Shown here one piece after another: positions 1 to 58,794 of a DNA stretch of 58,794 bases (within the stretch, counting starts at the first letter, position 1; each line of letters starts with the position of its first letter). The DNA is taken from positions 1 through 58,794 of the forward strand of contig CAYUAG010000009.1 in assembly GCA_964442615.1 (NCBI GenBank), read 5' to 3'. Origin of the DNA: an uncultured bacterium. Lineage in GTDB: Bacteria; Zhuqueibacterota; QNDG01; CAYUAG01. Both the position numbers and the translations under genes were made by a program. Below the pieces are notes generated by a model that worked only from the letters and a program-made list of their open reading frames with translations, was not told where the DNA came from and did not search any database.

Positions 1-3
1 AAA

Positions 4-1527
4 ATGAGAATTAATGAAGATGGAAAGATGGAAACATTTAATATACTATTTAGTAATCTTGATCACTTTGAGGATAAAGAAGAAAAACGAATTTTAGTGA
101 GATATTATTATTGGCCTGATGATAGTATTATAATAAGTCCAGAAACTGAGGTAAAATATCCAATGCAATCCAAAATAGACCGTAAAAATTTTGTTACCTT
201 AGATTATGCAGGGCTATATAATATATCAACTCCACAAGGAATATGTGAAAGCCCTTTTGATCAAAAATATTTTATGAATTATTATTTATATTCAAATACT
301 GACAGATTTAATGATAATGATGTAGTCAAACATTTCGACAACGGAAGAAGCTTTTATACTGGTTATACTTTCTTTCACGATTATGAATTTTCATATACTA
401 ATACCTTGAAAATAATAGGTATTTCTCCTGTTTATGAAATCTGTAATCAGAAGGGTATTAGTATTACAGAAAATGTTTTTAACTATAATGAAGAAGATAT
501 TAATGATGATCAAATTATTGATATACCTGTATTAGAATTATTTCAAATCATTTCTTCAGGGCGAATTGTCACCAATGTAATTCCCGGTAAAGGAAATTTT
601 GTACAATTTAAACTGTATGATGAGAAAAATAATATTGATAAAGTTCACACAAGTCTGATATATAATAATGGTAAAGAGATAAGATTATTTACTGAAAAGG
701 TATTTGGAAGTGAATTCTATAAAGCTGAAATCCCATCAGATTTACCTAATGAGTTTATTGATGTGATAATATCTGTAAAAGATAGTATGAAATCAACTAC
801 GTCCTTTATTGCTTCTCCCGGTTTTTATTATGGGGAACCCGATAATATTTCATATGAAAACAGAATACATCTAATGAAATATGACATGATAAATGGAGAA
901 AAGTTTCAGTTTGATAATTTTAAAATAAACGACACCTTGAAATTTCAATTAAACTATCAGAATATCGGAAATGTTGCTGCAGAAGAAGTTAATTGGTATT
1001 TTCCACAAAATTATTTTTTTAATCCTGTAAATAATAAAATAAAATTGACAAGGAATTTAGAACCCGGTGATTCATGTTTAATAAACTTAGATTTAGTAAT
1101 TAAAAGAAATAATACAAATGATACAACCTTTGCTTATTCCCCAAAAGTTAATTGGAAAATTAAAGAAAAACGATTTAGCAGAACTCATTCAGTTTTTAAT
1201 CAATATATAAAAATATCCAATCCTTCTGAACAAATACATATTCCTATAGAATATAAATTATGTGATAATTTCCCCAATCCCTTTAATAATAAAACAACTA
1301 TTCCTTTTCGGATAGTTGAAGATGATAAAGTAAAAATAGCAGTTTATAACATTCGAGGGCAACTGATTAAAACTTTAACAAATAGATTTTATGGAAAAGG
1401 ATACCATTCAGTTTCCTGGGATGGGAAAAATAAAAATGGAATCAATGTCAGTTCGGGGATTTATTTTTACCGTATGGATACTGAAAATGGCTTTAATAAA
1501 AATTTAAAAATGATATTATTAAAGTAG
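4..1527 (+). CDS. Secreted protein with C-terminal T9SS/Por-type sorting (FlgD-Ig-like) domain; probably 5'-truncated by the window edge
   Basis: C-terminus NFPNPFNNKTTIPF...IAVYNIRGQLIKTL...WDGKNKNGINVSSGIYFYRM...KMILLK matches the typical sorting-domain pattern. No signal peptide at the apparent start, and the ORF begins at base 4. Confidence 0.75.
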   Translation: MRINEDGKMETFNILFSNLDHFEDKEEKRILVRYYYWPDDSIIISPETEVKYPMQSKIDRKNFVTLDYAGLYNISTPQGICESPFDQKYFMNYYLYSNTDRFNDNDVVKHFDNGRSFYTGYTFFHDYEFSYTNTLKIIGISPVYEICNQKGISITENVFNYNEEDINDDQIIDIPVLELFQIISSGRIVTNVIPGKGNFVQFKLYDEKNNIDKVHTSLIYNNGKEIRLFTEKVFGSEFYKAEIPSDLPNEFIDVIISVKDSMKSTTSFIASPGFYYGEPDNISYENRIHLMKYDMINGEKFQFDNFKINDTLKFQLNYQNIGNVAAEEVNWYFPQNYFFNPVNNKIKLTRNLEPGDSCLINLDLVIKRNNTNDTTFAYSPKVNWKIKEKRFSRTHSVFNQYIKISNPSEQIHIPIEYKLCDNFPNPFNNKTTIPFRIVEDDKVKIAVYNIRGQLIKTLTNRFYGKGYHSVSWDGKNKNGINVSSGIYFYRMDTENGFNKNLKMILLK

Positions 1528-1540
1528 AGTTGTACCAGCC

Positions 1541-1563
1541 TCTCAGAGGTTCTGCCTCTGAGA
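1541..1563. repeat. REP-like hairpin, left of the RAYT remnant
   Basis: TCTCAGAGG-ttctg-CCTCTGAGA is a perfect 9-bp stem. An inverted related copy lies at 1957-1981. Confidence 0.65.
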
Positions 1564-1579
1564 CAAAGCACATAAAACC

Positions 1580-1993
1580 ATGACAACGAGAAACCATCAA
1601 TCACTCGAACAATTCGGTGGAACATATGCGATTACGACAACCGTAATGAGTTGGAAACATGTATTCATTAAAAAGAAATATTTAGACTATATTATTGATT
1701 CCTTTCATTTTTTCCAGAATCATAGAGATGTCTATACGGTTGTGTATTGTATAATGCCAAATTATATACATTGCGATGTAAAATTGATAGAATCGTATGC
1801 ATTCTTACGATAGAAACTGGACTATATTCATAATAATCCAATCCAAGATAAATGGAGAATTGTCGAGGATCCCTCTAAATATCAATACAGCAGTTGTAAC
1901 TATTATACGAATGGTGTGGATTGGAACGAACTGAGGATCGTTAACCTGTTTAATCTTTTCAGAGGCAGAGCCTTTGCGAGACCTGAAAGTTAG
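1580..1993 (+). pseudogene. REP-associated tyrosine transposase (RAYT, Y1/HUH family) pseudogene
   Basis: N-part TYAITTTV...W..VF...YCIMPNYIH has the HUH motif MPNHIH altered to MPNYIH. After an in-frame TAG at 1811-1813 the same frame continues KLDYIHNNPIQDKW...P..YQYSS..YY, the RAYT catalytic Tyr region. The middle of the protein appears deleted. Confidence 0.8.
1957..1981. repeat. Degenerate inverted REP-like copy, right of the RAYT remnant
   Basis: Its reverse complement tctcgcaaaggctctgcctctgaaa matches 1539-1563 cctctcagaggttctgcctctgaga at 20/25 positions. Confidence 0.6.
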
Positions 1994-2003
1994 GAAATGA
2001 AAA

Positions 2004-3692
2004 ATGTTAGAATCGATTCTAAAATCCTTAGTAGATACCGTTAATAAATATATTTGGGAATCACCGACCGAATTACCCTGGTTGGTGATTTTGCTTTTAG
2101 GGACAGGTATTTTTATCACATTCCGTATGGGGTGGATTAATGTGCGCTATTTCAAACATGCCATAGATGTCTTGCGTGGTCGATATGACAATCCTAAGGA
2201 TGAGGGGGATATCAATCATTTTCAAGCCCTCACCACAGCTCTTTCCGCTACCGTAGGTATTGGAAACATAGCTGGTGTAGCAACTGCCATTCACTATGGT
2301 GGACCTGGAACTATCTTCTGGTTGTGGGTCTCGGGGATTTTCGGTATGACATTAAAGTATGCTGAGTGTACCCTCTCTATGCATTATCGGATTTTTGATG
2401 AAAAGGGTAATGCTTCAGGTGGTCCCATGTACTATATAGAGCGAGGATTGGGAAAGGGATGGAAGTGGATGGCTGTGCTGTTTGCTGTTATGGCCGTCGT
2501 AGGCTCTTTTGGTACTGGAAACATGAATCAGTCGAATACAGTGGCTGTGAGTGCAGCTGCGGATTTCAATGCACCTGATTGGTTGGTTGGGCTCATTCTG
2601 GTAACTCTCGTTTCTCTGGTAATTTTGGGAGGGATTAGACGTATTGGATCTTTTTCTTCCAAATTAATGCCTACAATGGCTGTGATTTATATTTTAGGTG
2701 CATTGTATATTCTTTTTATCCATCTGCCTGAACTACCTAATCTATTCATCACCATTGTCTCGGATGCATGGAAACCTAAGGCGGCATTTGGGGGTACGGC
2801 AGCGGGAATTTGGAATCTGACTCTTCTCTGGGGAATTAAGAGGGCTGTTTTTTCCAACGAAGCAGGCCAGGGGAGCGCACCCATCGCCCATGCGGCTGCT
2901 AAGACAAAGGAGCCAGTGAGAGAGGGGGTATTAGCTATGATAGGTCCATTCGTTGACACCCTCATTATTTGTACTTTAACAGGTTTAGTGATTGTTGTGA
3001 CTGGTGTTTGGAATCAGAAGAAAGAGGATTTTCGGTTTCTCAATGCCAATAAAATTGAGATTTTTGCCGATCCTGGTTTTGCAGTGGATGATAACTACTT
3101 ACATGGGGAAAATGTTGTCCCTCTATCACCCTTTTCTGGAACGACACAGGTTGATAGTGGAAAGGCCCTTGGTGTGCTGTTTGTGGTGGATGATGGTTTC
3201 ATTGAAAATTCAGTCCTTATTAAGGAAGGAAAACCTTATACAGGAATGTTCAGGTTGAAAGGTACCGTCATTAAGGACGGAAAGGATAAAACCCTTAAGC
3301 TAAACATACAGGGCAAGATGCTACAACACAGCTCAGCCCTGACAGCATGGGCTTTCCAGAAAGGATTCATGGATATTGGTGGATTTGGGAATTATATTGT
3401 AACTATTTCTGTATTTCTGTTTGCCCTTTCTACCATCATTTCATGGTCGTATTACGGGGATCGCTGTATTGAGTACCTTTTCGGTGTAAAGTATGTTGTG
3501 TTGTATCGCATCATTTATATTTGTTTTGTTTATTTAGGTGCTGTTCTTGCCTTGGAAACGGTGTGGGCTTATGGGGACATGGCATTAGGTCTGATGATTG
3601 TGCCAAATCTGATTGCTGTGCTGCTCCTATCTCCTAAGCTGGTTCCTTTAACTAAAGACTACTTCTCCAGGAAGCATAAGAGATTTAAATGA
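2004..3692 (+). CDS. Alanine/glycine:cation symporter (AGCS family) with a soluble insertion of roughly 100 aa
   Basis: Motifs ALSATVGIGNIAGVATAI, GGPG..FW.W, GGPMYYI, FSNEAGQGSAPIAHAAAKT, SWSYYG; multiple TM segments. Confidence 0.93.
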   Translation: MLESILKSLVDTVNKYIWESPTELPWLVILLLGTGIFITFRMGWINVRYFKHAIDVLRGRYDNPKDEGDINHFQALTTALSATVGIGNIAGVATAIHYGGPGTIFWLWVSGIFGMTLKYAECTLSMHYRIFDEKGNASGGPMYYIERGLGKGWKWMAVLFAVMAVVGSFGTGNMNQSNTVAVSAAADFNAPDWLVGLILVTLVSLVILGGIRRIGSFSSKLMPTMAVIYILGALYILFIHLPELPNLFITIVSDAWKPKAAFGGTAAGIWNLTLLWGIKRAVFSNEAGQGSAPIAHAAAKTKEPVREGVLAMIGPFVDTLIICTLTGLVIVVTGVWNQKKEDFRFLNANKIEIFADPGFAVDDNYLHGENVVPLSPFSGTTQVDSGKALGVLFVVDDGFIENSVLIKEGKPYTGMFRLKGTVIKDGKDKTLKLNIQGKMLQHSSALTAWAFQKGFMDIGGFGNYIVTISVFLFALSTIISWSYYGDRCIEYLFGVKYVVLYRIIYICFVYLGAVLALETVWAYGDMALGLMIVPNLIAVLLLSPKLVPLTKDYFSRKHKRFK

Positions 3693-3919
3693 GAAGAGGG
3701 GATGATTTGATCATCATTACTTAAGATCTATTTCTAGAGATAAAACATGAGTGAGTTTCCAGTTTCACATTCTTTAACTCTGATTTTTTCCTAGAATAGT
3801 ATGAATAATCAGCCCAAGATTTTCATATTAAACTGATGATTGAAGAAGCTCTGCAGAGATTGAAAAAATTCAGATCAAACAAAATTTAAGGTTAATCAAA
3901 TAATAAAAAAGAACCGGAT

Positions 3920-5251
3920 ATGCAGATTTTATTCGAACTAATAAAGAAGATCGCAGATTTTATCTGGGGTCCTCAAATGCTCATTTTTATTTTAGGGAGC
4001 GGTCTTTATTTTTCTTTTCGTTTGAAGGGTATTCAATTTACTAAATTTGTGCAGGCTCTGAAATCATTATATAAATCCAAAGAAGAAACTGGAGAAGGAA
4101 ATATCACTTCTTATCAGGCATTAATGTCAGCTCTTTCAGGAATTATTGGTAATGGAAACATTGCAGGTGTAGCTACAGCCATTGCGGTTGGTGGTCCAGG
4201 TGCTGTTTTTTGGATGTGGATATCTGCAATTCCCATGATGGCTACCATGTATTCGGAATCTTTGCTGGGTTTTAAATATCGGCAAAAGGATAAAGACGGC
4301 ACTTTTCTTGGTGGTCCCATGGTTTATATTCAAAAGGGTCTGCGGTGGAAGTGGCTGGCAGTCTCTTTTGCACTTTCTATGGCATTAAAAACCCTGATCG
4401 CCACAACTTCGATTCAATCAAACTCCATGTCCATTGTATTGAACAATCAGTTCAACATACCTCATCTTTATTCCTGTATTGTGATTGCTTTTCTGGTTTG
4501 GTTGGTTATCATCGGTGGTTTGAAAACTATAGCTAAAACCGCTGAATTTCTTTCACCCTTTATGACACTGTTTTATATTGCTGGGGGTTTTTTGGTAATT
4601 TTTTTGAGCGCAGATAGACTCGGATTTGTGTTTCGAGACATTTTTGTCTATGCATTTACGACTAAAGGAGTAGTAGGGGGATTTGCGGGTGCTAGTATGC
4701 TTATGGCACTGCGTTACGGTGCTGCTCGGGGGGCCTATAGCAATGAAGCAGGAACCGGATCAGTAGCCATTATGCACGCCACTGCCAAGACAGATGATCC
4801 CATACGGCAGTCTCTCATTGCCATGATAGGAGTTTTTATAGATACCATTTTATGTACTATCACAGCTTTAGTCATTCTCACAGCAAATATCTGGACCAGC
4901 AGTTTGAACAGCACCGCCCTTGCATCAGCGAGTTTTTCATCCAAATTTGTGTATGGTCACTGGATTGTTCTGGCTGCATCGCTTTTATTTGGCTATTCAA
5001 CTCTTATCACCTGGTGTTTTTATGGTGAACAGAGTGCAGCCTATCTTTTTGGTGATAAGATAAAAAAAAGCTACCGTTGGTTGTTTTGTTTAGCTATATT
5101 AGTTGGAGCTACTCCTGATGCAGAGAAGATATGGAGTATGGGTGATCTGTTAAATGGAATGACAGTCATTATTAATCTTATTGGTATTGTCGCCTTGAGT
5201 TCTGTAGTTATACGATCAACCTTTAGTCGATTTATGGAGAGGAGGAAGTAA
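3920..5251 (+). CDS. Alanine/glycine:cation symporter (AGCS family)
   Basis: Motifs GNGNIAGVATAI, GGPGAVFWMW, GGPMVYI, SNEAGTGS..I.HA.AKT, W.FYGE. Confidence 0.93.
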   Translation: MQILFELIKKIADFIWGPQMLIFILGSGLYFSFRLKGIQFTKFVQALKSLYKSKEETGEGNITSYQALMSALSGIIGNGNIAGVATAIAVGGPGAVFWMWISAIPMMATMYSESLLGFKYRQKDKDGTFLGGPMVYIQKGLRWKWLAVSFALSMALKTLIATTSIQSNSMSIVLNNQFNIPHLYSCIVIAFLVWLVIIGGLKTIAKTAEFLSPFMTLFYIAGGFLVIFLSADRLGFVFRDIFVYAFTTKGVVGGFAGASMLMALRYGAARGAYSNEAGTGSVAIMHATAKTDDPIRQSLIAMIGVFIDTILCTITALVILTANIWTSSLNSTALASASFSSKFVYGHWIVLAASLLFGYSTLITWCFYGEQSAAYLFGDKIKKSYRWLFCLAILVGATPDAEKIWSMGDLLNGMTVIINLIGIVALSSVVIRSTFSRFMERRK

Positions 5252-5432
5252 AAGTTTTAAAATTGTATACCCAATCAAATTGAGTACAGGCCCTGTTCCG
5301 TAATTTGAATAAAAAATTAAGCAGTACTATTTCTGCTTTAGAAGGAATGACAGTATTAAAGTACTTTCTGGATGGTTTTTAGGAGTAAAATTGTAAATAA
5401 AATTAAATAATTTAAATGGAGGAATATGATTA

Positions 5433-6818
5433 ATGTCTAAAGATAGAGGAAGTTTTAGTAAAATGGGGTTTATTTTGGCTGCTGCTGGATCAGCAGTAGG
5501 ATTAGGAAATCTGTGGAAGTTTCCTTATATCGCATGGCATAATAATGGTGGGTCGTTTGTACTGATTTATTTGATCAGTGTTGTCATTATAGGCTGGCCG
5601 ATCATGATGGCTGAAATCGTGATTGGGCGGAATACACAGAGGAGTCCAGTTCCCGCATTTGAGAAGCTGGGTGGGAAAAAATGGAGTTTCGCCGGCTGGT
5701 TGGGAGTCATCACGGGCCTAGTCATCCTCGGATACTATAGCATCATCGCCGGTTGGACGATTACTTCGTTTACATCCTGTCTAAAATGGAGTTTTACGGG
5801 ATATATCATTCAGCCCGAAGGCTCATTTGATCATTTCATCGGTAATGGACCGCTCCAACTTTTACTCTCCTTTATCTTTATAGCAATTACCGCCGTCATT
5901 ATTTGGAAGGGTGTCAAAAAGGGGATCGAGCGTACCACTCGGATCTTAATGCCGATACTCTTCTTGATTATCATTTATCTGGTCATAATGGTCCAGTTTT
6001 TACCAGCACGTGCTGAGACTTTTCGGTTTTTATTTCGTCCCAACTTCGCAGATTTGCCAATTACAGGAATACTCGAAGCAGTTGGTCATGCATTTTTCAC
6101 GCTCTCTTTGGGGATGGGCGCAATGATTACCTATGGGTCGTATATGGACCGCAAAGAATCCATCCAACGGAATGCGGCCGTGGTTGTGTTTTTAGATACA
6201 TTAATAGCCATTTGTGCCTGTATCATCATGTATACGATTATCTTCTCAGCACCGAGTATCAAAGAGAGTATTTCTGGCTCCACAATAGGAATGCTGTTTA
6301 TCACACTTCCCAACTTATTATATACTCAAATTCCTTTTGGGGCGGCTGTTGCTCCTGCATTTTACATTCTTGTGGGATTTGCTGCCTTGTCTTCGACTAT
6401 TTCTTTACTGGAAGTCATTGTATCACTCTTGATTGATAAATTGAATTTTAATCGTCACAAGGCAACCCTGATCGGCGCCATCTCGGCTTATGTGGTTTCA
6501 ATTTTTGCAGCACTCTCTCTGGGTGCCATATCAGGCTTATCCGATTTTAGGATATTTGGCGAAGGTAAGGAGGGTGTACTGAGTACGCTGGACCATCTGG
6601 CGGCAAACTGGATGTTACCTATAGGGGGCTTTTTTATTACAATTTTTGTGGGCTGGTTTTTAGATAAAAAAATATGTCAGGCAGAACTCGGTTTGTTTAA
6701 GCCTGGCGGGATATCAAAAATAATCTATACAGTATTCCGTTTTTTTATTAAATATCTTGCTCCTATTGCGATTTTAGCGGTCATCATCGCTATCATTCTG
6801 GGTAAGGACTTCAGTTAG
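5433..6818 (+). CDS. Sodium-dependent transporter, NSS/SNF (LeuT-like) family
   Basis: Motifs GFILAAAGSAVGLGNLWKFPY, GGSFVLIY, AFFTLSLGMGAMITYGSY. RBS GGAGG upstream. Confidence 0.95.
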   Translation: MSKDRGSFSKMGFILAAAGSAVGLGNLWKFPYIAWHNNGGSFVLIYLISVVIIGWPIMMAEIVIGRNTQRSPVPAFEKLGGKKWSFAGWLGVITGLVILGYYSIIAGWTITSFTSCLKWSFTGYIIQPEGSFDHFIGNGPLQLLLSFIFIAITAVIIWKGVKKGIERTTRILMPILFLIIIYLVIMVQFLPARAETFRFLFRPNFADLPITGILEAVGHAFFTLSLGMGAMITYGSYMDRKESIQRNAAVVVFLDTLIAICACIIMYTIIFSAPSIKESISGSTIGMLFITLPNLLYTQIPFGAAVAPAFYILVGFAALSSTISLLEVIVSLLIDKLNFNRHKATLIGAISAYVVSIFAALSLGAISGLSDFRIFGEGKEGVLSTLDHLAANWMLPIGGFFITIFVGWFLDKKICQAELGLFKPGGISKIIYTVFRFFIKYLAPIAILAVIIAIILGKDFS

Positions 6819-6862
6819 TTTCTAGGATATTTTGAAACAAGTATGTTCCCATCATAGGTCAT

Positions 6863-7362
6863 GGATCCGGCGTGATGTTTATCACCCCGCTTAGTCCTTT
6901 TTGCTAAGATGCCGGGCGGTTCGATTTTTGGATCCTTTTTTTCTACTCCTTTCAATAGCAGCTCTTACTTCTACAATTTCCATACTAGAAGTACCTGTTG
7001 CCTATTTAATTGATGAAAAAAAGTGGAAGAGAAAAAAGGCAGCTTTACTCATCGGTTCCATTGCTTTTGTTATTGGAATTTGTTCAGCTCTTTCTAATGG
7101 CGGCTCTGAATTTTTTTCTAATTTGCCTATTATTAACATTGGTTTTCTAGATCTATGGAATAAAATATGGGGTAATGTTGCTCTAAGTATAGGCGCCTTA
7201 TTAGAGGCAATATTTGTTGCTTATATTTGGAAAACTCATAAGGCAGTAAAAGAAATTGAGTTGGGAACAAAGAGATTTACTTTAGCAAAGCCCTGGAGTA
7301 TCTTAATTAAGTATATTGCTCCTGTGCTTATTACCTTAATTTTAATCGGCTATTTTATTTAA
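6863..7362 (+). pseudogene. 3' remnant of a second NSS-family transporter
   Basis: ORF 6901-7362 has LSIAALTSTISILEV and ends like the upstream NSS protein. The preceding NSS motifs GSGVMFITP (frame starting 6863) and FAKMPGGSIFGSFF (frame starting 6900) are in two other frames. The N-terminal two-thirds are absent. Confidence 0.8.
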
Positions 7363-7363
7363 C

Positions 7364-7579
7364 ATGTGTATTATTATCGAAATTTTCCTAATAACCATCA
7401 TTATTTTGATTAGTTGTTCTACTGATATCAGTGAGCAGATTAACCTAACTTTAGTTTTGAATAATCGAATTATTATTGATAGTGATACAGTCTGGTTCAA
7501 CCAAGTTAATACATTGTTAGAAAAAATTGGTATTAGTTCTAAAAAATCTATTACTATTTGGTCATCTGAAACAATATAG
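7364..7579 (+). CDS. Small hypothetical protein, possible lipoprotein fragment
   Basis: Hydrophobic N-terminus followed by LISC, resembling a lipobox. Short and with no recognisable family. Confidence 0.3.
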   Translation: MCIIIEIFLITIIILISCSTDISEQINLTLVLNNRIIIDSDTVWFNQVNTLLEKIGISSKKSITIWSSETI

Positions 7580-7677
7580 ATGAAGAGTATATACTATATA
7601 AGGAAAAAATAATAAATTATGGTGGTGAAAAAGTCACATTTAAGTCAATAAAAAATGAATAAATTTTTTAAGGAAAC

Positions 7678-7707
7678 TTGACATTTGTATAGATTTATAT
7701 ATATTAT
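7678..7707 (+). promoter_or_regulatory. Sigma70-type promoter for tRNA-Met
   Basis: TTGACA at 7678-7683 and TATTAT at 7702-7707 (18-bp spacer), 16 bp before the tRNA. Confidence 0.65.
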
Positions 7708-7723
7708 AGATACCAATTTATAT

Positions 7724-7796
<73 letters not shown>

Positions 7797-7974
7797 CTAT
7801 TTTTTAAATATTTTTATATCACATAAGCCTTTTTTCCTTGATTTAATAATTAGCATTCAATATATTAATAATGATTTATTATTATTAAACCATTGATTTT
7901 TTATAATATGTATTTTGGTTGTCAATAAATTATTATTAAATAAAATTATTTTTTATTATTAACCAGGGCATACC

Positions 7975-10941
7975 ATGAATGAAAAAATAAGAATATTAGT
8001 TGTTGAGGATGAAAGAATAGTAGGAGAAGATATCCAAAATTCATTGGAGACGCTTGGTTATTATGTTACCAATATTGTTTCTTCAGGTAAAATGGCACTT
8101 ACTGAAGTAGAAAATAATCCACCTGATATTATATTAATGGATATTGTTTTAAATAGTCCATTAAGTGGGATTGATGTTGCAGAGAAGATTAAGAAGGAAT
8201 TTGATATTCCTGTTGTATATTTAACTGCTTATGCTGATATGGAAACTCTTAACAAAGCAAAGTTGACTGAACCATATGGATATATCCTTAAACCTTTTAA
8301 TATGCTGGAACTCCAGAGTACTTTAGAAATGGCCTTGTATAAATACAGAATGGAGAAAAAACTAAGAGAGAGAAATGCATGGATATCTTCGGTGTTAGGA
8401 AGTATTGCAGATGGAGTTATAGCAACAGATAAACAAGGGAGAGTGACATTTGTAAATGATATTGCAGAACACCTCATCGGAACCAGTAGAAATAAGATTA
8501 TTGGAGATTCAATTGAAAAGGCATTGAATTTAGTTGATGAGAATACTGGTAAACCTGTTAAAGGTTACTTGACTAAGTTATTTGAGGGTAAAAAGGTTGA
8601 TAGTCTATCCTGGACAGAAGTATTAATTTCAAGGAAAGGATTAAGAATTCCTGTTGATAGTAGTATTGCTCCTATAAGAAATGATAAAGGTACTATTGAG
8701 GGAGTTGTTAAAGTTTTTAGGGATGTTACTGAGAGGAAAGAAAATGAAAAAGCACTGAAATATAGATTTAATTTTGAAAGAATTATATCAAAGATTACCT
8801 CAAATTTCATTAAAAATCCTTTCCATAAACTGGATGAGACTTTTAATAGTGCTCTTAAGGAGATAGCTAGTTTTGCCCAAGGTGATAGTGTATGTATGTA
8901 TATCTATTCCAAGAAAAATGATTCTTTATTTCTTAAATATAAATGGTGTAAAAAAAAGGATCCAGATCTGAATACATTTATAAATATTATAATAAAAGCG
9001 GAAGATAATTTTTTGAAATTATTAAAAGATCGTGATATTCTAGTTGTGAATACAATAGAAGAATTCCCTAAAAATATTGATTCAGAATTAAAAAAGATAG
9101 TGGAAACTAGTTTTCGTCCCTTTCTTTTAGTTCCAATGATTTTAGATAATACTCTTTATAGTGTTTTGGGATTTTATGGTAAGGGAGATAAACAAATAGA
9201 AAAATTAGAAGATTTAATTTTTTTGATTAATACAGTTTCTGATATATTTATAAATGTTATGGAAAGAAGAAGAGCTGAAGAAAATTTACAGGTATCTGAA
9301 GAGCGATATAGAGGACTTTTTGAAGCAATGCACTCAGGGGTGATTTACTTTAATACTGACAAAAAAATAATTTCATGTAATCAATCAGCTGAAATAATTT
9401 TTGGAGTAAATTCCTCAGAAATGATAGGATTAGAATTAGTAAGCAGCAAATGGAAATTGATTAATGAATATGGAGTGGACTTAATTAGCAAGGAAAATCC
9501 GGTTGATATTGCATTTAACACTGATAAATCCGTTTTAAATAAAATAATTGGAGTAGTAACTTCTGAGGGAGAAAAAAAGTGGCTGTTAGTAGATGTTACT
9601 CCTGTTTTTAGAGTAAATACGAATAAGCCTGAAACATTTTTCATGATTTTTACAGATATTACCCAGAGAAAAGAAATGGAATTTGCTTTAAAAGCAAGAA
9701 ATTTAGAATTAGAAGCTTTAAATACAATTGCAAATATTGTAAGCGATACTCTTGATTTAAACATTATAGTGAATAAAGCACTTGATGAGATTTTAAGAAT
9801 CATGGATTTTTCCAATGGATGTGTTTTTATTTATAATGAAGAGAGGAATTTAGTTGTTGTGAAATTTTTTCGGCATATATCAAAAGAGTTGTCCAAAGCT
9901 CTTCTATATTATCATGAGGATAATTCATCTGAGTACTGGAAAAAATTAAATGAAGGTAATATTAAATGTTTTTTAACTAAGCAGGTATTAGCAGGAGGTA
10001 ATTATAAATTCAAAAAAAATCCGGAAGAGTCTTCATTAAATTGTCTTCTTGTCCCTTTAAAAGTAGGGGATAAAATAATTGGATCATTGAATTTTTTCAG
10101 TAAAAAATTATTATCTTCCCAGGATTTTGGATATTATTTCTTTTCAAATGTTGGTAATCAGATTGGTCTGGCAGTCAGAAATGCTAGATTATATGAGAAA
10201 ACAAATCAAACTTTAAAGGAGTTAAAGATTACCCAGGATAAACTTGTGGAATCTGAAAAACTTGTTGGTTTTGGTGAGATGGCAAGCAGTGTTGTACATG
10301 AGATTGGGAATCCATTGGGATCAATATCTAATTCAATCCAATTGCTTCAAAAAAAATTAAATGTTAGTGGCACCATGAAGGAATTAATGAATATTATTGC
10401 TTGGGAAGCAGAACGATTGAGCAAATCTGTTGATCAATTAAGAGAGTTGTCTAAACAACGTAGTTATAATTTCAAGAATAGTGATTTATGTGATATTGTA
10501 AAGAGAGGTTTATTAATAATTAATAAGGATTTTGAGCTTTTAATGGGTAAAGATATCGAGACCTATTTTCCCAGAAATCTTCCTCAAACTAAGCTTGATT
10601 CAGATGCAATGCAGCAGGTTGTTTTTAATTTGGTAAAAAATGCTTTACAGGCAATTGAGGAAGGAGAAAAAATTGAGGTTAGGGTGAAAAATATTACCAA
10701 AAAGAGTGAAAAATATCTTGTGCTTGAGGTAAAAGATTATGGAAAGGGAATATCGGAAAAAGATATTAATTCAATATTTGAACCATATTTTTCAACCAAA
10801 TCCAAAGGAATGGGACTAGGAATGCATGTTGTTAAGCAGATTGTTGAAGCTCATAATGGAACTATTTATATTAAAAGCAAGGAAAATGTTGGAACTACAA
10901 TTACAGTATACATACCAGTTGTAGGAGATAATAATGGTTAA
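7975..10941 (+). CDS. Soluble hybrid sensor kinase REC-PAS-GAF-PAS-GAF-HisKA-HATPase
   Basis: N-terminal REC (ILVVEDE, ILMDI, KPF). PAS starts SIADGVIATD and AMHSGVI. GAF end NARLYE. H-box VVHEIGNPL, N-box NLVKNA, DYGKGI, FEPYFSTK, GMGLGM. Confidence 0.92.
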   Translation: MNEKIRILVVEDERIVGEDIQNSLETLGYYVTNIVSSGKMALTEVENNPPDIILMDIVLNSPLSGIDVAEKIKKEFDIPVVYLTAYADMETLNKAKLTEPYGYILKPFNMLELQSTLEMALYKYRMEKKLRERNAWISSVLGSIADGVIATDKQGRVTFVNDIAEHLIGTSRNKIIGDSIEKALNLVDENTGKPVKGYLTKLFEGKKVDSLSWTEVLISRKGLRIPVDSSIAPIRNDKGTIEGVVKVFRDVTERKENEKALKYRFNFERIISKITSNFIKNPFHKLDETFNSALKEIASFAQGDSVCMYIYSKKNDSLFLKYKWCKKKDPDLNTFINIIIKAEDNFLKLLKDRDILVVNTIEEFPKNIDSELKKIVETSFRPFLLVPMILDNTLYSVLGFYGKGDKQIEKLEDLIFLINTVSDIFINVMERRRAEENLQVSEERYRGLFEAMHSGVIYFNTDKKIISCNQSAEIIFGVNSSEMIGLELVSSKWKLINEYGVDLISKENPVDIAFNTDKSVLNKIIGVVTSEGEKKWLLVDVTPVFRVNTNKPETFFMIFTDITQRKEMEFALKARNLELEALNTIANIVSDTLDLNIIVNKALDEILRIMDFSNGCVFIYNEERNLVVVKFFRHISKELSKALLYYHEDNSSEYWKKLNEGNIKCFLTKQVLAGGNYKFKKNPEESSLNCLLVPLKVGDKIIGSLNFFSKKLLSSQDFGYYFFSNVGNQIGLAVRNARLYEKTNQTLKELKITQDKLVESEKLVGFGEMASSVVHEIGNPLGSISNSIQLLQKKLNVSGTMKELMNIIAWEAERLSKSVDQLRELSKQRSYNFKNSDLCDIVKRGLLIINKDFELLMGKDIETYFPRNLPQTKLDSDAMQQVVFNLVKNALQAIEEGEKIEVRVKNITKKSEKYLVLEVKDYGKGISEKDINSIFEPYFSTKSKGMGLGMHVVKQIVEAHNGTIYIKSKENVGTTITVYIPVVGDNNG

Positions 10942-12310
10942 TGTATTAATTGTTGATGATGAAAAAAATATGCGCCGTACATTATCTATTGCTCTAAAAG
11001 AGGATGGGTATGAGGTTTCTGAAGCTGCAAATGGCAAGGAGGCTTTTGATTATATTAATAATGAAGTATACGATATAGTTATAACAGATCTGGTTATGGA
11101 TGATATTGATGGCATTGAATTGCTTTGTAAGATTAAAGAGGTTAATCCGTTAACGGAAGTACTGCTAATGAGTGCTCATGGAACTATCCCTAAAGCTGTT
11201 GAGTCCATGAAAGAGGGAGCTTTTGATTTTATTGTAAAACCATTTACCATTGAACAACTTGATATAATCTTGAATAAAGTATTAAATCAATTAGAATTAA
11301 AGAAAACTGTAAAACATCTGAAAGCAGTACTCGCTGATCATTATCCTTTTAAAGATATTATAGCTGTCAGCTCCGAGATGAGGAATGTTTTGCATAAAAC
11401 TACTCAGATTGCTGACTGGTCCGTACCTGTCTTAATACAAGGTCCCAGTGGAGTTGGTAAAGAGCTTATTGCAATGGCAGTGCATCATTTAAGTAGCAGG
11501 AATAAAGGGCCTTTTGTACCAATTAATTGTGGTGGATTTCCAGATACTCTCCTTGATAGTGAACTTTTTGGTCATTGTAAGGGGGCATTTACTGGAGCAA
11601 CGGTGAATAAACGAGGACTTATTGAAGAAGCTGATAAAGGGACACTTTTTTTAGATGAGATTGGTGAAGCTCCTTTTGCTATGCAAATCAGGCTTCTTCG
11701 TTTTTTGGATAATGGACGCTTCAGAAGAGTAGGGGAAGTAAAAGAACGTATCAGTGATGTTCGTATAATTGCTGCCACAAATAAAGATTTAAATAGTTAT
11801 ATTAATGAGGATAAATTCAGAGAAGATTTGTTTTTCAGACTTTCGGTCGCTGTAATATCAATCCCTCCTTTGAGTATGAGAAAAGAAGATATTACTCCTC
11901 TTGTTCAACATTTTATTGATCTTTACAGTAAAAAGATGAATAAACCAGCACCTAAAATAAATCCCCATGTCAGTGCTATTTTTCAAACATATGACTGGCC
12001 AGGAAATGTAAGAGAAATTGAGAACACAATTGAACAAGCCTTAATCGTATCAAATACAAATCAGATAGTAGTTGAGGATTTACCACAAAAATTTCATGAA
12101 TACTCTATTGACAATGAGTTATTTAATGAAGGTAATCCTACCCTTGAAGAGATTCAGAAACGGTATATACTTTCAGTTCTTAAAAAAACTGATGGCAATA
12201 AAAAGAAAGCTGCAAAGATATTAAAAATTTCCCGCACTACGTTAATCTCTCGCTTAAAAAAATATAAATCTAATAAAAAAAGTGTTCAAAATCCAAAGAT
12301 AAAAAATTGA
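10934..12310 (+). CDS. NtrC-family sigma54-dependent response regulator (REC-AAA+-Fis HTH)
   Basis: Walker A GPSGVGKE, SELFGHCKGAFTGA, GTLFLDEIGE, FREDLFFRL, WPGNVRE and a C-terminal HTH. Overlaps the kinase stop. Confidence 0.95.
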   Translation: MVNVLIVDDEKNMRRTLSIALKEDGYEVSEAANGKEAFDYINNEVYDIVITDLVMDDIDGIELLCKIKEVNPLTEVLLMSAHGTIPKAVESMKEGAFDFIVKPFTIEQLDIILNKVLNQLELKKTVKHLKAVLADHYPFKDIIAVSSEMRNVLHKTTQIADWSVPVLIQGPSGVGKELIAMAVHHLSSRNKGPFVPINCGGFPDTLLDSELFGHCKGAFTGATVNKRGLIEEADKGTLFLDEIGEAPFAMQIRLLRFLDNGRFRRVGEVKERISDVRIIAATNKDLNSYINEDKFREDLFFRLSVAVISIPPLSMRKEDITPLVQHFIDLYSKKMNKPAPKINPHVSAIFQTYDWPGNVREIENTIEQALIVSNTNQIVVEDLPQKFHEYSIDNELFNEGNPTLEEIQKRYILSVLKKTDGNKKKAAKILKISRTTLISRLKKYKSNKKSVQNPKIKN

Positions 12311-12435
12311 AAGTGAACACTATATATTTGATAAAGATTAATTATACTAAATAGTTTTTCTTTTAAGAATATTATAAATTTAAAAAGAATAATAATTTAT
12401 AAAAAATTTTTTAAGGAAGGGAAAAGATGTATCTT

Positions 12436-12451
12436 TGGCATGACTTTTGAT
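12436..12451 (+). promoter_or_regulatory. Possible degenerate sigma54 promoter (GG-N10-GA)
   Basis: TGGCATGACTTTTGAT has a good -24 element but GA instead of GC at -12. It lies 34 bp before ORF 12485. Confidence 0.4.
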
Positions 12452-12484
12452 GTATATTTATAATATTAAAATTAGGAGTTATAG

Positions 12485-12838
12485 ATGAACCATATTCTTC
12501 TTGTTGATGATGATTTAAATTTTCGTCGTTCCTTATTAATACATATGGAACTTGAAGGGTATAAAGTAACAGGAGTAGAAAGTCCAATGCAGGCATTATC
12601 AATTCTTAATAAATATGAAATGGAAGATATTCTACCAGATGTGATTATTACTGATATAAAAATGCCTGAAATGGATGGAAGGAATTTTGCAAAAGAAATT
12701 AAAAGAAAACATCCGGAAATGCCAATTATTATGATATCGGCTTTTGATGTACCTGGTAATACCTTAGAATTTCCATTTTTAAAAAAACCTTTTAAAGTTC
12801 AAGAGATTTTAAACGTTGTGAAAAAATTAAATAAATAG
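12485..12838 (+). CDS. Single-domain response regulator
   Basis: ILLVDDD, IITDIKMPEMDG, MISA, KKPF. RBS AGGAG. Confidence 0.9.
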   Translation: MNHILLVDDDLNFRRSLLIHMELEGYKVTGVESPMQALSILNKYEMEDILPDVIITDIKMPEMDGRNFAKEIKRKHPEMPIIMISAFDVPGNTLEFPFLKKPFKVQEILNVVKKLNK

Positions 12839-12846
12839 GGTAAGTA

Positions 12847-13197
12847 ATGCGAAGTATCTTATTAGTAGATGATGATAATAATTACAGACGATCATTAGCC
12901 TTGAGTCTTGAGATATTAGGTTATCGTGTTTTTGAAGCAAAAAGTGGTATGGAAGCATTACATTTTCTAAAAGACAATCAAAAGGAAAAAGATAAAGTAG
13001 GGGGGGTAATTGTTGATGCTCGTATGCCTGGCTTAGATGGTTTTTGGTTAACAGATCAGCTATTGATGAGTTATCCTGAATTACGGATTATTATTCTATC
13101 TGCTTATCCTTATCCGACTCAATCTGATCAATATACTTTTTTAACTAAGCCTGTGAAAATGGATACCTTAACTCAGGCATTGGATAAAAAATATTAA
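12847..13197 (+). CDS. Single-domain response regulator
   Basis: ILLVDDD, VIVDARMPGLDG, ILSA, TKPV. Confidence 0.9.
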   Translation: MRSILLVDDDNNYRRSLALSLEILGYRVFEAKSGMEALHFLKDNQKEKDKVGGVIVDARMPGLDGFWLTDQLLMSYPELRIIILSAYPYPTQSDQYTFLTKPVKMDTLTQALDKKY

Positions 13198-13390
13198 TCT
13201 GAGTTTTTAATTATCAGAATAAAACCAGTAGATCACAAAGAGACAAAAATAAATATCAGTTTGAATTAAATTTTATAATATTATTTCTTTACCCCGTAAC
13301 CCTACAAAATATTATTTAAAAATTTAATACTATTTTTTTGTATAGATTAGGTTTATTAAAAAATGTTATATTATATTTAGGAGATATAAA

Positions 13391-15424
13391 ATTCAGAAAG
13401 AAAATTATAATACAGTAGTAAGTCAGAAAAAAGATCCTGTATTAATTTTTGCTCAGAGGTATAAGGCTTTTTTTGACTCAACTACTGATGGGATAGTTAT
13501 ATTTAATATAGATGGTCAAATACTTGATTCAAATCCTAGTCTTATCAAATTAAGTGGTTACTCGTTTGATAATCTTGTTTCATTGCGTATTGATGATTTA
13601 TTTGATAAGAATAGTATTGAGTTAATACACCGTAAGATTAAAAAGTTGTTAGAAAAACAAGATAAAATAAGGTATCCTTTTGAATGTAATTTAATATCTA
13701 AAAAATCAAAAAGGAAACCAGTTGAGATTGGTTTAAGTTTATTAGAAAACCAATATGGATTTTCTAAATCAATACTTGCAGTAATAAGAGATATTACCCG
13801 TAGAAAAGAAGCAGAAAAAAATCTTATACAGCGAGCAGAGGAATTACAGAAAGTCTTTGATGCAGTACCTACAATGCTCTGTGTTATTGATGAGGGAAAA
13901 CGAGTTAAAAAGATTAATCTTGAAGGTGTTATTTTATTTAAAAAGCAAGAAAAAGAGATTATTGGAAAAAAAATTGGTGAGATAATTAATTGTAAATATA
14001 AAAATAATTCTAAAAGAGGTTGTGGTTTTGGGGAAAAATGCAGTGAATGTTCAATCAATGAGAGTATATTAAGATGTTTAAAAAACGATGAAAATGTTCG
14101 AGATGTTGAGGTGTCAATCATTACTAAAAAAAGAAAAAATGAAATTATAAAATTTTATCAGCTGAATGCCATACCACTCCGAGCATATGGAAAGAGATGT
14201 GGTGTAGTTTCATTAAAGGATATTACAGCCAGAAAAGAAGCAGAACTCAAGACTGAACATCTGCATAATAATATTGAACAGACTAATATTGAATTAAAAA
14301 AGGCTTTGGATGATCTTGCTAGAAGTCAATCTCAGTTAATTGAATCACAGAAACTCCAGCAGATAGGCTTACTAAGTTCTGGATTGGCACATAATTTAAA
14401 AACACCGATAGCTGGAATAAAAGGGTATGCTCAACTCCTTAATTATAAGTATCCTGATTCAGATGAGTTAAATATGATTCTTGATGAGGTTGAAATAATT
14501 GAAAAGATTACAAATGATTTAATGTTAAAGAGTAGAAAAGATCATAGTAATCAACAAGAAAATATAAATTTAAATGAACTAATTCGTATAGAGTTAAGTT
14601 TTTTAAGTGCAAATTTATTTTTTAAACATAAAATTAAAAAGATAATCGAACTTGATGAGCATCTTCCCCTTCTCACAGGAGTATATACTCATTTTAGTCA
14701 GAGTTTAATGAATATCATTCAAAATAGTATTGATGCCATGTATCATACTGAGAAAAAAATTTTGAAAATTAAATCATTTCACGATAAAAATTCTATTTAT
14801 ATCAAAGTAGAGGATACAGGGACAGGAATTCCGGATGAAATTCAAGATTCAGTGTTTGATCCATTTTTTACAACTAAATCTTCAAGTTTTGATAGTAGTG
14901 AGAATAAGCCTGTAGGAACAGGACTGGGTTTAAGTAGTGCCAGTTATTTTATTCACCAATATAGTGGGAATATAGATATTTTCAGCACTGAGGGAAAAGG
15001 TACCAAAGTAACAATTAGCCTACCATATAAATCTAAAAGAATGGAAAACAATAATAGACGTATGATTATTGTTGATGTTTCTAAGGAGATGGTGGATATT
15101 TTTGTACAGATATGCAGGGATATGGGATTAGAAGCTCATGGAACCACACAAGGCTTAAAAGTGCTTGAATTATATAAAGAGATTAAACCAGTCCTATTAG
15201 TTATAGATTTATCTTTATCAGATTTAAATGGTAAAGATCTTACCAAGAGAGTTCGGGAGTTAAATCCTGAACAAAAAATTATATTTATTAAAGGGTATTC
15301 AGAGGATTCAAAATATCATGAGTGGCTTTCTCATCAATGCCAGAAACCTTCCATATCATCAGCTATCAAAAAACCATTTTCATTAAATGAATTCAGAAGA
15401 ATAATTCAGAGAATGCTTTTTTAA
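13391..15424 (+). CDS. Hybrid histidine kinase PAS-PAS-HisKA-HATPase-REC; probable ATT start at 13391 (ORF track start is 13583)
   Basis: H-box LAHNLKTP, NIIQNSIDA, DTGTGI, FDPFFTTK, GTGLGL and a C-terminal REC. The frame is open for 64 codons upstream of 13583 and encodes a PAS start (RYKAFFDSTTDGIVIFNIDGQILDSN). AGGAG at 13379-13383 lies 7 nt before ATT. Confidence 0.85.
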   Translation: MQKENYNTVVSQKKDPVLIFAQRYKAFFDSTTDGIVIFNIDGQILDSNPSLIKLSGYSFDNLVSLRIDDLFDKNSIELIHRKIKKLLEKQDKIRYPFECNLISKKSKRKPVEIGLSLLENQYGFSKSILAVIRDITRRKEAEKNLIQRAEELQKVFDAVPTMLCVIDEGKRVKKINLEGVILFKKQEKEIIGKKIGEIINCKYKNNSKRGCGFGEKCSECSINESILRCLKNDENVRDVEVSIITKKRKNEIIKFYQLNAIPLRAYGKRCGVVSLKDITARKEAELKTEHLHNNIEQTNIELKKALDDLARSQSQLIESQKLQQIGLLSSGLAHNLKTPIAGIKGYAQLLNYKYPDSDELNMILDEVEIIEKITNDLMLKSRKDHSNQQENINLNELIRIELSFLSANLFFKHKIKKIIELDEHLPLLTGVYTHFSQSLMNIIQNSIDAMYHTEKKILKIKSFHDKNSIYIKVEDTGTGIPDEIQDSVFDPFFTTKSSSFDSSENKPVGTGLGLSSASYFIHQYSGNIDIFSTEGKGTKVTISLPYKSKRMENNNRRMIIVDVSKEMVDIFVQICRDMGLEAHGTTQGLKVLELYKEIKPVLLVIDLSLSDLNGKDLTKRVRELNPEQKIIFIKGYSEDSKYHEWLSHQCQKPSISSAIKKPFSLNEFRRIIQRMLF

Positions 15425-15449
15425 TTTAATGATTTTTTATAAGGCGATA

Positions 15450-15484
15450 GGTAAAAAGTACCATCTTAATGCCACATTTTTACC
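15450..15484. promoter_or_regulatory. Putative tandem bEBP enhancer sites
   Basis: GGTAAaaaGTACC at 15450 and ccacatttTTACC at 15472, 22 bp apart, about 130 bp upstream of the 15613 promoter. Confidence 0.55.
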
Positions 15485-15612
15485 TACTTTACTATATATT
15501 GTAAAGTGATAGTTTTATATTACTATAAATTTATTTATTTTAAATTTAGCAAAAATAGTATAATAGAATGAACATGATTAGTTTAAATGGACATCTTAAT
15601 TTTTCCTAATAA

Positions 15613-15628
15613 TGGTGTTATTTTTGCA
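15613..15628 (+). promoter_or_regulatory. Sigma54 -24/-12 promoter
   Basis: TGGTGTTATTTTTGCA (GG-N10-GC), upstream of the 15923-19171 gene run. Confidence 0.6.
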
Positions 15629-15922
15629 TATTAAAAGATCAGTAAATTTACTTTAGTAAGTAGAAAGGGAGAAATTTTAATTTAAATAAATCATTACCAA
15701 TACAGTTGCATTGTCTACTTATATATTAGTAAATTTTTATTATATGAGATTTTATCAGTAAGTTGTTAAACGAGTAACGAGTAAAAAAAGAATAGTAGTT
15801 CGAATGAATAATGATATAGTTACGAAACAATATGAAAGTACTACTCTATTTCCAGTAAGTTTAATTCTTGGTAATATAGTGAAAATTTTTTATATATTTT
15901 GATTATGGAGAAGATGTAAAAA

Positions 15923-16528
15923 ATGGAGAAAGATAAAAAAGAAAGTTTAATAGAAAAATTTAATAATGTACTTGTTATTGATGATGATACCTTTATGATA
16001 GATATTCTTTCGCGTTATTTAACTCAATTAGGTTTTAATGTAACAGCTGTTCAGACAGGAGAAGAAGCAGTCAAGACTATTAAAAAGACAAAAATTCATA
16101 TTTCTATAGTTGATTTATTACTTTTTGAGATGGATGGTATTGAACTGATTAATAAATTTAAAATAATTGATGATGAAATGATAATAATTCTCATTACTGG
16201 ACATCCTAGTTTTGAAACTGCCGTAGAGGCTTTAAAGCTAGGAGTACAAGATTATCTTGTTAAACCATTTAAATTGGAACAACTTGATAAAGTCTTGAAA
16301 AAGTCTTTAGAAGAAAAAAAGATGATTATGGAAAATAAGAATTTACGAAAAGAGTTAAAGAAAATTAAGGATAAACTTCAATATTATAAAGAACTTGTTA
16401 ATCAATCTGAAGATATTAAACAATGGGTGACTAATAATTTACAGAAATTGGAAGAGTTGAAAGATAAAGGAATTATTACAGAGGAAGAATACAAACAAAG
16501 GCGAAATAATTTAAATGCAAATAAATAG
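15923..16528 (+). CDS. Response regulator with REC, coiled coil and C-terminal SHOCT-like domain
   Basis: VLVIDDD, IVDL, ITG, VKPF. C-terminus LQKLEELKDKGIITEEEYKQRR matches the SHOCT pattern. Confidence 0.85.
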   Translation: MEKDKKESLIEKFNNVLVIDDDTFMIDILSRYLTQLGFNVTAVQTGEEAVKTIKKTKIHISIVDLLLFEMDGIELINKFKIIDDEMIIILITGHPSFETAVEALKLGVQDYLVKPFKLEQLDKVLKKSLEEKKMIMENKNLRKELKKIKDKLQYYKELVNQSEDIKQWVTNNLQKLEELKDKGIITEEEYKQRRNNLNANK

Positions 16529-16536
16529 GTAATATT

Positions 16537-17802
16537 ATGGTTAGAAAAATATCTGTAAATAATAAAAATGAGGTTTTACCCTTAGCTGAAGCTTTTAATT
16601 CATTTAATAATATAATATCAGATTTGGATTTATCCTATAAAGATTTAAAAGGTAGTATTGAAGAGTTAAATTTGAAGATATCTGAAAAAAATAAATTTTT
16701 AGAAAAAAATTTTTTTGAGGTAAATAGAGTACGCTGCTTTTTTGATTCTATACTGAATAGTATGAGAGATGGAGTCATTGTTGTGGATATGAAAGGAAGA
16801 ATAGTGCTATTGAATAAAAGTATAAAAAAAATGACTGGTTATTCTGATTACGAGGTGATTGGAGAATCTTATAAAAAAATTTTTGGAAAAACAGTAAGTG
16901 AAAGGTTTTCTCCAATCTATACGCTATCACATAATATTCCTCTTGTTATGGAGGAGAAAGAGTTAACAACTAAATCTGGTAAAAAAATCCCTGTTCGTTA
17001 TAGTACTTCTATTGTTTATGATAGTGAAGATGAGGTGATTGGTGTGGTTGAAGTGAGCAGTGATTTGACCAGAATAAAAAGACTTGAAGTTCAGATGCAG
17101 AAGATAAAAACTCAAGCTGCATTAAATCAAATGGCAGGATTGGTTGCTCATGAAATAAGAAATCCTTTGGCTGGTATTAAGGGATATATAGATTTATTAA
17201 AAGAATCGTTTGATAAATCGGACAAAAAGCAAGAGAAAATCAATGAAATATATTCATTAATTAAAAAACTAAATAAGATCGTGGTTAATTTTATGATAAT
17301 GGCACAACCTATTAAACCCAATTTTGTTAAAACCGATATCATAGAATTTATACAAAATGTAACTGATTATTTTTGCTCAAAAAATAATTTAGAAGAAAAA
17401 AAAATAACACTTGATATTTCAATTCCCGAAGGTATGGATACTCTTTTGATAAATTGTGATCCCATATTAATGGAGCAGACCTTAATCATGATACTTGACA
17501 ATGCTGTAAAAGCTATGGACATAGGGGGAAATTTGGGAATAAAACTTAAAACAGAACATATTCAAGAGAGGAGAAAAAGAGAAATAGCCATTATAATTTC
17601 TGATTCAGGTTGCGGAATGTCAAAAGATGTTAAGAATAAAATATTTAATCCTTTTTTTACTACAAGAGATAAGGGAATGGGATTGGGATTATCACTTGCA
17701 AGGAATTTTATTAAGTTTCATGATGGTAATATTTTTGTAGAGAGTGAAGAGGGGATAGGAACAACAGTAAACATAATTTTACCTAAAAGTTATGAGGTAT
17801 AA
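16537..17802 (+). CDS. Soluble PAS histidine kinase, FleS/FlrB-like
   Basis: N-terminal LAEAFNSFN...L..SY..L coiled coil as in FleS-type kinases, PAS SMRDGVIVVD, H-box VAHEIRNPL, GMGLGL. Lies upstream of a bEBP and fliE. Confidence 0.85.
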   Translation: MVRKISVNNKNEVLPLAEAFNSFNNIISDLDLSYKDLKGSIEELNLKISEKNKFLEKNFFEVNRVRCFFDSILNSMRDGVIVVDMKGRIVLLNKSIKKMTGYSDYEVIGESYKKIFGKTVSERFSPIYTLSHNIPLVMEEKELTTKSGKKIPVRYSTSIVYDSEDEVIGVVEVSSDLTRIKRLEVQMQKIKTQAALNQMAGLVAHEIRNPLAGIKGYIDLLKESFDKSDKKQEKINEIYSLIKKLNKIVVNFMIMAQPIKPNFVKTDIIEFIQNVTDYFCSKNNLEEKKITLDISIPEGMDTLLINCDPILMEQTLIMILDNAVKAMDIGGNLGIKLKTEHIQERRKREIAIIISDSGCGMSKDVKNKIFNPFFTTRDKGMGLGLSLARNFIKFHDGNIFVESEEGIGTTVNIILPKSYEV

Positions 17803-19171
17803 AATGGTTAATAGAAAAATACTTGTAGTTGAAGATGATCCAATTCTTAGAAAATTTATTACTGATGTATTGGAAAAAAGAGGAGCTGAGGTAACTCGAT
17901 GTGAAAATGGAGAAAAGGCATTTAAAAAGATAAAGAGTAATTCATACCATTTGATATTAAGTGATTTAAAAATGGAAGGGATGGATGGTTTAGAATTACT
18001 TACAGAGACAAAAAAAATATCACCTTCAACAGAAGTAGTAATAATAACAGCGTATGGTACGGTTTCCAGTGCAGTCGAGGCAATTAAAAAAGGAGCTTTT
18101 GATTATATTACTAAACCCATAGAATTGGAAGAGCTTTATATAGTTTTAGATCGTGTGTTTGAGCATCAGAAACTTATTGATGAGAATAAATATCTAAAAG
18201 AGAGATTGAATAAAAATGATGCTACAAACAAAATTATTGGAAAGAGTCAAAAGGCTCAAAAAGTCAGAGAGCTTGTTGAAATGGTTGGGCCTCTTGATTC
18301 TACTATTCTCATACAAGGGGAAACAGGTACAGGTAAAGAAGTAATTGCTAATTCTATTCGCCAAATGAGTCCGAGAAAAGATGCACCCTTTATTAAAGTT
18401 AACTGTGCTGCTTTACCTGATACTCTTCTGGAGAGTGAGTTATTTGGTCATGAGAAAGGAGCTTTTACTGGTGCTATTCAAAAGTCTAAGGGGCGTTTTG
18501 AACTGGCAGATGAGGGCACTATTCTTCTAGATGAAATAGGTGAGCTTGGTCTTCAAGTTCAAGCTAAACTTTTACGTGTTCTTCAGTATCAACAATTTGA
18601 GCGGGTAGGAAGTGGTATAAGTATTAAAGTTGATGTACGTGTTTTAGCAACTACAAACAGAAATTTAAAAGAAGAAGTAAAAAAGGAAAAGTTTAGAAAA
18701 GATCTTTTCTTTAGATTGAACGTAGTTTCAATTACCAGTACTCCTTTACGTGAACGCAGAGAAGATCTGCCTTACTTTATTGAATATTTTCTACAAATGT
18801 ATAATAAAAAATATAATAAAAAGAAATCCCTTTCAAAAAAAGCCATGGAATTGCTGATTAAGTATGATTGGCCGGGAAATGTCAGAGAATTAGAAAACTG
18901 TATTGAGACTGCTATAATACTTAATCATGAGACAATTTTAGAACCTAAAACTTTTCTTTTTTTAGAGGAAAATCGGGATCTCCTGGAAGAAGGCAGTACT
19001 TTCAATTCCAATATGTCTATTGCTGAAGTAGAGAAACAGTTAATAATTAAAACTTATAGAAAAATGAATCATAATAAAACCCGTACTGCTAAAGTTCTTG
19101 GAATTACAATAAAAACTTTAAGAACAAAATTAAAAGAATATGGGGTTATAGAGTCTAAGAAAAAAGGGTAG
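17792..19171 (+). CDS. Sigma54-dependent response regulator, FleR/FlrC-like
   Basis: REC, GETGTGKE, ESELFGHEKGAFTGA, LLDEIGE, WPGNVREL and HTH. Position is directly before the flagellar genes. Confidence 0.92.
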   Translation: MRYKMVNRKILVVEDDPILRKFITDVLEKRGAEVTRCENGEKAFKKIKSNSYHLILSDLKMEGMDGLELLTETKKISPSTEVVIITAYGTVSSAVEAIKKGAFDYITKPIELEELYIVLDRVFEHQKLIDENKYLKERLNKNDATNKIIGKSQKAQKVRELVEMVGPLDSTILIQGETGTGKEVIANSIRQMSPRKDAPFIKVNCAALPDTLLESELFGHEKGAFTGAIQKSKGRFELADEGTILLDEIGELGLQVQAKLLRVLQYQQFERVGSGISIKVDVRVLATTNRNLKEEVKKEKFRKDLFFRLNVVSITSTPLRERREDLPYFIEYFLQMYNKKYNKKKSLSKKAMELLIKYDWPGNVRELENCIETAIILNHETILEPKTFLFLEENRDLLEEGSTFNSNMSIAEVEKQLIIKTYRKMNHNKTRTAKVLGITIKTLRTKLKEYGVIESKKKG

Positions 19172-19201
19172 AAAATACTCTTTAAATAGTGAAATATTTC
19201 C
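19167..19201. promoter_or_regulatory. Putative tandem bEBP enhancer sites
   Basis: GGTAGaaaATACT at 19167 and GTGAAataTTTCC at 19189, 22 bp apart, about 120 bp before the 19320 promoter. Confidence 0.5.
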
Positions 19202-19206
19202 TGGTT

Positions 19207-19248
19207 GGTCTTACCTTAATATTTTATATTAAGGTAAGACCTTTTTTT
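19207..19248 (+). terminator. Intrinsic terminator after the FleR-like gene
   Basis: Perfect 16-bp stem GGTCTTACCTTAATAT-ttt-ATATTAAGGTAAGACC followed by T7. Confidence 0.85.
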
Positions 19249-19319
19249 AAATTATTTTAAATTACTGATAATAAAATATTTATAAAACTCTAAATATTAA
19301 TTAGAGAATAGTGTATTGT

Positions 19320-19335
19320 TGGCATACCCCTTGCT
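19320..19335 (+). promoter_or_regulatory. Sigma54 promoter for fliE-flgD
   Basis: TGGCATACCCCTTGCT, near consensus. Confidence 0.85.
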
Positions 19336-19398
19336 TGAATTTTCTAATGGAATATTATAGATAATTAAGAAAGCCATAAAAATTATAAGGAGGAACAA

Positions 19399-19686
19399 GT
19401 GAATTCAATTTCAAATATTTCCGGTAAAAATCAAAATTCTGCATTTCCTATAAAAGAACCAGTACTGGTCGATAAAAATTTCAGTAAAACAATAAAATCA
19501 GCTTTACATGTGATTAATAATCTCATTCACGATTCTGGTGAAACTGTTAAGAAAATGTCTAAAGGAGAGATTAATGATATTCAAGATATGATGATAGCAG
19601 CTGAGAAAACCTCAATAGGTTTAGAATTAGTAGTTGAGGTCAGAAATAAACTGTTAGAATCATATTGCCATACATTGGGATTGTAA
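19399..19686 (+). CDS. fliE: Flagellar hook-basal body protein FliE with an aberrant C-terminus (possible pseudogene)
   Basis: F...K.A...N...GE..D..D.MIAAEK.SI.LE..VEVRNKLLESY is FliE-like. The usual QEIMRMQV-type end is replaced by CHTLGL. GTG start with AGGAGG RBS. Confidence 0.85.
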   Translation: MNSISNISGKNQNSAFPIKEPVLVDKNFSKTIKSALHVINNLIHDSGETVKKMSKGEINDIQDMMIAAEKTSIGLELVVEVRNKLLESYCHTLGL

Positions 19687-19803
19687 GTGTAATTTTTGTT
19701 TTAGTAATTTTGGGAGTTTTTGTAATGGATTTCATAGGTTCAGTAGAATCAAAGAATACAGTTGTCATGAAATATGTATATCAATAAGAGGAGGTGAGGT
19801 AAT

Positions 19804-20466
19804 ATGAGTACAGGACAGATCAATCAGGTAATTCAATCTCAACAGCAACAAATTAGTACGATTCAGTTCCAACAGTTAAGAAGATATACTTTTTTGAATC
19901 TTTTATTTACCCGGCTTAGTAATCAGAAGCCCCTTAATCTAATGGAAAATACAGAGTTTATTACTCAGTTGACAGAGATTAGTTCATTGGAACAATTGTA
20001 TTCAATCAATGAATCTTTGTTAGTAAGTCATAACATTAATAATTCAATTAATAGTTCATTGTTGACAAATTTACTCGGTAAAGGAGTTAAAGTAAAAAGT
20101 AATATTATCCACTATTCTGATGAATATACTCCTGGAATTGGGTATGATTTAGCAAAAAGTGGAAATATTTTTATACAAATATCTAATAGTTATGGAGAAG
20201 TAATTAGAAACATTGATCAGGGAATTCAAACTGCTGGTGAATATAGTGTAGAGTGGGATGGAAAAGATAAATCTGGAAATAAGGTAGAAGAAGGTAATTA
20301 TACCTTCAAAGTAGTAGTCCAGGATAGGGAAGGTGAGACCGAAGTAAGAGTTACATATTTAATTGGGAAAATATCAGGAGTAAAATTTAAAGATAGAAAT
20401 CAGGTTTTATTTATGGGAGATCAACCTGTTGATAGTTTAAAAATAATGTATGTTTGTATGTCTTAA
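19804..20466 (+). CDS. flgD: Flagellar hook-capping protein FlgD with degenerate motifs
   Basis: FLNLLFTRLSNQKPLNLMENTEFITQLTEISSLEQL resembles FL.LL..QL.NQDPL.P.D..EF..QLAQFS.LEQ. Ig domain WDGKDKSG....GNYTF. Confidence 0.88.
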   Translation: MSTGQINQVIQSQQQQISTIQFQQLRRYTFLNLLFTRLSNQKPLNLMENTEFITQLTEISSLEQLYSINESLLVSHNINNSINSSLLTNLLGKGVKVKSNIIHYSDEYTPGIGYDLAKSGNIFIQISNSYGEVIRNIDQGIQTAGEYSVEWDGKDKSGNKVEEGNYTFKVVVQDREGETEVRVTYLIGKISGVKFKDRNQVLFMGDQPVDSLKIMYVCMS

Positions 20467-20555
20467 ATTGTATTTTTAAATCTAATCTTAATTTTATCAT
20501 CCTCTCTTGTTTATAATCTTAAAAATTTTAATATTTTATTTTTTATTAATAATAA

Positions 20556-20590
20556 GTTAGAAAATACACCCCTAATAGTAAATTTTTAAC
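20556..20590. promoter_or_regulatory. Putative tandem bEBP enhancer sites
   Basis: GTTAGaaaATACA at 20556 and GTAAAtttTTAAC at 20578, 22 bp apart. 20555-20594 matches 19166-19205 at 28/40 positions without gaps. Confidence 0.45.
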
Positions 20591-20707
20591 TGGTCATTTT
20601 TTTATATTATATGTTAAGTGGTAAACAGTCTGTATTGTTGAGATTGTAAGTTTTTTAAATTTAAATAATTATATCACTCATAATATATTTTGTAATTGGT
20701 CTATTAT

Positions 20708-20723
20708 TGGCATATTGCTTGCT
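20708..20723 (+). promoter_or_regulatory. Sigma54 promoter for fliN
   Basis: TGGCATATTGCTTGCT (GG-N10-GC). Confidence 0.85.
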
Positions 20724-20846
20724 TAATAAAATATATTGGAAATAGAAATAGGGTAAAAAAATATTTAATGAGAAAAGTAACCAAGTAGTATAATTTCTTG
20801 CTTTTGGGAGTGAATGTTAGTGAAAAAATAAAAAGGAAATAAGACT

Positions 20847-21287
20847 ATGCAGAATATGGAAAATAAAAAGAAGAATATTGGAGAGAAGAAGAATAAAAAA
20901 CAGGATGTATTTTTTCAGAACAAAAAATTTACTACTATGGATGCAAAAAATAAGAAAGAAAATATAAACGAGCAGCAGTTTACTCTTGTTAACTTTAGTG
21001 AAAGAAAAGTTAAATCTGAAGATAATATTAATAGATTAATGGATCTGGAACTTCCTATATCGGTGGAATTAGGCAGAAAACGTTTGTTGGTAAAAGAGAT
21101 ACTTGAATTAGAACCTGGGGTAGTAATTGAGTTGAAAAAGTTTTCAGGTGAGCCCGTAGATATTTATGTTGATAATAAGAAGTTTGCAGAAGGGGAAGTA
21201 GTTAAAATAGAACAGAATTTTGGAGTAAGGATAACCGCCTTAGTGGGACCTGATGATCGGTTACCCAGGTTAGATAAGCATAAATGA
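20847..21287 (+). CDS. fliN: Flagellar motor switch protein FliN (SpoA domain)
   Basis: LMDLELPISVELGR...KEILEL.PG.VIEL.K..GEPVDIYV..K.FAEGEVV....NFGVRI. Confidence 0.92.
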   Translation: MQNMENKKKNIGEKKNKKQDVFFQNKKFTTMDAKNKKENINEQQFTLVNFSERKVKSEDNINRLMDLELPISVELGRKRLLVKEILELEPGVVIELKKFSGEPVDIYVDNKKFAEGEVVKIEQNFGVRITALVGPDDRLPRLDKHK

Positions 21288-21515
21288 GTTTAATTAAGTG
21301 AATATTTGGATTAGTAAAAAAAATATATTTTTTGATAAACTGAGTGTTTGTGTAGATTACCAAATTTCGGTTTAGTAACCAAAGTTAGAATGTTTATTTA
21401 ACGCAGAGTGCGCAGAGACAATTTAGTTTTTTTAGTATTGGTGGCCTTTGCGTTGAGAAGGAAATTTTAATAGATAAAACATATTATCATTTTTAGTTAG
21501 TTTTAAAATACAGTG

Positions 21516-21550
21516 ATTAATTATTTCCTAGTTAATAGGTAATTTTTTCC
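21516..21550. promoter_or_regulatory. Putative tandem bEBP enhancer sites
   Basis: ATTAAttaTTTCC at 21516 and GGTAAtttTTTCC at 21538, 22 bp apart, about 90 bp before the 21642 promoter. Confidence 0.55.
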
Positions 21551-21641
21551 AGTATTTTTTTACCATTTATCAGTTTTTAAAAAGTAATACTATATATTAA
21601 ATAATATTAAGGATTTAGAAAACATTAAAAAATTATTGAAA

Positions 21642-21657
21642 TGGCATGTCATTTGCT
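21642..21657 (+). promoter_or_regulatory. Sigma54 promoter pointing into the sensor-phosphatase array
   Basis: TGGCATGTCATTTGCT (GG-N10-GC). Confidence 0.82.
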
Positions 21658-21753
21658 TGTAGTAATAAATTGAGATGATGTTTTAAGAACAACCAAAAGT
21701 ATTCTGTAGTTGTAATTGATATTAATTAGAAGGTTCTTGAAAAAACCAAAATC

Positions 21754-22251
21754 ATGAATCCAGTTTTGATTTTAGAACATTCTCATGAGCAAGTTAGTAC
21801 TACCCTGAAGCAACAGAAAAAAGCAGTGGAAAACCAGAATAACATGGATGTGTGTCTCTGTGTTTTAGAGAAAAACGGTGGTCAGCAACTGTTATTTGCC
21901 GGAGCTAAGCGTTCCCTGTATATCATAAAACGAGGAGAGAATACACTAACTGAGATAAAAGGAGACCGAAAGTCCATTGGAGGAAGGCAGCGGGAGGAGG
22001 AGCGGGTATTTACCGGACATGAGCTTAAGGTTCGGAAAGGAGACAGGTTATACTTAACCACAGACGGATTTGCTGATCAGCAGAATTCAAAGAACAGACG
22101 ATATGGATCAAGACGGCTGAAAACTTTTCTACAGTCAGTTTCTGAGCTGGAGATGCAGGAGCAGGAGAAAGTATTAGCTCAGGAATTAGCCAGACATCAG
22201 GGTAAGGAGGAACAGCGGGATGATATTACGGTGGTAGGGGTGAAGATATGA
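21754..22251 (+). pseudogene. Array unit A0: C-terminal fragment of a SpoIIE/PP2C phosphatase
   Basis: Starts mid-domain at the internal Met of the paralogs' KIMNP. Lacks VSGDFY and DCTGHG, and DGMD has become NNMD. The 3' half is nearly identical to the paralogs (TTDG, RDDITV). Confidence 0.85.
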
Positions 22252-22269
22252 ATAACAGAATGAACAAGA

Positions 22270-25200
22270 GTGAAATATACAGGGAATCTGTTTGGAAGAG
22301 AACAAAGCTGTTCAATTTTTTTTTATTGTACGATTTTAATGATGAAAAGGAGTAATGTGATGATGTTATGTTCAAGATTATTTTTACAATTAAAACTAAA
22401 ACTACAATTAGTATGTGTTGTATTTGTAATTAGTTTACCTGTTGTACTGTTTTCAGAAAATAATATCCATTTTGAAAATATTTCTGTTGAACAGGGGCTT
22501 TCTCAAATTTCAGTCAATTGTTTGCTTCAGGACAGGAATGGATTTATGTGGTTTGGAACCCTAGATGGACTCAATAAATATAATGGCTATAACTTCAAAA
22601 TTTATCAATATGAGATAAAGGACCCCAGTACATTATCTCATAACTCTATACTTTCAATCTTTGAAGATCGATCCGGTTTGATATGGATTGGTACGGATGG
22701 GGGCGGTCTTAATAGATATGATCCTAAAACAAATCAGTTTAAACATTATAAATATGATCCCCAAAATGCTCATAGCATCAGTGATAACAGGGTGACTGCC
22801 ATATTTGAAGACAAATCGAATATACTCTGGATTGGAACAATAAATGGCCTCAATAAATTTGATCCCAAAGAACAGCAGTTCTTTCGTTATTTCCATGATC
22901 CAGAAAATACCAACAGCCTGGGGAATAATTATATTCAATGTTTATGTGAAGTCCAAACAGGTGACATCTGGATTGGAACAGGTGGCGGTGGGATATCTGT
23001 CCTGAGTCGGAATAACCAAGGTAAAGATCAGTTTACCCATATCAAACGGGATCCAAAAAATCTCAGCAGTTTGATCAATAATACTGTTAACTCAATTCTT
23101 CAAGACAACACGGGGATGATATGGATCGCAACTAATGGAGGACTGGATAAATATGATCCGGGAAAAAAACAATTTACCCATTTCCAAAATGATCCAGACA
23201 ATCCCAAAAGCCTGATTAATAATACTGTTAACTCAATTCTTCAAGATAGCACAGGGATGATATGGATCGGAACTAATGGAGGACTGGATAAATATGATCC
23301 AGGAAAAGAACAATTTGTCCACTATATGGATGAATCTTTTTCTATCACAACATTTTGCAAGGATAGAACAGGTGTTCTTTGGATAGGGACCATTGGCAGT
23401 GGGATCTATAAATTTTATAGAGAAAAAGAAAATTTTCTCCATTACAATCGAGATCTTTCTGATACCAATAGCTTGATCAGCAATGTGGTATGGTCTTTTT
23501 GTGAGGATAGCCGGGGAATACTATGGATTGGAACTGTGAGTGGACTGGATCAATTCGATCGTTCTAAAAACCAATTCATTCACTATACAAATGACCCTCA
23601 AAATCCAAACAGTTTGAGTAACAATGATGTCAGATCAATCCATGAAGATCAAAGTGGAGCCCTTTGGATCGGAACCAGCGGAGGGGGGCTGAATAAACTG
23701 AACAGAGACCGAAACCAATTTAAAAGATTTCTGAATAATCCCCGTAATCCCACCAGTTTGAGTCATAATTTTGTCTCAATAATCTTTGAGGATAGAAAAA
23801 AAATGTTATGGATTGGAACCTACGGTGGTGGTTTGAATAAATTTGATCGACACAAAGGAGAGTGTACCCGTTATGTGAAAGATCCAAATGATATCAATAG
23901 TCTGGCACACAATTATGTTAATGTCATTTATGAAGACCGTACCGGGAAACTCTGGATCGGCACCCGCGGTGGGCTGGATAAATTTGATCAACAGAACAAC
24001 TGTTTTATTCACTACAAAAATGACCCGGATAATCCCAATAGCCTGAGTTATAATTTGATTTTTTCTATCCTTGAGGACCAATCAGGTATGTTGTGGATCG
24101 GGACATATGGAGGTGGATTAAATAGATTAAATCCCAGAACAGAAACATTTACTCATTTCACAGAAAAGGATGGGCTTCCAAATGATGCTATTTATGGGCT
24201 TCTTATGGACAAAGCTGGAAATATTTGGATAAGTACAAATAATGGGTTGTCACAATTTAATCCAGAAACACAAATATTTAAAAATTTTAATATAAGCGAC
24301 GGACTGCAAAGCAAGGAATTTGATAGAGGAGCATATTATAAAAGCATAAGAACGGGAGAAATGTTTTTTGGTGGCGTTAATGGTTTTAATGCATTTTTTC
24401 CTGATAAAATTAAAGATAATCCATTTATTCCTCAGATTGTCATAACGGATTTTAAGTTATTCAATACATCTGTTTTGATTGGAGAAAAGATTGATGATCG
24501 AATCATCTTGACGAAAAGCATAACAGAAACAGACAAGATTGAAATCTCTTACAAACAAAATGTTTTATCCTTTGAGTTTGCCGCGTTACATTATATCTCC
24601 CCGGAAAAAAATCAATATGCATATATGATGGAAGAACTGGATAAGGATTGGAATTATGTGAACAACCGGCGATTTGCCTCCTATACAGGTATTCCTCCAG
24701 GTAAATACACTTTCAGAGTTAAAGCCTCCAATAATGATGGGGTGTGGAATGAAAAGGGAGCATCCATTAAAATAACCATTACTCCTCCTTTTTGGCAGAC
24801 CTGGTGGTTTCGAACTTTGATAGCAATTTTTATTATAGGAATTGCTTTCAGCTGGTATAAGATGAAAGTTAGAAACCTGGAAAGACAGAAACAGAAACTT
24901 GAAAAGCAGGTTAAGGAGAGGACTACCGAAATTCGACATAAGAATAAACAACTTGAGAAAAAGAATGAGCAGATCTTAAGCAGCATCCGCTACGGAGAGC
25001 GTATTCAGAATGCTATTTTACCCCTGACTGAAAAGATACGATCTTCTATACCTCAACACTTCATTCTTTATAAACCAAGAGATATTGTCTCCGGTGATTT
25101 TTACTGGTTTAATCAAATTGATGGGAAGATAGTATTAGCTGTGGTAGACTGTACTGGTCATGGAGTACCAGGAGCCTTCATGTCAATGATGGGTAATGCT

Positions 25201-25734
25201 TTTTTGAATGAAATAGTTACTGAACAAAAGATCATGAATCCCTCTTTGATTTTAAAACGTCTTCATGAAGAGGTCCGTACTGCTTTAAAGCAGAAACAAG
25301 AGAAGGTTGACACCCAGGATGGTATGGATGTGTGTCTCTGTGTTTTAGAGAAAAACAGTCACACCCAAAAGCTTTTATTTGCGGGAGCCAAGCGTCCGCT
25401 CTTTGTTTTCAAAAAGGGAGAGTCTAAACTTACTGAAGTTAAAGGAGACCGCAAATCAATTGGGGGAAAGCAGCGGGAGGAGAAGCGGGAATTTACCGGA
25501 CATGAGCTTAAGGTTCGGAAAGGAGACAGGTTATACCTGACCACAGACGGATTTGCTGATCAGCAGAATTCAAAGAACAGACGGTATGGATCAAGACGGC
25601 TGAAAACTTTTCTACAGTCAGTTTTTGAGCTGGAAATGCAGGAGCAGGAGAAAGTATTAGCTCAGGAATTAACCAGACATCAGGGTAGAGAGGAGCAGCG
25701 GGATGATATTACGGTGATGGGGGTGAGGGTGTGA
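22270..25734 (+). CDS. Array unit A1: Reg_prop beta-propellers, Y_Y_Y, TM, SpoIIE/PP2C phosphatase
   Basis: Repeated D..G.LWIGT.GGL..FD blades, YTGIPPGKYTFRVKASNNDGVW, PPFWQTWWF plus TM, VSGDFY, DCTGHG, DGMD, TTDG, RDDITV. True start is probably downstream of the GTG. Confidence 0.92.
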   Translation: MKYTGNLFGREQSCSIFFYCTILMMKRSNVMMLCSRLFLQLKLKLQLVCVVFVISLPVVLFSENNIHFENISVEQGLSQISVNCLLQDRNGFMWFGTLDGLNKYNGYNFKIYQYEIKDPSTLSHNSILSIFEDRSGLIWIGTDGGGLNRYDPKTNQFKHYKYDPQNAHSISDNRVTAIFEDKSNILWIGTINGLNKFDPKEQQFFRYFHDPENTNSLGNNYIQCLCEVQTGDIWIGTGGGGISVLSRNNQGKDQFTHIKRDPKNLSSLINNTVNSILQDNTGMIWIATNGGLDKYDPGKKQFTHFQNDPDNPKSLINNTVNSILQDSTGMIWIGTNGGLDKYDPGKEQFVHYMDESFSITTFCKDRTGVLWIGTIGSGIYKFYREKENFLHYNRDLSDTNSLISNVVWSFCEDSRGILWIGTVSGLDQFDRSKNQFIHYTNDPQNPNSLSNNDVRSIHEDQSGALWIGTSGGGLNKLNRDRNQFKRFLNNPRNPTSLSHNFVSIIFEDRKKMLWIGTYGGGLNKFDRHKGECTRYVKDPNDINSLAHNYVNVIYEDRTGKLWIGTRGGLDKFDQQNNCFIHYKNDPDNPNSLSYNLIFSILEDQSGMLWIGTYGGGLNRLNPRTETFTHFTEKDGLPNDAIYGLLMDKAGNIWISTNNGLSQFNPETQIFKNFNISDGLQSKEFDRGAYYKSIRTGEMFFGGVNGFNAFFPDKIKDNPFIPQIVITDFKLFNTSVLIGEKIDDRIILTKSITETDKIEISYKQNVLSFEFAALHYISPEKNQYAYMMEELDKDWNYVNNRRFASYTGIPPGKYTFRVKASNNDGVWNEKGASIKITITPPFWQTWWFRTLIAIFIIGIAFSWYKMKVRNLERQKQKLEKQVKERTTEIRHKNKQLEKKNEQILSSIRYGERIQNAILPLTEKIRSSIPQHFILYKPRDIVSGDFYWFNQIDGKIVLAVVDCTGHGVPGAFMSMMGNAFLNEIVTEQKIMNPSLILKRLHEEVRTALKQKQEKVDTQDGMDVCLCVLEKNSHTQKLLFAGAKRPLFVFKKGESKLTEVKGDRKSIGGKQREEKREFTGHELKVRKGDRLYLTTDGFADQQNSKNRRYGSRRLKTFLQSVFELEMQEQEKVLAQELTRHQGREEQRDDITVMGVRV

Positions 25735-28700
25735 TGATTGACAATGAAGTTAACATAATAATTCTTAGTATAGAGAATATATTTTTATAATAATTAAAGG
25801 AATTTGTTATGAAAAATCGTAAACAATGGTATTGGGTACAATTTTTTATATTTTTAGTTTTTAGTTGTGTTTACGCTTCAGACAAAGATATTCATTTTCA
25901 ACATATTACTATCAATGATGGTCTATCTCAAAATTCTGCCAATTGTTTACTCAGGGACAAGAAAGGATTCATGTGGTTTGGAACCCAGGATGGATTGAAT
26001 CGATTTGATGGGTATGAATTTACTGTCTATAGAAACGATCCCATGGACTCAACCTCAATATCTGATAATTATATTCTGTCTATGATTGAAGATTATACCG
26101 GAGCTATCTGGGTTGGAACCCAGAATGGATTAAATAGATTTTCTGTTGAGAAAGAGATATTCAAACGATATTGCTTTTGTACTGATAGTCCTTATTGCTT
26201 GTGTGACAAACAAATAAAAACTATTCATGAATCATTTGTTGAGCCCGGGATTCTCTGGATCGGTACTGAGAATGGGTTAAGTCAATTGAATGTTGAAAAC
26301 GAGCAAGTGACAAATTATTTTCACGATACTCAATAATTCAATAGTCTGATTCACAATAATGTGGAGGTGATTTATCAAACACGTTCACATCCAGAAGTCA
26401 TCTGGATTGGTACTGAGGGGGGATTGGATAAGTTTAATATAGAAAAGCAACAATTCATTCATTATCAATATGATCCGGATAATTCCAACAGTTTATGTCA
26501 TAATCATGTGATGGCCCTTTATAAAACTCCATCAGAACCGGGAGTGCTTTGGATCGGAACCAGGCATGGATTGGATCGATTTGATATGGAGAAAGAACAG
26601 TTTACTCATTACCGTCATAATCTCAATAATCCCAATAGTCTTATTCATGATTACATCAGGGCTATTTATGAATCCCCGGAAGAACCAGGAATACTCTGGA
26701 TAGGTACCTTTGGAGGAGGTTTGGATAAATTCAATAAAGCAAATAAAAAATTCACCCACTACGTTTATAAAATTGAAAATTCCAGCAGCATCAGTGATAA
26801 TTTTATTTTAAATTTTTGGGAGGATGAATCGAAAATTTTATGGATTGGAACTGAGGGAGGAGGAATTAATCAATACAATCGAGTTTCCAAACAGTTTCTA
26901 TTATATCAGCATGATCCTAATAATCCCAACAGTTTAAGCATTAATCACGTTCGCTCCATTTATGAATCTCCATTAGATTCAACTATTTTGTGGATAGGAA
27001 CCTACGATGGATTGAATAAATGGGATCGAGAGAGAGGGATTTTTACCTGCTATAATCATGATCCGAAAAATCCAAATAGTTTGAGCAGTAATTTGATACG
27101 GGTTGTTTATGAAGACAGAAGCGGTTTAGTATGGATTGGGACTTATAATGGTGGTCTCAATCAATTTGATCCTAAAACAGGAGTGTTTAATCACTATCGT
27201 CATGATCCGGATGATTCCTATAGTATAAGTAATGATTATGTCAGGACTTTGTATCAAGACAGATCAGGAGCGATATGGATAGGAGCGGTTGGAGGTGGAC
27301 TGGATCGTTTTGATAATAAAAATGGCCGTTTTTATCACTATACTTATAATCCAGATGATTCCACTGGTATAAACAGTGATCGTGTATATGCTATCTGTGA
27401 AGATAAAGAGGGTATTCTCTGGTTGGGAACATCTAAGGGATTGAATCGATTTGATCGAGAGTCAGAAACATTTACCTATTATACCCATGATCCAAATGAT
27501 CTTACAAGTATAGGGAATAATCTTGTTATGAGTGTTTATAAAGATAGAAGAGGACAGTTGTGGATAGGAACATGGGGAGGAGGAATAAACAGGTTTGATC
27601 ATCAGACTGAAAAATTTTATCGTTATACAAAAAAAGATGGTCTGGCTAATGATGTGGTGTATGGTATTCTTGAAGATAAGCAAGGAAATCTCTGGCTCAG
27701 CACCAATTATGGATTGTCAAAATTTAATCCAGAGAAAAAAACTTTTAAAAATTATGATGTGACTGATGGCCTTCAGAGCAATGAATTCAATGCTGGTGCT
27801 TATTATCAGAATATAAGAGGAAAAATGTTTTTTGGAGGAATCAATGGATTGAATGCATTTTATCCCGATAAAATCAGAGACAATCCCTATATTCCTCCTA
27901 TTGTGATTAATGATTTTCAGATATCGAATCAAACAGTTCCAATTAAGAGTCAAGATGAGGAAGATGTGATTTTATCAAAATCCATTATCTATACTAATGC
28001 AATTACTCTCTCTTATAAAGAGGATGTTATATCTTTTGAATATTCAGCACTGAATTATGTGTCTTCTGAAAAGAATCAGTACGCCTATATAATGGAGGGT
28101 TTGGATAAAGAGTGGAATTACGTAGGAGAGAGGCGTTTTGTAACCTATACTACTCTTCCTCCAGGTGAATATACGTTTCGAGTAAAAGGCTCCAATTGCG
28201 ATAGGATATGGAATGAGGAGGGAACATTTTTAAAGATCATCATTACTCCTCCTTTCTGGCAGACGTGGTGGTTTAAAATAGTAGCCGGGTTGTTACTCAT
28301 GGCCGTAGTTTATTTTATATTCTATCTTAAGACAAAGAGTTTTAAAAAAAGAGAGAAAAAACTTCAAAAAACTGTTCAGGAACGAACCAAGAAGTTAGAG
28401 CAAGCAAACAAAAATTCTAAAATCCTGAAAGATGAGGCTCAAAAGAAAGCTGTTCAATCTGATTTATTATATAGAATAGGGCAGAGAGTGAGTAGCGAAT
28501 TGGAAACAAAATCTCTTTTTAATGAAATAGTCAAGTCCATACGAAAAACTTATAATTATTTCCATGTAGCGATTTTATATTTAGATGAAAACACAGAAAA
28601 GATCAAATTAAAAGCCATATCCAGCGCTGAACCCGAAAAACATCTTAAAGAATTAACCCTGTCTTTAGGACAAGGAATGATAGGGCAGGCAGTTTTAACT

Positions 28701-28956
28701 GGTAAAATCAAGATAACTGGCAATGTTCGAAAAAATCCTCACTATGTTAGAATCAAAGAAGAAACCATACAATCTGAACTTGATATTCCGTTAAAAAGCG
28801 GTAATAAGGTTATGGGTGTTCTTAGTATACAAAGTGATAAATTAAACGCATTTGATAAAACAGATATTACAGTAATGGAGATTCTCAGTACTCAAATTGT
28901 TTCGGCTATAGAAAACGCCCGGCTTTATGAACAGACAAAACGACGAGCAGTTCAAT

Positions 28957-29344
28957 CTGCGATAATTTATAAGACTGGTCAGCGGGTTGGCAGTCAGTTA
29001 GAAATTGATGCTCTGCTGCCTGAAATTGTGACCTCTGTTTGTGATGAATTTGACTATTACAGCGTAGCTCTTTTAATGATAAATGAGAAGTCAGATCATT
29101 TAATTTTGAAGGCTATAGCTGGGGAAAATGCTAAGTTTGCTCCAGTTAGTTCAAAGATTAGAATGGGAGAGGGAATAACAGGATATGTTGCCCAGTGTGG
29201 TGAGACACAGGTCTCAGGAGATATTAGAAAGAATTCTCATTATGTTTCTTTTGGAAAAGAAAAAACCAAATCTGAGCTGACAGTACCATTAAGGAGTGGG
29301 AAGAGAATTATTGGTGTTCTTGATATTCAAAGTGATACATTAAA
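28957..29344 (+). repeat. 388-bp GAF-coding direct repeat; second copy at 44746-45133
   Basis: I found no differences by eye from ctgcgataatttataagactgg to gtgatacattaaa. Offset 15789. Confidence 0.85.
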
Positions 29345-30867
29345 TGCCTTTGATAAAACTGATGTTACAGCCATGGAGATTCTAAGCACTCAAATTGTAT
29401 CAGCAATAGAGAATGCTCGACTTTATGAACAGACAAAACGGCGGGCAGCTCAAACTGCTTTGATTTATGAGGTAGGTAAACGTTTGAGCAGTAACTTAAA
29501 TTTTAAAGAGTTATTAACCACTATTGTGACCACTATTTGTGAAGCCTTTGATTACTATGGTGTTATGATGCTTATGTATGATGAGAAGTATGAATATCTT
29601 ACTCTTCAGTCCATCACTGGAGGGTATGTAGGTACATTTCCTCTTGATCTTCGCATTGCTAAAGGAAAAGGAATGATCGGGCAGGCAGCAAAAACGGGAA
29701 AAATCCAGGTAAGTGGGGATGTTAGTCAAGACCCTCATTTTGTTCGGAAGGAGAAAGAAAAAACAAAATCCGAACTTTCGGTACCGATTAAGCTTGGTGA
29801 TAAAGTGATCGGAGTACTTGATATACAGAGTGATAAACTCCATGCATTTGATAACACGGATGTGACTGCTATGGAAACTCTCAGTACCCAGATCGCTTCA
29901 GCTATTGAGAATGCCAGGCTTTATGAACAAGCTCAATATGAAATTTCAATACGAAACAAGACGGAGAAAGAGTTAGAGAAACGCAAGAGTTATTTGGAGT
30001 CGGTATTGCAAAATGCTCCGGATGCAATTGTAACCATGGACAAATCCCACAACATTGTTGACTGGAATGAAGGTGCTGAGAAAATATTTGGATACAAGGA
30101 AAAAGAGGTATTGGGAAAAAATATTGACAACCTTATAACCTCTCCTGATGTTAAAGTTGAGTCACAAGGAATGACCAAGCAAGTCCTTTCAGGTAATAAG
30201 GTTCCTTCCAGGGAGTCAATTCGTTATAGGAAAGATGGAACTTCTGTGAATGTTATTGTAGCTGGTTCTCCAATAATAATTGAAAATAAATTTCATGGCA
30301 TTGTAGCAGTATATACTGATATCACTAAGCGGAAAAAAGCAGAAAAAGAGCTAAGTCAGAAGAATAAAGAGCTTGAAACCATGGACAGTGTAGTAAAGAT
30401 TATTAACAAGAAGATTGATCTAGAAAATGTTCTTCAGTCGCTTTTAAGACAAACACTAAATTTTTTCCCCCAGGCGGAGAAAGGTTCCTTTTTAATTTAT
30501 GATGAGGATATGGAGAAGTATCGGTATGCGGTAGTAAATGGATATAATGTAAAAGATGTTAAAAATATTCATCTTACTGAAAAAGAAGTAATGGACAGTT
30601 ACACCGAGCATTCAGAACAGTTGGATGCAGGAGTTTATGTTATACGGAATATTAAAGGTTTATCAACTCAGAATAAGTTACATCGTGTTGAAACTCCCAA
30701 GTCAATGTTAGCCATGTCAGTGATTTTGGAAGGCAGGTTAGAAGGATTTTTGATATTGGACAATATGAAAGATCAGGATGCATTTAATAAGACAGATGTT
30801 CAGAAATTGCTTCGTTTTCGGGAGCATGCAGTATCAGCATTTATCAGGGCAAAGAGCCTGCGGTTGC

Positions 30868-31627
30868 TGGAGGAGAAGAATAAGAATATCTTAAGCAGTA
30901 TTCGATACGGAGAGCGTATTCAGAATGCCATTTTACCCCTGACCAAAAAGATACGATCTTCCCTGCCTCAACACTTTATTATCTTCAAACCCCGAGACAT
31001 AGTCTCTGGTGATTTTTACTGGTTCAATCAGGTGGATGGGAAGATTGTCCTGGCAGTAATAGACTGTACCGGTCACGGTGTCCCCGGGGCCTTTATGTCC
31101 ATGTTAGGTAATGCATTCCTGAATCAAATAGTTACTGAACAAAAGATCATGAATCCCTCTTTGATTTTAAAACGTCTTCATGAAGAGGTCCGTACTGCTT
31201 TAAAGCAGAAACAAGAGAAGGTTGACACCCAGGATGGTATGGATGTGTGTCTCTGTGTTTTAGAGAAAAACAGTCACACCCAAAAGCTTTTATTTGCGGG
31301 AGCCAAGCGTCCGCTCTTTGTTTTCAAAAAGGGAGAGTCTAAACTTACTGAAGTTAAAGGAGACCGCAAATCAATTGGGGGAAAGCAGCGGGAGGAGAAG
31401 CAGGTATTTACCAGTCATGAGATTAAGGTTCAGAAAGGAGATCAGTTATACCTGACCACAGATGGTTTTGCGGATCAGCAGAATCCGAAAAACAAACGAT
31501 ATGGCTCAAGACGGCTGAAGGCTTTTCTCCAGTCAGTTTCTGAGTTGGAAATGCAGGAGCAGGAGAAAGTATTAGCTCAGGAATTAGCCAGACATCAGGG
31601 TAGAGAGGAGCAGCGGGATGATATTAC
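30868..31627 (+). repeat. 760-bp PP2C-coding direct repeat; second copy at 45781-46540
   Basis: I found no differences by eye from tggaggagaagaataag to gatgatattac. Offset 14913, and the translations are identical. Confidence 0.88.
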
Positions 31628-31645
31628 CGTGGTGGTGGTGAAGAT

Positions 31646-34600
31646 ATGAAAAAGTTAAACAATCACGAGCAGAAGGATTTTGGGAACTTTCATCGTTCAC
31701 AAGTAACTGTTATGAATCAGAGGCAAGTCTCATCCTTATTGAAACAGATGTTACAAGGGATTTGGCTTCTGTTCTGTTTTGTCGGTCCGGAATGGGTTGC
31801 CACACAGGACATCCATTTTGAACACATCACCATCGATGATGGCCTTTCACAAAATTCTATAAACTGTATGTTGCAGGATAATAAAGGTTTCTTGTGGTTT
31901 GGTACTCAGGATGGTCTTAACCGTTATGATGGTATTAAGTTTAAAATAATCAAAAATGATCCGAATGATATTAACAGCCTGAGCAGTAATTGTATTACTG
32001 CATTACACCAGGACAGCGCCGGAATACTTTGGATCGGTACTTTTGGCGGTGGACTAAACAGATTTGATGTGATAAATGAAAAATTTACGCGTTTTCTAAA
32101 TGAACATAATGACCCCAATAGCCTTATTGATAATACAGTGAATGCAATAATGACTGACCAACTGGATTATTTATGGATTGGTACCAGAAATGGGTTAGAC
32201 CAATATAATCTTTTAACGAAAGAATTTACACATCACCTTAGTGATTTGAATTCCCCGAATGGTATCAGTAACAATGACATAAAGTGCTTCTATATTGACA
32301 ATGCAGGTGTCCTGTGGGTAGGAACTGCAAATGGAATTAACCGATTTGATCGTTCCACAAATCAGTTTAAAAAATATTTGCTTAACTCCGATATTGCTGA
32401 TTTTATAGTTATATCGTCGATTTGTGAGGTTAATAAAAGGGGGCTTTATGTTGGCAGCAATAAAGGGATTTTTGTATATGATAATAATTTAGATGATTTT
32501 AAGCCATTTGAATGTAGTGATCCGCAGAGTAAATTAATAAAAAGTGTTATGGTTTTACACCCGGATAAGAACAATAATTTATGGATTGGTTCCGGCAATA
32601 ATGGTTTGTTTATACTTGACTTGGAAAAAGATAAATTATCAAATTACAGGCATAATCCACAAAATGTAAATTCGTTAAGTAATGATGGTATAAATGCCAT
32701 TTGTGAAGATTTGTCGGGTGTATTTTGGCTTGGTACTACTGCTTATGGCATTAATAAATATTATTATTCTACTAAAGAGTTTGTACATTTTCATAATAAC
32801 CCTGAGAGATCATATAATTTGTTAGGTAATGCTGTATTCGGATTTATTGAAGATTCGCAGGGAATATTGTGGATTGGTACATTCGGTGGTATGAACGAAT
32901 ATGATCGTAATAACAATGAGATTACACATTATACGAATGATTCTAATAATGAATACAGTATAAATTCAGGGATGGTTTTTTCAATATATGAGGATCCTGA
33001 TGAAGCTGGAGATTTTATTTGGCTTGGGACTTACGGCGGAGGTATAAATAAATTTGACAGGAAAAACAATAAATTTATACATTATACTCATGATCCTGAA
33101 AATGAAAATAGTATAAGCAGCAATATTGTATATAGAATAATCGAAGATTACCAGGGAATATTATGGTTAGGCACAACAAAAGGGTTAAATCGGTTTGACA
33201 GGTCAACCGGTAATTTTAAAAGTTATATAAATGATCCTCAAAATCCTAATAGCATAAGCAGCGATTATGTTTATTATGTACTTGAAGACAGTAAAAAGAG
33301 GTTATGGGCAGCAACCGCTGACGGTTTGAATATTTTCGATCGGGAAACAGAGCAATTTCAAAGGTTTATGAATGATCCGAATGATTACAGCAGCCTTAGT
33401 AATAACAGGATTTACTCGGTTTTTGAAGATAGTAATGATACAATATGGATTGCAACCCAGGGAGGTGGATTAAATAAATATAATGAAGATAGCACATTTG
33501 AAAGATTTACTAAAAAAGATGGCCTTTCAAACAATTCACTTTATGGTATACTCGAAGATGAGAATGGAAATTTATGGATAAGTACAAACAGGGGATTATC
33601 AAAATTCAATGTTGCAAATAAAGAGTTTAAAAATTACTTTTCAACAGATGGCTTACAAAGCAATGAATTCAATACAAATGCATTTTTTAAAAGTAAAAGC
33701 GGCGAAATGTTTTTTGGCGGTATAAATGGTTTTAATTCCTTTTTCCCTGCTAATATTCTTGATAATCAAAATATACCGCCAGTTGTTTTTACCAATTTTC
33801 AGTTATTTAACCAGAATGTTCCCATTGGGACAATGAACAATGGCAGGACATTATTAACAAAGTCTATATCCGAAACACCGGAAATAAAGCTTAACTATTC
33901 CGACAGGATTTTCGCTTTTGAATTTGCAGCGCTTGATTATGTTGCGCCTGAAAATAATGAGTATATGTATTTAATGGAAGGAATAGAGAATGAATGGATT
34001 GGTCTTGGCAACAAGAACTACATATCATTTCATACCCTTCCGCCTAAGAAATATACTTTAAGGATAAAAGCATCCAATAACGATGGCGTCTGGAATGAAG
34101 AAGGCGCCAGCATCAAAGTGACCATTCTTCCGCCTTTTTGGAAGACTGGCTGGTTCCGAGTTTTGATAGCGGTTTTTATTGTAGGCACTGCTTTCAGCTG
34201 GTATAAGATGCGAGTTAGAAACCTGGAAAGACAAAAGCAGAGGCTGGAAAAGCAGGTAAAAGAAAGGACTAAGGAGATACAGGAGAAGAACGAACAAATC
34301 CTGAGCAGCATCCGCTACGGAGAGCGGATTCAGAATGCTATTTTACCCTTGACTGAAAAGATACGATCCTCTCTTTCTGAACACTTTATTCTTTTCAAAC
34401 CCAGAGATATTGTTTCCGGTGATTTTTACTGGTTTAACCAGATAAATGGAAAGACCGTGCTGGCAGTGGTGGACTGTACCGGACACGGCGTTCCAGGGGC
34501 TTTTATGTCCATGTTAGGGAATGCGTTTTTGAATGAGATAGTTTTGGAACATAAGATTTTGAATCCTACTTTGATATTAAAACAGCTTCACCTGCAAGTT

Positions 34601-35059
34601 CGTTCAGCTCTGAAACAGGAACAAGAGCGGACCAAAACCCAGGATGGTATGGATGTGTGTCTCTGTGTTTTAGAGAAAAATAGTCATAAACATAAAGTCT
34701 TATTTGCCGGAGCAAAACGTCCCTTATATATTATCAAGGAGGGAGAGACTGATCTAACTGAGATTAAAGGAGATCGTAAATCTATCGGAGGTAGACAGAG
34801 GGAAGAGGAGCGAGTTTTTACAGCTCATGAGCTTAGCCTACAGAGTGGAGACAAGGTGTATCTGACAACGGACGGATTTGCCGATCAGCAGAATGTCGGG
34901 AACAGACGGTATGGATCGGGTCGTCTGAAAACCTTTCTTCAGAGGATTTCCATTCTGGAAATGCAGGAGCAGGAGAAAGTATTAGCTCAGGAATTAGCCA
35001 GACATCAGGGTAGAGAGGAGCAGCGGGATGATATTACGGTGGTGGGGGTAAAGGTGTAA
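31646..35059 (+). CDS. Array unit A3: propellers, Y_Y_Y, TM, PP2C
   Basis: Same blade repeats, TLPPKKYTLRIKASNNDGVW, PPFWKTGWF, DCTGHG/DGMD/TTDG/RDDITV. Start uncertain (ATGA overlap with A2, or a later ATG). Confidence 0.92.
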   Translation: MKKLNNHEQKDFGNFHRSQVTVMNQRQVSSLLKQMLQGIWLLFCFVGPEWVATQDIHFEHITIDDGLSQNSINCMLQDNKGFLWFGTQDGLNRYDGIKFKIIKNDPNDINSLSSNCITALHQDSAGILWIGTFGGGLNRFDVINEKFTRFLNEHNDPNSLIDNTVNAIMTDQLDYLWIGTRNGLDQYNLLTKEFTHHLSDLNSPNGISNNDIKCFYIDNAGVLWVGTANGINRFDRSTNQFKKYLLNSDIADFIVISSICEVNKRGLYVGSNKGIFVYDNNLDDFKPFECSDPQSKLIKSVMVLHPDKNNNLWIGSGNNGLFILDLEKDKLSNYRHNPQNVNSLSNDGINAICEDLSGVFWLGTTAYGINKYYYSTKEFVHFHNNPERSYNLLGNAVFGFIEDSQGILWIGTFGGMNEYDRNNNEITHYTNDSNNEYSINSGMVFSIYEDPDEAGDFIWLGTYGGGINKFDRKNNKFIHYTHDPENENSISSNIVYRIIEDYQGILWLGTTKGLNRFDRSTGNFKSYINDPQNPNSISSDYVYYVLEDSKKRLWAATADGLNIFDRETEQFQRFMNDPNDYSSLSNNRIYSVFEDSNDTIWIATQGGGLNKYNEDSTFERFTKKDGLSNNSLYGILEDENGNLWISTNRGLSKFNVANKEFKNYFSTDGLQSNEFNTNAFFKSKSGEMFFGGINGFNSFFPANILDNQNIPPVVFTNFQLFNQNVPIGTMNNGRTLLTKSISETPEIKLNYSDRIFAFEFAALDYVAPENNEYMYLMEGIENEWIGLGNKNYISFHTLPPKKYTLRIKASNNDGVWNEEGASIKVTILPPFWKTGWFRVLIAVFIVGTAFSWYKMRVRNLERQKQRLEKQVKERTKEIQEKNEQILSSIRYGERIQNAILPLTEKIRSSLSEHFILFKPRDIVSGDFYWFNQINGKTVLAVVDCTGHGVPGAFMSMLGNAFLNEIVLEHKILNPTLILKQLHLQVRSALKQEQERTKTQDGMDVCLCVLEKNSHKHKVLFAGAKRPLYIIKEGETDLTEIKGDRKSIGGRQREEERVFTAHELSLQSGDKVYLTTDGFADQQNVGNRRYGSGRLKTFLQRISILEMQEQEKVLAQELARHQGREEQRDDITVVGVKV

Positions 35060-35119
35060 TGAAGATTGAATATAAAGGTGGTTTCTATTTAGTTATTAAA
35101 AAATAAAGTATACGGTGTA

Positions 35120-38100
35120 ATGAATATTAATAACAATAAGAGCTCTGAAATTACAATTTTTCTTAATATGTATAAGCAGTTTAGAGATAACATATTATTC
35201 TTTATATTTTTGAATATTTTTATTAATCTTTATGCTCAGAAGCCGAATATTATATTTAAACATATAAATAATGAAGATGGGCTTTCACAAAATACAGTTA
35301 ATTGTATTTTACAGGATAATAAAGGATTTATGTGGTTTGGTACTCAGGACGGACTGAATAGATTTGATGGTGAAAGATTTGAGTACTATAAAAACAGACC
35401 AAATAATCCAAACAGTTTATGTGATAATTATATTCAATGTATTTATGAAGATGAAAATGGTATTTTCTGGATAGGTACCATGAATGGAGGCTTAAATCGA
35501 TTTGATGCTTCAATAAATCAATTTAATAGATATAATTATAACAGTGATGATTCATTAAGTATAAGTAATAATATGGTAAATTGCATATTTAAAGATCAAT
35601 TAGGAAATCTGTGGATTGGTACTCAGAATGGTCTTAATAGATTTGACTTCCAAACTTCTACCTTTATCCGATATCTTGCTAATCCAGATGATCCTTTTAG
35701 TTTAAGTCATAATTATATTAATACAATATTTGAAGATCACTCCGGTATACTTTGGATAGGTACTGCAAATGGATTAAATCAATATGACAAGAAAACAGAA
35801 AAATTTTTATTTAATAAAACTGACTTTCAAAATAAAAAGGACAAAAATTATTATTCTATAAATTGTATAAGTGAAGATAATGCTGGCAACATGTGGCTTG
35901 GAACAAATAAGGATTTAATACGCAGAGAAAGTAATACAGGAAAAATGACTTTATATCAGGATATTCCTGGGAATAATAACAGCTTGAGTGGTAATACAGT
36001 AAATACTATATGTGTTGATCATCAAGGTAGGGTATGGATAGGGACAGATGCGGGTGGTTTAAATCTGTATGATCGTAAAAATGATTGTTTTTATCATTAT
36101 AAAAATGATGAGCAAAACCCGAATAGTATAAGTGATAATAATATTGTATCGTTATTTCAGGATCGATCAGGTATTTTATGGATAGGAACTACTGGATATG
36201 GTCTGAATCAAGTATGTAATTTTAGTAAGGATTTTAAATATTATCATGAATTCTCAGATGTGCAGGATTCAAATGAGAATATAACAATCCATGCTATTTG
36301 TGAGGATCATAAGGGGGTTTTATGGTTGGGAGTACGGGATGCGCTTATTCAATATGATCGTAACAATAAGCGAACTATCGCCTCTTATAATTATGATTCT
36401 CTTGATCCTAAAGGAATAAGTAAGGGATTTATTTTTTCCATTGCTGAAGACAGTGATAACCACGGGAACAGTCTTTGGATTAGTACTTTTGGTGGTGGTT
36501 TGAACTGTTTTAATCGTGAAACTGGAATTTTTAAACATTATCAAAACAACCCTAATGATCCTCATAGCCTTAGTAGTGATTATATTTATTTTCTTTTTAT
36601 AGACCATAGAGGAGATCTTTGGATTGGAACCAGAAAAGGAATAAACTGTTTTGATAGAAAGGCTGAGCATTTTAAGTCGTATCAGCACCAGCAATACAAT
36701 CAAAAGAGTCTGAGTAATGATTATGTATATACAATTTTCGAAGATCATTTACATCAATTATGGCTCGGAACCGGAAATGGCCTCAATCGATTTGATCGCA
36801 AGACAGAAACTTTTCTATCTTATAAAAATAATCCTCAAGATCCATATAGTATTAGTAATAATCGAATTTATGCAATAGCAGAAGATCAGGAAGGAGCACT
36901 GTGGATCGGTACTCAGGGTGGGGGACTTAACCGTTTTAGTAGAGATACAGAGAAATTTATTTACTACACTGAAGAAGATGGTTTATCTAATAACACTATC
37001 TATGGAATCCTGATTGATAACCATGCCAATTTCTGGATGAGTACTAATCGAGGTATATCAAAATTTAATCCAGATACAGAAGAATTTGAGAATTTTGATG
37101 TATCAGACGGATTGCAGAATCTTGAATTCAACACAAATTCTTATTTTAAAAGTAAAGAAGGTGAATTCTTTTTTGGAGGAATTGATGGATTCAATTCCTT
37201 TTATCCTGATAGTATTGAATATAATACATACATACCACCTATTGTTATAACTGATTTTAAGTTATTCAATAAATCTGTTCCTATATCTCTGGATTCTGAT
37301 AAAAAATCATTATTATCTATGTCAATTACTGAAACCGAAGAGATAAAACTTACTTACCAACAAAATATAATTTCTTTTGGTTTTGCTGCCTTGGATTTTA
37401 CCGTTCCTGAAAAAAATCAATATGCATATATTCTAAAGGGATTTGAGAAAGAATGGAACTATGTAGGCAATAACAGGAATGCAAATTTTATTGGTCTTCC
37501 TCCCGGAAAATATACGTTCTCAGTTAAAGGATCAAATAATGATGATGTTTGGAATCAAAAAGGCACCTCTTTAAAGATCACTATTCTTCCCCCTTTCTGG
37601 GAAACCTGGTGGTTTCGAACTCTGCTCATTATTATGATTTGTGTGATTGCTTACAGTTGGTATCGGATGCGGGTGAGAAAGTTGGAAAGACAAAAACAGA
37701 AACTTGAAAAACAGGTTAAAGTGAGGACGGCTGAAATTCGAAATAAAAATAAGCTGCTTGAGGAAAAGAATGAACAGATTATAAGCAGTATACGGTATGG
37801 TGAACGTATCCAAAATGCTATTTTACCTTTGACTGAAAAAATACGCTCTTCTCTTCCCGAACATTTTATTCTTTACAAACCACGAGATATTGTATCTGGG
37901 GATTTTTACTGGTTTAATAAGACGGATGGAAAGACGGTTTTGGCGGTAGTGGACTGTACCGGACATGGTGTTCCGGGAGCTTTTATGTCCATGCTGGGAA
38001 ATGCATTTTTAAATGAGATAGTAACCATACAAAAGATCCTAAATCCGGCTTTGATTTTAAAATATCTCCACCAGGAGATTCGCACTGCCTTAAAACAGGA

Positions 38101-38539
38101 AAAAGAACAAACCGAGACGCAGGATGGTATGGATGTGTGTCTCTGTGTTTTAGAAAAAAACAGTCATACACAAAAGCTTTTATTTGCCGGGGCCAAGTGT
38201 TCTCTCTATATCATTAAAAAAGGAGAGACTGAGCTTATCGAGATAAAAGGAGACCGTAAGTCAATTGGGGGAAAGCAGCGGGAGATGAAGCGGGAATTTA
38301 CCGGACATGAGTTTAAGGTTCAGAAAGGAGACAGGTTATACTTAACCACAGATGGTTTTGCGGATCAGCAGAATTCAAAGAACAGACGGTATGGATCAAG
38401 ACGGCTGAAGGCTTTTCTCCAGTCAGTTTCTGAGCTGGAAATGCAGGAGCAAGAGAAGGCATTAGCTCAGGAATTAGCCAGACATCAGGGTAAGGAAGAA
38501 CAGCGGGATGATATTACCGTGGTGGGGGTGAAAGTGTGA
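35120..38539 (+). CDS. Array unit A4: propellers, Y_Y_Y, TM, PP2C
   Basis: Blade repeats, GLPPGKYTFSVKGSNND, PPFWETWWF, intact PP2C motifs. Confidence 0.93.
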   Translation: MNINNNKSSEITIFLNMYKQFRDNILFFIFLNIFINLYAQKPNIIFKHINNEDGLSQNTVNCILQDNKGFMWFGTQDGLNRFDGERFEYYKNRPNNPNSLCDNYIQCIYEDENGIFWIGTMNGGLNRFDASINQFNRYNYNSDDSLSISNNMVNCIFKDQLGNLWIGTQNGLNRFDFQTSTFIRYLANPDDPFSLSHNYINTIFEDHSGILWIGTANGLNQYDKKTEKFLFNKTDFQNKKDKNYYSINCISEDNAGNMWLGTNKDLIRRESNTGKMTLYQDIPGNNNSLSGNTVNTICVDHQGRVWIGTDAGGLNLYDRKNDCFYHYKNDEQNPNSISDNNIVSLFQDRSGILWIGTTGYGLNQVCNFSKDFKYYHEFSDVQDSNENITIHAICEDHKGVLWLGVRDALIQYDRNNKRTIASYNYDSLDPKGISKGFIFSIAEDSDNHGNSLWISTFGGGLNCFNRETGIFKHYQNNPNDPHSLSSDYIYFLFIDHRGDLWIGTRKGINCFDRKAEHFKSYQHQQYNQKSLSNDYVYTIFEDHLHQLWLGTGNGLNRFDRKTETFLSYKNNPQDPYSISNNRIYAIAEDQEGALWIGTQGGGLNRFSRDTEKFIYYTEEDGLSNNTIYGILIDNHANFWMSTNRGISKFNPDTEEFENFDVSDGLQNLEFNTNSYFKSKEGEFFFGGIDGFNSFYPDSIEYNTYIPPIVITDFKLFNKSVPISLDSDKKSLLSMSITETEEIKLTYQQNIISFGFAALDFTVPEKNQYAYILKGFEKEWNYVGNNRNANFIGLPPGKYTFSVKGSNNDDVWNQKGTSLKITILPPFWETWWFRTLLIIMICVIAYSWYRMRVRKLERQKQKLEKQVKVRTAEIRNKNKLLEEKNEQIISSIRYGERIQNAILPLTEKIRSSLPEHFILYKPRDIVSGDFYWFNKTDGKTVLAVVDCTGHGVPGAFMSMLGNAFLNEIVTIQKILNPALILKYLHQEIRTALKQEKEQTETQDGMDVCLCVLEKNSHTQKLLFAGAKCSLYIIKKGETELIEIKGDRKSIGGKQREMKREFTGHEFKVQKGDRLYLTTDGFADQQNSKNRRYGSRRLKAFLQSVSELEMQEQEKALAQELARHQGKEEQRDDITVVGVKV

Positions 38540-38610
38540 TGATTGATATGAAGTTATAATAATAATTTTCAGCATGGAGAATATGTTTTAAAAAATGAAG
38601 GACAGATATT

Positions 38611-41600
38611 ATGAAGAATTGTAAACAGTGGTATTTGGTACAATTTTTAATATTTTTAGTTTTTAGTTGGGTTTATGCTTCAGGTAAAGATATAAAATTT
38701 CAGCATATTACTATTGATAACGGTCTTTCTCAAAATACAGTATATTGTATATTACAGGATAAAGATGGATTTATGTGGTTTGGAACCCAGGATGGATTAA
38801 ATCGATTTGATGGATATCAATTTAAATTGTATCGACACGAACAAGATGATAGCAATAGTATTAGTAACAAATATATCGTCTCTATTCACGAAACAAGATT
38901 AGGTGTTTTATGGATTGGAACTCAAAACGGCCTGAATAAATTAGATCGTAATATTGATGGATTTAAAAAATTTTTTTACAATCCCCAAAATCACAACAGC
39001 CTAAGCCATAATTTTGTGACTTCTATTTATGAAGATAAGACTGGCAGGTTATGGATAGGTACTAAGGATGGATTAAACAGATATAATAGTGAGAGTAAAC
39101 ATTTTACTCGTTACTATCATAGCAATCAGAAATCAAACAGTTTGAGTTCTAATAAAATAACCACAGTTTTTCAAGGTCAGTCAGGTACACTCTGGATTGG
39201 AACCGAGAACGGCCTTAATCAATATCATTCTGGAGTTGAGGATTTTACTCGGTATTTTCATGATCCAAAAAATCCCCATACCTTAAGTAATAATCATGTA
39301 ACATCGATTTATCAAGATCGTTCTGGTATACTTTGGATTGGAACAGAGGATGGACTCAATCAATTTAATCAAAACACAGGATATTTTACAAGTTATTTTA
39401 ATAAACTGGGTAATCACAATAGTTTGAGTAATAACCATGTCCTATCGATTTATGAAGATAATTCAGGTATATTATGGATTGGAACAACTAATCAGCTTAA
39501 TCAACTTGATCGTTCTTCAAACAGTTTTATCCGTTACAAAACCAATCCCGGTGATAGAGCCGGCTTAAACAATAATTATATTCTCTCAATATACCAAGAC
39601 CGATCAGGTATGCTGTGGTTAGGCACATATGGTGGGGGATTGAATACTTTTGACGGAACAGTAAAATATTTTATTCATTATCGTGCCATAGCAGATAAAT
39701 CCAATAGTTTAAATAATAATGATATTTTATCATTTTATGAAGATAAGCAGGGTATGCTCTGGATTGGTACGCATGGAGGGGGACTCAATCGGCTTAATCT
39801 GTCATCAGGTCAGTTTAGGTTTTATCAGAACGATCCTGGTGATCTTTACAGTCTGAGTAATGATTATGTAAGGGCCATTTGTGAAGACCACAAGGGAACA
39901 CTCTGGATTGGTACAGATGGGAGTGGGATTAATAAATTTGACCGTAAAACAGAGAAATTTATTCGTTATCAGAAGGATAACAGTGATATCCACAGCATAA
40001 ACAGCAATATAATCAGGAGTATTTGTGAAGATAGTTATAACAACCTCTGGATTGCCACATTTGGGGGTGGATTAAACCGATTTGATCGGGATTCAGAAAA
40101 TTTTCATCATTTTAAATACGATTCCAATGATACTACAAGTCTGAGTTATGACGATGTATACGTAGTTCATGAGGACCGCTCCGGTGTACTCTGGATTGGC
40201 ACCTATGGTAAAGGATTAAACAAACTCATAAACAATAAAGAGAAAATCTTAAATCCAAGATTTGTTAGTTATAAACATAATCCCGATAATTCGAATAACT
40301 TAAGTAACAATTTTATCATGTCAATCTGTGATGATCAATCAGGTATGCTTTGGATTGGTACTCATAATGGATTAAATAAATTTAATCCTAATGAAGAAAC
40401 CTTCCAGGTTTATACTGTTAAGGATGGTCTTCCCAACAACATGATATATGGAATATTAGAAGATAACCAGAGAAACATTTGGGTGACCACAAACAAAGGT
40501 TTATCAAAATTTAATCCAAAAACAGAAACGTTTAAGAATTATGATGTCAGTAATGGACTGCAGAGCAATGAATTTTGGGGTGGATCTTATTTTAAAAATA
40601 AGAAGGGGGAACTCTTTTTTGGTGGTGTGAATGGTTTTAATGTTTTCTATCCGGACAGTGTAAAAGAGAACTCCTATATTCCACCTGTTGTAATCACTGA
40701 TCTACAAATATTCAATAAACCAGTTTCGATTGGAGAGGAAGTGAATGGTCGAGTAATATTAGAAAAATCAATATTGAAAACTGACAAAATTAAACTGAGT
40801 TATAAGGAACGTTCTTTTTCATTTGAATTTGCTGCGCTTAACTATATCTCCCCAGAAGGGAATGAATATAAATATAAAATGGAGGGTTTTGAGAAAAAAT
40901 GGAATTATATCGGAAATAGACGTTTTGCTACTTATACATCTCTACCTCCTGATCATTATACATTTCAGGTTATTGGTTCAAACAACGATGGTATATGGAA
41001 CCAGGAAGGCACTTCCTTAAAGATAACCATAACTCCTCCTTTCTGGCAAACCTGGTGGTTTCGAGCTTTAATAGTAATTTTTGTTGTAGGAGTAGCTTTC
41101 AGTTGGTATAAAATGAGGGTTAGAAATCTGGAGAAGCAGAAGCAGAAATTAGAAATACAGGTTAAAGAAAGGACAACAGAAATTCGTTATAAGAACAAAC
41201 AGCTTAAGGAGAAGAATAATCAGATTCAAGATAAGAACGAACAGATCCTGAGCAGTATCCGATACGGGGAGCGTATTCAAAATGCTATTTTACCCCTGAC
41301 CGAAAAGATACGGTCTTCCCTGCCTCAACACTTCATTTTTTACAAACCCAGAGATATTGTCTCCGGTGATTTTTACTGGTTTAATCAAATTGATGGGAAG
41401 ATAGTATTAGCTGTGGTAGACTGTACTGGTCACGGGGTACCGGGAGCCTTTATGTCCATGTTAGGGAATGCTTTCCTGAATCAAATAGTTACCGAACAAA
41501 AGATTCTTAATCCACCTTTGATTTTAACACGTTTTCATGAAGAGGTGCGCGCTGCCTTAAAACAAGAACAAAATAATATTAACACTCAAGATGGAATGGA

Positions 41601-42006
41601 TGTATGTCTCTGTGTTTTAGAAAAAAACAGTCATACACAAAAGCTTGTATTTGCCGGAGCCAAGTGTTCTCTCTATATCATTAAAAAAGGAGAGACTGAG
41701 CTTATCGAGATAAAAGGAGACCGTAAGTCAATTGGGGGAAAGCAGCGGGAGAAGAAACGGGTATTTACCGGACATGAGCTTAAGGTTCGGAAAGGAGACA
41801 GGTTATACCTGACTACAGACGGATTTGCTGATCAACAGAATTCAAAGAACAGACGATATGGATCAAGACGGCTGAAGGCTTTTCTCCAGTCAGGTTCTGA
41901 GTTGGAGATGCAGGAGCAGGAGAAAGCATTAGCCCAGGAGTTAGCCAGGCATCAGGGTAAGGAGGAACAGCGGGATGATATTACAGTGGTGGGAGTGAGG
42001 GTGTGA
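38611..42006 (+). CDS. Array unit A5: propellers, Y_Y_Y, TM, PP2C
   Basis: Signal peptide MKNCKQWYLVQFLIFLVFSWVYA, blade repeats, PPFWQTWWF, intact PP2C motifs. Confidence 0.93.
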   Translation: MKNCKQWYLVQFLIFLVFSWVYASGKDIKFQHITIDNGLSQNTVYCILQDKDGFMWFGTQDGLNRFDGYQFKLYRHEQDDSNSISNKYIVSIHETRLGVLWIGTQNGLNKLDRNIDGFKKFFYNPQNHNSLSHNFVTSIYEDKTGRLWIGTKDGLNRYNSESKHFTRYYHSNQKSNSLSSNKITTVFQGQSGTLWIGTENGLNQYHSGVEDFTRYFHDPKNPHTLSNNHVTSIYQDRSGILWIGTEDGLNQFNQNTGYFTSYFNKLGNHNSLSNNHVLSIYEDNSGILWIGTTNQLNQLDRSSNSFIRYKTNPGDRAGLNNNYILSIYQDRSGMLWLGTYGGGLNTFDGTVKYFIHYRAIADKSNSLNNNDILSFYEDKQGMLWIGTHGGGLNRLNLSSGQFRFYQNDPGDLYSLSNDYVRAICEDHKGTLWIGTDGSGINKFDRKTEKFIRYQKDNSDIHSINSNIIRSICEDSYNNLWIATFGGGLNRFDRDSENFHHFKYDSNDTTSLSYDDVYVVHEDRSGVLWIGTYGKGLNKLINNKEKILNPRFVSYKHNPDNSNNLSNNFIMSICDDQSGMLWIGTHNGLNKFNPNEETFQVYTVKDGLPNNMIYGILEDNQRNIWVTTNKGLSKFNPKTETFKNYDVSNGLQSNEFWGGSYFKNKKGELFFGGVNGFNVFYPDSVKENSYIPPVVITDLQIFNKPVSIGEEVNGRVILEKSILKTDKIKLSYKERSFSFEFAALNYISPEGNEYKYKMEGFEKKWNYIGNRRFATYTSLPPDHYTFQVIGSNNDGIWNQEGTSLKITITPPFWQTWWFRALIVIFVVGVAFSWYKMRVRNLEKQKQKLEIQVKERTTEIRYKNKQLKEKNNQIQDKNEQILSSIRYGERIQNAILPLTEKIRSSLPQHFIFYKPRDIVSGDFYWFNQIDGKIVLAVVDCTGHGVPGAFMSMLGNAFLNQIVTEQKILNPPLILTRFHEEVRAALKQEQNNINTQDGMDVCLCVLEKNSHTQKLVFAGAKCSLYIIKKGETELIEIKGDRKSIGGKQREKKRVFTGHELKVRKGDRLYLTTDGFADQQNSKNRRYGSRRLKAFLQSGSELEMQEQEKALAQELARHQGKEEQRDDITVVGVRV

Positions 42007-42077
42007 TGATTGATATGAAGTTAAAATAATAATTTTCAGCATGGAGAATATGTTTTAGAAAATGAAAGGGGGATATT

Positions 42078-45000
42078 ATGAAGAGTTGTAAACAGCGATA
42101 TTGGGTACAATTTTTAATATTTTTAGTTTTTAGTTGGATTTACGCTTCAGACAACAATATTCATTTTCAACATATTACTATTAATGATGGTTTGTCTCAG
42201 AATACTGTTAATTGTATTCTTCAAGACTCAAAAGGATTCATGTGGTTTGGTACGAATGATGGGTTGAACAGGTATGATGGTTACAATTATAAAGTATATA
42301 AGTTTGACGCTGAGGATGTGAATAGTTTGAGCAATAATTATATCCATTCTATTATTATGGATCGTTCAGGTATCATTTGGATTGGTACATATGGTGGTGG
42401 ATTGAATCGATTTGATAGGGAAAAAGAACAGTTTGTCCGTTATCAGGTTGATCCTGATAATCTCAATAGTTTAAGCAATAATTTTATTTATTCTGTTTTT
42501 GAAGATCATTTAGGCGCACTTTGGATTGGTACTCTGGATGGGCTCAATAAATTAATTCCAAGTGAAGAAGAAGGCACACCTCCGACTTTTATCCATTACC
42601 GAAATGATCTTAAAAATCCTAAAAGTTTGAGTTGTGACATAGTTGTATCAGTGTACGAAGATCAATCAGGTGATCTTTGGATTGGTACTTGGGGCAGTGG
42701 GCTGAACCGTTTTGATCGACATACAGAGGAGTTTATTCATTATCAACACAATCCAAATGATCCTTTTAGTCTAAGCCATAATAGGATTTGGTCTATTAAT
42801 GAGGATAGGACAGGTTCTTTATGGATTGCAACAGATGGTGGTGGATTAAATCGATTTGATAAGCAAACAGAAAAATTTCATAGGTACCAGAACGATCCTG
42901 ATGATCCGAACAGCTTGAATTGTGATGTTGTTGTCACGATATACAAAAATAGGTCAGGTTGCTTCTGGATTGGAACCGATGGTGGTGGGCTGAATTATTT
43001 TGATTTGAAAACAGAACAATTTATTCATTATGAGAATAATCTTACTGATCCTAATAGTTTAAGTCACAATGTGGTTCGATCAATATGGGAGGATAAATTT
43101 GGTATACTCTGGATTGGAACTTTGGGAGGGCTCGATAAATTCGATCCTGATAAGGTACAGTTTGCACATTATCAGAAGGAACCTGGAAATTCCAATAGTT
43201 TAAGCCATAATGAAATCAGGGCTATTTATGAAGATAAGGAAAATGTACTCTGGATCGGAACTGATGGTGGGGGATTGAATTGCTTAGATCGAAAAACAGG
43301 GCAATTTATTCATTACAGGCACGATCCGAGCAATTCCTGCAGTTTGAGTGATGATGTTGTCTTGTCCATCTATAAAGATAGATCAGACGTGCTCTGGCTT
43401 GGCACCTATATGGGAGGTCTAAATCGATTTGACCAAAAAACGAAACGATTTATACATTATCAAAACGATCCTGATAATCCCAATAGTATAAGTGATAATT
43501 TTGTGAGGTGTATTTATGAAGATAGATCAGGTGTACTATGGATTGGTATTAGTACAAATGGCGGTTTGAATAGATTTAATCAAAAAACTCAAAAATTTAT
43601 TCGATATCTACATGATCCAAATAAACCCCATAGCCTTAGTCACAATGGAGTGTCGACTCTTTATGAGGATCGATTGGATAGGTTTTGGGTTGGTACGTTT
43701 GGGGGAGGACTCAATCGATTTGACCGGAAGAAAAAACAATTTATTCATTTCAAGAACGATCCCAACGATTCTAATAGTCTGAGTGATAATAGAGTTTATT
43801 CGATTCATGAAGATTCATCTGGGGTGCTCTGGATCGGAACTGGCGGTGGGCTGAATCGTTTTGATCCAGAAAAAAGGACTTTTCAACATTACAAAGTAAA
43901 AGATGGACTGCCGAACGATGTAATTTATGGAATATTGGAGGATGATCATGGAAATCTTTGGTTGAGTACAAATAATGGATTGTCCAAGTTTAATCCGATT
44001 ACTGAAACATTTAAAAATTATAATATTGATGATGGTCTTCAGAGTAATGGATTTTATCTTGGTGCTTACTATAAAACCAGAAAAGAAGAAATGGTTTTTG
44101 GTGGTATTAATGGTTTTAATATTTTTTATCCAGACAGCATCAAGGATAATCTACACGCTCCACCAGTAGTAATTACTGATTTTCAGATTTTTAATAAGTC
44201 CGTTCCTATAGGAGAAAAAGAAGATAGATCTGCAATCCTGAAAAAATCAATCACAGAAACTAAAGAAATTGAGCTTTCTTATAAAAATAAAGTTATCTCT
44301 TTCGAGTTTGCAGCACTTCATTATGCCTCTCCTGATAAAAATGAGTATGCCTATATGATGCAAGGATTTGAAAAGGATTGGAATTATGTTGGGAACAGGC
44401 GTTTTGCATCCTATACGAATCTTCCTCCGGGTGACTTTATATTCTGGGTTAAAGCATCGAATAATGATGGTATTTGGAATGAAGAAGGGATCTCGCTAAG
44501 AATAACGATAGCACCTCCCTTCTGGAAGACATGGTGGTTTCTGACTTTAGGTATTGTTTTGCTTATTGGTTTTACTTTTTCTATCTATAGAGTTCGAGTG
44601 CAAAGTATTCAAAAGAGAAATCGAGAACTAGAAGCAAAGGTTAATAAACAAACCTATGAATTAAAAAATACAAATAAAACACTTAGAAAAGAAGTGGCAG
44701 TACGGAAGAGAATGGAGAAAGATGCCAGAAGAAGAGCTGCTCAGGCTGCGATAATTTATAAGACTGGTCAGCGGGTTGGCAGTCAGTTAGAAATTGATGC
44801 TCTGCTGCCTGAAATTGTGACCTCTGTTTGTGATGAATTTGACTATTACAGCGTAGCTCTTTTAATGATAAATGAGAAGTCAGATCATTTAATTTTGAAG
44901 GCTATAGCTGGGGAAAATGCTAAGTTTGCTCCAGTTAGTTCAAAGATTAGAATGGGAGAGGGAATAACAGGATATGTTGCCCAGTGTGGTGAGACACAGG

Positions 45001-46562
45001 TCTCAGGAGATATTAGAAAGAATTCTCATTATGTTTCTTTTGGAAAAGAAAAAACCAAATCTGAGCTGACAGTACCATTAAGGAGTGGGAAGAGAATTAT
45101 TGGTGTTCTTGATATTCAAAGTGATACATTAAAAGCCTTTGATAAAATCGATGTTACAGCAATGGAGACCCTTAGTATCCAGATCACTTCAGCCCTAGAA
45201 AATGCACGACTCTATGAAAAAGCTCAACATGAGATTTCAGTACGAAAAAAAGCAGAGAAAGAGCTTAGCCAGAAGAATAATGAGCTTGAGACATTGGACA
45301 GTGTAGTAAGGGTTATCAACAAAGAGATAGACCTGGAAAATGTTCTCCAATCACTTTTAGGACAAGCACTTAGCCTCCTGCCTCAGGCTGAGAGAGGTTC
45401 ATTTTTGATTTATGATGAGGATTTGGAGAGGTATCGATATGCTGTAGTAGATGGGTATAATATAGAAAATGTGCAGAACATTCATCTTACTAAAGAAGAG
45501 GTGATAAGTCGTTATACGGAACATTCGGAACAATTGGAAGAGGGATCGTATGTTATACAGAGTATGGAAGGATTAAGTGCTCAGCATAAGTTGCAGCATC
45601 TTGAGACACCCAAGTCAATATTGGCCATGTCAGTGATCTTGGAAGGCAGGTTAGAAGGATTTTTGATATTGGATAACATGTCAGATCAGTATACCTTTGA
45701 TAAAACTGATGTTCAGAAATTGCTTCGTTTTCGGGAACACGCAGTATCAGCATTTATCAAGGCAAAGAGCCTACGGTTGTTGGAGGAGAAGAATAAGAAT
45801 ATCTTAAGCAGTATTCGATACGGAGAGCGTATTCAGAATGCCATTTTACCCCTGACCAAAAAGATACGATCTTCCCTGCCTCAACACTTTATTATCTTCA
45901 AACCCCGAGACATAGTCTCTGGTGATTTTTACTGGTTCAATCAGGTGGATGGGAAGATTGTCCTGGCAGTAATAGACTGTACCGGTCACGGTGTCCCCGG
46001 GGCCTTTATGTCCATGTTAGGTAATGCATTCCTGAATCAAATAGTTACTGAACAAAAGATCATGAATCCCTCTTTGATTTTAAAACGTCTTCATGAAGAG
46101 GTCCGTACTGCTTTAAAGCAGAAACAAGAGAAGGTTGACACCCAGGATGGTATGGATGTGTGTCTCTGTGTTTTAGAGAAAAACAGTCACACCCAAAAGC
46201 TTTTATTTGCGGGAGCCAAGCGTCCGCTCTTTGTTTTCAAAAAGGGAGAGTCTAAACTTACTGAAGTTAAAGGAGACCGCAAATCAATTGGGGGAAAGCA
46301 GCGGGAGGAGAAGCAGGTATTTACCAGTCATGAGATTAAGGTTCAGAAAGGAGATCAGTTATACCTGACCACAGATGGTTTTGCGGATCAGCAGAATCCG
46401 AAAAACAAACGATATGGCTCAAGACGGCTGAAGGCTTTTCTCCAGTCAGTTTCTGAGTTGGAAATGCAGGAGCAGGAGAAAGTATTAGCTCAGGAATTAG
46501 CCAGACATCAGGGTAGAGAGGAGCAGCGGGATGATATTACGGTGGTAGGAGTGAAGGTTTAA
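42078..46562 (+). CDS. Array unit A6: propellers, Y_Y_Y, TM, GAF, GAF, PP2C
   Basis: Signal peptide like A2 and A5. First GAF matches GAF2 of A2, second is homologous to the last GAF of A2, and the PP2C matches A2. Confidence 0.93.
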   Translation: MKSCKQRYWVQFLIFLVFSWIYASDNNIHFQHITINDGLSQNTVNCILQDSKGFMWFGTNDGLNRYDGYNYKVYKFDAEDVNSLSNNYIHSIIMDRSGIIWIGTYGGGLNRFDREKEQFVRYQVDPDNLNSLSNNFIYSVFEDHLGALWIGTLDGLNKLIPSEEEGTPPTFIHYRNDLKNPKSLSCDIVVSVYEDQSGDLWIGTWGSGLNRFDRHTEEFIHYQHNPNDPFSLSHNRIWSINEDRTGSLWIATDGGGLNRFDKQTEKFHRYQNDPDDPNSLNCDVVVTIYKNRSGCFWIGTDGGGLNYFDLKTEQFIHYENNLTDPNSLSHNVVRSIWEDKFGILWIGTLGGLDKFDPDKVQFAHYQKEPGNSNSLSHNEIRAIYEDKENVLWIGTDGGGLNCLDRKTGQFIHYRHDPSNSCSLSDDVVLSIYKDRSDVLWLGTYMGGLNRFDQKTKRFIHYQNDPDNPNSISDNFVRCIYEDRSGVLWIGISTNGGLNRFNQKTQKFIRYLHDPNKPHSLSHNGVSTLYEDRLDRFWVGTFGGGLNRFDRKKKQFIHFKNDPNDSNSLSDNRVYSIHEDSSGVLWIGTGGGLNRFDPEKRTFQHYKVKDGLPNDVIYGILEDDHGNLWLSTNNGLSKFNPITETFKNYNIDDGLQSNGFYLGAYYKTRKEEMVFGGINGFNIFYPDSIKDNLHAPPVVITDFQIFNKSVPIGEKEDRSAILKKSITETKEIELSYKNKVISFEFAALHYASPDKNEYAYMMQGFEKDWNYVGNRRFASYTNLPPGDFIFWVKASNNDGIWNEEGISLRITIAPPFWKTWWFLTLGIVLLIGFTFSIYRVRVQSIQKRNRELEAKVNKQTYELKNTNKTLRKEVAVRKRMEKDARRRAAQAAIIYKTGQRVGSQLEIDALLPEIVTSVCDEFDYYSVALLMINEKSDHLILKAIAGENAKFAPVSSKIRMGEGITGYVAQCGETQVSGDIRKNSHYVSFGKEKTKSELTVPLRSGKRIIGVLDIQSDTLKAFDKIDVTAMETLSIQITSALENARLYEKAQHEISVRKKAEKELSQKNNELETLDSVVRVINKEIDLENVLQSLLGQALSLLPQAERGSFLIYDEDLERYRYAVVDGYNIENVQNIHLTKEEVISRYTEHSEQLEEGSYVIQSMEGLSAQHKLQHLETPKSILAMSVILEGRLEGFLILDNMSDQYTFDKTDVQKLLRFREHAVSAFIKAKSLRLLEEKNKNILSSIRYGERIQNAILPLTKKIRSSLPQHFIIFKPRDIVSGDFYWFNQVDGKIVLAVIDCTGHGVPGAFMSMLGNAFLNQIVTEQKIMNPSLILKRLHEEVRTALKQKQEKVDTQDGMDVCLCVLEKNSHTQKLLFAGAKRPLFVFKKGESKLTEVKGDRKSIGGKQREEKQVFTSHEIKVQKGDQLYLTTDGFADQQNPKNKRYGSRRLKAFLQSVSELEMQEQEKVLAQELARHQGREEQRDDITVVGVKV

Positions 46563-46628
46563 CTAAGTGAACTATCTAACCTAAATTTAAGCTTCAGATT
46601 ATTTAAGTAGAACTGATTTCAACAATTA

Positions 46629-49600
46629 GTGAAATCTGCGCTATCAGTGGCTAAAAGGAATAAGGAAAAACAAATGACAAGTTTTAATTATATCAAAACT
46701 GCATTATTAACACCAATGAAACATTGCTTATATTCAGTGACTGTCAATTATTTATTTTATATTTTTAAAATGGTTGTTTTACTGATTATTGTTTTGTGGA
46801 GTTCTTTTGATGGTTGGGCACTTGATCCCCAAAAAGCGATAACACAATATATTATGAATAACTGGCAGTTGAAAGAAGGGCTTCCACATAACTCTATCCT
46901 TGCAATAGTCCAAACTCGTGATGGTTATATTTGGTTAGGAACAGGAAATGGTCTTGTGCGTTTTGATGGAGTTCGTTTTATTGTCTTTAATAAAAGGAAC
47001 ACAGAACAAATAAAAATGAATGTTATCGAGACGCTTTATGAAGATAGAATAGGAAACCTTTGGATTGGTACCAGCAGTGGACTGGTCTGTCTGCGAGATG
47101 GTAAATTTACTATTTATACAATAGAGGAAGGCTTGTCCCACGACTATGTGAAATCAATCTATGAAGATAGGGTGGGTAATCTCTGGATCGGAACCAAGGG
47201 TGGCGGATTGAACCGGCTTAAAGATGGAAAATTTACTGCTTATACTACAGAAGAGGGCTTATCAAACAATAATGTCAAGTCAATTTATTTGGATCGAGAA
47301 GGGACTCTCTGTATCGGTACTGAGGGTGGGGGATTGATGTTGTTGAGAGATGAAAAGTTCACCATCTTTACTACAAAAGATGGTCTGTCAAACAATTATA
47401 TATCTTCTCTTTATGAAGATCAAAAGGGGAATCTATGGATTGGTACCTTGAATGGACTTAATAAATTCAGAGATAGTGAATTTACAGCTTTCACTACGAA
47501 AGAGGGTATGTGTAACAATGAAGTGAACGTGATCTATGAGGACAGGGAAGGTAATCTCTGGATTGGTACTGATGGCGGGCTTAATCGATTCAAAGATGGT
47601 GAATTTGCTTCTTTGACGATGAAAGAGGATTTGTCTCACAACATTGTGTGTTCAATCTATGAGGACAGGGAAGGGAATCTATGGGTAGGTACCTTGGATG
47701 GCGGGCTAGTCTGTCTTCGAGATGGTAAATTAAGTACTTATAGCACCAAAGAAGGTCTTTCGCATAATTTTATCTATTCAGTTTATGAAGATCGAGTAGG
47801 GAATATATGGATTGGTACTAGTAATGGTGGTCTGAACTGTTTAAAAGATGGTAAATTCACAACTTATACTTCCAGAGATGGTATTTCAACAAACAGCAAC
47901 ATTTTGACTATCCTGGAAGACCGAGAAAGAGCTCTCTGGATTGGTACTGATTGTGGCCTAAATCGAATGAAAGAAGGAAAATTCACCATCTACACAATCA
48001 AAGAAGGTCTTTCTGATGACATGGTCAGATGTGTTTATGAAGATCAAGCTGGCAATCTATGGATCGGTACTCACAATGGCGGTCTAAATCGGCTGGAGAA
48101 TGGAAAGTTTATCAATTACACAACCAATGATGGATTAATGAGCAATACAATCACATATCTTCATGAAGATAAAGAAGGAGCACTCTGGATAGGTACTCTT
48201 GGTGGATTGAACTGCATTAAGGAGGGAAAAATTACCTCCTATACTACTAAAGAGGGGCTGACAAACAACAACATTAATACTATCTATGGAGATCATGAGG
48301 GAACACTCTGGATAGGTACACGATGTGGCGGTTTGAATTGTCTCAAAGATGGAAAATTTACCTCTTACAGTATTAAAGACGGCCTCTTTAGCGATGTTAT
48401 TATTCATATCCTTGAAGATAATAATAATAATCTTTGGATTAGTTACAATAATGGAATTTTTCAGGTTAGTAAGAAAGATCTCAATGATTTTACAGATGGG
48501 AAAATCAATGCCATCCATTCCACCTCATACGGCTTAGTCGATGGAATGAGGAGCAGTTCATGTACTGGGGGTGTACAGTCTGCAGGATTGAAGAGTCATG
48601 ATGGAAAACTTTGGTTTCCAACCTTAAACGGAGTTGTTATGATTGATCCAGATAATATTAAAATTAACAAACTGCCGCCGCCTGTGATTATTGAGGAAGT
48701 ATCAGTTGATAATATGATAATTAACCCTGAATTAATAAAAAAAATTGATCGGATTGTTTTTTCTCCAGGAAAAGAAAGGTTTGAATTTTACTATACTGCA
48801 TTGAGTTTCACAGTTCCCGAAATGGTAAAATTCAAATACAAATTGGAAGGGTTTGATATAAATTGGATAGATACGGATAATAGAAGAATGGCTTATTACA
48901 TGAACATTCCACCAGGGGACTATATATTTAAAGTTATTGCATGTAATAACGATGGTGTTTGGAACACGACAGGTGCTAGCTTTTCCTTTTATCTAAAACC
49001 TTTTTTTTATCAGACAAAGTGGTTTTATGGTTTGTGTGTTGTGTTAGTTTTTTTTATGGGATTTATAGGGTACCGTCTGCGAGTTCGACAGTTAAAAGTA
49101 CAGAAGAAAAAGCTCGAAAGGAAAGTAGAAGAAAGGACGAAAGAAATAAGAGAACAGAAATATATTATCGAAGAAAAGAATGAACAACTCCAAAAGAAGA
49201 ACGAACAAATACTTAGCAGCATCCGATACGGGGAGTGTATACAAAATGCTATTTTACCCCTGACCGAAAAGATACGATTTTCTATACCTCAACACTTCAT
49301 TCTTTATAAACCAAGAGATATTGTCTCCGGTGATTTTTACTGGTTTAATCAGGTAAATGGAAAGATAGTTTTGGCAGTGGTGGACTGTACCGGTCACGGT
49401 GTGCCGGGAGCCTTTATGTCCATGTTAGGTAATGCTTTCCTAAATCAAATAATTACTGAACAACAAATAATGGATCCTTCTTTGATTTTAACACGTCTTC
49501 ATGAGGAAGTTCGGACTGCCTTAAAGCAGGAACAAGGGGAAGCCGACACTCAGGACGGTATGGATGTGTGCCTCTGTGTTTTAGAGAAAAACAGGCACAA

Positions 49601-49970
49601 ACAAAAGGTTTTCTTTGCCGGAGCCAAATGTCCGCTCTATATCATAAAAAAAGGAGAGACTGAGATTACGGAGATAAAAGGAGACCGCAAGTCAATTGGG
49701 GGAAAGCAGCGGGAGGAGAAGCAGTTATTTACTAATCATGAGATTAAGGTTCAGAAAGGAGACAGGTTATACTTAACCACAGATGGATTTGCGGATCAGC
49801 AGAATTCAAACAATAGACGATATGGCTCAAGACGGTTGAAAATTTTTCTTCAGTCAGTTTCTGAGCTGAGTATGCAGGAACAGAGGGAAGCACTGGTACA
49901 AGAGTTGGCCAGTCATCAGGGAATAGAGGAACAGCGAGATGATATTACAGTAGTGGGAGTGAAGGTTTAA
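46629..49970 (+). CDS. Array unit A7: short-blade propeller subtype, Y_Y_Y, TM, PP2C (start probably ATG 46674 or later)
   Basis: ALDPQKAITQY start of the mature domain, about 42-aa blades of type YEDREGNLWIGT.GGL..LKDGKFT.YT..EGLS, PFFYQTKWF, PP2C motifs. Confidence 0.92.
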   Translation: MKSALSVAKRNKEKQMTSFNYIKTALLTPMKHCLYSVTVNYLFYIFKMVVLLIIVLWSSFDGWALDPQKAITQYIMNNWQLKEGLPHNSILAIVQTRDGYIWLGTGNGLVRFDGVRFIVFNKRNTEQIKMNVIETLYEDRIGNLWIGTSSGLVCLRDGKFTIYTIEEGLSHDYVKSIYEDRVGNLWIGTKGGGLNRLKDGKFTAYTTEEGLSNNNVKSIYLDREGTLCIGTEGGGLMLLRDEKFTIFTTKDGLSNNYISSLYEDQKGNLWIGTLNGLNKFRDSEFTAFTTKEGMCNNEVNVIYEDREGNLWIGTDGGLNRFKDGEFASLTMKEDLSHNIVCSIYEDREGNLWVGTLDGGLVCLRDGKLSTYSTKEGLSHNFIYSVYEDRVGNIWIGTSNGGLNCLKDGKFTTYTSRDGISTNSNILTILEDRERALWIGTDCGLNRMKEGKFTIYTIKEGLSDDMVRCVYEDQAGNLWIGTHNGGLNRLENGKFINYTTNDGLMSNTITYLHEDKEGALWIGTLGGLNCIKEGKITSYTTKEGLTNNNINTIYGDHEGTLWIGTRCGGLNCLKDGKFTSYSIKDGLFSDVIIHILEDNNNNLWISYNNGIFQVSKKDLNDFTDGKINAIHSTSYGLVDGMRSSSCTGGVQSAGLKSHDGKLWFPTLNGVVMIDPDNIKINKLPPPVIIEEVSVDNMIINPELIKKIDRIVFSPGKERFEFYYTALSFTVPEMVKFKYKLEGFDINWIDTDNRRMAYYMNIPPGDYIFKVIACNNDGVWNTTGASFSFYLKPFFYQTKWFYGLCVVLVFFMGFIGYRLRVRQLKVQKKKLERKVEERTKEIREQKYIIEEKNEQLQKKNEQILSSIRYGECIQNAILPLTEKIRFSIPQHFILYKPRDIVSGDFYWFNQVNGKIVLAVVDCTGHGVPGAFMSMLGNAFLNQIITEQQIMDPSLILTRLHEEVRTALKQEQGEADTQDGMDVCLCVLEKNRHKQKVFFAGAKCPLYIIKKGETEITEIKGDRKSIGGKQREEKQLFTNHEIKVQKGDRLYLTTDGFADQQNSNNRRYGSRRLKIFLQSVSELSMQEQREALVQELASHQGIEEQRDDITVVGVKV

Positions 49971-50020
49971 AAATAAAGAGCAGACTTAATCAATTTGTTA
50001 GTTTCACAAAATATGTACAG

Positions 50021-53000
50021 GTGATTTTTAACAGAAGAAATACTATGCACATAAAGCTATTTGGGAATGAAAAAATTAATTGGAATGTGATTTTTTATTT
50101 ATGGATACTCGAATTTATTTTTATTGAGCCTGTTTATGTACAGTCAGGAAGGGATATCCGTTTAGAACAGATTTCCCTTGAACAGGGCTTGTCCCAAGTT
50201 ACAGTCAATTGCATACTTCAAGATAGACAGGGTTTCATGTGGTTTGGGACCCAGGATGGATTAAACAAGTATGACGGTTATCAATTTACAGTGTACCGCC
50301 ATGAACCAAATGATAGTACAAGTTTAAGTTATAATCTTATTTTATCGATATTTGAAGATCAGGACGGGTATCTGTGGATTGGTACTGAGGGAGGAGGATT
50401 AAATAGATTCAATCCTAATACTGAATCCTTTATTCATTATAAGAATCAAATTGGAGACTCACTCAGTCTTAGTAATAATTCTGTTTATTCCATTTTAGAG
50501 GATACCAGAGGTAACTTGTGGGTAGGAACTTATAATGGATTAAATAAGTTTGATCGAAACTTAAAAAAAATTATTCGTTATCAGAACCAGCCTAATAATC
50601 CCCATAGTTTGAGTCATAACAGAATTTCATTTATATTGGAAGATCACAATGGTAATCTGTGGATTGGAACGGAACATGGATTAAATAAATTTGAACAAAA
50701 TTCGGAATCTTTTATTTCTTACCTGAATAATCCTGATAATTCTCTAAGCCTTAGCAATAATAATATCAAGTCTATATTAGAGGATTATAGAGGTAACTTG
50801 TGGATTGGCACTTTTGGTGGTGGATTAAATAAATTCAATATAAAAACTGAAACCTTCACCAGTTACCAAAATCAAGTTGATAATCCCAACAGCCTTAGTA
50901 ATAATTTTATCATGTCAATTTTTGAAGATTCCAGAAACAACTTGTGGATTGGGACTTCTGGTGGTGGGATAAACAAGTTAAATCCAGAATCGGAGATTTT
51001 CATAAACTATCAGCACAAGCCTAATGATCCTAAAAGTCTTGGTAATAACATAGTAATGCCAATTTTTGAAGATAGAGGAGAAAATCTGTGGATAGGAACT
51101 ATTGGAGGCGGATTGAATAGGTTTGATCCTAAGACTGAATCCTTTACTTGTTATAAACACCAAGTAAATAATCCTTATAGTCTCAATAATAATTTTGTGT
51201 TGTCGATTTTTAAAGATTCGAATGATGACCTGTGGATCGGAACAGCTGATGGTTTAAATAAATTTAATCCACTAACAAAGATCTTTACATTATATCAGCA
51301 CTACAAGGATGATCCACATAGTCTTAGCCTTAACAATGTTATGTCTATTATTGAAGATACAGATGGCAGCTTGTGGATTGGGACTTATGGTGGTGGATTA
51401 AATAAATTCGATCGTAAAACTGAAACTTTCATCTGCTATAAGAACCAGGATGGCAATCCTGAAAGTCTAAGTAATAACTTTGTGTTAAGACTTTTGAAAG
51501 ATTCGGAAGGAATTTTATGGATTGGGACAAAAAATGGTTTAAATAGATTTGATGAAAAAACAGAAACTTTTACTCATTTTTGGCACCAAACTGATAATCT
51601 CCATAGTCTTAGCCATAATAATGTATATTCTATTTTTGAAGATTGCAGTGGAATCCTTTGGTTTGGGACACAAGATGGATTAAATAAATTTGATAGGAAG
51701 TCAGAAACCTTCACTCAATATAAAAATCAGGTTAATAATCCCCATACAATAAGTCATAATTTAGTCAGGTCGATTTATAAGGATGCCGAAGGTAACCTGT
51801 GGATTGGGACAGATGGCGGATTAAATAAACTTGTCCCGAGTGATAACGAGGGATCTCCCCCAACCTTCACTTGTTACAGAGAAAAGGATGGTTTGTCAAA
51901 TGATGTTATATATGGAATTCTTGAGGATGATAATGGTTGTTTATGGTTAAGTACCAATAAAGGAATTAGTAAGTTTAATCCTGAAATTAATTCCTTCATT
52001 AATTATGATGTAAAAGATGGTCTGCAAAGTAATGAGTTTAATACAGGTTCATGTTATAAGGATGGAAATGGTCAAATGTATTTTGGTGGAGTAAACGGTT
52101 TCAATGTTTTTCACCCTGATAGCATAATGAATAATACATATGTGACACCTGTAGTTATTACAGATTTTTTGCTATTTAATAAACCAGTGAAAGTATCCCG
52201 AAATGGCAACAAATCCGACCGGTTTGAACTACAGAAACACATAAATTTCATAGGAGAAATAACTTTAGATTATACGGACTACATTTTTGCTTTTGAATTT
52301 TCAGCTTTGAATTACCGGCAATCGGAAAAAAATCAATTTGCCTATAAATTAGAAGGTTTTAACAAAGAGTGGATTAAAACAGATCATCTTCACCGCAGAG
52401 CGACTTATACGAATTTGCCTCATGGCGAATATGTATTCAGAGTAATAGCTTCAAATGATGATGGCTATTGGAACGAGGAAGGTACCAGTATTACGTTGAC
52501 CATCCTTCCTCCATTTTGGAAAACCTGGTGGTTTCGAAGTCTGATTATTGCGTTCATTGTAGGGAGTGCTTTTAGTTGGTATAAAATGCGGGTTAGAAAT
52601 CTGGAGAGACAGAAACAGAAACTTGAAAAGCAGGTTAAAAAAAGGACAATAGAAATACGTTATAAGAATAAACAACTTATGGAGAAGAATAATCAGATAC
52701 AAGAAAAGAACGAACAGATCTTAAGCAGCATCCGATATGGGGAGCGTATTCAAAATGCTATTTTACCCCTTGCCGAAAAGATACGATCTTCTATACCCGA
52801 ACATTTCATTTTTTTTAAACCAAGAGATATTGTTTCAGGTGATTTTTACTGGTTTAATCAACTAGATGGAAAAACTGTTCTGGTTGTGGTTGACTGTACT
52901 GGTCACGGTGTGCCTGGAGCCTTTATGTCCATGATTGGTAACATTGTGCTCAACGAGATTATTATCGAACAACAGATTACTAATCCTAAAAAGATTTTAG

Positions 53001-53479
53001 AGCGTCTTCATGAAGAAGTACGAACTGCCTTAAAACAGGAACAAGAAGAAGGTGTTACCCAGGACGGTATGGATGTGTGTCTCTGTGTTTTAGAGAAAAA
53101 TAGTCATAAACAAGAGCTTTTATTTGCCGGAGCCAAGCGTCCCTTATATATTATAAAAAAAGGTGAGATTGAACTTATTGAAATAAAAGGTGACCGTAAG
53201 TCAATAGGGGGGAGGCAGCGGGAGAAAAATCGGGTATTTACCAGTCATGAGATAGAGGTTCAGAAAGGAGATCAGTTATATCTGACTACAGATGGTTTTG
53301 CAGATCAGCAGGATTCAAAGAACGGGCGGTATGGATCAAGGCGTTTGAAAACTTTTCTCCAGTCAGTTGCTGAGCTGGAAATGAAGGAGCAGGGAGAAGT
53401 ATTAGCTCGGGAAATAGCCAAGCATCAGGGTAGAGAAGAACAGCGGGATGATATTACAGTGGTTGGGATAAAGGTGTGA
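50021..53479 (+). CDS. Array unit A8: propellers, Y_Y_Y, TM, PP2C
   Basis: Blade repeats with NPNSL-type loops, YTNLPHGEYVFRV, PPFWKTWWF, intact PP2C motifs. Confidence 0.93.
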   Translation: MIFNRRNTMHIKLFGNEKINWNVIFYLWILEFIFIEPVYVQSGRDIRLEQISLEQGLSQVTVNCILQDRQGFMWFGTQDGLNKYDGYQFTVYRHEPNDSTSLSYNLILSIFEDQDGYLWIGTEGGGLNRFNPNTESFIHYKNQIGDSLSLSNNSVYSILEDTRGNLWVGTYNGLNKFDRNLKKIIRYQNQPNNPHSLSHNRISFILEDHNGNLWIGTEHGLNKFEQNSESFISYLNNPDNSLSLSNNNIKSILEDYRGNLWIGTFGGGLNKFNIKTETFTSYQNQVDNPNSLSNNFIMSIFEDSRNNLWIGTSGGGINKLNPESEIFINYQHKPNDPKSLGNNIVMPIFEDRGENLWIGTIGGGLNRFDPKTESFTCYKHQVNNPYSLNNNFVLSIFKDSNDDLWIGTADGLNKFNPLTKIFTLYQHYKDDPHSLSLNNVMSIIEDTDGSLWIGTYGGGLNKFDRKTETFICYKNQDGNPESLSNNFVLRLLKDSEGILWIGTKNGLNRFDEKTETFTHFWHQTDNLHSLSHNNVYSIFEDCSGILWFGTQDGLNKFDRKSETFTQYKNQVNNPHTISHNLVRSIYKDAEGNLWIGTDGGLNKLVPSDNEGSPPTFTCYREKDGLSNDVIYGILEDDNGCLWLSTNKGISKFNPEINSFINYDVKDGLQSNEFNTGSCYKDGNGQMYFGGVNGFNVFHPDSIMNNTYVTPVVITDFLLFNKPVKVSRNGNKSDRFELQKHINFIGEITLDYTDYIFAFEFSALNYRQSEKNQFAYKLEGFNKEWIKTDHLHRRATYTNLPHGEYVFRVIASNDDGYWNEEGTSITLTILPPFWKTWWFRSLIIAFIVGSAFSWYKMRVRNLERQKQKLEKQVKKRTIEIRYKNKQLMEKNNQIQEKNEQILSSIRYGERIQNAILPLAEKIRSSIPEHFIFFKPRDIVSGDFYWFNQLDGKTVLVVVDCTGHGVPGAFMSMIGNIVLNEIIIEQQITNPKKILERLHEEVRTALKQEQEEGVTQDGMDVCLCVLEKNSHKQELLFAGAKRPLYIIKKGEIELIEIKGDRKSIGGRQREKNRVFTSHEIEVQKGDQLYLTTDGFADQQDSKNGRYGSRRLKTFLQSVAELEMKEQGEVLAREIAKHQGREEQRDDITVVGIKV

Positions 53480-53488
53480 GAAATATAA

Positions 53489-56400
53489 ATGGATCAGGCA
53501 ATGAAAATTAAATTTATTCACTTTAACAATATTTCCTTTTGGAGACTTAGGTTTATTATTATAATTACAGTTTTGTTGGGTCCAATTACTGGCTTGGCGC
53601 TTGATCCAAATAAGGCTGTTACACAATATAGTCATGATGTGTGGCAGACAGAGGACGGTCTTCCACATGAAAACATTATAGCTATAATCCAAACACACGA
53701 CGGTTACATCTGGCTGGGGACACCAGTGGGGCTCGTCCGTTTTGATGGAGTACGGTTTACTCTATTTGATAAGAGTAATACAGCTAACATAAAAAATAAT
53801 AATATTACAGAACTTTTTGAGGACAGAGAAGGAACGCTTTGGATTGGTTCAGAGGGTGGATTATACCAATTGAATGATGGGGAATTTACCTTATATACTG
53901 TGAAAGATGGCTTATCAAGCAATTACATTAGGTCAATCTATGAAGATAAGGAAGGGAGTCTCTGGATAGGCACATACGGTGGCGGGGTAAATCGATTGAG
54001 AGATGGAAAATTCACATTTTACACTACACAAGAGGGTTTGTCTTACGATTATGTGATGTCTATCTGCGAGGACCGAGAAGGGAATCTTTGGATTGCCACA
54101 CAAGGACGTGGGCTTAATCGACTAAAAGATGGGAAAATTACTACTTATACCACTCAAGATGGTTTGTCTAATGATGTCGTGATGTCAGTCTATGAGGACC
54201 GGGAGGGAAATCTCTGGATAGGCACATACGGTGGCGGGGTAAATAAACTACAAGACGGAAAATTTACTTCTTATACTACCTCAGAAGGCCTGTCGCATAA
54301 TTCTGTTATTTCAATTGTTGAGGATAAAGATTGGAATCTGTGGATTAGCACTGATGGAGGGGGGGTGAGCCGGCTAAAAGATGGAAATTTTTCCACCTTT
54401 ACCACTAAAGACGGTCTGTCTAACAATACAGTACGGTCAATCTTTGAGGATAGAGAGGGGAGCCTTTGGATAGGCACATATGGGGGTGGATTGAACCGAC
54501 TTAAAGATGGAAAATTTACAACATACACTTCAAAAGAAGGGTTGTCTGGCGAACTTGTGATGTCAGTTTATAAGGACATGGAAGGCAGCCTTTGGCTTGG
54601 CACATCCGTTGGTGGCATAAATCGATTCAAAGATGGAAAATTTACAGCCTACACCACAAAGGAAGGGCTTTCGCATAAAATTGTGACGTCGATCTATGAA
54701 GACAGAAATGAAATCCTATGGATTGGTACACTAGGTGGCGGAATTAACCGATTTAAAGACGGAAAATTTACAATTTATGCCAGAAAAGAAGGACTGTATA
54801 ATCCCTATATAAGGTCACTCTGTACAAGTAAGGATGGTAGTCTTTGGATTGGCACACACGGAAGCGGACTTTTCTGCATGAACGATGAGAAATTTATAAA
54901 TTACACCGTAGAAGATGGTCTTTCTAACGGTATTATATGGTCAATATATGAAGACAGAAAAGGCTTCCTCTGGGTTGGCACAAATGGCGGGTTGAACCGA
55001 TTCAAAGACGGGGAATTTACAGTCTACACCACGAAAGAGGGATTATCTGACGATATCGTACTATCAATATATGAGGATAGAGAAGGAAACCTCTGGGTTG
55101 GTACACATCATGGCGGGCTAAATCTATACAGAGATGGGGAATTTACAACATATACAAAGCAAGAAGGACTGTATGAGGAAAGCATTTTTAAAATCCTCGA
55201 AGATAACAAAGGAAACCTCTGGATGAGTTCTATAAAGGGCATCTTCAGAGTCTGCAAAAAAGAACTTATTGATTTCGCCGATAGGAAAATTAAGTCAATT
55301 AATTCTTATGCTTATGACAAGGCAGATGGAATGAAGAGTAATGAATGCACTATTGGTTGCCCTGCAGGATGGAAAAGCAGTGATGGAAAATTATGGTTTC
55401 CGACTATGAAAGGTCTGGCAATGATTGACCCGGAAAATATAAAAACAAATGAACAGCCCCCACCTGTGATACTTGAGCAAATCATTATTGACAATGAATT
55501 AATTGACCTGGAGGAGAATGTCCCGTTCTCTCCGGGCAAAAAGAAATTTGAGTTTCACTATACTGGACTGAGTTTTTTGGTACCTGAGAAGGTTAAGTTT
55601 AAATACAAATTAGATGGATTTGATAAGGACTGGATAGACGCTGGTACACGCCGAACGGCTTATTACACCAACATTCCACCTGGGGATTATACATTTAAAG
55701 TTATTGCTTGTAATAACGATGGAGTATGGAATGAAACCGGTGCTTCCTTTCACTTTTATTTAAGATCCTATTTTTATCAGACGAAATGGTTTTATGGTTT
55801 ATGTGTTTTGTCCTTATTATCAATGGGATTTATGATTTACCGGTTACGAGTTCGACAATTGACGGCCCAGAAGAAGAAACTTGAAATAAAAGTAACAGAA
55901 AGGACAAAAGAGATCAGGGAACAGAAAGAAATTATTGAGCAAAAGAAGGAACAACTCCAAGAGAAGAACGAGCAAATTACGAGCAGTATCCGATACGCAA
56001 AACGTATTCAACAAGCGATTCTACCATTGGATGAAAGAATTCAATCTTTTCTGCCGGAACATTTTATCTTATATAAGCCGAAGGACATTGTCTCTGGTGA
56101 TTTCTACTGGTTCAATCAAATCAATGGTAAGATCCTTCTTGCGGTTGTGGACTGCACGGGTCACGGCGTACCCGGCGCTTTCATGTCCATGATCGGGAAT
56201 ATCCTGTTGAATGAAATCGTCAATGAGCTGCACGTCACCGATCCGGCATTGATTTTAGAGAATCTGCATATAGGTGTACGTTCTGCCTTAAAGCAGGAGA
56301 ATGGAGAGACTAATACAGATGACGGCATGGATATTTGCTTATGCGTTTTGGATAGGAAAATGAAAAATGTTGTCTTTGCTGGTGCAAAGCGTCCGCTTTA

Positions 56401-56746
56401 TTTAGTAAGGGGAAATAATCACGGTTTAGAACAATCTGAAATCATAGAAATTAAAGGGGATCGGAAGTCAATCGGTGGAAAACAAAGAGAAAAAAGACGC
56501 ACCTTCACGAGAAGGAAAATCAAAATTCAAGAAGAAGACGAAATTTATCTGATGAGTGATGGGTTTATCGATCAATCGGATACTGAGAATAGAAAATATG
56601 GAACGAAGCGAATGAAGAATTTCTTAGAGTCGATTGCGGGATTGGATGTTGAAAAACAGAAAGAAGCATTACTTCAGGAATTGGTGAACCATCAGGGAAA
56701 GGAAGAACAGAGGGATGATATTACCGTGGTGGGAGTAAGGGTGTAA
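53489..56746 (+). CDS. Array unit A9: short-blade propeller subtype, Y_Y_Y, TM, divergent PP2C
   Basis: ALDPNKAVTQY, 42-aa blades, YFYQTKWF. PP2C has YAKRIQQAILP, DCTGHG, DDGMD, MSDG, RDDITV. Confidence 0.93.
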   Translation: MDQAMKIKFIHFNNISFWRLRFIIIITVLLGPITGLALDPNKAVTQYSHDVWQTEDGLPHENIIAIIQTHDGYIWLGTPVGLVRFDGVRFTLFDKSNTANIKNNNITELFEDREGTLWIGSEGGLYQLNDGEFTLYTVKDGLSSNYIRSIYEDKEGSLWIGTYGGGVNRLRDGKFTFYTTQEGLSYDYVMSICEDREGNLWIATQGRGLNRLKDGKITTYTTQDGLSNDVVMSVYEDREGNLWIGTYGGGVNKLQDGKFTSYTTSEGLSHNSVISIVEDKDWNLWISTDGGGVSRLKDGNFSTFTTKDGLSNNTVRSIFEDREGSLWIGTYGGGLNRLKDGKFTTYTSKEGLSGELVMSVYKDMEGSLWLGTSVGGINRFKDGKFTAYTTKEGLSHKIVTSIYEDRNEILWIGTLGGGINRFKDGKFTIYARKEGLYNPYIRSLCTSKDGSLWIGTHGSGLFCMNDEKFINYTVEDGLSNGIIWSIYEDRKGFLWVGTNGGLNRFKDGEFTVYTTKEGLSDDIVLSIYEDREGNLWVGTHHGGLNLYRDGEFTTYTKQEGLYEESIFKILEDNKGNLWMSSIKGIFRVCKKELIDFADRKIKSINSYAYDKADGMKSNECTIGCPAGWKSSDGKLWFPTMKGLAMIDPENIKTNEQPPPVILEQIIIDNELIDLEENVPFSPGKKKFEFHYTGLSFLVPEKVKFKYKLDGFDKDWIDAGTRRTAYYTNIPPGDYTFKVIACNNDGVWNETGASFHFYLRSYFYQTKWFYGLCVLSLLSMGFMIYRLRVRQLTAQKKKLEIKVTERTKEIREQKEIIEQKKEQLQEKNEQITSSIRYAKRIQQAILPLDERIQSFLPEHFILYKPKDIVSGDFYWFNQINGKILLAVVDCTGHGVPGAFMSMIGNILLNEIVNELHVTDPALILENLHIGVRSALKQENGETNTDDGMDICLCVLDRKMKNVVFAGAKRPLYLVRGNNHGLEQSEIIEIKGDRKSIGGKQREKRRTFTRRKIKIQEEDEIYLMSDGFIDQSDTENRKYGTKRMKNFLESIAGLDVEKQKEALLQELVNHQGKEEQRDDITVVGVRV

Positions 56747-56767
56747 ATAGAGTAAACATCATATTTT

Positions 56768-57667
56768 TCATTCAAGAATAAAGTTAAAAGGATCTTGAGG
56801 AATATCATTATAGAAAACACCATAATGAAGATGAGGGGAAGTCGATTTGCCACTATTGCCAGTTAAACCGATTTCATCCCATCGTTCAATTTTTTGACCT
56901 ATTTTGACATGAATTTCTGATAAATGGGCGTAGAGTGTTTTATACCCAAAGCCATGATTTATTATTATGAATTTTCCATATCCTTTATTTTTTATAAAGT
57001 TTTCCCTGACAGCAACTATAGTTCCTCCACCAGTTGCTATTATTTTTGTACCAATTTCTGTACAGATATCTATTCCGGGATGTTCAACAGTTTTATTTGT
57101 AAATGGATCTTTTCTTTTACCAAAAGTTGATGAAATCCATCCTTTTCTAACAGGTCTAATGGAAGGATAGTGTGAAATTTTAAACATGCTCGAAGAAATA
57201 TTTTCTTTTAAATGAGACATGCTTTTATTTAACCAATTGATTTCATTTTCTATTTTTGATAATTCCATCTCTGTTTTTATGATTTCGGGATGATTAAAGT
57301 TTTTTAAAGATGGATAACTTTCTGGCCCTCCTACACCATATTGGATATTAGTGGTAGAATTTGGAGAGAGTATACTTATTTTTTTGTTTTCTTTTTTTAA
57401 TTTATTTAAATGCATTAAAATGGAATCAGTTCTGTCCTGCCATGAACTAAATTTTATCCGTAATAAATTATTTTCATTTTTTAAATTATAGATTTTAAAT
57501 TCATTAACACCTTTAAATAGAAATTGTGCTAAAGGTAATGATATTAGAATGAATATCACTAATAGAGTTATTAACATAAGTAAACCCTTTAACCTTGATA
57601 GATATGTACTGTATGATTTTTCACTTTCTGTTTCAATAAGTGTTAAAATGTAATGTTTTTTAGCCAT
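56768..57667 (-). CDS. M23 family metallopeptidase (peptidoglycan endopeptidase) with N-terminal TM and coiled coil
   Basis: ISSTFGKRKDPF, HPGIDI (HxxxD), GYGKFIII.H, YAHL, TGNSGKSTSPHLHY (HxH). Confidence 0.93.
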   Translation of the reverse strand: MAKKHYILTLIETESEKSYSTYLSRLKGLLMLITLLVIFILISLPLAQFLFKGVNEFKIYNLKNENNLLRIKFSSWQDRTDSILMHLNKLKKENKKISILSPNSTTNIQYGVGGPESYPSLKNFNHPEIIKTEMELSKIENEINWLNKSMSHLKENISSSMFKISHYPSIRPVRKGWISSTFGKRKDPFTNKTVEHPGIDICTEIGTKIIATGGGTIVAVRENFIKNKGYGKFIIINHGFGYKTLYAHLSEIHVKIGQKIERWDEIGLTGNSGKSTSPHLHYGVFYNDIPQDPFNFILE

Positions 57668-57709
57668 TTTTTCCTTTAATTTTATTTAATTATTTTTATA
57701 CTTACTTAT

Positions 57710-57725
57710 TGCAAATATAGTGCCA
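57710..57725 (-). promoter_or_regulatory. Sigma54 promoter for the M23 peptidase
   Basis: Minus strand TGGCACTATATTTGCA is a perfect TGGCAC-N5-TTGCA, 43 bp before the start codon. Confidence 0.9.
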
Positions 57726-57863
57726 TAATTATATATAAAGTAGTTAGTTGCTGAATTAATATTTTAAGAATTTTAGTATTTTTTGAAACAAATAATATTG
57801 TAAGGTTAACAAAAAGATAAACTATAATTTTTTAAATTAAATTTGTTTAGATGATATTATTGT

Positions 57864-57898
57864 GGTATTTATTTCCTATATATCTGGTAATGTTTACC
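57864..57898. promoter_or_regulatory. Putative tandem bEBP enhancer sites shared by the divergent promoters
   Basis: GGTATttaTTTCC at 57864 and the perfect palindrome GGTAAtgtTTACC at 57886, 22 bp apart, between the two promoters. Confidence 0.65.
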
Positions 57899-58006
57899 TA
57901 AATTTTTTTTAATTTTATTTAATATATTAGATAAATAATATAAAAATAAATAATAAAAAATAAATACTTAGCAGGAAATTATATAATTCATTTTAAAAAT
58001 AAATCA

Positions 58007-58022
58007 TGGCATGTGGTTTGCA
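58007..58022 (+). promoter_or_regulatory. Sigma54 promoter for flgN
   Basis: TGGCATGTGGTTTGCA (GG-N10-GC). Confidence 0.85.
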
Positions 58023-58183
58023 TTTTTAAAAATTGAAAATAAAAGAGAGTGATGTTGTGATAAAAAAGTTTATGAAGATTTTTTAAGTAGTAAATTATAT
58101 TTATTGTGTTTTGAAAGAATTTAATTAGAATCAAGAGCGGATTTTATCGGAATTTGTATAATTATTTTGTGAAGGGGAAATTT

Positions 58184-58678
58184 ATGGCTATTATTTTTGA
58201 AAAAGATGATGATAATAACATCAAGATGGAACAATTGGTTAAACAATTAACTGAGATTGTAGTAGACGAAGTTAATGCTTATAAGTTGCTTTTGGATGCT
58301 TTGGTTGAACAACAATCAGCGATTTTAAAAGGAGATTCTGAATTTGTTTCAAATTCAAATATTGAAGTTGATAAAATCATAAAAAAAACAAAAGAACTGG
58401 GCAAACAAAGAAAAGGAACTTCTGAGGATTTTTTAGACTATTTGGAAGTTGCAGGAGAGATAAGCTTAGATAATATAATTCCTCATATTGAAACGAAGTA
58501 TGCAAAACGTTTAAAAGAGTTCAAAAATATTTTGAAAATTTTATCCGAAAAAGTTCAGACAACAAATAAACGGAATAAATATTTACTTGAAAATTCTTTT
58601 GAATTTGTAGATAAATGTTTAAAAATGCTAACTGAAGAACAAAATATGACAAAGAATTATACAATTTTCTTGAGATGA
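58184..58678 (+). CDS. flgN: Flagellar export chaperone FlgN, C-terminus probably truncated (ORF track start is 58154)
   Basis: Helical pattern L..I...E..AY..LL.AL.EQQ.AI..GD...L...R...L...N..N..LL..S..FV...L. ATG at 58184 follows AAGGGG. Confidence 0.75.
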   Translation: MAIIFEKDDDNNIKMEQLVKQLTEIVVDEVNAYKLLLDALVEQQSAILKGDSEFVSNSNIEVDKIIKKTKELGKQRKGTSEDFLDYLEVAGEISLDNIIPHIETKYAKRLKEFKNILKILSEKVQTTNKRNKYLLENSFEFVDKCLKMLTEEQNMTKNYTIFLR

Positions 58679-58792
58679 ATCGTCACCCTGAGAGATTGGT
58701 ATTTTATGGTGGAATTCTAAATCACATTTTGACCAACACCTTTCACATTTATGGCCTGCTCTTTCTAAAGAAATTTTTTTTACTATTTGTGA
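58628..58792 (-). pseudogene. HNH endonuclease remnant, open at the window edge
   Basis: Manual minus-strand translation SQIVKKNSLERAGHKCERCWSKCDLEFHHKIPISQGDDSSQENCIILCHILFFS* has CxxC, HH.IP.S.G and EN...LC, but lacks the final CxxCH. Overlaps flgN by 51 bp. Confidence 0.75.
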
Positions 58793-58794
58793 AA

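Follow-up and report, generated by a model that had tools for sequence, protein, structure and literature searches.

Paired 13-bp boxes upstream of sigma-54 promoters in an uncultured bacterium: a conserved putative enhancer and its candidate NtrC-type activator

The NtrC enhancer of glnAp2 in enteric bacteria consists of two dyad-symmetric sites located more than 100 bp 5' of a -24/-12 promoter, where dimers of NtrC, a REC-AAA+-HTH regulator with a cognate kinase, sit on one face of the DNA and nucleate the active oligomer. The NtrC consensus is TGCACC-N5-GGTGCA, and the two strong glnAp2 sites are about three turns apart. In flagellar systems, the gene orders fleSR-fliE and flrBC-fliE are known, and the FlrC sites lie downstream of the start site. 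PMC3118216 describes a pair of adjacent 20-bp AtoC binding sites that precede a sigma-54 promoter. PMC3930126 describes kinases paired with NtrC-type activators that drive sigma-54 basal-body promoters, namely FleS/FleR in Pseudomonas, FlrB/FlrC in Vibrio and FlgS/FlgR in Campylobacter and Helicobacter, the H. pylori FlgR being devoid of a DNA-binding domain and enhancer-independent, as well as Caulobacter FlbD, a sigma-54 activator that acts on repeated elements (ftr) at flagellar promoters.

We describe here paired boxes upstream of sigma-54 promoters in a stretch of 58,794 nucleotides (the window) from the genome of an uncultured bacterium. As at glnAp2, a dyad pair lies upstream of a -24/-12 promoter and a REC-AAA+-HTH activator is encoded together with a kinase, whereas the box sequence differs and the window boxes are two turns apart instead of about three. 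The mechanism itself is a textbook one, of which the boxes are a fresh example; literature searches yielded no description of sigma-54 enhancers in candidate division KSB1.

Sigma-54 promoters and box pairs of the window

Promoters were searched using a regular expression for GG-N10-GC and a weighted scan, and both returned the six sites listed in the first-pass annotation of this DNA:

15613..15628, plus strand: sigma-54 promoter TGGTGTTATTTTTGCA, the weakest of the six, 5' of the RR-SHOCT, PAS histidine kinase and activator genes
19320..19335, plus strand: sigma-54 promoter TGGCATACCCCTTGCT, 5' of the fliE-like and flgD-like genes
20708..20723, plus strand: sigma-54 promoter TGGCATATTGCTTGCT, 5' of the fliN-like gene
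21642..21657, plus strand: sigma-54 promoter TGGCATGTCATTTGCT, 5' of a SpoIIE-domain gene and its same-strand gene run
58007..58022, plus strand: sigma-54 promoter TGGCATGTGGTTTGCA, 5' of the flgN-like gene
57710..57725, minus strand: sigma-54 promoter TGGCACTATATTTGCA, 5' of the M23 peptidase gene

Neither search found any further strong sigma-54 site in the intergenic DNA of the window; lower-scoring matches of the weighted scan lie at 1963 (+), 15485 (-) and 20697 (+). The 15613 promoter is kept in the congeneric genome G002, where it reads TGGTGTCATTTTTGCA. A sigma-70 pattern scan found 36 sites against a shuffle mean of 38.4, i.e. no excess. The rpoN gene, on which the earlier proposal hinged, is present in the genome, on contig C114.

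The five box pairs upstream of these promoters also read as first described; a hairpin next to one of them is listed last:

15450..15484, no strand: box pair 5' of the activator's own operon, with a strong box at 15450-15462 (GGTAAAAAGTACC) and a weak half-site at 15472-15484
19167..19201, no strand: box pair (starts 19167 and 19189), GGTAGAAAATACT, 9 bases, GTGAAATATTTCC; overlaps the stop codon of the activator gene
20556..20590, no strand: box pair (starts 20556 and 20578) 5' of the fliN-like gene
21516..21550, no strand: box pair 5' of the phosphatase array, with a weak box at 21516 and a strong box at 21538 (GGTAATTTTTTCC)
57864..57898, no strand: box pair (starts 57864 and 57886), GGTATTTATTTCC, 9 bases, GGTAATGTTTACC; the best pair, common to two divergent promoters
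19207..19241, plus strand: intrinsic-terminator-like hairpin, a 16-pair stem followed by a T run, between the 19167 boxes and the 19320 promoter

The start-to-start distance is 22 bp in all five pairs. The symmetrised 13-bp consensus of 32 boxes is GGTAAWNWTTACC, and box 57886 is the perfect palindrome noticed at first pass. From the proximal box edge to the promoter GG we measured 93-140 bp, in agreement with the earlier estimate of about 90-140 bp, and at the five plus-strand promoters the pair starts 126-163 bp before the T of TGG; at the minus-strand promoter (57725), the far edge of the box pair is 173 bp away. The window pairs thus have the features expected of an NtrC-family upstream activating sequence: they lie within ~80-200 bp 5' of a -24/-12 promoter, they comprise at least two dyad-symmetric boxes in helical phase, and both sigma-54 and a DNA-binding activator are encoded in the genome (rpoN; HTH_8 in both local activators). 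The sole Rfam match was a tRNA at 7724-7796, so that the boxes fall in no known RNA family.

Genome-wide ranking and conservation of the boxes

A matrix made from the window's own ten boxes was discarded as circular, since it ranks them top by construction, and was replaced by two others: a generic symmetric 13-mer matrix trained on boxes of other genomes, window boxes excluded, and a 38-column matrix trained on six orthologous elements, all from other genomes. With the generic matrix, seven of the ten boxes scored above the genome-wide 99.9th percentile (12.6 bits for the strong box 15450) and were the sole 13-mers of the five upstream regions to do so; boxes 15472 (-5.6 bits), 21516 (5.1) and 20556 (6.3) fell below. 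As pairs at a spacing (d) of 22, the window sites ranked 1 (57864), 5 (19167), 7 (21516), 20 and 504 (15450) among 3,577,885 genome positions, the rank of 7 out of 3.58 million being obtained with a matrix devoid of any copy of that site. A strong sigma-54 promoter is found 126-153 bp 3' of four of the 20 top pairs, and these are exactly the window's four. Twelve of the 16 others lie inside ORFs of more than 200 codons, and one of these 16, in an ORF on contig C47, has a weak match to a loose promoter pattern. The high-scoring matches in ORFs (C51 20440 in dnaA, C4, C55, C47 and others) lack a sigma-54 promoter and were dismissed as fortuitous. At C45 10383, one good box was seen with a weak promoter 252 bp off.

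Compared with 1159 non-coding 200-bp windows from outside the contig, the 57864 region was never equalled (0/1159), and the empirical P was 0.0009 each for 19167, 20556 and 21516, and 0.023 for 15450, the weakest site. Among the 15 other intergenic sigma-54 candidates of the genome, 14 had a best pair of at most 7.9 bits, even with d=21-23 permitted. It is highly improbable that the pairs are mere chance matches in AT-rich intergenic DNA. The AT-rich centre of the consensus, the half-site nature of several boxes and a crude count of GGWA-N5-TWCC pairs by spacing, which gave no genome-wide excess at 22, would agree with such a view; however, with a regulon of about seven sites no excess is expected and the count is uninformative. 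In four of the five regions the P values (0.0009 or below) contradict chance, which is also at odds with the high ranks given by matrices from non-window boxes, with the lack of such pairs at 14 of 15 other promoters and with conservation across families despite variable spacers. The genome scan for the spaced pair, suggested at the outset, put four of the five window pairs among the top 20 with the generic other-genome matrix and showed no excess as a crude count.

The 22-bp spacing is kept in orthologous promoters of other families, and the distance from pair start to promoter (141-164 bp) is kept among orthologous promoters; at the 58007 promoter, the 143 bp between boxes and promoter compare with 141 bp in both G002 and G009. 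The pair of the M23 gene (57864) is kept at d=22 in G002, G006, G012, G025 and G009, with a mean pairwise identity over six genomes of 0.80 in the boxes versus 0.44 in the spacer, and the best pair before the M23 gene of G019 is at d=23. For the pair 3' of the activator gene (7 sites), identity is 0.74 in the boxes versus 0.61 in the spacer. Orthologous loci L004, L010, L011 and L013 have a single clear box. In same-genus genomes, orthologous regions cover two of the five sites, the G002 assembly breaking within the activator gene and G001-G003 giving no flgD match. The site 5' of the regulator's own operon is kept in G002 as three boxes in 22-bp phase, which favours the earlier proposal that the regulon includes this operon, whereas 15450 is the weakest site by P and by rank. 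These comparisons support the view that the boxes are conserved as a cis-regulatory element linked to sigma-54 promoters.

The 38-column matrix ranked 19167 first (38.3 bits) and 20556 second (34.5 bits) of 7,154,894 positions, the best match after the window sites being at 21.4 bits within dnaA (C51 20440). The remaining pairs ranked 294 (21516), 551 (15450) and 65,488 (57864, missed), and therefore there appear to be subclasses of sites, possibly with different binders. This sharp split, together with a conserved ATA that is confined to the fliE-type spacer and absent from the other pairs, could be explained by two regulators recognizing a similar half-site, one for the fliE/fliN/flgB-type 38-mer and one for the GGTAA-N3-TTACC-type pairs (M23/flgN, phosphatase array, own operon). 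We consider this very unlikely, as a matrix from fliE/fliN/flgB-type boxes alone also retrieves M23-type pairs (six of seven with d=22), spacing and promoter distance are common to both classes, and the C85/G002 site, with a box spacing of 21 bp, combines features of both. The box-bearing promoter on contig C85 probably makes a CheY-like operon a further target; the first-pass set of six promoters, all of them confirmed in the sequence, had missed this seventh one.

Candidate binder of the boxes

Two NtrC-type activators are encoded in the window (Pfam, NCBIfam):

15923..19171, plus strand: operon of a response regulator with SHOCT tail (15923-16528), a PAS histidine kinase (16537-17802) and an activator (17792-19171)
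10934..12310, plus strand: second local NtrC-type activator (bEBP1; Pfam, HTH_8), the rival binder

The 17792-19171 activator (bEBP2) has REC, sigma-54 AAA+ and HTH_8 domains. Orthologues sharing 58-74% identity with it were found in 12 genomes belonging to other families of the order, and partial ones in G030 and G002 (88%); a search with the protein for related loci yielded mostly paralogues (39-49% identity) and one true orthologue. Its recognition helix, GITIKTLRTKL, does not vary among 12 orthologues, whereas that of the 10934-12310 activator is different. The element lies directly 3' of the activator orthologue in 9 of 10 loci with a downstream promoter, L010 having a weak proximal box only. 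Upstream of M23 orthologues, pairs of at least 9.8 bits are present in 7 of 10 genomes with an activator orthologue, the exceptions being G030, G007 and G013, and in 0 of 9 without. The first-pass annotation had favoured a single local activator, most likely this one; linkage and co-occurrence, among related and non-independent genomes, and the invariant helix support it, short of proof, as the best candidate binder.

The genome encodes nine true sigma-54 activators with full sigma-54 interaction domains, and an enhancer bound by the 10934-12310 activator or by one of the seven encoded elsewhere is conceivable but unlikely. The 10934-12310 activator also carries HTH_8, and its cluster is syntenic with that of 17792-19171 in several relatives. 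However, no orthologue of it was found in the box-carrying genomes G007, G009 and G013 (92-95% complete), G021 has it but has no boxes before the M23 gene, its recognition helix is unlike the invariant one, and neither a sigma-54 promoter nor a box pair adjoins its gene. We regard as rather improbable a binder that is not a sigma-54 activator, such as a repressor, an anti-activator partner or an architectural protein modulating the promoters. Conserved dyads at a fixed promoter distance do not by their sequence identify what binds them; but their position at 93-140 bp, their phased pairing and their exclusive association with -24/-12 promoters fit activator sites, one would expect a repressor site to overlap the promoter, and in the loci examined no further DNA-binding gene shows consistent linkage.

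It is thus likely, judging from sequence comparison, that the paired boxes are the upstream activating sequence (enhancer) of the sigma-54 promoters and are bound by the 17792-19171 activator. Each 13-bp box would accommodate one dimer through the C-terminal Fis-type helix-turn-helix, and 22 bp, about two helical turns, would put two dimers on the same side of the DNA. Phosphorylation of the receiver domain by the PAS histidine kinase would allow the dimers to assemble into an active AAA+ ring, which would loop to the closed sigma-54 holoenzyme complex and drive open-complex formation. The targets would be the activator's own operon, the fliE-like and flgD-like genes, the fliN-like gene, the ~35-kb run of sensor PP2C phosphatases and the divergent M23-peptidase and flgN-like genes.

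Target genes and comparison with known systems

The genes behind the promoters are as follows:

19399-19686, plus strand: fliE-like gene, behind the 19320 promoter
19804-20466, plus strand: flgD-like gene, behind the 19320 promoter
20847-21287, plus strand: fliN-like gene, behind the 20708 promoter
21754-22251, plus strand: SpoIIE-domain gene, behind the 21642 promoter, with the same-strand run
up to 56746, plus strand: large Reg_prop/Y_Y_Y/SpoIIE genes, same-strand run after 21754-22251
56768-57667, minus strand: M23 peptidase gene, behind the 57725 promoter
58154-58678, plus strand: flgN-like gene, behind the 58007 promoter

The flagellar-type genes seen in the genome are the fliE-, flgD-, fliN- and flgN-like ones only. 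Since searches of this genome, which is 86% complete, revealed no member of the FlhA, FliF, rod-protein and flagellin families, an ordinary flagellar regulon is improbable. Three flagellated relatives, G019, G024 and G012, have a box-bearing promoter in front of flgB-flgC-fliE. We tentatively suggest, as a possibility somewhat short of an even chance, that a flagellar checkpoint regulon outlived its flagellum, in which case the boxes would mark a circuit put to new use in several lineages of the order. The kinase-activator pair, the boxes, the sigma-54 promoters and an orphan FliN-like gene would then have been kept after flagellum loss (no FlhA or FliF being found in these lineages), this genome would additionally have kept FliE-, FlgD- and FlgN-like genes and the M23 peptidase, and the new use here would extend to a ~35-kb operon that codes for ten or eleven PP2C sensor phosphatases of the SpoIIE type. 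If true, it would clearly exemplify how a flagellar control circuit can persist once the organelle is gone. The wider interest is in a module of kinase, activator, boxes and promoter that is kept in genomes without detected FlhA and FliF, where it would drive an orphan FliN-like gene and, here, also a very large sensor phosphatase array; for an uncultured lineage, the data provide a DNA motif open to testing, together with its candidate regulator and a putative seven-promoter regulon.

The best NCBIfam models are AtoC for the 17792-19171 activator (441.6 bits, cut-off 714) and AtoS for its kinase (278, cut-off 646), both below the equivalog cut-offs. Paired sites 5' of a sigma-54 promoter are shared with AtoC at E. 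coli atoDAEB, but the motif given in PMC3118216, GCkATrCrrnnATTTrCwCA, differs from GGTAAWNWTTACC. The target genes also differ from those of AtoS/AtoC, and an identity with AtoC was rejected on score and site. The label 'FleR-like' given at first pass was not retained, the activator being under every NCBIfam equivalog cut-off: it scores 318.2 bits with the FlgR model and 352.1 bits with the FlbD model (cut-off 750 for each), and the FleR and FlrC models are absent from the best 25 of the 111 NCBIfam families matched.

Unlike FleSR, FlrBC and FlgSR, the window system occurs in a genome that yielded no FlhA, FliF, rod proteins or flagellin. Unlike H. pylori FlgR, its activator has HTH_8 and would act from the upstream boxes, and unlike the FlrC sites these boxes lie upstream of the promoters. 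Repeated elements at sigma-54 promoters are a feature shared with FlbD and ftr; FlbD, in contrast to the window activator with its linked kinase, is under FliX control and also represses via ftr sites. With FleSR, FlrBC and FlgSR the window system has in common that the promoter 3' of the activator orthologue would drive flgB-flgC-fliE in flagellated relatives, and its gene order, kinase-activator-fliE, resembles fleSR-fliE and flrBC-fliE.

Gene layout and sigma-54 promoters of the window

The window, an entire contig of 58.8 kb (C9), belongs to a metagenome-assembled genome (G000) of 3.58 Mb in 146 contigs, with 35% G+C and a completeness of 86%. Its gene families were assigned by Pfam annotation.

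Genes assigned by Pfam annotation (strand where recorded)
7975-10941, hybrid kinase
10934-12310, NtrC-type activator, named bEBP1
12485-13197, pair of single-domain receivers
13583-15424, second hybrid kinase
15923-19171, operon encoding a SHOCT-tailed receiver, a PAS kinase and the second NtrC-type activator, named bEBP2 (17792-19171)
start 19399, fliE-like gene
start 19804, flgD-like gene
start 20847, fliN-like gene
start 21754, short SpoIIE-domain gene
22270-56746, plus strand, nine very large Reg_prop/Y_Y_Y/SpoIIE (PP2C) genes and one short Reg_prop gene
56768-57667, minus strand, M23 peptidase gene
start 58154, flgN-like gene

The contig starts with a protein carrying a type IX secretion C-terminal sorting domain (4-1527) and ends with an open frame that runs off its edge (58628-58792, minus strand), in which an H-x-C-x-x-C ... 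HH pattern resembles an HNH nuclease fragment. Profile matches to the sodium:neurotransmitter symporter family were obtained for two adjacent ORFs (5433-6818 and 6901-7362). As the match of the second is confined to the C-terminal part of the profile, they are possibly a single gene disrupted by a frameshift, or a gene and a duplicated fragment. A tRNA gene (7724-7796) is the sole Rfam match within the window.

All six GG-N10-GC promoters proposed in the first-pass annotation were found (15613, 19320, 20708, 21642 and 58007 on the plus strand, 57725 on the minus strand), and a promoter scan of the intergenic DNA of the window found no further strong sigma-54 sites. Five of them match TGGCAY-N5-TTGCW fully, and the promoter at 15613 reads TGGTGT-N5-TTGCA. 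The five pairs of 13-bp boxes that had been placed upstream, named here by the start of the distal box (15450, 19167, 20556, 21516 and 57864), likewise have the sequence described and a start-to-start distance (d) of 22 bp, with 93-140 bp between their proximal edge and the GG. The palindromic form of the box is GGTAATGTTTACC. The symmetrised consensus of 32 boxes, GGTAAWNWTTACC, agrees with the motif GGTAA-N3-TTACC initially proposed, and has the outer G/C at 84% and the A/T of positions 4 and 10 at 95%.

A terminator-like hairpin (19207-19241) is located between the 19167 boxes and the promoter at 19320, so that at its 3' end the transcript of the activator would overlap the putative enhancer of the fliE-like operon. 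One arm of this hairpin contains TTACC and the other GGTAA, which is the arrangement of the box reversed and may be due to chance or represent a further site.

Ranking of the box pairs against the genome

A matrix trained on the window's own boxes placed these sites at the top by construction and was dropped as evidence. A 38-column matrix was built from six elements that follow bEBP2 orthologues in other genomes, the window being excluded. Among 7,154,894 genome positions it ranked 19167 first (38.3 bits) and 20556 second (34.5 bits), the next match being a sequence within dnaA (21.4 bits). The low ranks of 21516 (294), 15450 (551) and 57864 (65,488) indicate that the sites divide into subclasses. 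A generic symmetric 13-mer matrix was derived from 22 boxes of other genomes, including no orthologue of 21516, and used to score pairs 22 bp apart; it ranked 57864, 19167, 21516, 20556 and 15450 at positions 1, 5, 7, 20 and 504 of 3,577,885, respectively. Exactly four of its top 20 pairs (57864, 19167, 21516 and 20556) are followed at 126-153 bp by a strong sigma-54 promoter. Of the 16 pairs other than these four, 12 lie inside ORFs of more than 200 codons, and a pair within an ORF on contig C47 has only a weak match to a loose promoter pattern.

The pairs were also compared with 1159 non-coding windows of 200 bp, all outside C9. The best pair was found at the coordinate originally annotated in all five upstream regions, with empirical P values of at most 0.0009 in four regions (0/1159 for 57864; 0.0009 each for 19167, 20556 and 21516) and of 0.023 for 15450. 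Taken singly, seven of the ten boxes score above the 99.9th percentile of the genome, with those at 15472, 21516 and 20556 below it. Among the other intergenic sigma-54 candidates of the genome, 14 of 15 have a best pair of 7.9 bits or less, even with d=21-23 allowed.

A strong seventh sigma-54 promoter, TGGCATATTGATTGCT, was found on contig C85 at 13873 (minus strand, region ~13873-14040), before a gene for a 123-aa CheY-like protein and further receiver-domain genes downstream. About 160 bp upstream of it lies a good pair of boxes with d=21. Identical boxes precede the orthologous CheY-like gene in G002, a genome of the same genus (locus L150, G002:C1, 15250, minus strand), where this gene is located 2 kb past flgN, on the same contig as the M23 gene. 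As flgN is followed there by the CheY-like gene with the same boxes, C85 probably continues from the end of the window.

Conservation, candidate activator and flagellar setting

Orthologues of bEBP2 (58-74% identity) were found in 12 genomes from other families of the same order. At most of these loci the stop codon is followed by a similar element of 35-38 bp, ~150 bp ahead of a sigma-54 promoter, both where a fliN-like gene comes next and where flgB does. Its boxes are better conserved than its spacer (mean pairwise identity 0.74 vs 0.61, seven sites). The pair of the M23 gene retains d=22 in G002, G006, G012, G025 and G009 with a variable 9-bp spacer (0.80 for the boxes vs 0.44), and a matrix of fliE/fliN/flgB-type boxes alone recovered the M23-type pairs, six of the seven with d=22. 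That the regulon includes the operon of bEBP2 itself, as had been suggested, is in line with the pair at 15450, the weakest site in the window (P 0.023), which is conserved in G002 together with a TGGTGT-type promoter. The G002 site has a third box another 22 bp upstream, giving three boxes in 22-bp phase (L149, G002:C126, ~7700-7790). G002 lacks a receiver-SHOCT gene between its hybrid kinase and PAS kinase genes.

In G007 (L022, 9076, plus strand) and G013 (L025, 18976, plus strand), sigma-54 promoters precede a cysteine-rich, zinc-ribbon-like gene of 62-63 aa, located directly after the fliN-like gene and without counterpart in the window. By eye, both have a pair at d=22 with similar boxes and unrelated spacers; the pair scan recovered that of G013 and chose a different, low-scoring pair in G007.

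The genome contains the gene for sigma-54, rpoN, and encodes nine full sigma-54 activators, of which bEBP1 and bEBP2 are those in the window. Among genomes with a bEBP2 orthologue, 7 of 10 have a pair of at least 9.8 bits before the M23 orthologue (the exceptions being G030, G007 and G013), vs none of 9 among those without, counts that overstate independence because the genomes are kin. Boxes occur without a bEBP1 orthologue in G007, G009 and G013, and G021, which has bEBP1 only, has no boxes before M23. The recognition helix GITIKTLRTKL is invariant across 12 bEBP2 orthologues; its counterpart in bEBP1 is ISRTTLISRL. From this comparison of sequences, the box pairs are well supported as putative sigma-54 enhancer elements, and bEBP2 (17792-19171) is, on indirect evidence, a rather probable candidate for the protein that binds them.

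A family search of G000 (86% complete) gave no match for the rod-protein family (PF00460), flagellin (PF00669), FlhA (PF00771) or FliF (PF01514). Of the 41 genomes covered (G000 and 40 relatives), an identical set of 13 gave matches for FlhA and for FliF, which from the order includes only G006, G012, G019, G024 and G030; as the assemblies are incomplete, this means not found in those searched rather than absent. G012, G019 and G024 provide the three loci at which a box-bearing promoter was seen before flgB-flgC-fliE. Eight genomes without a FlhA/FliF match have exactly one FliMN_C match (G000, G007, G008, G009, G013, G014, G025 and G027), and this orphan fliN-like gene adjoins bEBP2 in seven of them and M23 in G025. 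Several lineages thus seem to have kept the regulatory circuit after losing the flagellum.

Downstream of the single sigma-54 promoter at 21642, 11 genes follow on the plus strand (21754-56746), separated by -4 to 74 bp. Apart from the short SpoIIE-domain and Reg_prop genes, they encode nine proteins, 1085-1762 aa long, that combine Reg_prop beta-propellers and Y_Y_Y, in some cases also GAF/PAS, with a SpoIIE/PP2C phosphatase domain at the C terminus; by its predicted domains, this region is a ~35-kb array of paralogous sensor phosphatases. A 68%-identical copy is found at the matching place in G002. The apparently flagellum-less setting and a giant putative phosphatase operon under the same predicted control add to the interest of the boxes.

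Proposed mechanism and comparison with known systems

The paired dyads are two helical turns apart, at a conserved distance from -24/-12 promoters, and the locus encodes a linked kinase and a REC-AAA+-HTH_8 activator. By analogy with NtrC-family activators, as reviewed in PMC3930126, each box would take one activator dimer, phosphorylation would cause the AAA+ ring to assemble, looping of the DNA would bring the ring to the holoenzyme, and the circuit would be positively autoregulated.

The label FleR-like given to bEBP2 in the first-pass annotation is unsupported by its sequence, which reaches no NCBIfam cut-off. The best score is that of AtoC (441.6 bits vs a cut-off of 714), with FlbD at 352 and FlgR at 318 (each vs 750); bEBP2 is not demonstrably a FleR, FlrC, FlgR, FlbD or AtoC. 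Among the papers listed by a literature search, with relevance judged partly by title, none was found to describe the box motif or the control of sigma-54 promoters in this lineage. Among named records, the sole close relative is one titled candidate division KSB1, with 44% identity for M23.

The sigma-54 enhancer mechanism itself is already known, and the box pairs would be a further example of it. The known enhancer layout of NtrC at glnAp2 served as comparison; other known points of reference are the FlrC sites, which lie downstream of the start site, and the gene order fleSR-fliE. According to PMC3930126, FlbD acts via ftr elements and FlgR of H. pylori functions without an enhancer. AtoC, as described in PMC3118216, has two adjacent 20-bp binding sites ahead of a sigma-54 promoter, an arrangement like the one found here, but its motif is different from that of the boxes.

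Follow-up and report, generated by a model that had tools for sequence, protein, structure and literature searches.

A probable remnant of a contiguous flagellar gene cluster, with FliN kept along with FleS/FleR, in a sediment bacterium

Genes and promoters of the locus

The window, that is, the whole stretch of 58,794 nucleotides analysed here, belongs to the genome of a sediment bacterium (G000; a MAG of 3.58 Mb in 146 contigs, 85.7% complete) and carries, in this order, a FleS/FleR-like pair, fliE, flgD, fliN, an array of phosphatase genes, an M23 peptidase gene, and flgN (Table 1). Pfam agrees with the first-pass annotation, which was made from the DNA letters, on the positions of the pair and the four flagellar genes, and the survivors follow the order of complete flagellar clusters. 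The claim that only four structural or chaperone genes accompany FleS/FleR held for the four but was incomplete as a list, to which a response regulator upstream of the pair, the M23 gene and, on contig C85, fliW, csrA, and remnants of flgK and flgL must be added.

Table 1. Features of the window, with coordinates counted from its first letter.
Feature	Position	Strand	Basis and remarks
Response regulator, REC + SHOCT	15923..16528	+	Pfam; 36% identity to G019 RR233, same position just upstream of FleS
FleS-like cytoplasmic PAS-HisKA-HATPase histidine kinase	16537..17802	+	Pfam; 50% to kinase heading the G019 cluster; 77% to congener G002
FleR-like sigma-54 activator, REC/sigma54-AAA+/HTH_8	17792..19171	+	Pfam; 70% to G019 FleR
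Sigma-54 -24/-12 element before fliE	19320..19335	+	At the place of the flgB promoter in G019
fliE	19399..19686	+	Pfam FliE (PF02049) 60.9 bits, cut-off 22.4; uninterrupted frame with ribosome-binding site GGAGG; C-terminal motif no longer present
flgD	19804..20466	+	Pfam FlgD (PF03963) 45.1 and FlgD_ig (PF13860) 59.4 bits, cut-off 27 each; uninterrupted frame; N-terminal motif eroded, Ig-like domain preserved
Sigma-54 -24/-12 element before fliN	20708..20723	+	Counterpart of the G019 fliL promoter
fliN	20847..21287	+	Pfam 82.8 bits (PF01052, SpoA domain), cut-off 23.8; 69% to G019 FliN; Lys/Asn-rich N-terminus
Sigma-54 -24/-12 element ahead of phosphatase array	21642..21657	+	Motif scan
C-terminal SpoIIE fragment, 165 aa, truncated array member	21754..22251	+	Pfam; 72-79% identical to eight array members, 50% to PP9
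Nine tandem Reg_prop/Y_Y_Y/SpoIIE sensor phosphatase genes	22270..56746	+	Pfam; N-terminal fragment inside at 25809-26336
M23 peptidase	56768..57667	-	42% to a 299-aa opposite-strand M23 gene inside the G019 cluster, there with its own sigma-54 promoter
Sigma-54 -24/-12 element before M23 gene	57710..57725	-	Also before M23 in G019, G002, G009, G025
Sigma-54 -24/-12 element before flgN	58007..58022	+	Also in G002
flgN (PF05130)	58154..58678	+	Pfam 59.3 bits, cut-off 30.5; 41% to G019 FlgN, 52% to G002 FlgN

The signal of FleS-type kinases is usually tied to basal-body assembly (e.g., in Campylobacter). The pair shares with the FleS/FleR (FlrB/FlrC, FlgS/FlgR) class its domain architectures, as a PAS-HisKA-HATPase kinase adjoins a REC/sigma-54 AAA+/HTH_8 regulator by Pfam. 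Two further traits of the class, the head-of-cluster place before flgB and TGGCAY-N5-TTGCW promoters ahead of rod and switch operons, are seen in the flagellated relative G019 of the same order, where the FleS/FleR counterparts lie directly upstream of flgB behind the same response regulator. Unlike usual FleS/FleR systems, the regulon here is left without a buildable machine. Eleven further genomes from the order have FleR orthologues, with 68-74% identity, and rpoN is present on contig C114.

The motif TGGCAYN5TTGCW occurs five times in the window, where 0.07 sites would be expected, and none of 100 shuffles reached five, which bears out the earlier description of these promoters as near consensus; the whole genome holds 18. 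Such sites precede flgB, fliL, and M23 in G019, and, among the eight FlhA-negative genomes with a lone FliMN_C match, a sigma-54 site precedes fliN in 7 of 7 judgeable cases, one with a mismatch. No upstream activator site common to the promoters was found: a 9-mer occurs in all six relic promoters and in 2 of 12 others of the genome, but among 15 promoters from relatives just 4 contain it.

Comparison with flagellated relatives and the missing machine

In G019, about 45 genes make up a single contiguous flagellar cluster, with which the window is collinear except for five missing blocks, namely flgBC; fliF to fliK; flgE to fliM; fliO through the regulator that follows fliA; and flgF to flgJ. 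The earlier proposal of motility loss by successive deletions is thus upheld as to deletion, while no order of events can be derived from these data. As had been anticipated, all flagellated relatives examined show a contiguous rather than a dispersed arrangement: fliE is flanked by flgBC and fliF in 10 of 10 loci, flgD is followed by Flagellar_put and flgE in 11 of 13 (one exception being cut by a contig end), and fliM and/or fliO lies beside fliN in 11 of 12 fetched loci. FliE and FlhA occur together in 13 of 40 relatives, FliE or FlgD without FlhA is found in this genome alone, and FlhA and FliE are missing as well from three congeners whose genomes are 93-96% complete.

When the 56 ORFs of the G019 region were compared with the genome, 27 named flagellar proteins had no tblastn match (E<=1e-3), six further proteins matched just non-flagellar paralogues (23-36% identity), and ten were kept, eight of them on C9 with order and orientation unchanged and two, fliW and csrA, on C85. 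Among the unmatched queries are FlhA, FlhB, FliP, FliQ, FliR, FliH, and FliJ as well as MotA, FliG, and FliM; MotB matches only an OmpA-type gene (29% identity), FliI only F1-type ATPase genes (about 30% identity), and FliA and FleN/FlhG give paralogue-level matches only. Likewise, FHIPEP/FlhA (PF00771), YscJ_FliF (PF01514), Flg_bb_rod (PF00460), and Flagellin_N (PF00669) have zero matches in the genome, with the controls detected. The whole genome, searched for core families and G019 proteins, therefore holds no complete flagellar set elsewhere, as the first-pass annotation had expected, and the export gate, MS ring, rod/hook, flagellin, stator, and FliG/FliM of a functional flagellum are missing. 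As the MAG is not a closed genome, the evidence for this absence consists of the assembly together with the direct junctions FleR-fliE, fliE-flgD, flgD-fliN, and M23-flgN, all of which lie within a single contig and are tiled without differences by unitigs (two runs, one sample). The genome has CheA, CheW, CheY, CheB, CheC, CheD, CheR, and three MCP genes.

The interval between fliN and flgN had been described as now holding the phosphatase array and the M23 gene, which is correct for the array as a newcomer and mistaken for the peptidase, an ancestral cluster member that adjoins fliN or flgN in G002, G009, and G025. Including both fragments, the array spans 21754-56746, occupies the place of fliO-fliR, flhB, flhA, flhF, flhG, fliA, and a response regulator in G019, and is the sole new content of the gap relative to that cluster. 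Its phosphatase subfamily is absent elsewhere in the genome according to the paralogue table, and it is within this genus that the array expanded there.

The contig ends 116 bases beyond flgN, and C85 is probably its continuation: fliW and csrA lie on C85, preceded just upstream of fliW by a 24-residue flgK tail and a broken flgL, and in G002 flgN is directly followed by fliW-csrA. Of the 376 residues of flgL, the remnant covers 1-117 and 134-219, split between two frames, its Flagellin_N fragment scoring a sub-threshold 20.6 bits (cut-off 26.6). In the FliW-CsrA partner switch of Bacillus and Campylobacter, flagellin is the third partner; the adjacent fliW-csrA pair closes the series of late flagellar genes here, as in G019, and unlike in Bacillus and Campylobacter there is no flagellin in the genome. 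A literature search for FliW and CsrA in nonflagellated bacteria returned no match.

Constraint on the retained genes and their recurrence

All four flagellar genes of the window are full length, with no broken frames and with ribosome-binding sites. The earlier statement that three of the four are damaged survives only as substitutions in FliE and FlgD, FliN and FlgN being sound. In the genome search FliE reaches 60.2 bits, where 13 flagellated genomes give 83-106, and it keeps 10 of 16 residues invariant in flagellated relatives (6 lost), where flagellated sequences in a leave-one-out control keep 16/16 to 16/21; its tail reads ESYCHTLGL instead of the EAYxExMRxQ type. Similarly, the FlgD N-domain scores 46.5 bits against 68.6-90.4, and 14 of 21 invariant residues are kept (7 lost, the invariant N-terminal motif not being preserved; control, 21/21 to 21/24). 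Both Pfam scores are the lowest among 14 genomes. Searches of other FlhA-negative genomes found neither gene, and metagenome contigs yielded no close relative, the best match being 41% over 63 residues and 34% over longer stretches. Both genes are probably late remnants on which constraint has been relaxed.

FliN, a switch (C-ring) and sorting-platform protein for which we know of no function outside flagella or injectisomes, presents a different state. Its SpoA domain keeps 26 of 28 columns that are at least 90% conserved, within the flagellated range of 25-28, and it is the one FliMN_C match in the genome, as against two in flagellated genomes. In the order (31 genomes), a lone FliMN_C match occurs in 8 of 26 FlhA-negative genomes, and these eight are the same as those with a FleR orthologue of at least 68% identity; in seven of the eight flagellum-less genomes FleS, FleR, and fliN are adjacent, with fliN directly after the pair. 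The dN/dS of fliN between G014 and G027 is 0.19, that is, under purifying selection. Half of the eight lone FliN proteins retain just 14-18 of the 28 conserved columns, which fits a changed function and also fits relaxed constraint. M23, flgN, fliW, and csrA recur in some flagellum-less relatives. The recurrent retention of fliN hints at a new job for the protein, and FliN is probably under selection, together with FleS/FleR, for a flagellum-independent role. Calling the survivors a skeleton, as had been done, is thus apt insofar as the locus is a relic and too narrow insofar as its genes are not mere leftovers.

Between G000 and G002, dN/dS is 0.10 for fliW, 0.045 for csrA, 0.17 for M23, and 0.40 for flgN, ratios that are rough because dS is near saturation (0.74-1.86); fliW, csrA, and M23 are under purifying selection. 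The genome-search score of FlgN (58.9) falls within the range of the best match per flagellated relative (44-93). The two genomes have the phosphatase-M23 and M23-flgN junctions in common at a dS of about 1, so that the export gate was probably already missing in their common ancestor, as judged from one cut G002 contig; because its FleR-to-array stretch is unassembled, G002 is uninformative on fliE, flgD, and fliN. The FleR tree, built on one gene and 11 rows, leaves several forks unresolved. It groups flagellated G019 as sister to G009, which has no flagellum (97/97), and needs three state changes; the well-supported branches force at least two independent flagellum losses.

Interpretation and significance

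Most likely, the stretch is the remnant of the single contiguous flagellar super-cluster found in flagellated members of the order, in a lineage unable to build a flagellum, with the unit heads kept and FliN probably reused. The retained heads of the old transcription units are the FleS/FleR system and the sigma-54 promoters: FleS would phosphorylate FleR (a predicted phosphotransfer), and FleR, on which we infer the promoters to depend, is predicted to open sigma-54 RNA polymerase complexes at the five window promoters and one on C85. If expressed, these would serve fliE-flgD, fliN, at least the array start, M23, flgN, and a single-domain response regulator, with flgN transcription probably running on into fliW-csrA. 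The survivors are mostly cytoplasmic or regulatory (FleS, FleR, FliN, FlgN, FliW, and CsrA), accompanied by a cell-wall peptidase.

That the organism is flagellated, with its missing genes dispersed on unassembled or unbinned contigs, could be argued from the incompleteness of the MAG and from the contig end so close to flgN; it is very improbable given that the relic junctions are internal to one tiled contig, that four core families and 27 proteins are nowhere in the 3.58 Mb, that three nearly complete congeners lack FlhA and FliE, and that all flagellated relatives examined keep the genes contiguous. It is hardly credible that the remnants serve a pared-down export machine of flagellar type, a role proposed in Lysobacter enzymogenes: FlgD is an exported protein and FliN belongs to the sorting platform, but the genome has no gate, with FlhA at zero matches, FlhB, FliP, FliQ, FliR, FliH, and FliJ unmatched, and FliI hitting only F1-type ATPase genes. 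For Lysobacter, the available excerpts of the published work report the remaining export genes as working (PMC7688988).

Pure decay, in which fliE, flgD, fliN, and flgN would be dead genes not yet deleted and promoters would persist by chance without function, accords with the loss of about a third of the family-invariant residues in FliE and FlgD and their bottom-ranking scores, with the broken flgK and flgL remnants as decay under way, and with the confinement of fliE and flgD to this one among the flagellum-less genomes searched. As an account of the whole locus it is nonetheless quite improbable, for the four full-length frames come with ribosome-binding sites and consensus promoters, fliN stands with FleS/FleR, at a dN/dS of 0.19, in seven further flagellum-less genomes that trace back to two or more independent losses, and fliW, csrA, and M23 show 0.05-0.17 between two flagellum-less congeners. 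The opposite extreme, co-option of every retained gene including fliE and flgD under FleS/FleR, draws on frames intact after an apparently long time, on the array-M23 and M23-flgN junctions common to G002, and on the promoter and ribosome-binding sites that fliE and flgD have of their own; it is unlikely, in that none of the seven other fliN-keeping lineages retains fliE or flgD, the FliE/FlgD changes fall on residues invariant in working flagella, both proteins are normally secreted and have no obvious destination without an export gate, and the age of the shared junctions hangs on the single cut G002 contig.

Within the preferred reading of a remnant with partial reuse, FleS-FleR-sigma54-FliN may form a flagellum-independent signalling module, the trio having been kept after at least two losses, often with M23, FlgN, FliW, and CsrA. 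FliN, once part of the C-ring and sorting platform, may have turned into a regulator or cofactor that acts in the cytoplasm on the former flagellar checkpoint circuit, and this circuit would now steer wall remodelling, CsrA-dependent translation and, in this genus, the sensor phosphatases, among other outputs than the flagellum; this proposal is tentative, and we would give it slightly less than an even chance.

The closest known case, as far as the available excerpts of the reports describe it, is Legionella longbeachae, which with its subclade is flagellum-less and keeps FleS/FleR, FlgD, FliA, FleN, and a chemotaxis operon, its flagellar clusters having been deleted and the flanking genes kept (PMC2824747; PMC5655016). 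By the description in the excerpted report, the present locus is a relic regulon of the same kind, with no structural set, retained regulators, and deletion in conserved surroundings (PMC2824747); FleS/FleR and FlgD are kept in both, as are chemosensory genes without a flagellum. Set against the same excerpts, it differs in belonging to another phylum, in not keeping FliA and FleN/FlhG, in keeping FliE, FliN, FlgN, FliW, CsrA, and the M23 peptidase, in forming one collinear cluster with sigma-54 promoters, and in the retention of fliN over several independent losses. In non-flagellated Lysobacter enzymogenes OH11, likewise a flagellum-less bacterium with flagellar genes for which a new use is proposed, the remaining flagellar type III export genes are reported in the excerpts to be co-opted (PMC7688988; PMC9927559); that strain keeps an active export apparatus (FlhB, FliI, and others), whereas the present genome has none.

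Regulators that outlive flagella are known from Legionella. In the present order, the ancestral state, a contiguous cluster, and several states that were reduced independently lend themselves to gene-by-gene comparison, and one small subset survives every time. The comparison also provides a natural series for the rewiring of a large regulon after loss of its machine. For annotation, matches to FliE, FlgD, FliN, and FlgN in such genomes do not imply motility. Lastly, fliN becomes a candidate gene for work outside the flagellum, in connection with a sigma-54 two-component system.

The relic, its flagellated counterpart, and its sigma-54 promoters

Every gene that the first-pass annotation had named in proposing a flagellar skeleton left after loss of motility was recovered with Pfam where it had been placed. 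The window, which makes up the entire contig C9, belongs to a metagenome-assembled genome (G000) of 3.58 Mb in 146 contigs (completeness 85.7%, contamination 1.9%), in which profiles for FHIPEP, Flg_bb_rod, YscJ_FliF, and Flagellin_N gave zero matches while control genomes were positive. Four DNA runs, all from one study, were compared: two runs of a single sample yielded unitigs that cover 16537-22032 end to end with zero differences, and a second sample of that study yielded only short, identical pieces of the stretch; the runs containing it are labeled marine sediment metagenome.

Features of the window and of other stretches discussed in the text
Feature	Location	Coordinates	Strand	Basis
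Sorting-domain protein	Window	4-1527
Transporter region	Window	2004-7362
Signaling block	Window	7975-15424
Response regulator	Window	15923-16528		Pfam
PAS-HisKA-HATPase kinase (FleS-like)	Window	16537-17802		Pfam
REC/sigma-54 AAA+/HTH_8 activator (FleR-like)	Window	17792-19171		Pfam
FliE	Window	19399-19686		Pfam
FlgD	Window	19804-20466		Pfam
FliN	Window	20847-21287		Pfam
SpoIIE fragment	Window	21754-22251		Pfam
Nine tandem Reg_prop/Y_Y_Y/SpoIIE phosphatase genes and one N-terminal fragment	Window	22270-56746		Pfam
Array member adjoining M23	Window	53489-56746
M23 peptidase	Window	56768-57667	minus	Pfam
FlgN	Window	58154-58678		Pfam
Sigma-54 site	C85 (L035)	13873
flgL and flgK remnants	C85 (L035)	15127-15960	minus
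Chemosensory genes	C2 (L067)	1-9387
Chemosensory genes	C80 (L066)	14514-17872
Second M23 peptidase and sigma factor	C121 (L094)	6568-8647 (3569-5648)
Lone FliN of G007	L028	7925-8842
Lone FliN of G013	L031	7527-8393

As a reference for the ancestral cluster, a 60-kb stretch of G019, a flagellated member of the order to which G000 belongs, was used (54 ORFs annotated; 56 ORFs taken as tblastn queries against G000). It carries, in one contiguous run, a response regulator, FleS, FleR, FlgB, FlgC, FliE, FliF, FliG, FliH, FliI, FliJ, FliK, FlgD, FlgE, MotA, MotB, FliL, FliM, FliN, FliO, FliP, FliQ, FliR, FlhB, FlhA, FlhF, FlhG, FliA, a response regulator, an M23 peptidase (opposite strand), FlgF, FlgG, FlgA, FlgH, FlgI, FlgJ, FlgN, FlgK, FlgL, FliW, and CsrA. 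Ten of the 56 ORFs have a counterpart in G000: eight in the window, in the order and orientation of G019 (identities: regulator 36%, FleS 50%, FleR 70%, FliE 43%, FlgD 38%, FliN 69%, M23 42%, FlgN 41%), and FliW (45%) and CsrA (47%) on contig C85. A further 27 named flagellar proteins had no tblastn match in G000 at E ≤ 1e-3, and FliI, FlhF, FlhG, FliA, MotB, and a response regulator matched non-flagellar paralogues only. The weak FliA match, on contig C121, was rejected as a flagellar relic, the gene encoding a sigma factor with region 1.2 beside an NlpD-like M23 gene; these two form an NlpD/RpoS-like pair unrelated to the relic.

The whole-genome search and synteny comparison proposed in the first-pass annotation bear out its main inference: profiles and tblastn recovered no complete flagellar set in the assembly and, as far as the assembly shows, the remaining flagellar genes are not elsewhere in the genome, while flagellated relatives carry the contiguous order rather than a dispersed arrangement and the window is collinear with the G019 cluster. 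The main reading holds: a lineage without flagella has kept, in collinear form, the relic of a flagellar super-cluster together with its regulatory scaffold.

Remnants of further genes are found on C85, where intact fliW-csrA is immediately preceded by a broken flgL and a flgK tail of 24 residues. The flgL survives as residues 1-117 and 134-219 of 376 in two separate frames, and its Flagellin_N score is 20.6 bits against a cut-off of 26.6. Such fragments are real on C85 only; tblastn at E ≤ 5 against the window's five short spacers gave just wrong-strand or chance-level matches. Because the flgK/flgL remnants and fliW are located there, and because fliW-csrA directly follows flgN in the congener G002, C85 is probably the continuation of the window's contig; no overlap of the two contigs demonstrates it.

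The window contains five copies of the pattern TGGCAYN5TTGCW (0.07 expected), which precede fliE, fliN, the array, M23, and flgN; the whole genome contains 18, along with an rpoN gene. The fliE and fliN promoters are the counterparts of the G019 flgB and fliL promoters, indicating that the deletions took genes and spared the heads of transcription units. On C85, a site precedes the gene for a 123-aa single-domain response regulator, downstream of which a hybrid kinase with an Hpt domain is encoded. The 9-mer TATTTCCTA, with at most one mismatch, is present in all six relic promoter regions and in two of 12 other sigma-54 regions of G000; as a shared activator site it was rejected, having been chosen post hoc and occurring in just four of 15 promoter regions of relatives versus 7.5% of random windows.

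Several features flank the relic. The 507-aa product of the window's first gene carries a C-terminal sorting domain for type IX secretion. The profile of the FlgD Ig-like domain picks up this stretch as well; the gene is not flagellar. The transporter region (G+C 0.40 vs. 0.29) holds two Na+/alanine symporter paralogues, an SNF-family transporter, and a 153-aa partial SNF copy. Directly upstream of FleS, the signaling block comprises a hybrid PAS/GAF kinase, an NtrC-type sigma-54 activator, two CheY-like regulators, and a PAS kinase with a receiver domain. Its gene order is shared with G002 (73-84% amino-acid identity) and, in part, with G014 and G027.

FleS, FleR, and fliN across the order

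FlhA is found in 13 of 40 relatives, and exactly these 13 possess FliE and the FlgD N-domain; among the genomes searched, G000 is the sole one with FliE or FlgD but without FlhA. In the flagellated relatives, fliE lies between flgBC and fliF (10/10 loci), Flagellar_put and flgE come after flgD (11/13 loci; of the other two, one is cut by a contig end and one has the flgE match only), and fliN stands beside fliM and/or fliO (11 of the 12 fliN loci fetched).

The order is represented by 31 genomes in the collection, five with FlhA and 26 without. Flagellated genomes have two FliMN_C matches (FliM and FliN); eight of the 26 FlhA-negative genomes (G000, G007, G008, G009, G013, G014, G025, and G027) have a single one, and the same eight carry a FleR orthologue at 68-74% identity. 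This coincidence carries two caveats: G018 has a 58% FleR match and no fliN, and a contig end truncates the FleR of G002. In seven of the eight lone-fliN genomes, a single contig holds FleS, FleR, and fliN side by side; in G025 the three are split between two contigs. A sigma-54 site directly precedes fliN in all seven genomes that can be judged (six exact, one with one mismatch). G009 also keeps M23, a diverged FlgN (25% identical to that of G019, pairwise E 2e-12), FliW, and CsrA, so that its skeleton is that of G000 minus fliE, flgD, and the array. A FliN scan of genome contigs returned seven loci at 32-69% identity and no additional lone fliN; one match, 45% identical, is in a Calditrichaeota MAG (L046).

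A FleR tree of 11 rows (eight flagellum-less, three flagellated; the partial G006 sequence and the distant G018 and G035 sequences excluded) joins flagellated G019 and flagellum-less G009 as sisters (97/97). Three state changes are needed, at least two of them forced by well-supported branches; the same gene subset was therefore kept after independent losses. FleS-FleR-fliN is retained convergently across the order, often with M23, flgN, fliW, and csrA.

Condition of the retained genes and origin of the array

The damage that had been claimed for the retained genes stands as substitutions in FliE and FlgD but not as broken frames: all four genes are full length, GGAGG ribosome-binding sites precede fliE and flgD, and in the SpoA domain of FliN 26 of 28 conserved columns are intact (25-28 in flagellated genomes). 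Of 16 columns that do not vary among ten flagellated relatives, FliE retains 10, and the conserved tail at its C-terminus has been replaced; FlgD keeps 14 of 21 invariant columns, with losses in the N-terminal motif. Both score lowest among the 14 genomes having them (FliE 60 bits vs. 83-106 elsewhere; FlgD N-domain 46.5 vs. 69-90). Speaking against simple decay, the identity of FliE to in-order homologues (43-53%) about equals that among flagellated genomes, and FlgD is only moderately more diverged (38-39% vs. 45-50%). We consider it probable that the two are late leftovers; intact frames, and junctions apparently common to G002, favor the less likely alternative that selection has retained fliE and flgD as well. 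Of nine FlgD loci on metagenome contigs, the best was 41% identical over 63 residues and longer ones were 32-34%, none being close enough for dN/dS.

Nei-Gojobori estimates were obtained for other genes. Between G014 and G027, flagellum-less congeners with a common deletion architecture, dN/dS is 0.19 for fliN (dS 0.6), 0.04 for FleR, and 0.10 for FleS; between G000 and G002, rough values with dS near saturation (0.74-1.86) are 0.10 for fliW, 0.045 for csrA, 0.17 for M23, 0.40 for flgN, and 0.13 for FleS. Against uniform conservation speak the FliN proteins of G007, G008, G009, and G013, which keep just 14-18 of the 28 conserved columns. Those of G007 (305 aa) and G013 (288 aa) bear an N-terminal extension of ~200 residues with no Pfam match; a FliN of ~290 aa is also encoded by two flagellated genomes, G035 and G037.

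The array and M23 had both been taken to fill the fliN-flgN gap secondarily. For M23 this proved wrong, since in G019 a 299-aa M23 gene occupies the corresponding position, encoded on the opposite strand and preceded by a sigma-54 site, and the same gene adjoins fliN or flgN in G002, G009, and G025. The array is indeed new there, and is the only new item of that gap: G025 has fliN, M23, and flgN inside 3.3 kb without it, G009 has no array between fliN and M23, and the phosphatase subfamily has no other copy in G000. A link between array and fliN outside the genus was discarded, a phosphatase near fliN in G007 being split off by unrelated PRK, MgtC, and ROK genes. Across the array's start, G+C climbs from ~0.28 to ~0.37. 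The nine paralogues are 50-98% identical over their last 165 residues; PP2, with three GAF domains and a PAS domain, and PP6, with one GAF, reach 98% there, and the member adjoining M23 is the most diverged (50-58%).

Proposed working and known systems

Consensus -24/-12 elements precede each retained unit, the one on C85 included, and a sigma-54 two-component pair and rpoN are present. FleS would phosphorylate FleR, which in its phosphorylated form would activate the retained sigma-54 promoters; the output would be not a machine but cytoplasmic or regulatory proteins (FliN, FlgN, and FliW-CsrA) and a cell-wall peptidase, joined in this genus by a battery of sensor phosphatases. FliN, together with FleS/FleR, is probably, at close to even likelihood, selected for a flagellum-independent role. 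A complex prediction for two FleS copies and FliN residues 55-146, both supplied as alignments (score 0.08, mark 0.32), has no bearing on binding either way. The genome also encodes a full chemosensory set, with an MCP with seven HAMP domains, CheW, CheY, CheB, CheA, CheC, and CheD on C2 and CheY, CheW, CheR-TPR, and CheW behind a sigma-54 site on C80. FliN as a chemosensory output was rejected: 27 of the order's 31 genomes have CheW-domain genes, and at least 12 of these 27 lack fliN, so the link is not specific.

The closest known case is Legionella longbeachae, described as having no flagellar genes but FliA, FleN, FleR/FleS, and FlgD, with conserved flanking genes and a chemotaxis operon (PMC2824747, PMC5655016). 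Lysobacter enzymogenes is reported to have kept, and to use, its flagellar export apparatus (PMC7688988), which is absent in G000. A title and abstract search, in a limited collection and with limited terms, found no report of lone fliN retention in flagellum-less bacteria. The value added by the present analysis lies in the convergent retention of FleS-FleR-fliN across the order.

Follow-up and report, generated by a model that had tools for sequence, protein, structure and literature searches.

Flagellar σ54 hierarchies with two activators are known in Vibrio (FlrA/FlrBC), in Pseudomonas (FleQ/FleSR), and in Campylobacter and Helicobacter (FlgSR). In Pseudomonas, the HptB-HsbR-HsbA partner switch also places a PP2C-type phosphatase pathway, with one response-regulator phosphatase, physically and functionally beside flagellar regulation; to our knowledge, no σ54 promoter feeds its phosphatase gene. 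The hybrid two-component systems of Bacteroides combine periplasmic propeller/Y_Y_Y sensors with an output that is a kinase-receiver-DNA-binding fusion. Finally, SiaABCD of Pseudomonas aeruginosa is a threonine-phosphorylation switch (PMC7647112). A literature search found no publication joining σ54, flagellar genes and PP2C arrays, and none with Reg_prop or Y_Y_Y together with SpoIIE.

Here we describe a σ54 promoter of an uncultured marine-sediment bacterium that, judged by its sequence and setting, probably switches on at least the start of an array of sensor-phosphatase genes. The promoter lies in a 58,794-nucleotide stretch of DNA, called the window below, whose relevant features are collected in Table 1. 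The genome (3.58 Mb) is a metagenome bin of 146 contigs that is 85.7% complete. It contains rpoN (Pfam Sigma54_DBD, E 4.8e-58, contig C114) and nine genes with strong Pfam matches to Sigma54_activat, two of which are inside the window, just upstream of the promoter at 21642. Of the candidate regulators for the promoters that follow, the second of these activators and the histidine kinase paired with it lie closest.

Table 1. Features of the window; positions are counted from its first nucleotide.
Feature	Positions	Strand	Remarks
RR-PAS-GAF histidine kinase	7975-10941	+	precedes activator 1
σ54 activator 1 (receiver, AAA+ σ54 interaction domain, HTH_8)	10934-12310	+	Pfam Sigma54_activat, E 3.8e-64
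PAS histidine kinase	16537-17802	+	Pfam; paired with activator 2 (stretch 16537-19171)
σ54 activator 2	17792-19171	+	Pfam Sigma54_activat, E 8.5e-69
σ54 site before fliE	19320-19335	+	exact match
fliE	19399-19686	+	Pfam
flgD	19804-20466	+	Pfam; after fliE
σ54 site before fliN	20708-20723	+	exact match
fliN	20847-21287	+	Pfam
Candidate upstream activator site	21524-21550	+	overlapping dyads TTTCCTA-N5-TAGGTAA and GGTAA-N3-TTTCC
σ54 -24/-12 promoter TGGCATGTCATTTGCT	21642-21657	+	GG at 21643-21644, GC at 21655-21656
5'-truncated array unit	21744-22251	+	ORF 21754-22251, 165 aa; SiaA-like PP2C, C-terminal two thirds
Weak hairpin (GAACA/TGTTC), then T9	22300-22324	+	between fragment and unit 1; about -4 kcal/mol, z 0.65
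Unit 1	22360-25734	+	Pfam
Unit 2	25809-31649	+	Pfam; in-frame TAA at 26334-26336
Unit 3	31646-35059	+	Pfam
Unit 4	35120-38539	+	Pfam
Unit 5	38611-42006	+	Pfam
Unit 6	42078-46562	+	Pfam
Unit 7	46629-49970	+	Pfam
Unit 8	50021-53479	+	Pfam
Unit 9	53489-56746	+	Pfam
M23 peptidase gene	56768-57667	-	convergent with last unit; same layout in G002
σ54 site of M23 gene	57710-57725	-	exact match
Perfect palindrome GGTAATGTTTACC	57886-57898		between divergent M23 and flgN σ54 promoters
σ54 site before flgN	58007-58022	+	exact match
flgN	58154-58678	+	Pfam

A first-pass annotation had called a σ54 promoter at 21642, and this call is borne out. The sequence TGGCATGTCATTTGCT matches TGGCAY-N5-TTGCW exactly (extended consensus TGGCAC-N5-TTGCW), with its GG and GC elements 10 nt apart, and it predicts a transcript start near 21668. 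The window holds five exact matches to this motif and eight sites with at most one mismatch, compared with 2.94 +/- 1.56 in shuffled sequence, where none of 100 shuffles reached eight. All five exact sites are intergenic and face a gene (fliE, fliN, the array, the M23 peptidase gene or flgN). The whole genome has 18 exact sites, of which 15 lie outside ORFs of at least 80 aa and have the start of a co-oriented ORF 16-298 bp downstream. When 1,227 gene-upstream regions were searched, the core motif occurred 12 times in the forward and never in the reverse orientation. The minimal motif GG-N10-GC is uninformative (122 matches, 117 expected); none of the 122 falls within a spacer between array units, and the spacers contain no second σ54 site. 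A search of the genome for paralogues of the intergenic region 21288-21753 returned only weak, AT-rich matches. Positions 21642-21657 carry every mark of a working σ54 promoter that can be read from sequence. A Bacteroidetes-type -7 motif was also considered and set aside, as it is in no clear use (TA..TTTG, 153 forward versus 111 reverse).

The promoter at 21642 stands among fliE, flgD, fliN and flgN, and fliE, fliN and flgN have σ54 sites of their own. The remainder of a flagellum was sought in several ways. Nothing in this 85.7% complete genome matches PF00771, PF00460 or PF00669; a control genome of the same order, G006, has all three. FlhA was not found in the genome as assembled or in its genus, and searches for rod/hook proteins and for flagellin were negative both in the genome as assembled and in the one sister species tested. 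Translations of 16 ORFs from the G006 operon, used as tblastn queries against the genome, recovered only FliN and weak matches to three other ORFs, which we read as generic paralogues. In the gaps where relics of flagellar genes might persist (15425-15922, 19172-19398, 20467-20846 and 21288-21760), the best E value from these queries was 0.15. Because FlhA, the rod/hook proteins and flagellin are absent, the "flagellar" cascade builds no flagellum now. The earlier description of the promoter as flagellar-type consequently holds for its neighbours, which share its promoter type, and fails for the organelle.

Upstream of the promoter, the enhancer-like pair that had been noted at 21516-21550 is moderately supported. 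Overlapping dyads do exist there, and one of them, GGTAATTTTTTCC (21538-21550), lies 104 bp before the -24 element and resembles the palindrome at 57886, which is within the best conserved block of the intergenic alignment between this genome and its sister G002. In a post hoc comparison of the dyad region with the M23/flgN intergenic region (57875-57898), only 2 of 500 shuffles reach the composition-weighted similarity, but 36 of 200 reach the unweighted one, which is not significant. Dyads of this class are enriched upstream of σ54 sites (7 pairings, about 1.0 expected). Taken alone, the short word TTTCCT was rejected as a signal since it is too common (1,310 occurrences of ATTTCCT in the genome). 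Given the proximity of the cascade and the common upstream dyad, it is plausible that the upstream phosphorelay controls the 21642 promoter.

About 76 nt past the predicted start, the sequence changes abruptly to the final 508 bp of one sensor-phosphatase unit, in keeping with the first-pass annotation, which had array sequence following the promoter within about 100 bp and homology starting near 21745. The homology begins abruptly at 21744 for eight of the nine full units, with 77-84% identity over about 500 bp. Over roughly the next 300 bp upstream, the full units continue to resemble one another, and the truncated copy is at chance level there. Since the homology starts abruptly and the first unit is 5'-truncated, promoter and array meet at a rearrangement breakpoint; a 5'-truncated left edge is the expected result of a deletion-type rearrangement. 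The junction is present in one genome only.

The 165-aa ORF within the fragment begins at a conserved internal Met (KIMNP), which in an alignment with the nine units lies past both SGDFYWF and DCTGHG; according to PMC7647112 and an alignment to SiaA, the DC of DCTGHG binds metal in SiaA. In addition, TQDG has changed to NQNN, so the set of metal-binding PP2C motifs is incomplete, and the Pfam match spans only positions 40-190 of a 192-position profile. Judged by these motifs, the truncated copy alone cannot have PP2C activity. No Shine-Dalgarno sequence or other ribosome-binding site precedes the ORF. Its frame has nevertheless stayed open, and dN/dS is 0.17-0.26 in comparison with the units and about 0.30 on the branch of the fragment itself. 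The fragment may therefore have a role beyond that of a leader, or it may have been truncated recently.

Beyond the fragment, nine full co-directional units form a row of about 35 kb (22360-56746). Each consists of Reg_prop propeller repeats, Y_Y_Y, optional GAF/PAS and PP2C (Pfam). In each of the nine, the SpoIIE match runs from profile position 2 to 191 and the PP2C motifs are (near-)invariant; the domain is complete. The array has the layout of an operon, with genes on one strand, short spacers (one 4-bp overlap, the remainder 10-110 bp) and no terminators between genes. A scan of 19000-58794 gave 17 terminator-like matches, which is the shuffle level (9 versus 9.5 and 8 versus 9.8); all are inside coding sequence except one at 19207-19241, and none is in an inter-unit spacer. 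The impression that the short spacers lack a strong terminator was thus correct, the one weak hairpin being that after the fragment.

On balance we favor the reading that the 21642 site, one of five σ54 promoters downstream of a two-activator phosphorelay, is a genuine activator-dependent promoter at the breakpoint, with the truncated copy most likely serving as a leader of about 690 nt. Transcription would then probably enter unit 1 and, with decreasing certainty, the units beyond it; a single 35-kb transcript without internal starts is unlikely. Four points of this reading are inference: the activity of the promoter, the identity of the activator that binds it, the reach of the transcript, and the original downstream neighbour of the promoter, either a flagellar gene or an intact first unit.

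As to this last point, the array may equally well have been σ54-dependent all along, instead of having captured a promoter; a paralogous propeller sensor on contig C2 likewise lies behind an exact σ54 site. The gene that follows the promoter in relatives was sought without result: blastn of the promoter region (19000-22400) found no match in three genomes of the same genus. The sister genome G002 has 21 exact σ54 sites, and, the M23/flgN pair excepted, no sequence resembling an array unit, FliE, FlgD or FliN is found less than 1.5 kb from any of them. The order comprises only 31 genomes, none with a σ54 site behind fliN, and the exact 27-nt promoter pattern has no match in metagenome contigs. 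FliN-based searches for the locus reached distant relatives only (32-69% identity, one at 47%).

An unlikely, though not unreasonable, alternative is an active promoter whose output is confined to the truncated ORF or leader: most transcripts would end at 22300-22324, and the units would use housekeeping-type promoters of their own in the spacers. The hairpin and T9 lie directly 3' of the fragment and could act as a partial terminator that stops some of the transcripts, but the stem has only 5 bp with two G-C pairs, does no better than shuffles and falls below the criteria of the terminator scan. Internal starts would draw on σ70-like candidates at 25750-25778 (9/12) and 46707-46734 (10/12); the second half of the array has a slight excess of such sites (91 versus 73.8 +/- 7.5 in shuffles), and the genome does use TTGACA/TAnnnT-type promoters (97 forward versus 43 reverse in upstream regions). 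However, no inter-unit spacer contains a good, properly spaced -35/-10 pair, and units as close as one pair overlapping by 4 bp and another 10 bp apart argue against separate promoters. Three spacers (25735, 38540 and 42007) retain a conserved AT-rich stretch of about 75 nt, which duplication alone can explain.

Less probable still is a silent relic: a promoter that has stayed intact while its flagellar regulon decays, but is no longer fired by any activator. The missing flagellar core would fit such decay, as would the state of two related genomes: the entire region from activator 1 to the M23 gene is deleted in G003, and G001 has no close match to the M23 gene or the cascade. Against this, the kinase and activator genes are intact and syntenic in G002 (77-80% identity), where the M23/flgN σ54 sites and the palindrome between them are also conserved. 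A 16-nt motif in which 11 positions are specified should not have remained perfect had it gone unused, and the promoter placement of most exact sites in the genome likewise speaks for use.

An assembly chimera or a chance motif is very improbable: the genome is a fragmented bin, repeated arrays break assemblies in G002 and one run X1 contig diverges from the window after 21591, but two contigs, each from a different sample of a single study, bridge 21604-21800 without differences (637 nt, 21237-21873, run X1; 197 nt, 21604-21800, run X3). No identical repeat is available to mis-join because the identity of the fragment to other units is only 77-84%, both flanks of the contig show synteny with genomes of the same genus, and the shuffle, placement and strand counts given above speak against chance.

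Should the favored promoter fire, the expression of nine paralogous environmental sensors would be tied to a phosphorelay that came from a flagellar hierarchy. We offer as a tentative proposal that, after loss of the flagellum, the σ54 hierarchy, with its two kinases, two activators and their promoters, was kept because it had been rewired to a 35-kb battery of SiaA-type phosphatases with periplasmic sensors and to other signalling operons, including that of a single SiaC-type phosphoprotein on which the many sensors would converge. A motility regulon would have become a many-inputs-to-one-switch sensing system, with the truncated unit as the scar of capture. Only a single SiaC-family gene occurs in the genome; it lies on contig C45, has DUF6272 genes on its flanks and follows a promoter of the same σ54 class, and the proposal predicts its product as the target of the propeller-sensor PP2C phosphatases. 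The case for regulon rewiring is credible and, if true, would be a concrete and datable one, brought about by a deletion-type rearrangement in an uncultured bacterium; pending a measurement of transcription, it is of modest practical use.

Compared with known systems, the locus resembles the flagellar σ54 hierarchies in having histidine kinases and NtrC-type activators beside fliE, flgD, fliN and flgN with -24/-12 promoters. It differs from them in lacking, as far as found, FlhA, rod/hook proteins and flagellin, and in that the largest promoter-linked block is a phosphatase array, while promoters of the same class elsewhere drive signalling genes. The likeness to SiaABCD lies in the lone SiaC-family gene and in the PP2C domain of unit 1, which matches that of SiaA (structure 6K4E, E 7.7e-38 over 225 residues); unlike SiaA, the units carry a double propeller and Y_Y_Y sensor, with GAF/PAS in some, and nine tandem paralogues replace a single gene. 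The Reg_prop and Y_Y_Y sensor architecture is shared with the Bacteroides hybrid systems, but the output here is a PP2C phosphatase. Finally, as in HptB-HsbR-HsbA, PP2C-type phosphatase genes adjoin flagellar regulatory genes, although in place of one response-regulator phosphatase there is an array of membrane sensors.

The genome bin (G000) comprises 3.58 Mb in 146 contigs (34.8% G+C, 85.7% complete), and the window is the whole of its contig C9. The features that bear on the array, a row of sensor-phosphatase units, are collected in the table.

Features of the window, in order along the contig
Feature	Position	Strand	Remark
Transporters, then RR-PAS-GAF kinase	7975-10941 (kinase)	+	
Sigma-54 activator 1, then two receivers	10934-12310 (activator)	+	
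Hybrid kinase, then receiver-SHOCT protein		+	both 5' of PAS kinase
PAS kinase	16537-17802	+	
Sigma-54 activator 2	17792-19171	+	
Strong terminator	19207-19241		3' of activator 2, 5' of fliE
fliE, flgD, fliN	20847-21287 (fliN)	+	
165-aa ORF	21754-22251	+	preceded by a 466-bp gap
Nine large genes	end 56746	+	propeller (Reg_prop), Y_Y_Y, optional GAF/PAS, PP2C (SpoIIE family)
M23 peptidase gene		-	after array; flgN (+) next

A credible sigma-54 promoter lies within the 466-bp gap. The sequence TGGCATGTCATTTGCT at 21642-21657 fits TGGCAY-N5-TTGCW exactly. Five exact matches and eight with at most one mismatch are present in the window (shuffles, 2.94 +/- 1.56; 0 of 100 reach eight), and the exact sites are positioned 43-132 bp upstream of fliE, fliN, the 165-aa ORF, the M23 gene (minus strand), and flgN. 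Genome-wide, 15 of 18 exact sites fall outside ORFs of at least 80 aa and have a co-oriented ORF start 16-298 bp downstream; across 1,227 regions upstream of genes, the core is seen 12 times in the forward direction and never in reverse. The sister species, G002, contains 21 exact sites and none of a backwards control pattern, and G000 encodes rpoN together with nine strong sigma-54 activators. The bare GG-N10-GC pattern is not enriched in the window (122 versus 117 +/- 11); thus, the signal is carried by the extended consensus. Since none of these 122 matches falls in an inter-unit spacer of the array, the 21642 site is the only sigma-54 site directed into it. The first-pass annotation's observation of this site is confirmed. 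Projection from the GC at 21655-21656 by the usual geometry would place the transcript start near 21668. Elsewhere in the window, a sigma-54-like sequence with one mismatch (TGGCATGACTTTTGAT, 12436-12451) lies 34 bp 5' of the first single-domain receiver gene after activator 1; the syntenic G002 contig has no matching relaxed site.

Array sequence begins shortly downstream of the promoter, as previously noted from about 21745. When 21300-22400 is compared with the rest of the window (blastn), it matches the final 500-odd bp of eight of the nine full units at 77-84% identity, with matches beginning at 21744-21768; the ninth unit matches over just 164 bp. Likeness among full units extends about 300 bp further 5', where the first copy drops to chance (0.33-0.44). 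The 165-aa ORF starts at a conserved internal KIMNP, and in-frame stops lie immediately 5' of it. In a protein alignment it lacks SGDFYWF and DCTGHG, both kept in all nine units, and in place of the nearly invariant TQDG it has NQNN. The DC of DCTGHG aligns with the D474/C475 region of SiaA-PP2C, which passages of PMC7647112 describe as metal-binding. No Shine-Dalgarno sequence precedes its ATG, whereas the full-unit starts have one; genome-wide, AGGAG occurs upstream of genes 489 times forward versus 64 in reverse. Given the breakpoint and the missing motifs, the array opens on its left side with a unit that is truncated at its 5' end and catalytically incomplete, which we read as the mark of a deletion-type rearrangement.

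An assembly artefact at this junction is ruled out by two contigs that cross it with zero differences, of 637 nt (21237-21873, run X1) and 197 nt (21604-21800, run X3). The two derive from different samples of a single study, and one of those samples may have yielded the bin. Another X1 contig tracks the window to 21591 and continues for 65 nt in unlike sequence, a 20-mer of which is not found in G000; it may represent a strain with another junction or a chimeric unitig.

The truncated copy has a dS of 0.47 to its closest unit and a dN/dS of 0.17-0.26 against the units, versus 0.09-0.20 for most full-unit pairs. A three-way hand estimate across the fragment, unit 1, and unit 4 assigns about 0.30 to the fragment branch and 0.13-0.20 to the others; thus, constraint has slackened only mildly, and the reading frame remains open. 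This fits a truncation that happened recently compared with the divergence, gene conversion that keeps the fragment in step with the units, or a use for the peptide.

All units are on a single strand, with spacers of ~110, 74, -4, 60, 71, 71, up to 66, up to 50, and 9 bp, the starts at 46629 and 50021 being uncertain. The claim that the spacers lack a strong terminator hairpin held up: a scan finds no terminator in any inter-unit spacer, its counts are at shuffle level (9 versus 9.5; 8 versus 9.8), and all its matches except 19207-19241 are within coding sequence. A 5-bp hairpin followed by T9 lies 3' of the fragment at 22300-22324; it is weak (~-4 kcal/mol) and does not exceed shuffles. Sigma-70-like internal promoters may also contribute. 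The number of such matches equals that of shuffles in the first half of the region (85 versus 83.5) and slightly exceeds it in the second (91 versus 73.8 +/- 7.5); two fall within or close to spacers (25750-25778 and 46707-46734).

Two observations concern the units themselves. The second (25809-31649) is one frame with a single in-frame TAA at 26334-26336; contigs from runs X2 and X3 have C instead of A at 26335, abolishing the stop, so the break is a strain variant or assembly error rather than a fixed pseudogene. Over their final 167 codons, units 2 and 6 hardly differ (30960-31649, 45873-46562; dS 0.039), units 1 and 2 are close as well (dS 0.14), and the spacers at 25735, 38540, and 42007 have ~75 nt in common; the array is therefore recently duplicating or converting.

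Upstream of the promoter, the enhancer-like pair proposed at 21516-21550 resolves into two overlapping dyads, TTTCCTA-N5-TAGGTAA and GGTAA-N3-TTTCC. The latter resembles a perfect palindrome, GGTAATGTTTACC (57886), in the stretch that separates the divergently oriented promoters of M23 and flgN; no block of the intergenic alignment of G000 and G002 is better conserved than the one that contains it. A composition-weighted comparison of 24-nt windows selects exactly these two blocks (2 of 500 shuffles reach the score); however, without weighting, the comparison settles on a stretch of A and T only and lacks significance (36 of 200). At one mismatch or fewer the genome has 167 dyad sites, and seven pairings occur 40-260 bp 5' of 99 relaxed sigma-54 motifs versus ~1.0 expected, three of the seven involving the two sites that served to define the motif. 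The remaining four precede a giant Ig/fn3 protein, a 7TM kinase with receivers, and two operons, of composition DUF6272-SiaC-DUF6272-kinase and receiver-unknown-hybrid kinase. No dyad accompanies the fliE or fliN promoter. With moderate, post hoc support, the dyad and palindrome are a putative shared activator site.

The PP2C domain of unit 1 matches 6K4E (E 7.7e-38), the SiaA-PP2C structure according to passages of PMC7647112. The single SiaC-family gene of G000, on contig C45 (region 10928-14498, L063), is flanked by two DUF6272 genes 5' of a GAF hybrid kinase. It is preceded by a relaxed sigma-54 motif, TGGTATATTTATTGCA, and a dyad-like site lies 230 bp upstream; its product is a candidate for a substrate shared by the SiaA-like phosphatases of the array. 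A 956-aa propeller/Y_Y_Y paralogue (C2:29036-32168, L001; 39% identity to unit 1 over the sensor part) differs in its C-terminus, which is short, with LPICAKCK, and replaces the PP2C domain. An exact sigma-54 site precedes it by 247 bp; thus, the array is not the only place where this class of sensor comes under sigma-54 control.

Relatives were compared for the surroundings of the promoter. G002 contig C126 matches 7743-18384 at 77-80% identity, its end falling inside activator 2. G002 contig C1 ends in a unit PP2C domain convergent with an M23 orthologue (68% identity), followed by the same divergent sigma-54 pair, flgN, FliW, and a sigma-54-driven receiver/Hpt/kinase operon. The window contig thus belongs to its bin. 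In the congeneric G003 (C159, L041, 138-1229) a C-terminal M23 fragment adjoins an activator 1 fragment, the equivalent of ~11803-57278 (cascade, flagellar genes, and array) being deleted. Blastn finds no match to 19000-22400 in the three same-genus genomes (G001-G003), none of which gives a FliN match. The receiver-SHOCT gene (15923-16528) and its flanks (15636-16557) have no counterpart in otherwise collinear C126, where the gap is 24 bp. In the window, a sodium:neurotransmitter symporter family gene (5433-7362) is apparently split into 461-aa and 153-aa ORFs and may be broken.

Across the order, FliN is found at E <=1e-20 in 10 of the 31 genomes, a set that includes G000. In G006, G012, G019, G024, and G030, fliN lies inside a long co-directional ORF run, the remainder of which we take to be a standard fliM-to-flhA operon; flhA is in the run in G006, G019, and G024. 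In G014 and G027, fliN follows an activator and a sigma-54 site and precedes signalling genes, and in G025 a convergent M23 gene and flgN directly follow fliN with no array between. FlhA (PF00771), found in G006, G019, and G024, was not found in G000, G001-G003, G025, G014, or G027; rod/hook proteins (PF00460) and flagellin (PF00669), both found in G006, were not found in G000, G002, G025, or G014, these being absences from searched genomes that are 85.7-96% complete. When 16 translated ORFs from the G006 operon are searched against G000 (tblastn), only FliN is recovered, apart from weak matches to three other ORFs, which we read as generic paralogues. The pattern across the four genus genomes argues that the flagellar machinery is gone and that the cascade and a few small genes were kept. 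Several genomes of the order keep fliN, and some also fliE, flgD, flgN, FliW, and the M23 gene, behind sigma-54 sites beside NtrC-type activators; these genes could be relics or in non-flagellar use.

The first-pass annotation proposed that a promoter which once drove a flagellar operon now reads into the array, and this is partly supported. The promoter is credible and so positioned that it would read into the array, and the truncated unit marks the rearrangement; no relative compared within the order has a sigma-54 promoter 3' of fliN that would point to the original downstream gene. We infer array transcription, the activator, transcript length, and the ancestral target from the sequence. 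The known kind of event that this arrangement resembles is regulon rewiring at a sigma-54 promoter.

Follow-up and report, generated by a model that had tools for sequence, protein, structure and literature searches.

Nine tandem receptor phosphatases with SiaA-type PP2C domains in an uncultured marine-sediment bacterium, and a single SiaC as their candidate target

An uncultured marine-sediment bacterium carries ten PP2C units in tandem on one strand, a 165-aa fragment and nine receptor phosphatases, at positions 21754-56746 of our window (the whole stretch of 58,794 nucleotides that was analyzed, which is the entire contig C9 of a metagenome-assembled genome, or MAG, with 146 contigs and 3.58 Mb). 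The array is genuine: a tandem family made up of nine receptor phosphatases and one relic. We propose that the receptors converge on a single SiaC in a SiaABC-type switch that gates a kinase phosphorelay, and we consider this reading, taken as a whole, to be probable but well short of certain. What is new here is the SiaA-type identity of the phosphatases, the proposed single-SiaC target, the co-occurrence with SiaBC, and the gene conversion of the PP2C parts.

The ORF list and a Pfam scan place eleven ORFs on a single strand in 21754-56746; one receptor is interrupted by an in-frame TAA. The spacers are, in unit order, 18, 74, −4, 60, 71, 71, 66, 50, and 9 bp, so the preliminary description was right that ten consecutive same-strand PP2C units lie close together (gaps of −4 to 74 bp). 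It was also right that nine of them join a Reg_prop/Y_Y_Y sensor to a transmembrane (TM) helix: Pfam finds Reg_prop repeats, Y_Y_Y, and SpoIIE in nine units, and in the nine-way alignment all have a hydrophobic segment after Y_Y_Y, followed by a charged linker. The anatomy of a receptor is thus a signal peptide (the N-termini resemble signal peptides), a sensor of twin beta-propellers and Y_Y_Y, a TM helix, a charged helical linker of about 50 residues, and PP2C. Two members have extra modules (GAF or GAF/PAS) between the TM helix and PP2C.

All of the units are on the + strand. In U0 (21754-22251), a SiaA-type PP2C is reduced to its C-terminal two thirds: it matches SpoIIE with 56.1 bits (profile positions 40-190 of 192, Pfam) and the array profile at positions 92-265. 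U0 falls within the U1-U9 clade of the PP2C tree and is a relic of recombination. U1 (22270-25734; Reg_prop 230.5, Y_Y_Y 73.8, and SpoIIE 89.6 bits) probably starts at a later ATG than the ORF does. U2 and U3 make up one receptor, U23 (25809-31649), with three GAF domains and a PAS domain before PP2C. It reads as two ORFs (25809-26336 and 26361-31649) owing to a single TAA at 26334-26336. No variant of this stop was reported in four sequencing runs, but the longest contig pieces listed nearby begin at 26358-26386, and these contigs do not establish cover at exactly 26334-26336. U4 (31646-35059) overlaps the stop of U23 by 4 bp. The others are U5 (35120-38539), U6 (38611-42006, our reference unit), U7 (42078-46562, with one GAF domain), U8 (46629-49970), U9 (50021-53479; Reg_prop 255.2, Y_Y_Y 59.9, and SpoIIE 91.6 bits), and U10 (53489-56746), all of them receptor phosphatases by Pfam.

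The sensor of U6 matches PDB 4A2L/4A2M over its full length (E = 9e-137), and 3V9F and 3OTT also match. We take these structures to be binders of glycan fragments. By these matches, the array sensors are true homologs of the periplasmic domain of Bacteroides hybrid two-component systems (HTCS), to which they had been likened, and have the same make-up of Reg_prop and Y_Y_Y. Unlike in Bacteroides HTCS, Pfam detects no HisKA, HATPase, receiver, or DNA-binding module in the array proteins, and their output domain is PP2C. No PUL or CAZyme genes were found within the window (Pfam).

The only solved relative of the array PP2C is SiaA. When a profile of the nine PP2C parts was compared to 177,635 PDB sequences, the sole match was 6K4E (E = 1.6e-51); with U6 alone, 6K4E matches at E = 4.1e-44 and the next matches, RssB and Rv1364c, at E ≥ 0.011. 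According to an excerpt of the preprint that describes it, 6K4E is the PP2C domain of Pseudomonas aeruginosa SiaA, a dimer that dephosphorylates SiaC at T68 (bioRxiv 10.1101/674879). The best NCBIfam model for U6 is prot_phos_SiaA (235.6 bits, below the cut-off of 700). By these scores, the array PP2C belongs to the SiaA type, as a relative and not an ortholog. The array's 35 kb contains 10 of the 24 SpoIIE matches in the assembly, which exceeds what chance would place there. The array PP2Cs score 75-92 bits on SpoIIE, versus 128-180 bits for the twelve full-length copies elsewhere in the genome. With the array's own profile, 10 of 10 assembly matches at E ≤ 1e-30 are inside the array, and matches outside it are weaker (E ≥ 7e-14). 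All nine receptors share the catalytic motifs without change, so the earlier claim that metal-binding motifs are kept holds for these, but not for the fragment, where QDGMD is altered to QNNMD.

The assembly contains one SiaC (PF09345, 137.5 bits versus a cut-off of 24.5), which carries the phospho-site motif YLNTSS, although at 85.7% completeness a second SiaC or more PP2Cs may be absent from the assembly. Its score against the equivalog model (115, below the cut-off of 150) marks it as a relative rather than an ortholog. There are two SiaB-family kinases (NF038262, 142.9 and 150.9 bits versus 85), one on either side of SiaC, and next comes a hybrid histidine kinase (GAF-HisKA-HATPase-REC-REC-Hpt); together they form one gene row on contig C45. 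At its N-terminus, this kinase shares homology with the stalk through which SiaD-like cyclases bind SiaC: a profile of this part finds the SiaD-like stalks of genomes G265, G353, and G365 (E = 1e-17 to 1e-24). The stalk also heads a 334-aa kinase gene (and a shorter truncated ORF) after each SiaC in genomes G014 and G027.

According to a proposal by Chen et al. (2021, PMC8457831), proteins adjacent to DUF1987/SiaC proteins are modulated by them. A complex prediction for two copies of the stalk (residues 1-140) and two of SiaC scored 0.84, versus 0.16 for the best of three controls. Among solved complexes, 58 of 80 attain this mark, against 2 of 110 mismatched pairs, although our job (own alignments, 2+2 copies) is unlike the tool's calibration set-up, and the score may reflect memory of the solved SiaC-SiaD complex (7E6G; PMC8457831). 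The runs share at least 92% of contacts, with partner pLDDT of at least 87. In the predicted interface, SiaC residues 65-69 and 71-73 (around T68) lie against stalk residues 66-83, which take in the invariant columns T72, S75, D76, and Q79-L82.

Of 167 genomes of the phylum, 4 have the array's PP2C subfamily. SiaC is present in these four as well, and G003 has a 66-aa remnant of it; this co-occurrence rests on two genera and its cases are non-independent. G002, a congener, retains the SiaB-SiaC-SiaB-kinase row (63-73% identity). Another congener, G003, has lost the SiaBC module by deletion, and no SiaA-type PP2C was detected in it. Because there are ten SiaA-type PP2Cs but one SiaC, with co-occurrence across the phylum and joint loss in G003, we name SiaC as the likely target. 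The preliminary description's idea that many inputs feed one output is thus backed, with the single SiaC as the candidate target, but the layout is not unique. Among 80 related loci, six (from Bacteroidota MAGs) have 3-5 strong PP2C ORFs, or up to six with weaker copies; at least four are consecutive on one strand in L040, L046, L055, and L076, and in L040, L046, and L052 the run terminates in SiaB and SiaC genes. In the library of literature that we searched, we found no paper on such tandem arrays, and the statement that no such locus has been described holds for that library only.

The sensors are clearly divergent, as had been claimed (32-58% identity, median 43%, across nine units). The PP2C parts are more alike (59-99%, median 80%), but "close to identical" was an overstatement, as 99% identity is seen only between U23 and U7. 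Synonymous divergence is saturated in the sensors (median pS 0.76), versus a dS of 0.89 in PP2C (median pS 0.55), although part of this lower value could reflect codon or composition constraints. Quick trees of the two domains disagree. The PP2C tree puts U1-U9 together (99), without U10, G014, or G027; the sensor tree joins U8 with U10 (100) and has the G014 and G027 sensors interspersed among the others. In AU tests, the sensor data reject the PP2C grouping (p = 5.5e-5), and the PP2C data reject U8 with U10 (p = 0.024, which is moderate). Identity tracts are mosaic across units, with a significant runs test in 10 of 28 pairs (Bonferroni).

U8 is the clearest mosaic: its sensor and TM helix resemble those of U10, and its PP2C resembles those of U1-U7. 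In 40-codon blocks, U8 and U10 are 59-81% identical at the DNA level in the sensor and TM helix and 55-75% in PP2C, versus 45-60% and 73-87% for U8 and U1; the opposite grouping is rejected for each domain (AU tests). The PP2C of U10 is the most divergent (59-65% identity to the rest) and lies outside the U0-U9 clade. The PP2C part of U1 contains a tract that is 94-100% identical in DNA to U23 and U7, and U5 and U6 are 88-95% identical over the final ~110 codons but 75-79% in early PP2C. The cytoplasmic part of U7 is a shortened near-copy of that of U23 (91.9% over 1326 nt and 94.9% over 488 nt), with a PP2C dS of 0.03, yet their sensors are only 51% identical as proteins. Because the trees are incongruent, the tracts are mosaic, and dS is ~0.9 in PP2C versus saturated in the sensors, we attribute the similarity among PP2C parts mainly to gene conversion and not to conservation alone. 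In L046 and L040, the PP2C parts do not exceed the sensors in similarity (identity 0.41-0.42, pS 0.68); therefore, catalytic constraint alone does not yield 80% identity.

Alternatively, the units could be parallel or decaying paralogs, with separate, redundant, or lost functions, whose PP2C parts are alike by purifying selection only. One unit has a stop codon, another is a fragment, and sensors are usually less conserved than catalytic domains. Also, some Bacteroidota genomes have 46-62 copies of the subfamily and 8-13 SiaC genes, an indication that several pathways run in parallel there. But the array genome's assembly has only one SiaC, the PP2C part has a dN/dS of ~0.12 with its catalytic motifs intact in all nine receptors, and selection alone would not explain the domain-specific synonymous divergence, the incongruent trees and mosaic tracts, or the contrast with L046 and L040. 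We consider this explanation unlikely, although not all of the units need be functional.

Another possibility is a canonical partner switch, in which the PP2Cs would act like RsbU or SpoIIE on a STAS anti-sigma antagonist, thereby governing a sigma factor such as the flagellar one. All of the units are above the Pfam threshold for SpoIIE, the genome has 7 STAS matches and RsbW-like kinases, and the array lies between flagellar genes: fliE (19399-19686, +, Pfam FliE), flgD (19804-20466, +, FlgD with FlgD_ig), and fliN (20847-21287, +, FliMN_C) upstream, and flgN (58154-58678, +, FlgN) downstream, beyond an M23 peptidase (56768-57667, − strand, Pfam). Between fliN and the array is an AT-rich non-coding stretch of 466 bp (21288-21753), a probable promoter region, where scans for sigma-70 sites and terminators gave no excess over shuffled sequence and none of the three forward frames contains a PP2C remnant. 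However, the window has no STAS, RsbW, or FlgM gene; other SpoIIE copies in the genome are the ones accompanied by STAS and RsbW genes (e.g., on contig C60); and the array subfamily, which scores low against SpoIIE and is specifically SiaA-like, tracks SiaC across the phylum. This makes a sigma-factor switch quite improbable. What the preliminary description put generically as a Ser/Thr dephosphorylation output reads more specifically as a partner switch of the SiaABC type, which that description left unnamed.

Could dispersed paralogs or strain variants have been chained through their PP2C repeats during assembly? This is a short-read MAG, the PP2C repeats show 75-100% identity across 300 nt, U23 and U7 are nearly identical across their ~0.8-kb PP2C part, the assemblies of relatives break within these repeats, and Logan contigs show loose ends at several places. 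Nevertheless, each junction has its own short spacer and then the unique start of the next sensor. Logan contigs from four runs cover 26200-46199 at ≥97% identity with no joints (one, from run X3, spans 31598-34634), although these runs are two samples from one study, probably the MAG's own and so not independent, with a depth of ~3-8x and pieces mostly of 0.5-3 kb. G002, which was assembled independently, has the same downstream flank: its contig C1 runs from FlgN (52% identical) through M23 (68%) to a PP2C end (69%) and then stops, as its contigs end inside repeats. It also has the junction from a PP2C end to the next sensor start, and G014 has two tandem genes on a single contig. An artifact is therefore very unlikely; in the worst case, what follows U23 and what follows U7 might have changed places. 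Least credible of all is a recombination cassette, in which PP2C ends, spacers, and signal-peptide starts would serve to shuffle sensors as in antigenic variation: the mosaic tracts, the relic, and the similar spacers (after U1, U5, and U6) and N-termini (of U23, U6, and U7) would fit, but there are nine full-length genes, each with its own start, the window shows no recombinase or invertible element, and Logan contigs lack alternative joints.

The nearest characterized system is SiaABCD of Pseudomonas aeruginosa, which comprises the PP2C phosphatase SiaA, the kinase SiaB, the phosphoprotein SiaC, and the diguanylate cyclase SiaD. The array genome likewise has SiaB-family kinases, a SiaC with the conserved Thr site, and an effector with a SiaD-like stalk. 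It differs in having nine phosphatases instead of one, unlinked from siaBC; two SiaB genes; an HTCS-type periplasmic double propeller as the sensor, with no HAMP domain found (Pfam); a hybrid histidine kinase in place of a GGDEF cyclase; and proteins that score below the equivalog cut-offs. The Bacteroidota genomes G265, G353, and G365 have the same sensor class, PP2C subfamily (320-334 bits, array profile), SiaB, SiaC, and stalk, but with one phosphatase, one SiaC, and a cyclase in a single operon: Reg_prop/Y_Y_Y-SiaA (1180-1195 aa), SiaB, SiaC, and stalk+GGDEF (best model diguan_SiaD, 172-188 bits, under the cut-off of 290). The loci L040, L046, and L052 share the PP2C subfamily, many phosphatases with few SiaC, and 3-6 same-strand genes (counting weaker matches) up to a SiaC-SiaB pair. 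Unlike the array, they have mostly cytoplasmic-type TPR sensors, linked SiaBC, and (in L046 and L040) PP2C parts that are not homogenized, and the Bacteroidota runs have at most six PP2C ORFs, versus ten. Finally, in RsbU/RsbP-type proteins a modular sensor, a helical linker, and a dimeric PPM phosphatase are similarly combined, and an excerpt of PMC12143880 describes control by a dimeric coiled-coil linker as general for PPM phosphatases. With the RsbR paralogs of the stressosome, several sensors feed one switch, as we propose for the array; however, the substrate there is the STAS protein RsbV, a sigma factor serves as the output, and it is scaffold proteins, not phosphatases, that form the set of paralogous inputs.

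In the circuit that we propose, the signal peptide would be cleaved and the HTCS-type sensor (two beta-propellers and Y_Y_Y) exported to the periplasm, joined by one TM helix and a linker to the cytoplasmic SiaA-type PP2C. A ligand would alter the activity of the dimeric PP2C through the helix and linker. All nine enzymes would dephosphorylate one substrate, the lone SiaC, which the two SiaB-family kinases encoded beside it would re-phosphorylate. Unphosphorylated SiaC would dock on the SiaD-like stalk of the adjacent hybrid histidine kinase and gate its phosphorelay, so that up to nine periplasmic inputs, and the cytoplasmic GAF/PAS inputs, would be summed as one ratio of SiaC~P to SiaC. We infer the links from phosphatase to SiaC and from SiaC to kinase from homology, copy number, co-occurrence, and a model; what we say of sensor ligands and physiological output is likewise inferred. 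The ancestor may have been one operon (sensor-SiaA, SiaB, SiaC, and SiaD), which survives in some Bacteroidota. In this lineage, siaA would have been amplified within a flagellar gene region and a kinase would have replaced the cyclase behind the stalk, while repeated gene conversion held the PP2C parts alike and the sensors stayed old and divergent. If this is correct, the array is part of a multiplied version of the biofilm-control circuit known from Pseudomonas.

All of the long open reading frames (ORFs) between 21754 and 56746 lie on the + strand, and each unit of this array ends in a SpoIIE-type PP2C domain. Nine units (Pfam SpoIIE, 74.8-91.6 bits, above the cut-off of 25) have Reg_prop repeats and then a Y_Y_Y domain ahead of the PP2C. 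The first unit, U0 (21754-22251, + strand), is a fragment of 165 aa with only the C-terminal two thirds of the PP2C. One receptor gene, U23 (25809-31649), is split into two ORFs by a single in-frame TAA (26334-26336, + strand); read through, it gives a receptor of 1946 residues with three GAF domains and one PAS domain between the membrane and the PP2C. The sixth receptor gene, U7 (42078-46562), has one GAF domain. The spacers between units range from −4 to 74 bp. The N-termini of the units resemble signal peptides, and in the alignment of all nine receptors, Y_Y_Y is followed by a hydrophobic segment and a charged helical stretch (about 50 residues). (The transmembrane segment passes a strict hydropathy threshold in only four of the nine, but the aligned hydrophobic stretch is there in every one.) With 10 of the genome's 24 SpoIIE matches inside these 35 kb, the ORFs and the Pfam matches bear out the tandem PP2C array of the preliminary description; this anatomy and the copy numbers that follow are matters of direct observation.

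The contig is complete in the window and belongs to a metagenome-assembled genome (MAG) of 3.58 Mb (146 contigs, 85.7% complete), and the array might have been a product of misassembly. However, Logan contigs from four runs cover 26200-46199 at 97% identity or more with no joints, and one piece (31598-34634) crosses the junction between U23 and U4 (31646-35059). The four runs are from two samples of one marine-sediment study, which is probably the source of the MAG, and are not independent; their depth is about 3-8x and the contig pieces are short. At the TAA in U23, the four runs report no variant, and the longest contig pieces listed nearby start only at 26358-26386. In the independent assembly of a congener (G002), one contig (C1) ends with FlgN, M23, and a PP2C end, and another (C277) runs from a PP2C end into the start of another sensor gene; the contigs of this genome break inside the repeats. 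The runs, this junction, and the FlgN-M23 flank all support the array. Given the near-identity of the U23 and U7 PP2Cs (about 0.8 kb, dS of 0.03), the parts downstream of them could be swapped, and the array would still stand.

Scans of 21200-22400 and 56500-58200 for promoters and terminators gave no excess over shuffled sequence, and there is no FlgM-like ORF between M23 and FlgN. Elsewhere in the window, a dense block of two-component genes (7975-19171) lies just upstream of the flagellar genes and encodes a REC-PAS-GAF-kinase, two sigma-54 activators, two single receiver proteins, a hybrid kinase, a REC-SHOCT protein, and a PAS kinase. At 2004-7362, two tandem Na+/alanine symporter genes are followed by an SNF-family transporter and then by a 153-aa ORF that repeats the C-terminal part of the transporter and may be a duplicated fragment; the GC content of this stretch is 0.40, versus about 0.28-0.31 in the neighbouring flagellar region. 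The protein at 1-1527 ends in a sorting domain for type IX secretion (Por_Secre_tail/CHU_C), and flagellar genes are present in the same genome. A partial ORF (58628-58792, − strand) runs off the contig end; its Cys/His pattern resembles that of an HNH nuclease.

The sensors and the phosphatases of the array differ in their divergence. Pairwise protein identity is 32-58% among the sensors (median 43%), with saturated synonymous divergence (median pS of 0.76), versus 59-99% among the PP2Cs (median 80%), with a median dS of 0.89 (0.03 for U23/U7 and 0.38 for U1/U23; U1 is at 22270-25734). So, the contrast that had been drawn from the sequence alone holds, but to describe the phosphatases as close to identical, as had been done, is too strong. 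The catalytic motifs fall in invariant columns of the nine-way alignment. The PP2C dN/dS is about 0.12; the sensor value of 0.19 is unreliable because dS is saturated. As the difference in synonymous divergence is not explained by purifying selection, we tested for recombination.

In the PP2C tree, U0 to U9 (U9 is at 50021-53479) and fragments from G002 form one clade (quick-tree support of 99), and U10 (53489-56746) and the genes of two genomes from another family of the same order (G014 and G027) lie outside it. In the sensor tree, which is also a quick tree, U8 (46629-49970) and U10 group together (support of 100), separate from the other seven; the G014 and G027 sensors fall among the seven, and distant Bacteroidota sensors are closer to the seven than U8 and U10 are. 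AU tests were run on the 35 genes with both parts complete, with each tested group named from the other domain's tree. The sensor data rejected the PP2C grouping (p = 5.5e-5), and the PP2C data rejected U8 with U10 (p = 0.024). Block-wise DNA identity makes breakpoints visible: the sensor and transmembrane segment of U8 are like those of U10 (59-81%), and its PP2C is like those of U1 and U6 (38611-42006) (73-87%, versus 55-75% with U10). Also, U1, U23, and U7 have in common a tract of 94-100% DNA identity against a background of 76-86%, and the last 110 or so codons of U5 (35120-38539) and U6 are 88-95% identical in DNA. When runs of concordant variable sites were tested by permutation, 10 of 28 pairs were significant with Bonferroni correction and 17 of 28 at p < 0.05. 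We are therefore quite confident that the PP2C parts have been homogenised by recombination (repeated gene conversion or unequal exchange) and that the sensors are old paralogues. In G014, two tandem PP2Cs are almost identical, yet their genes differ at the N-terminus, with a propeller sensor in one and GAF/PAS in the other. Homogenisation is not general to such arrays: in two Bacteroidota arrays (L046 and L040), likeness among the PP2C parts does not exceed that among the N-terminal parts (identity of 0.41-0.42, pS of about 0.68).

Two other likenesses within the array were seen. First, three of the spacers (25735-25808, 38540-38610, and 42007-42077; 74, 71, and 71 bp) clearly resemble one another, as do the signal-peptide starts after them, so some conversion or duplication tracts cross gene boundaries. 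Second, the GAF modules at 28942-29429 (U23) and 44731-45218 (U7) are 94.9% identical in DNA, and their first helix is like the GAF start in the SiaC-adjacent hybrid kinase discussed below (a weak match, E = 0.0014).

Along its entire length, the U6 sensor aligns with the periplasmic domain of hybrid two-component sensors from Bacteroides (4A2L/4A2M, E = 9e-137), and 3V9F and 3OTT are further matches. The array shares the periplasmic double beta-propeller and Y_Y_Y with those sensors but not their cytoplasmic kinase, receiver, and DNA-binding modules: Pfam finds no HisKA, HATPase, receiver, or AraC-type HTH domain in the nine array proteins. A profile of the nine PP2Cs has a sole match among 177,635 distinct PDB sequences, 6K4E (E = 1.6e-51); with U6 alone, the next PDB matches are RssB and Rv1364c, at E of 0.011 or more. 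The best NCBIfam model for the array proteins is prot_phos_SiaA, at 235.6 bits, and the equivalog cut-off of 700 is missed because only the PP2C part aligns (model positions 376-657). By homology, the PP2C domain of the array belongs with SiaA-PP2C rather than with other PPM subfamilies, as a relative of SiaA with a different sensor and not as an orthologue. Passages of a preprint on the Pseudomonas aeruginosa protein (bioRxiv 10.1101/674879) identify 6K4E as the SiaA PP2C domain, describe this domain as a homodimer, and state that SiaA dephosphorylates SiaC at T68, with SiaB as the opposing kinase.

Another possibility is that the array acts on STAS proteins, as RsbU and SpoIIE do. The array does share the Pfam SpoIIE domain with them, but it lacks a genomic or phyletic link to STAS or RsbW: there is no STAS or HATPase_c_2 gene beside the array, and across 167 genomes of the window's phylum, the array's PP2C subfamily tracks SiaC, not STAS. 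The 14 remaining SpoIIE matches of the genome are RsbU-like, and some are beside STAS and RsbW genes (as on contig C60). Separately, a tenth propeller/Y_Y_Y receptor (contig C59:11560-14892, − strand) is fused to an RsbU-like PP2C, which scores 145 bits with Pfam SpoIIE but reaches only E = 5.8e-13 with the array profile, so one sensor class feeds two PP2C subfamilies in one genome.

The partners of SiaA, a SiaB kinase and a SiaC phosphoprotein, have counterparts in this genome. The assembly has a single SiaC gene, on contig C45 (PF09345, E = 7e-40, 137.5 bits versus a cut-off of 24.5); it misses the SiaC equivalog model (115 versus 150 bits), and its YLNTSS motif aligns with SiaC T68. The row on C45 consists of a SiaB-family kinase (193 aa), this SiaC (127 aa, with the YLNTSS site), a second SiaB-family kinase (188 aa), and a hybrid histidine kinase whose gene overlaps the third (965 aa, GAF-HisKA-HATPase-REC-REC-Hpt). 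The two SiaB-family kinases score 142.9 and 150.9 bits on NF038262 (cut-off of 85). A six-frame ORF scan of the genome gave one SiaC, two SiaB, one stalk-bearing protein, and 10 SiaA-type PP2Cs, all 10 of them in the array (the next PP2C match has E = 7e-14). In SiaABCD, siaA is co-operonic with siaB, siaC, and siaD, whereas here the array and the siaB-siaC-siaB-kinase row are on different contigs (C9 and C45). We think it probable that the nine enzymes act on the single SiaC.

The output also differs. SiaABCD ends in the diguanylate cyclase SiaD, but in this genome the second siaB is followed by a hybrid histidine kinase without GGDEF, and only the stalk is SiaD-like. An N-terminal profile of about 135 residues, built from this kinase and its relatives, matches the stalks of three SiaD-like cyclases (E of 1e-17 to 1e-24). 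Here the stalk is found in one protein only. In G014 and G027, it heads the gene after each SiaC, which encodes a histidine kinase of 334 aa (and a truncated, shorter ORF), and in an Opitutaceae MAG (L011), it heads a kinase ORF of 353 residues after SiaB-SiaC. A search of the ESM Atlas with the N-terminal 135 residues of the kinase returned only unnamed clusters, at 0.90. According to passages of Chen et al. (2021, PMC8457831), unphosphorylated SiaC binds and activates SiaD, and DUF1987 proteins may modulate adjacent proteins. A complex prediction with two copies of stalk residues 1-140 and two of SiaC, a job that differs from the tool's calibration, scored 0.84 (best of three controls, 0.16); 58 of 80 solved complexes attain this mark, as do 2 of 110 mismatched pairs. 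At least 92% of contacts are consistent between runs, with partner pLDDT of 87 or more. The predicted interface places SiaC 65-69 and 71-73 (around T68) against stalk 66-83, including the invariant T72, S75, D76, and Q79-L82. The score measures likeness, and it may reflect memory of the already solved SiaC-SiaD complex. On balance, we put at about even the chance that SiaC acts through the stalk to control the hybrid kinase next to it, a kinase instead of a cyclase.

Only 4 of 167 species genomes in the window's phylum have the PP2C subfamily (this genome, G002, G014, and G027), and SiaC is found in the same four and as a 66-aa remnant in a second congener, G003. The SiaB-SiaC-SiaB-kinase row is retained in G002, with 63-73% identity. 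In G003, Sua5, LMWPc, and DUF3108 come directly after the remnant (contig C63, L111:3340-3537), whereas in the window's genome they come after the kinase, so the SiaBC module was deleted in G003. We found no SiaA-type PP2C in G003, and its M23 contig (C159, L092) has transporter and sigma-54-activator-like fragments at the array's expected place. These observations point to a recent joint loss of the array and the SiaBC module, with rearrangement. As the genomes are kin, from two genera, we count this co-variation as two or three events and attach no statistics to it.

The genome samples comprised the 167 of the window's phylum, 401 from outside it, and several genomes taken singly. Beyond the phylum, a scan with each species represented by one genome gave at least 598 stretches with the motifs of the subfamily. 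The best 80, which we examined, are 39-48% identical, and most are in records titled Bacteroidota; records with this title, and genomes from the phylum of one of them, also hold the PP2Cs most closely related to those of the window's order. In 24 of the 80 loci, a propeller/Y_Y_Y sensor and the PP2C share an ORF (25 ORFs), and other PP2Cs have TPR, GAF, or kinase/STAND N-termini. (One of 1790 aa, in a Microscillaceae MAG at L007:5402-10771, combines a Ser/Thr protein kinase, a STAND-type AAA_16, a GAF domain, and a SiaA-type PP2C.) A SiaC-like ORF is present in 18 of the 80 loci and a SiaB-like ORF in 17, often directly after the PP2C gene. The tandem organisation had been thought to be without a described parallel, but six of the 80 loci (L040, L046, L052, L055, L069, and L076) hold three to five strong PP2C ORFs, and in the first three of these, SiaC/SiaB-like ORFs are at the end of the tandem run. 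In L046 (14523-15695, − strand), the SiaB partner is a fused double kinase of 391 aa with two DUF6272 stretches, and L040 (13280-14428, − strand) has a double-kinase ORF of similar length; the window's genome instead has two separate SiaB genes flanking SiaC.

Five genomes reached via such loci have 53, 62, 54, 46, and 16 PP2C matches, together with 8-13 SiaC, 3-4 STAS, and 2-4 HATPase_c_2 matches (E of 1e-8 or less). Of 401 species sampled evenly across the phylum to which one Bacteroidota record belongs, 23 had a match at E of 1e-40 or less (with at most six candidates scored per genome), and two had 73-74 first-look candidates, one of them being the chosen centre of the sample. The five best-matching genomes of this sample each have one PP2C of the array type and one SiaC. 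Three of these five (G265, G353, and G365, all Bacteroidota) have the co-operonic arrangement of SiaABCD: a propeller/Y_Y_Y-SiaA (1180-1195 aa), SiaB, SiaC, and an open frame of 253-325 residues with the stalk and GGDEF, for which SiaD is the best or second-best NCBIfam model (172-188 bits, cut-off of 290). Thus, a single-copy, one-operon form exists, and the window's lineage has an amplified and split form. Few genera of the window's phylum (2 of 100) have the subfamily, and the PP2C clade of the lineage adjoins Cytophagales sequences (quick-tree support of 99, in an unrooted tree), which suggests acquisition from Bacteroidota. GC content carries no signal of a recent transfer (0.348 for the genome versus 0.365 for the array).

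How might such a set of receptors work? Signalling from sensor to PP2C could plausibly run through a dimeric helical linker, by analogy with the SiaA-PP2C dimer and with RsbU-type phosphatases (as treated in parts of PMC12143880). More speculatively, the array, the single SiaC, and the stalk-bearing hybrid kinase could form a phosphatase-based integrator comparable to a chemoreceptor set, a proposal that we hold as doubtful but worth stating. Up to nine periplasmic ligands would then be summed on one phosphoprotein, which would gate a His-Asp phosphorelay. Conversion would keep the linker and the PP2C dimer surfaces alike, so that receptor heterodimers, and hence combinatorial sensing, might be possible. 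SiaABCD has a role in aggregation and is a one-sensor biofilm switch in Pseudomonas. With fliE, flgD, and fliN upstream of the array and flgN downstream, this role gives a hint that the output may bear on the decision between motile and attached life.

What is known already is the SiaABC partner switch as a kind of system, and similar tandem runs are in public genomes. What is new is the combination of nine propeller-type receptors, one SiaC, a signature of concerted evolution, and a kinase in place of the cyclase. Our full-text literature search, which covered main texts, mostly from non-subscription journals, gave no description of propeller/Y_Y_Y-PP2C fusions, of multiplied SiaA-type phosphatases, of SiaC coupled to a histidine kinase, or of a Ser/Thr switch driving a histidine kinase. 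The literature search also returned nothing relevant on a partner-switching PP2C or a SpoIIE/anti-sigma antagonist in Bacteroidetes, or on RsbU paralogs or tandem copies. Nor did it return anything relevant on SiaA or SiaC in Bacteroidota; to go by their titles and subjects, the top matches use these names for sialidases.

The chemistry of SiaABCD appears here with an ectodomain of the glycan-sensor type, nine-fold against what is probably one substrate, and a transplanted docking stalk would have switched the output from a cyclase to a histidine kinase. If the integrator proposal is true, a Ser/Thr partner switch would drive a histidine kinase. The system offers a testable natural case for the number of inputs that one phosphoprotein can share, for the modularity of the sensor/coiled-coil/PPM-phosphatase unit, and for gene conversion that would hold output modules compatible with a single partner while the sensors diverge. 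More widely, SiaA-type phosphatases reach 46-62 copies in some Bacteroidota, a signalling layer without description in the literature that we searched.
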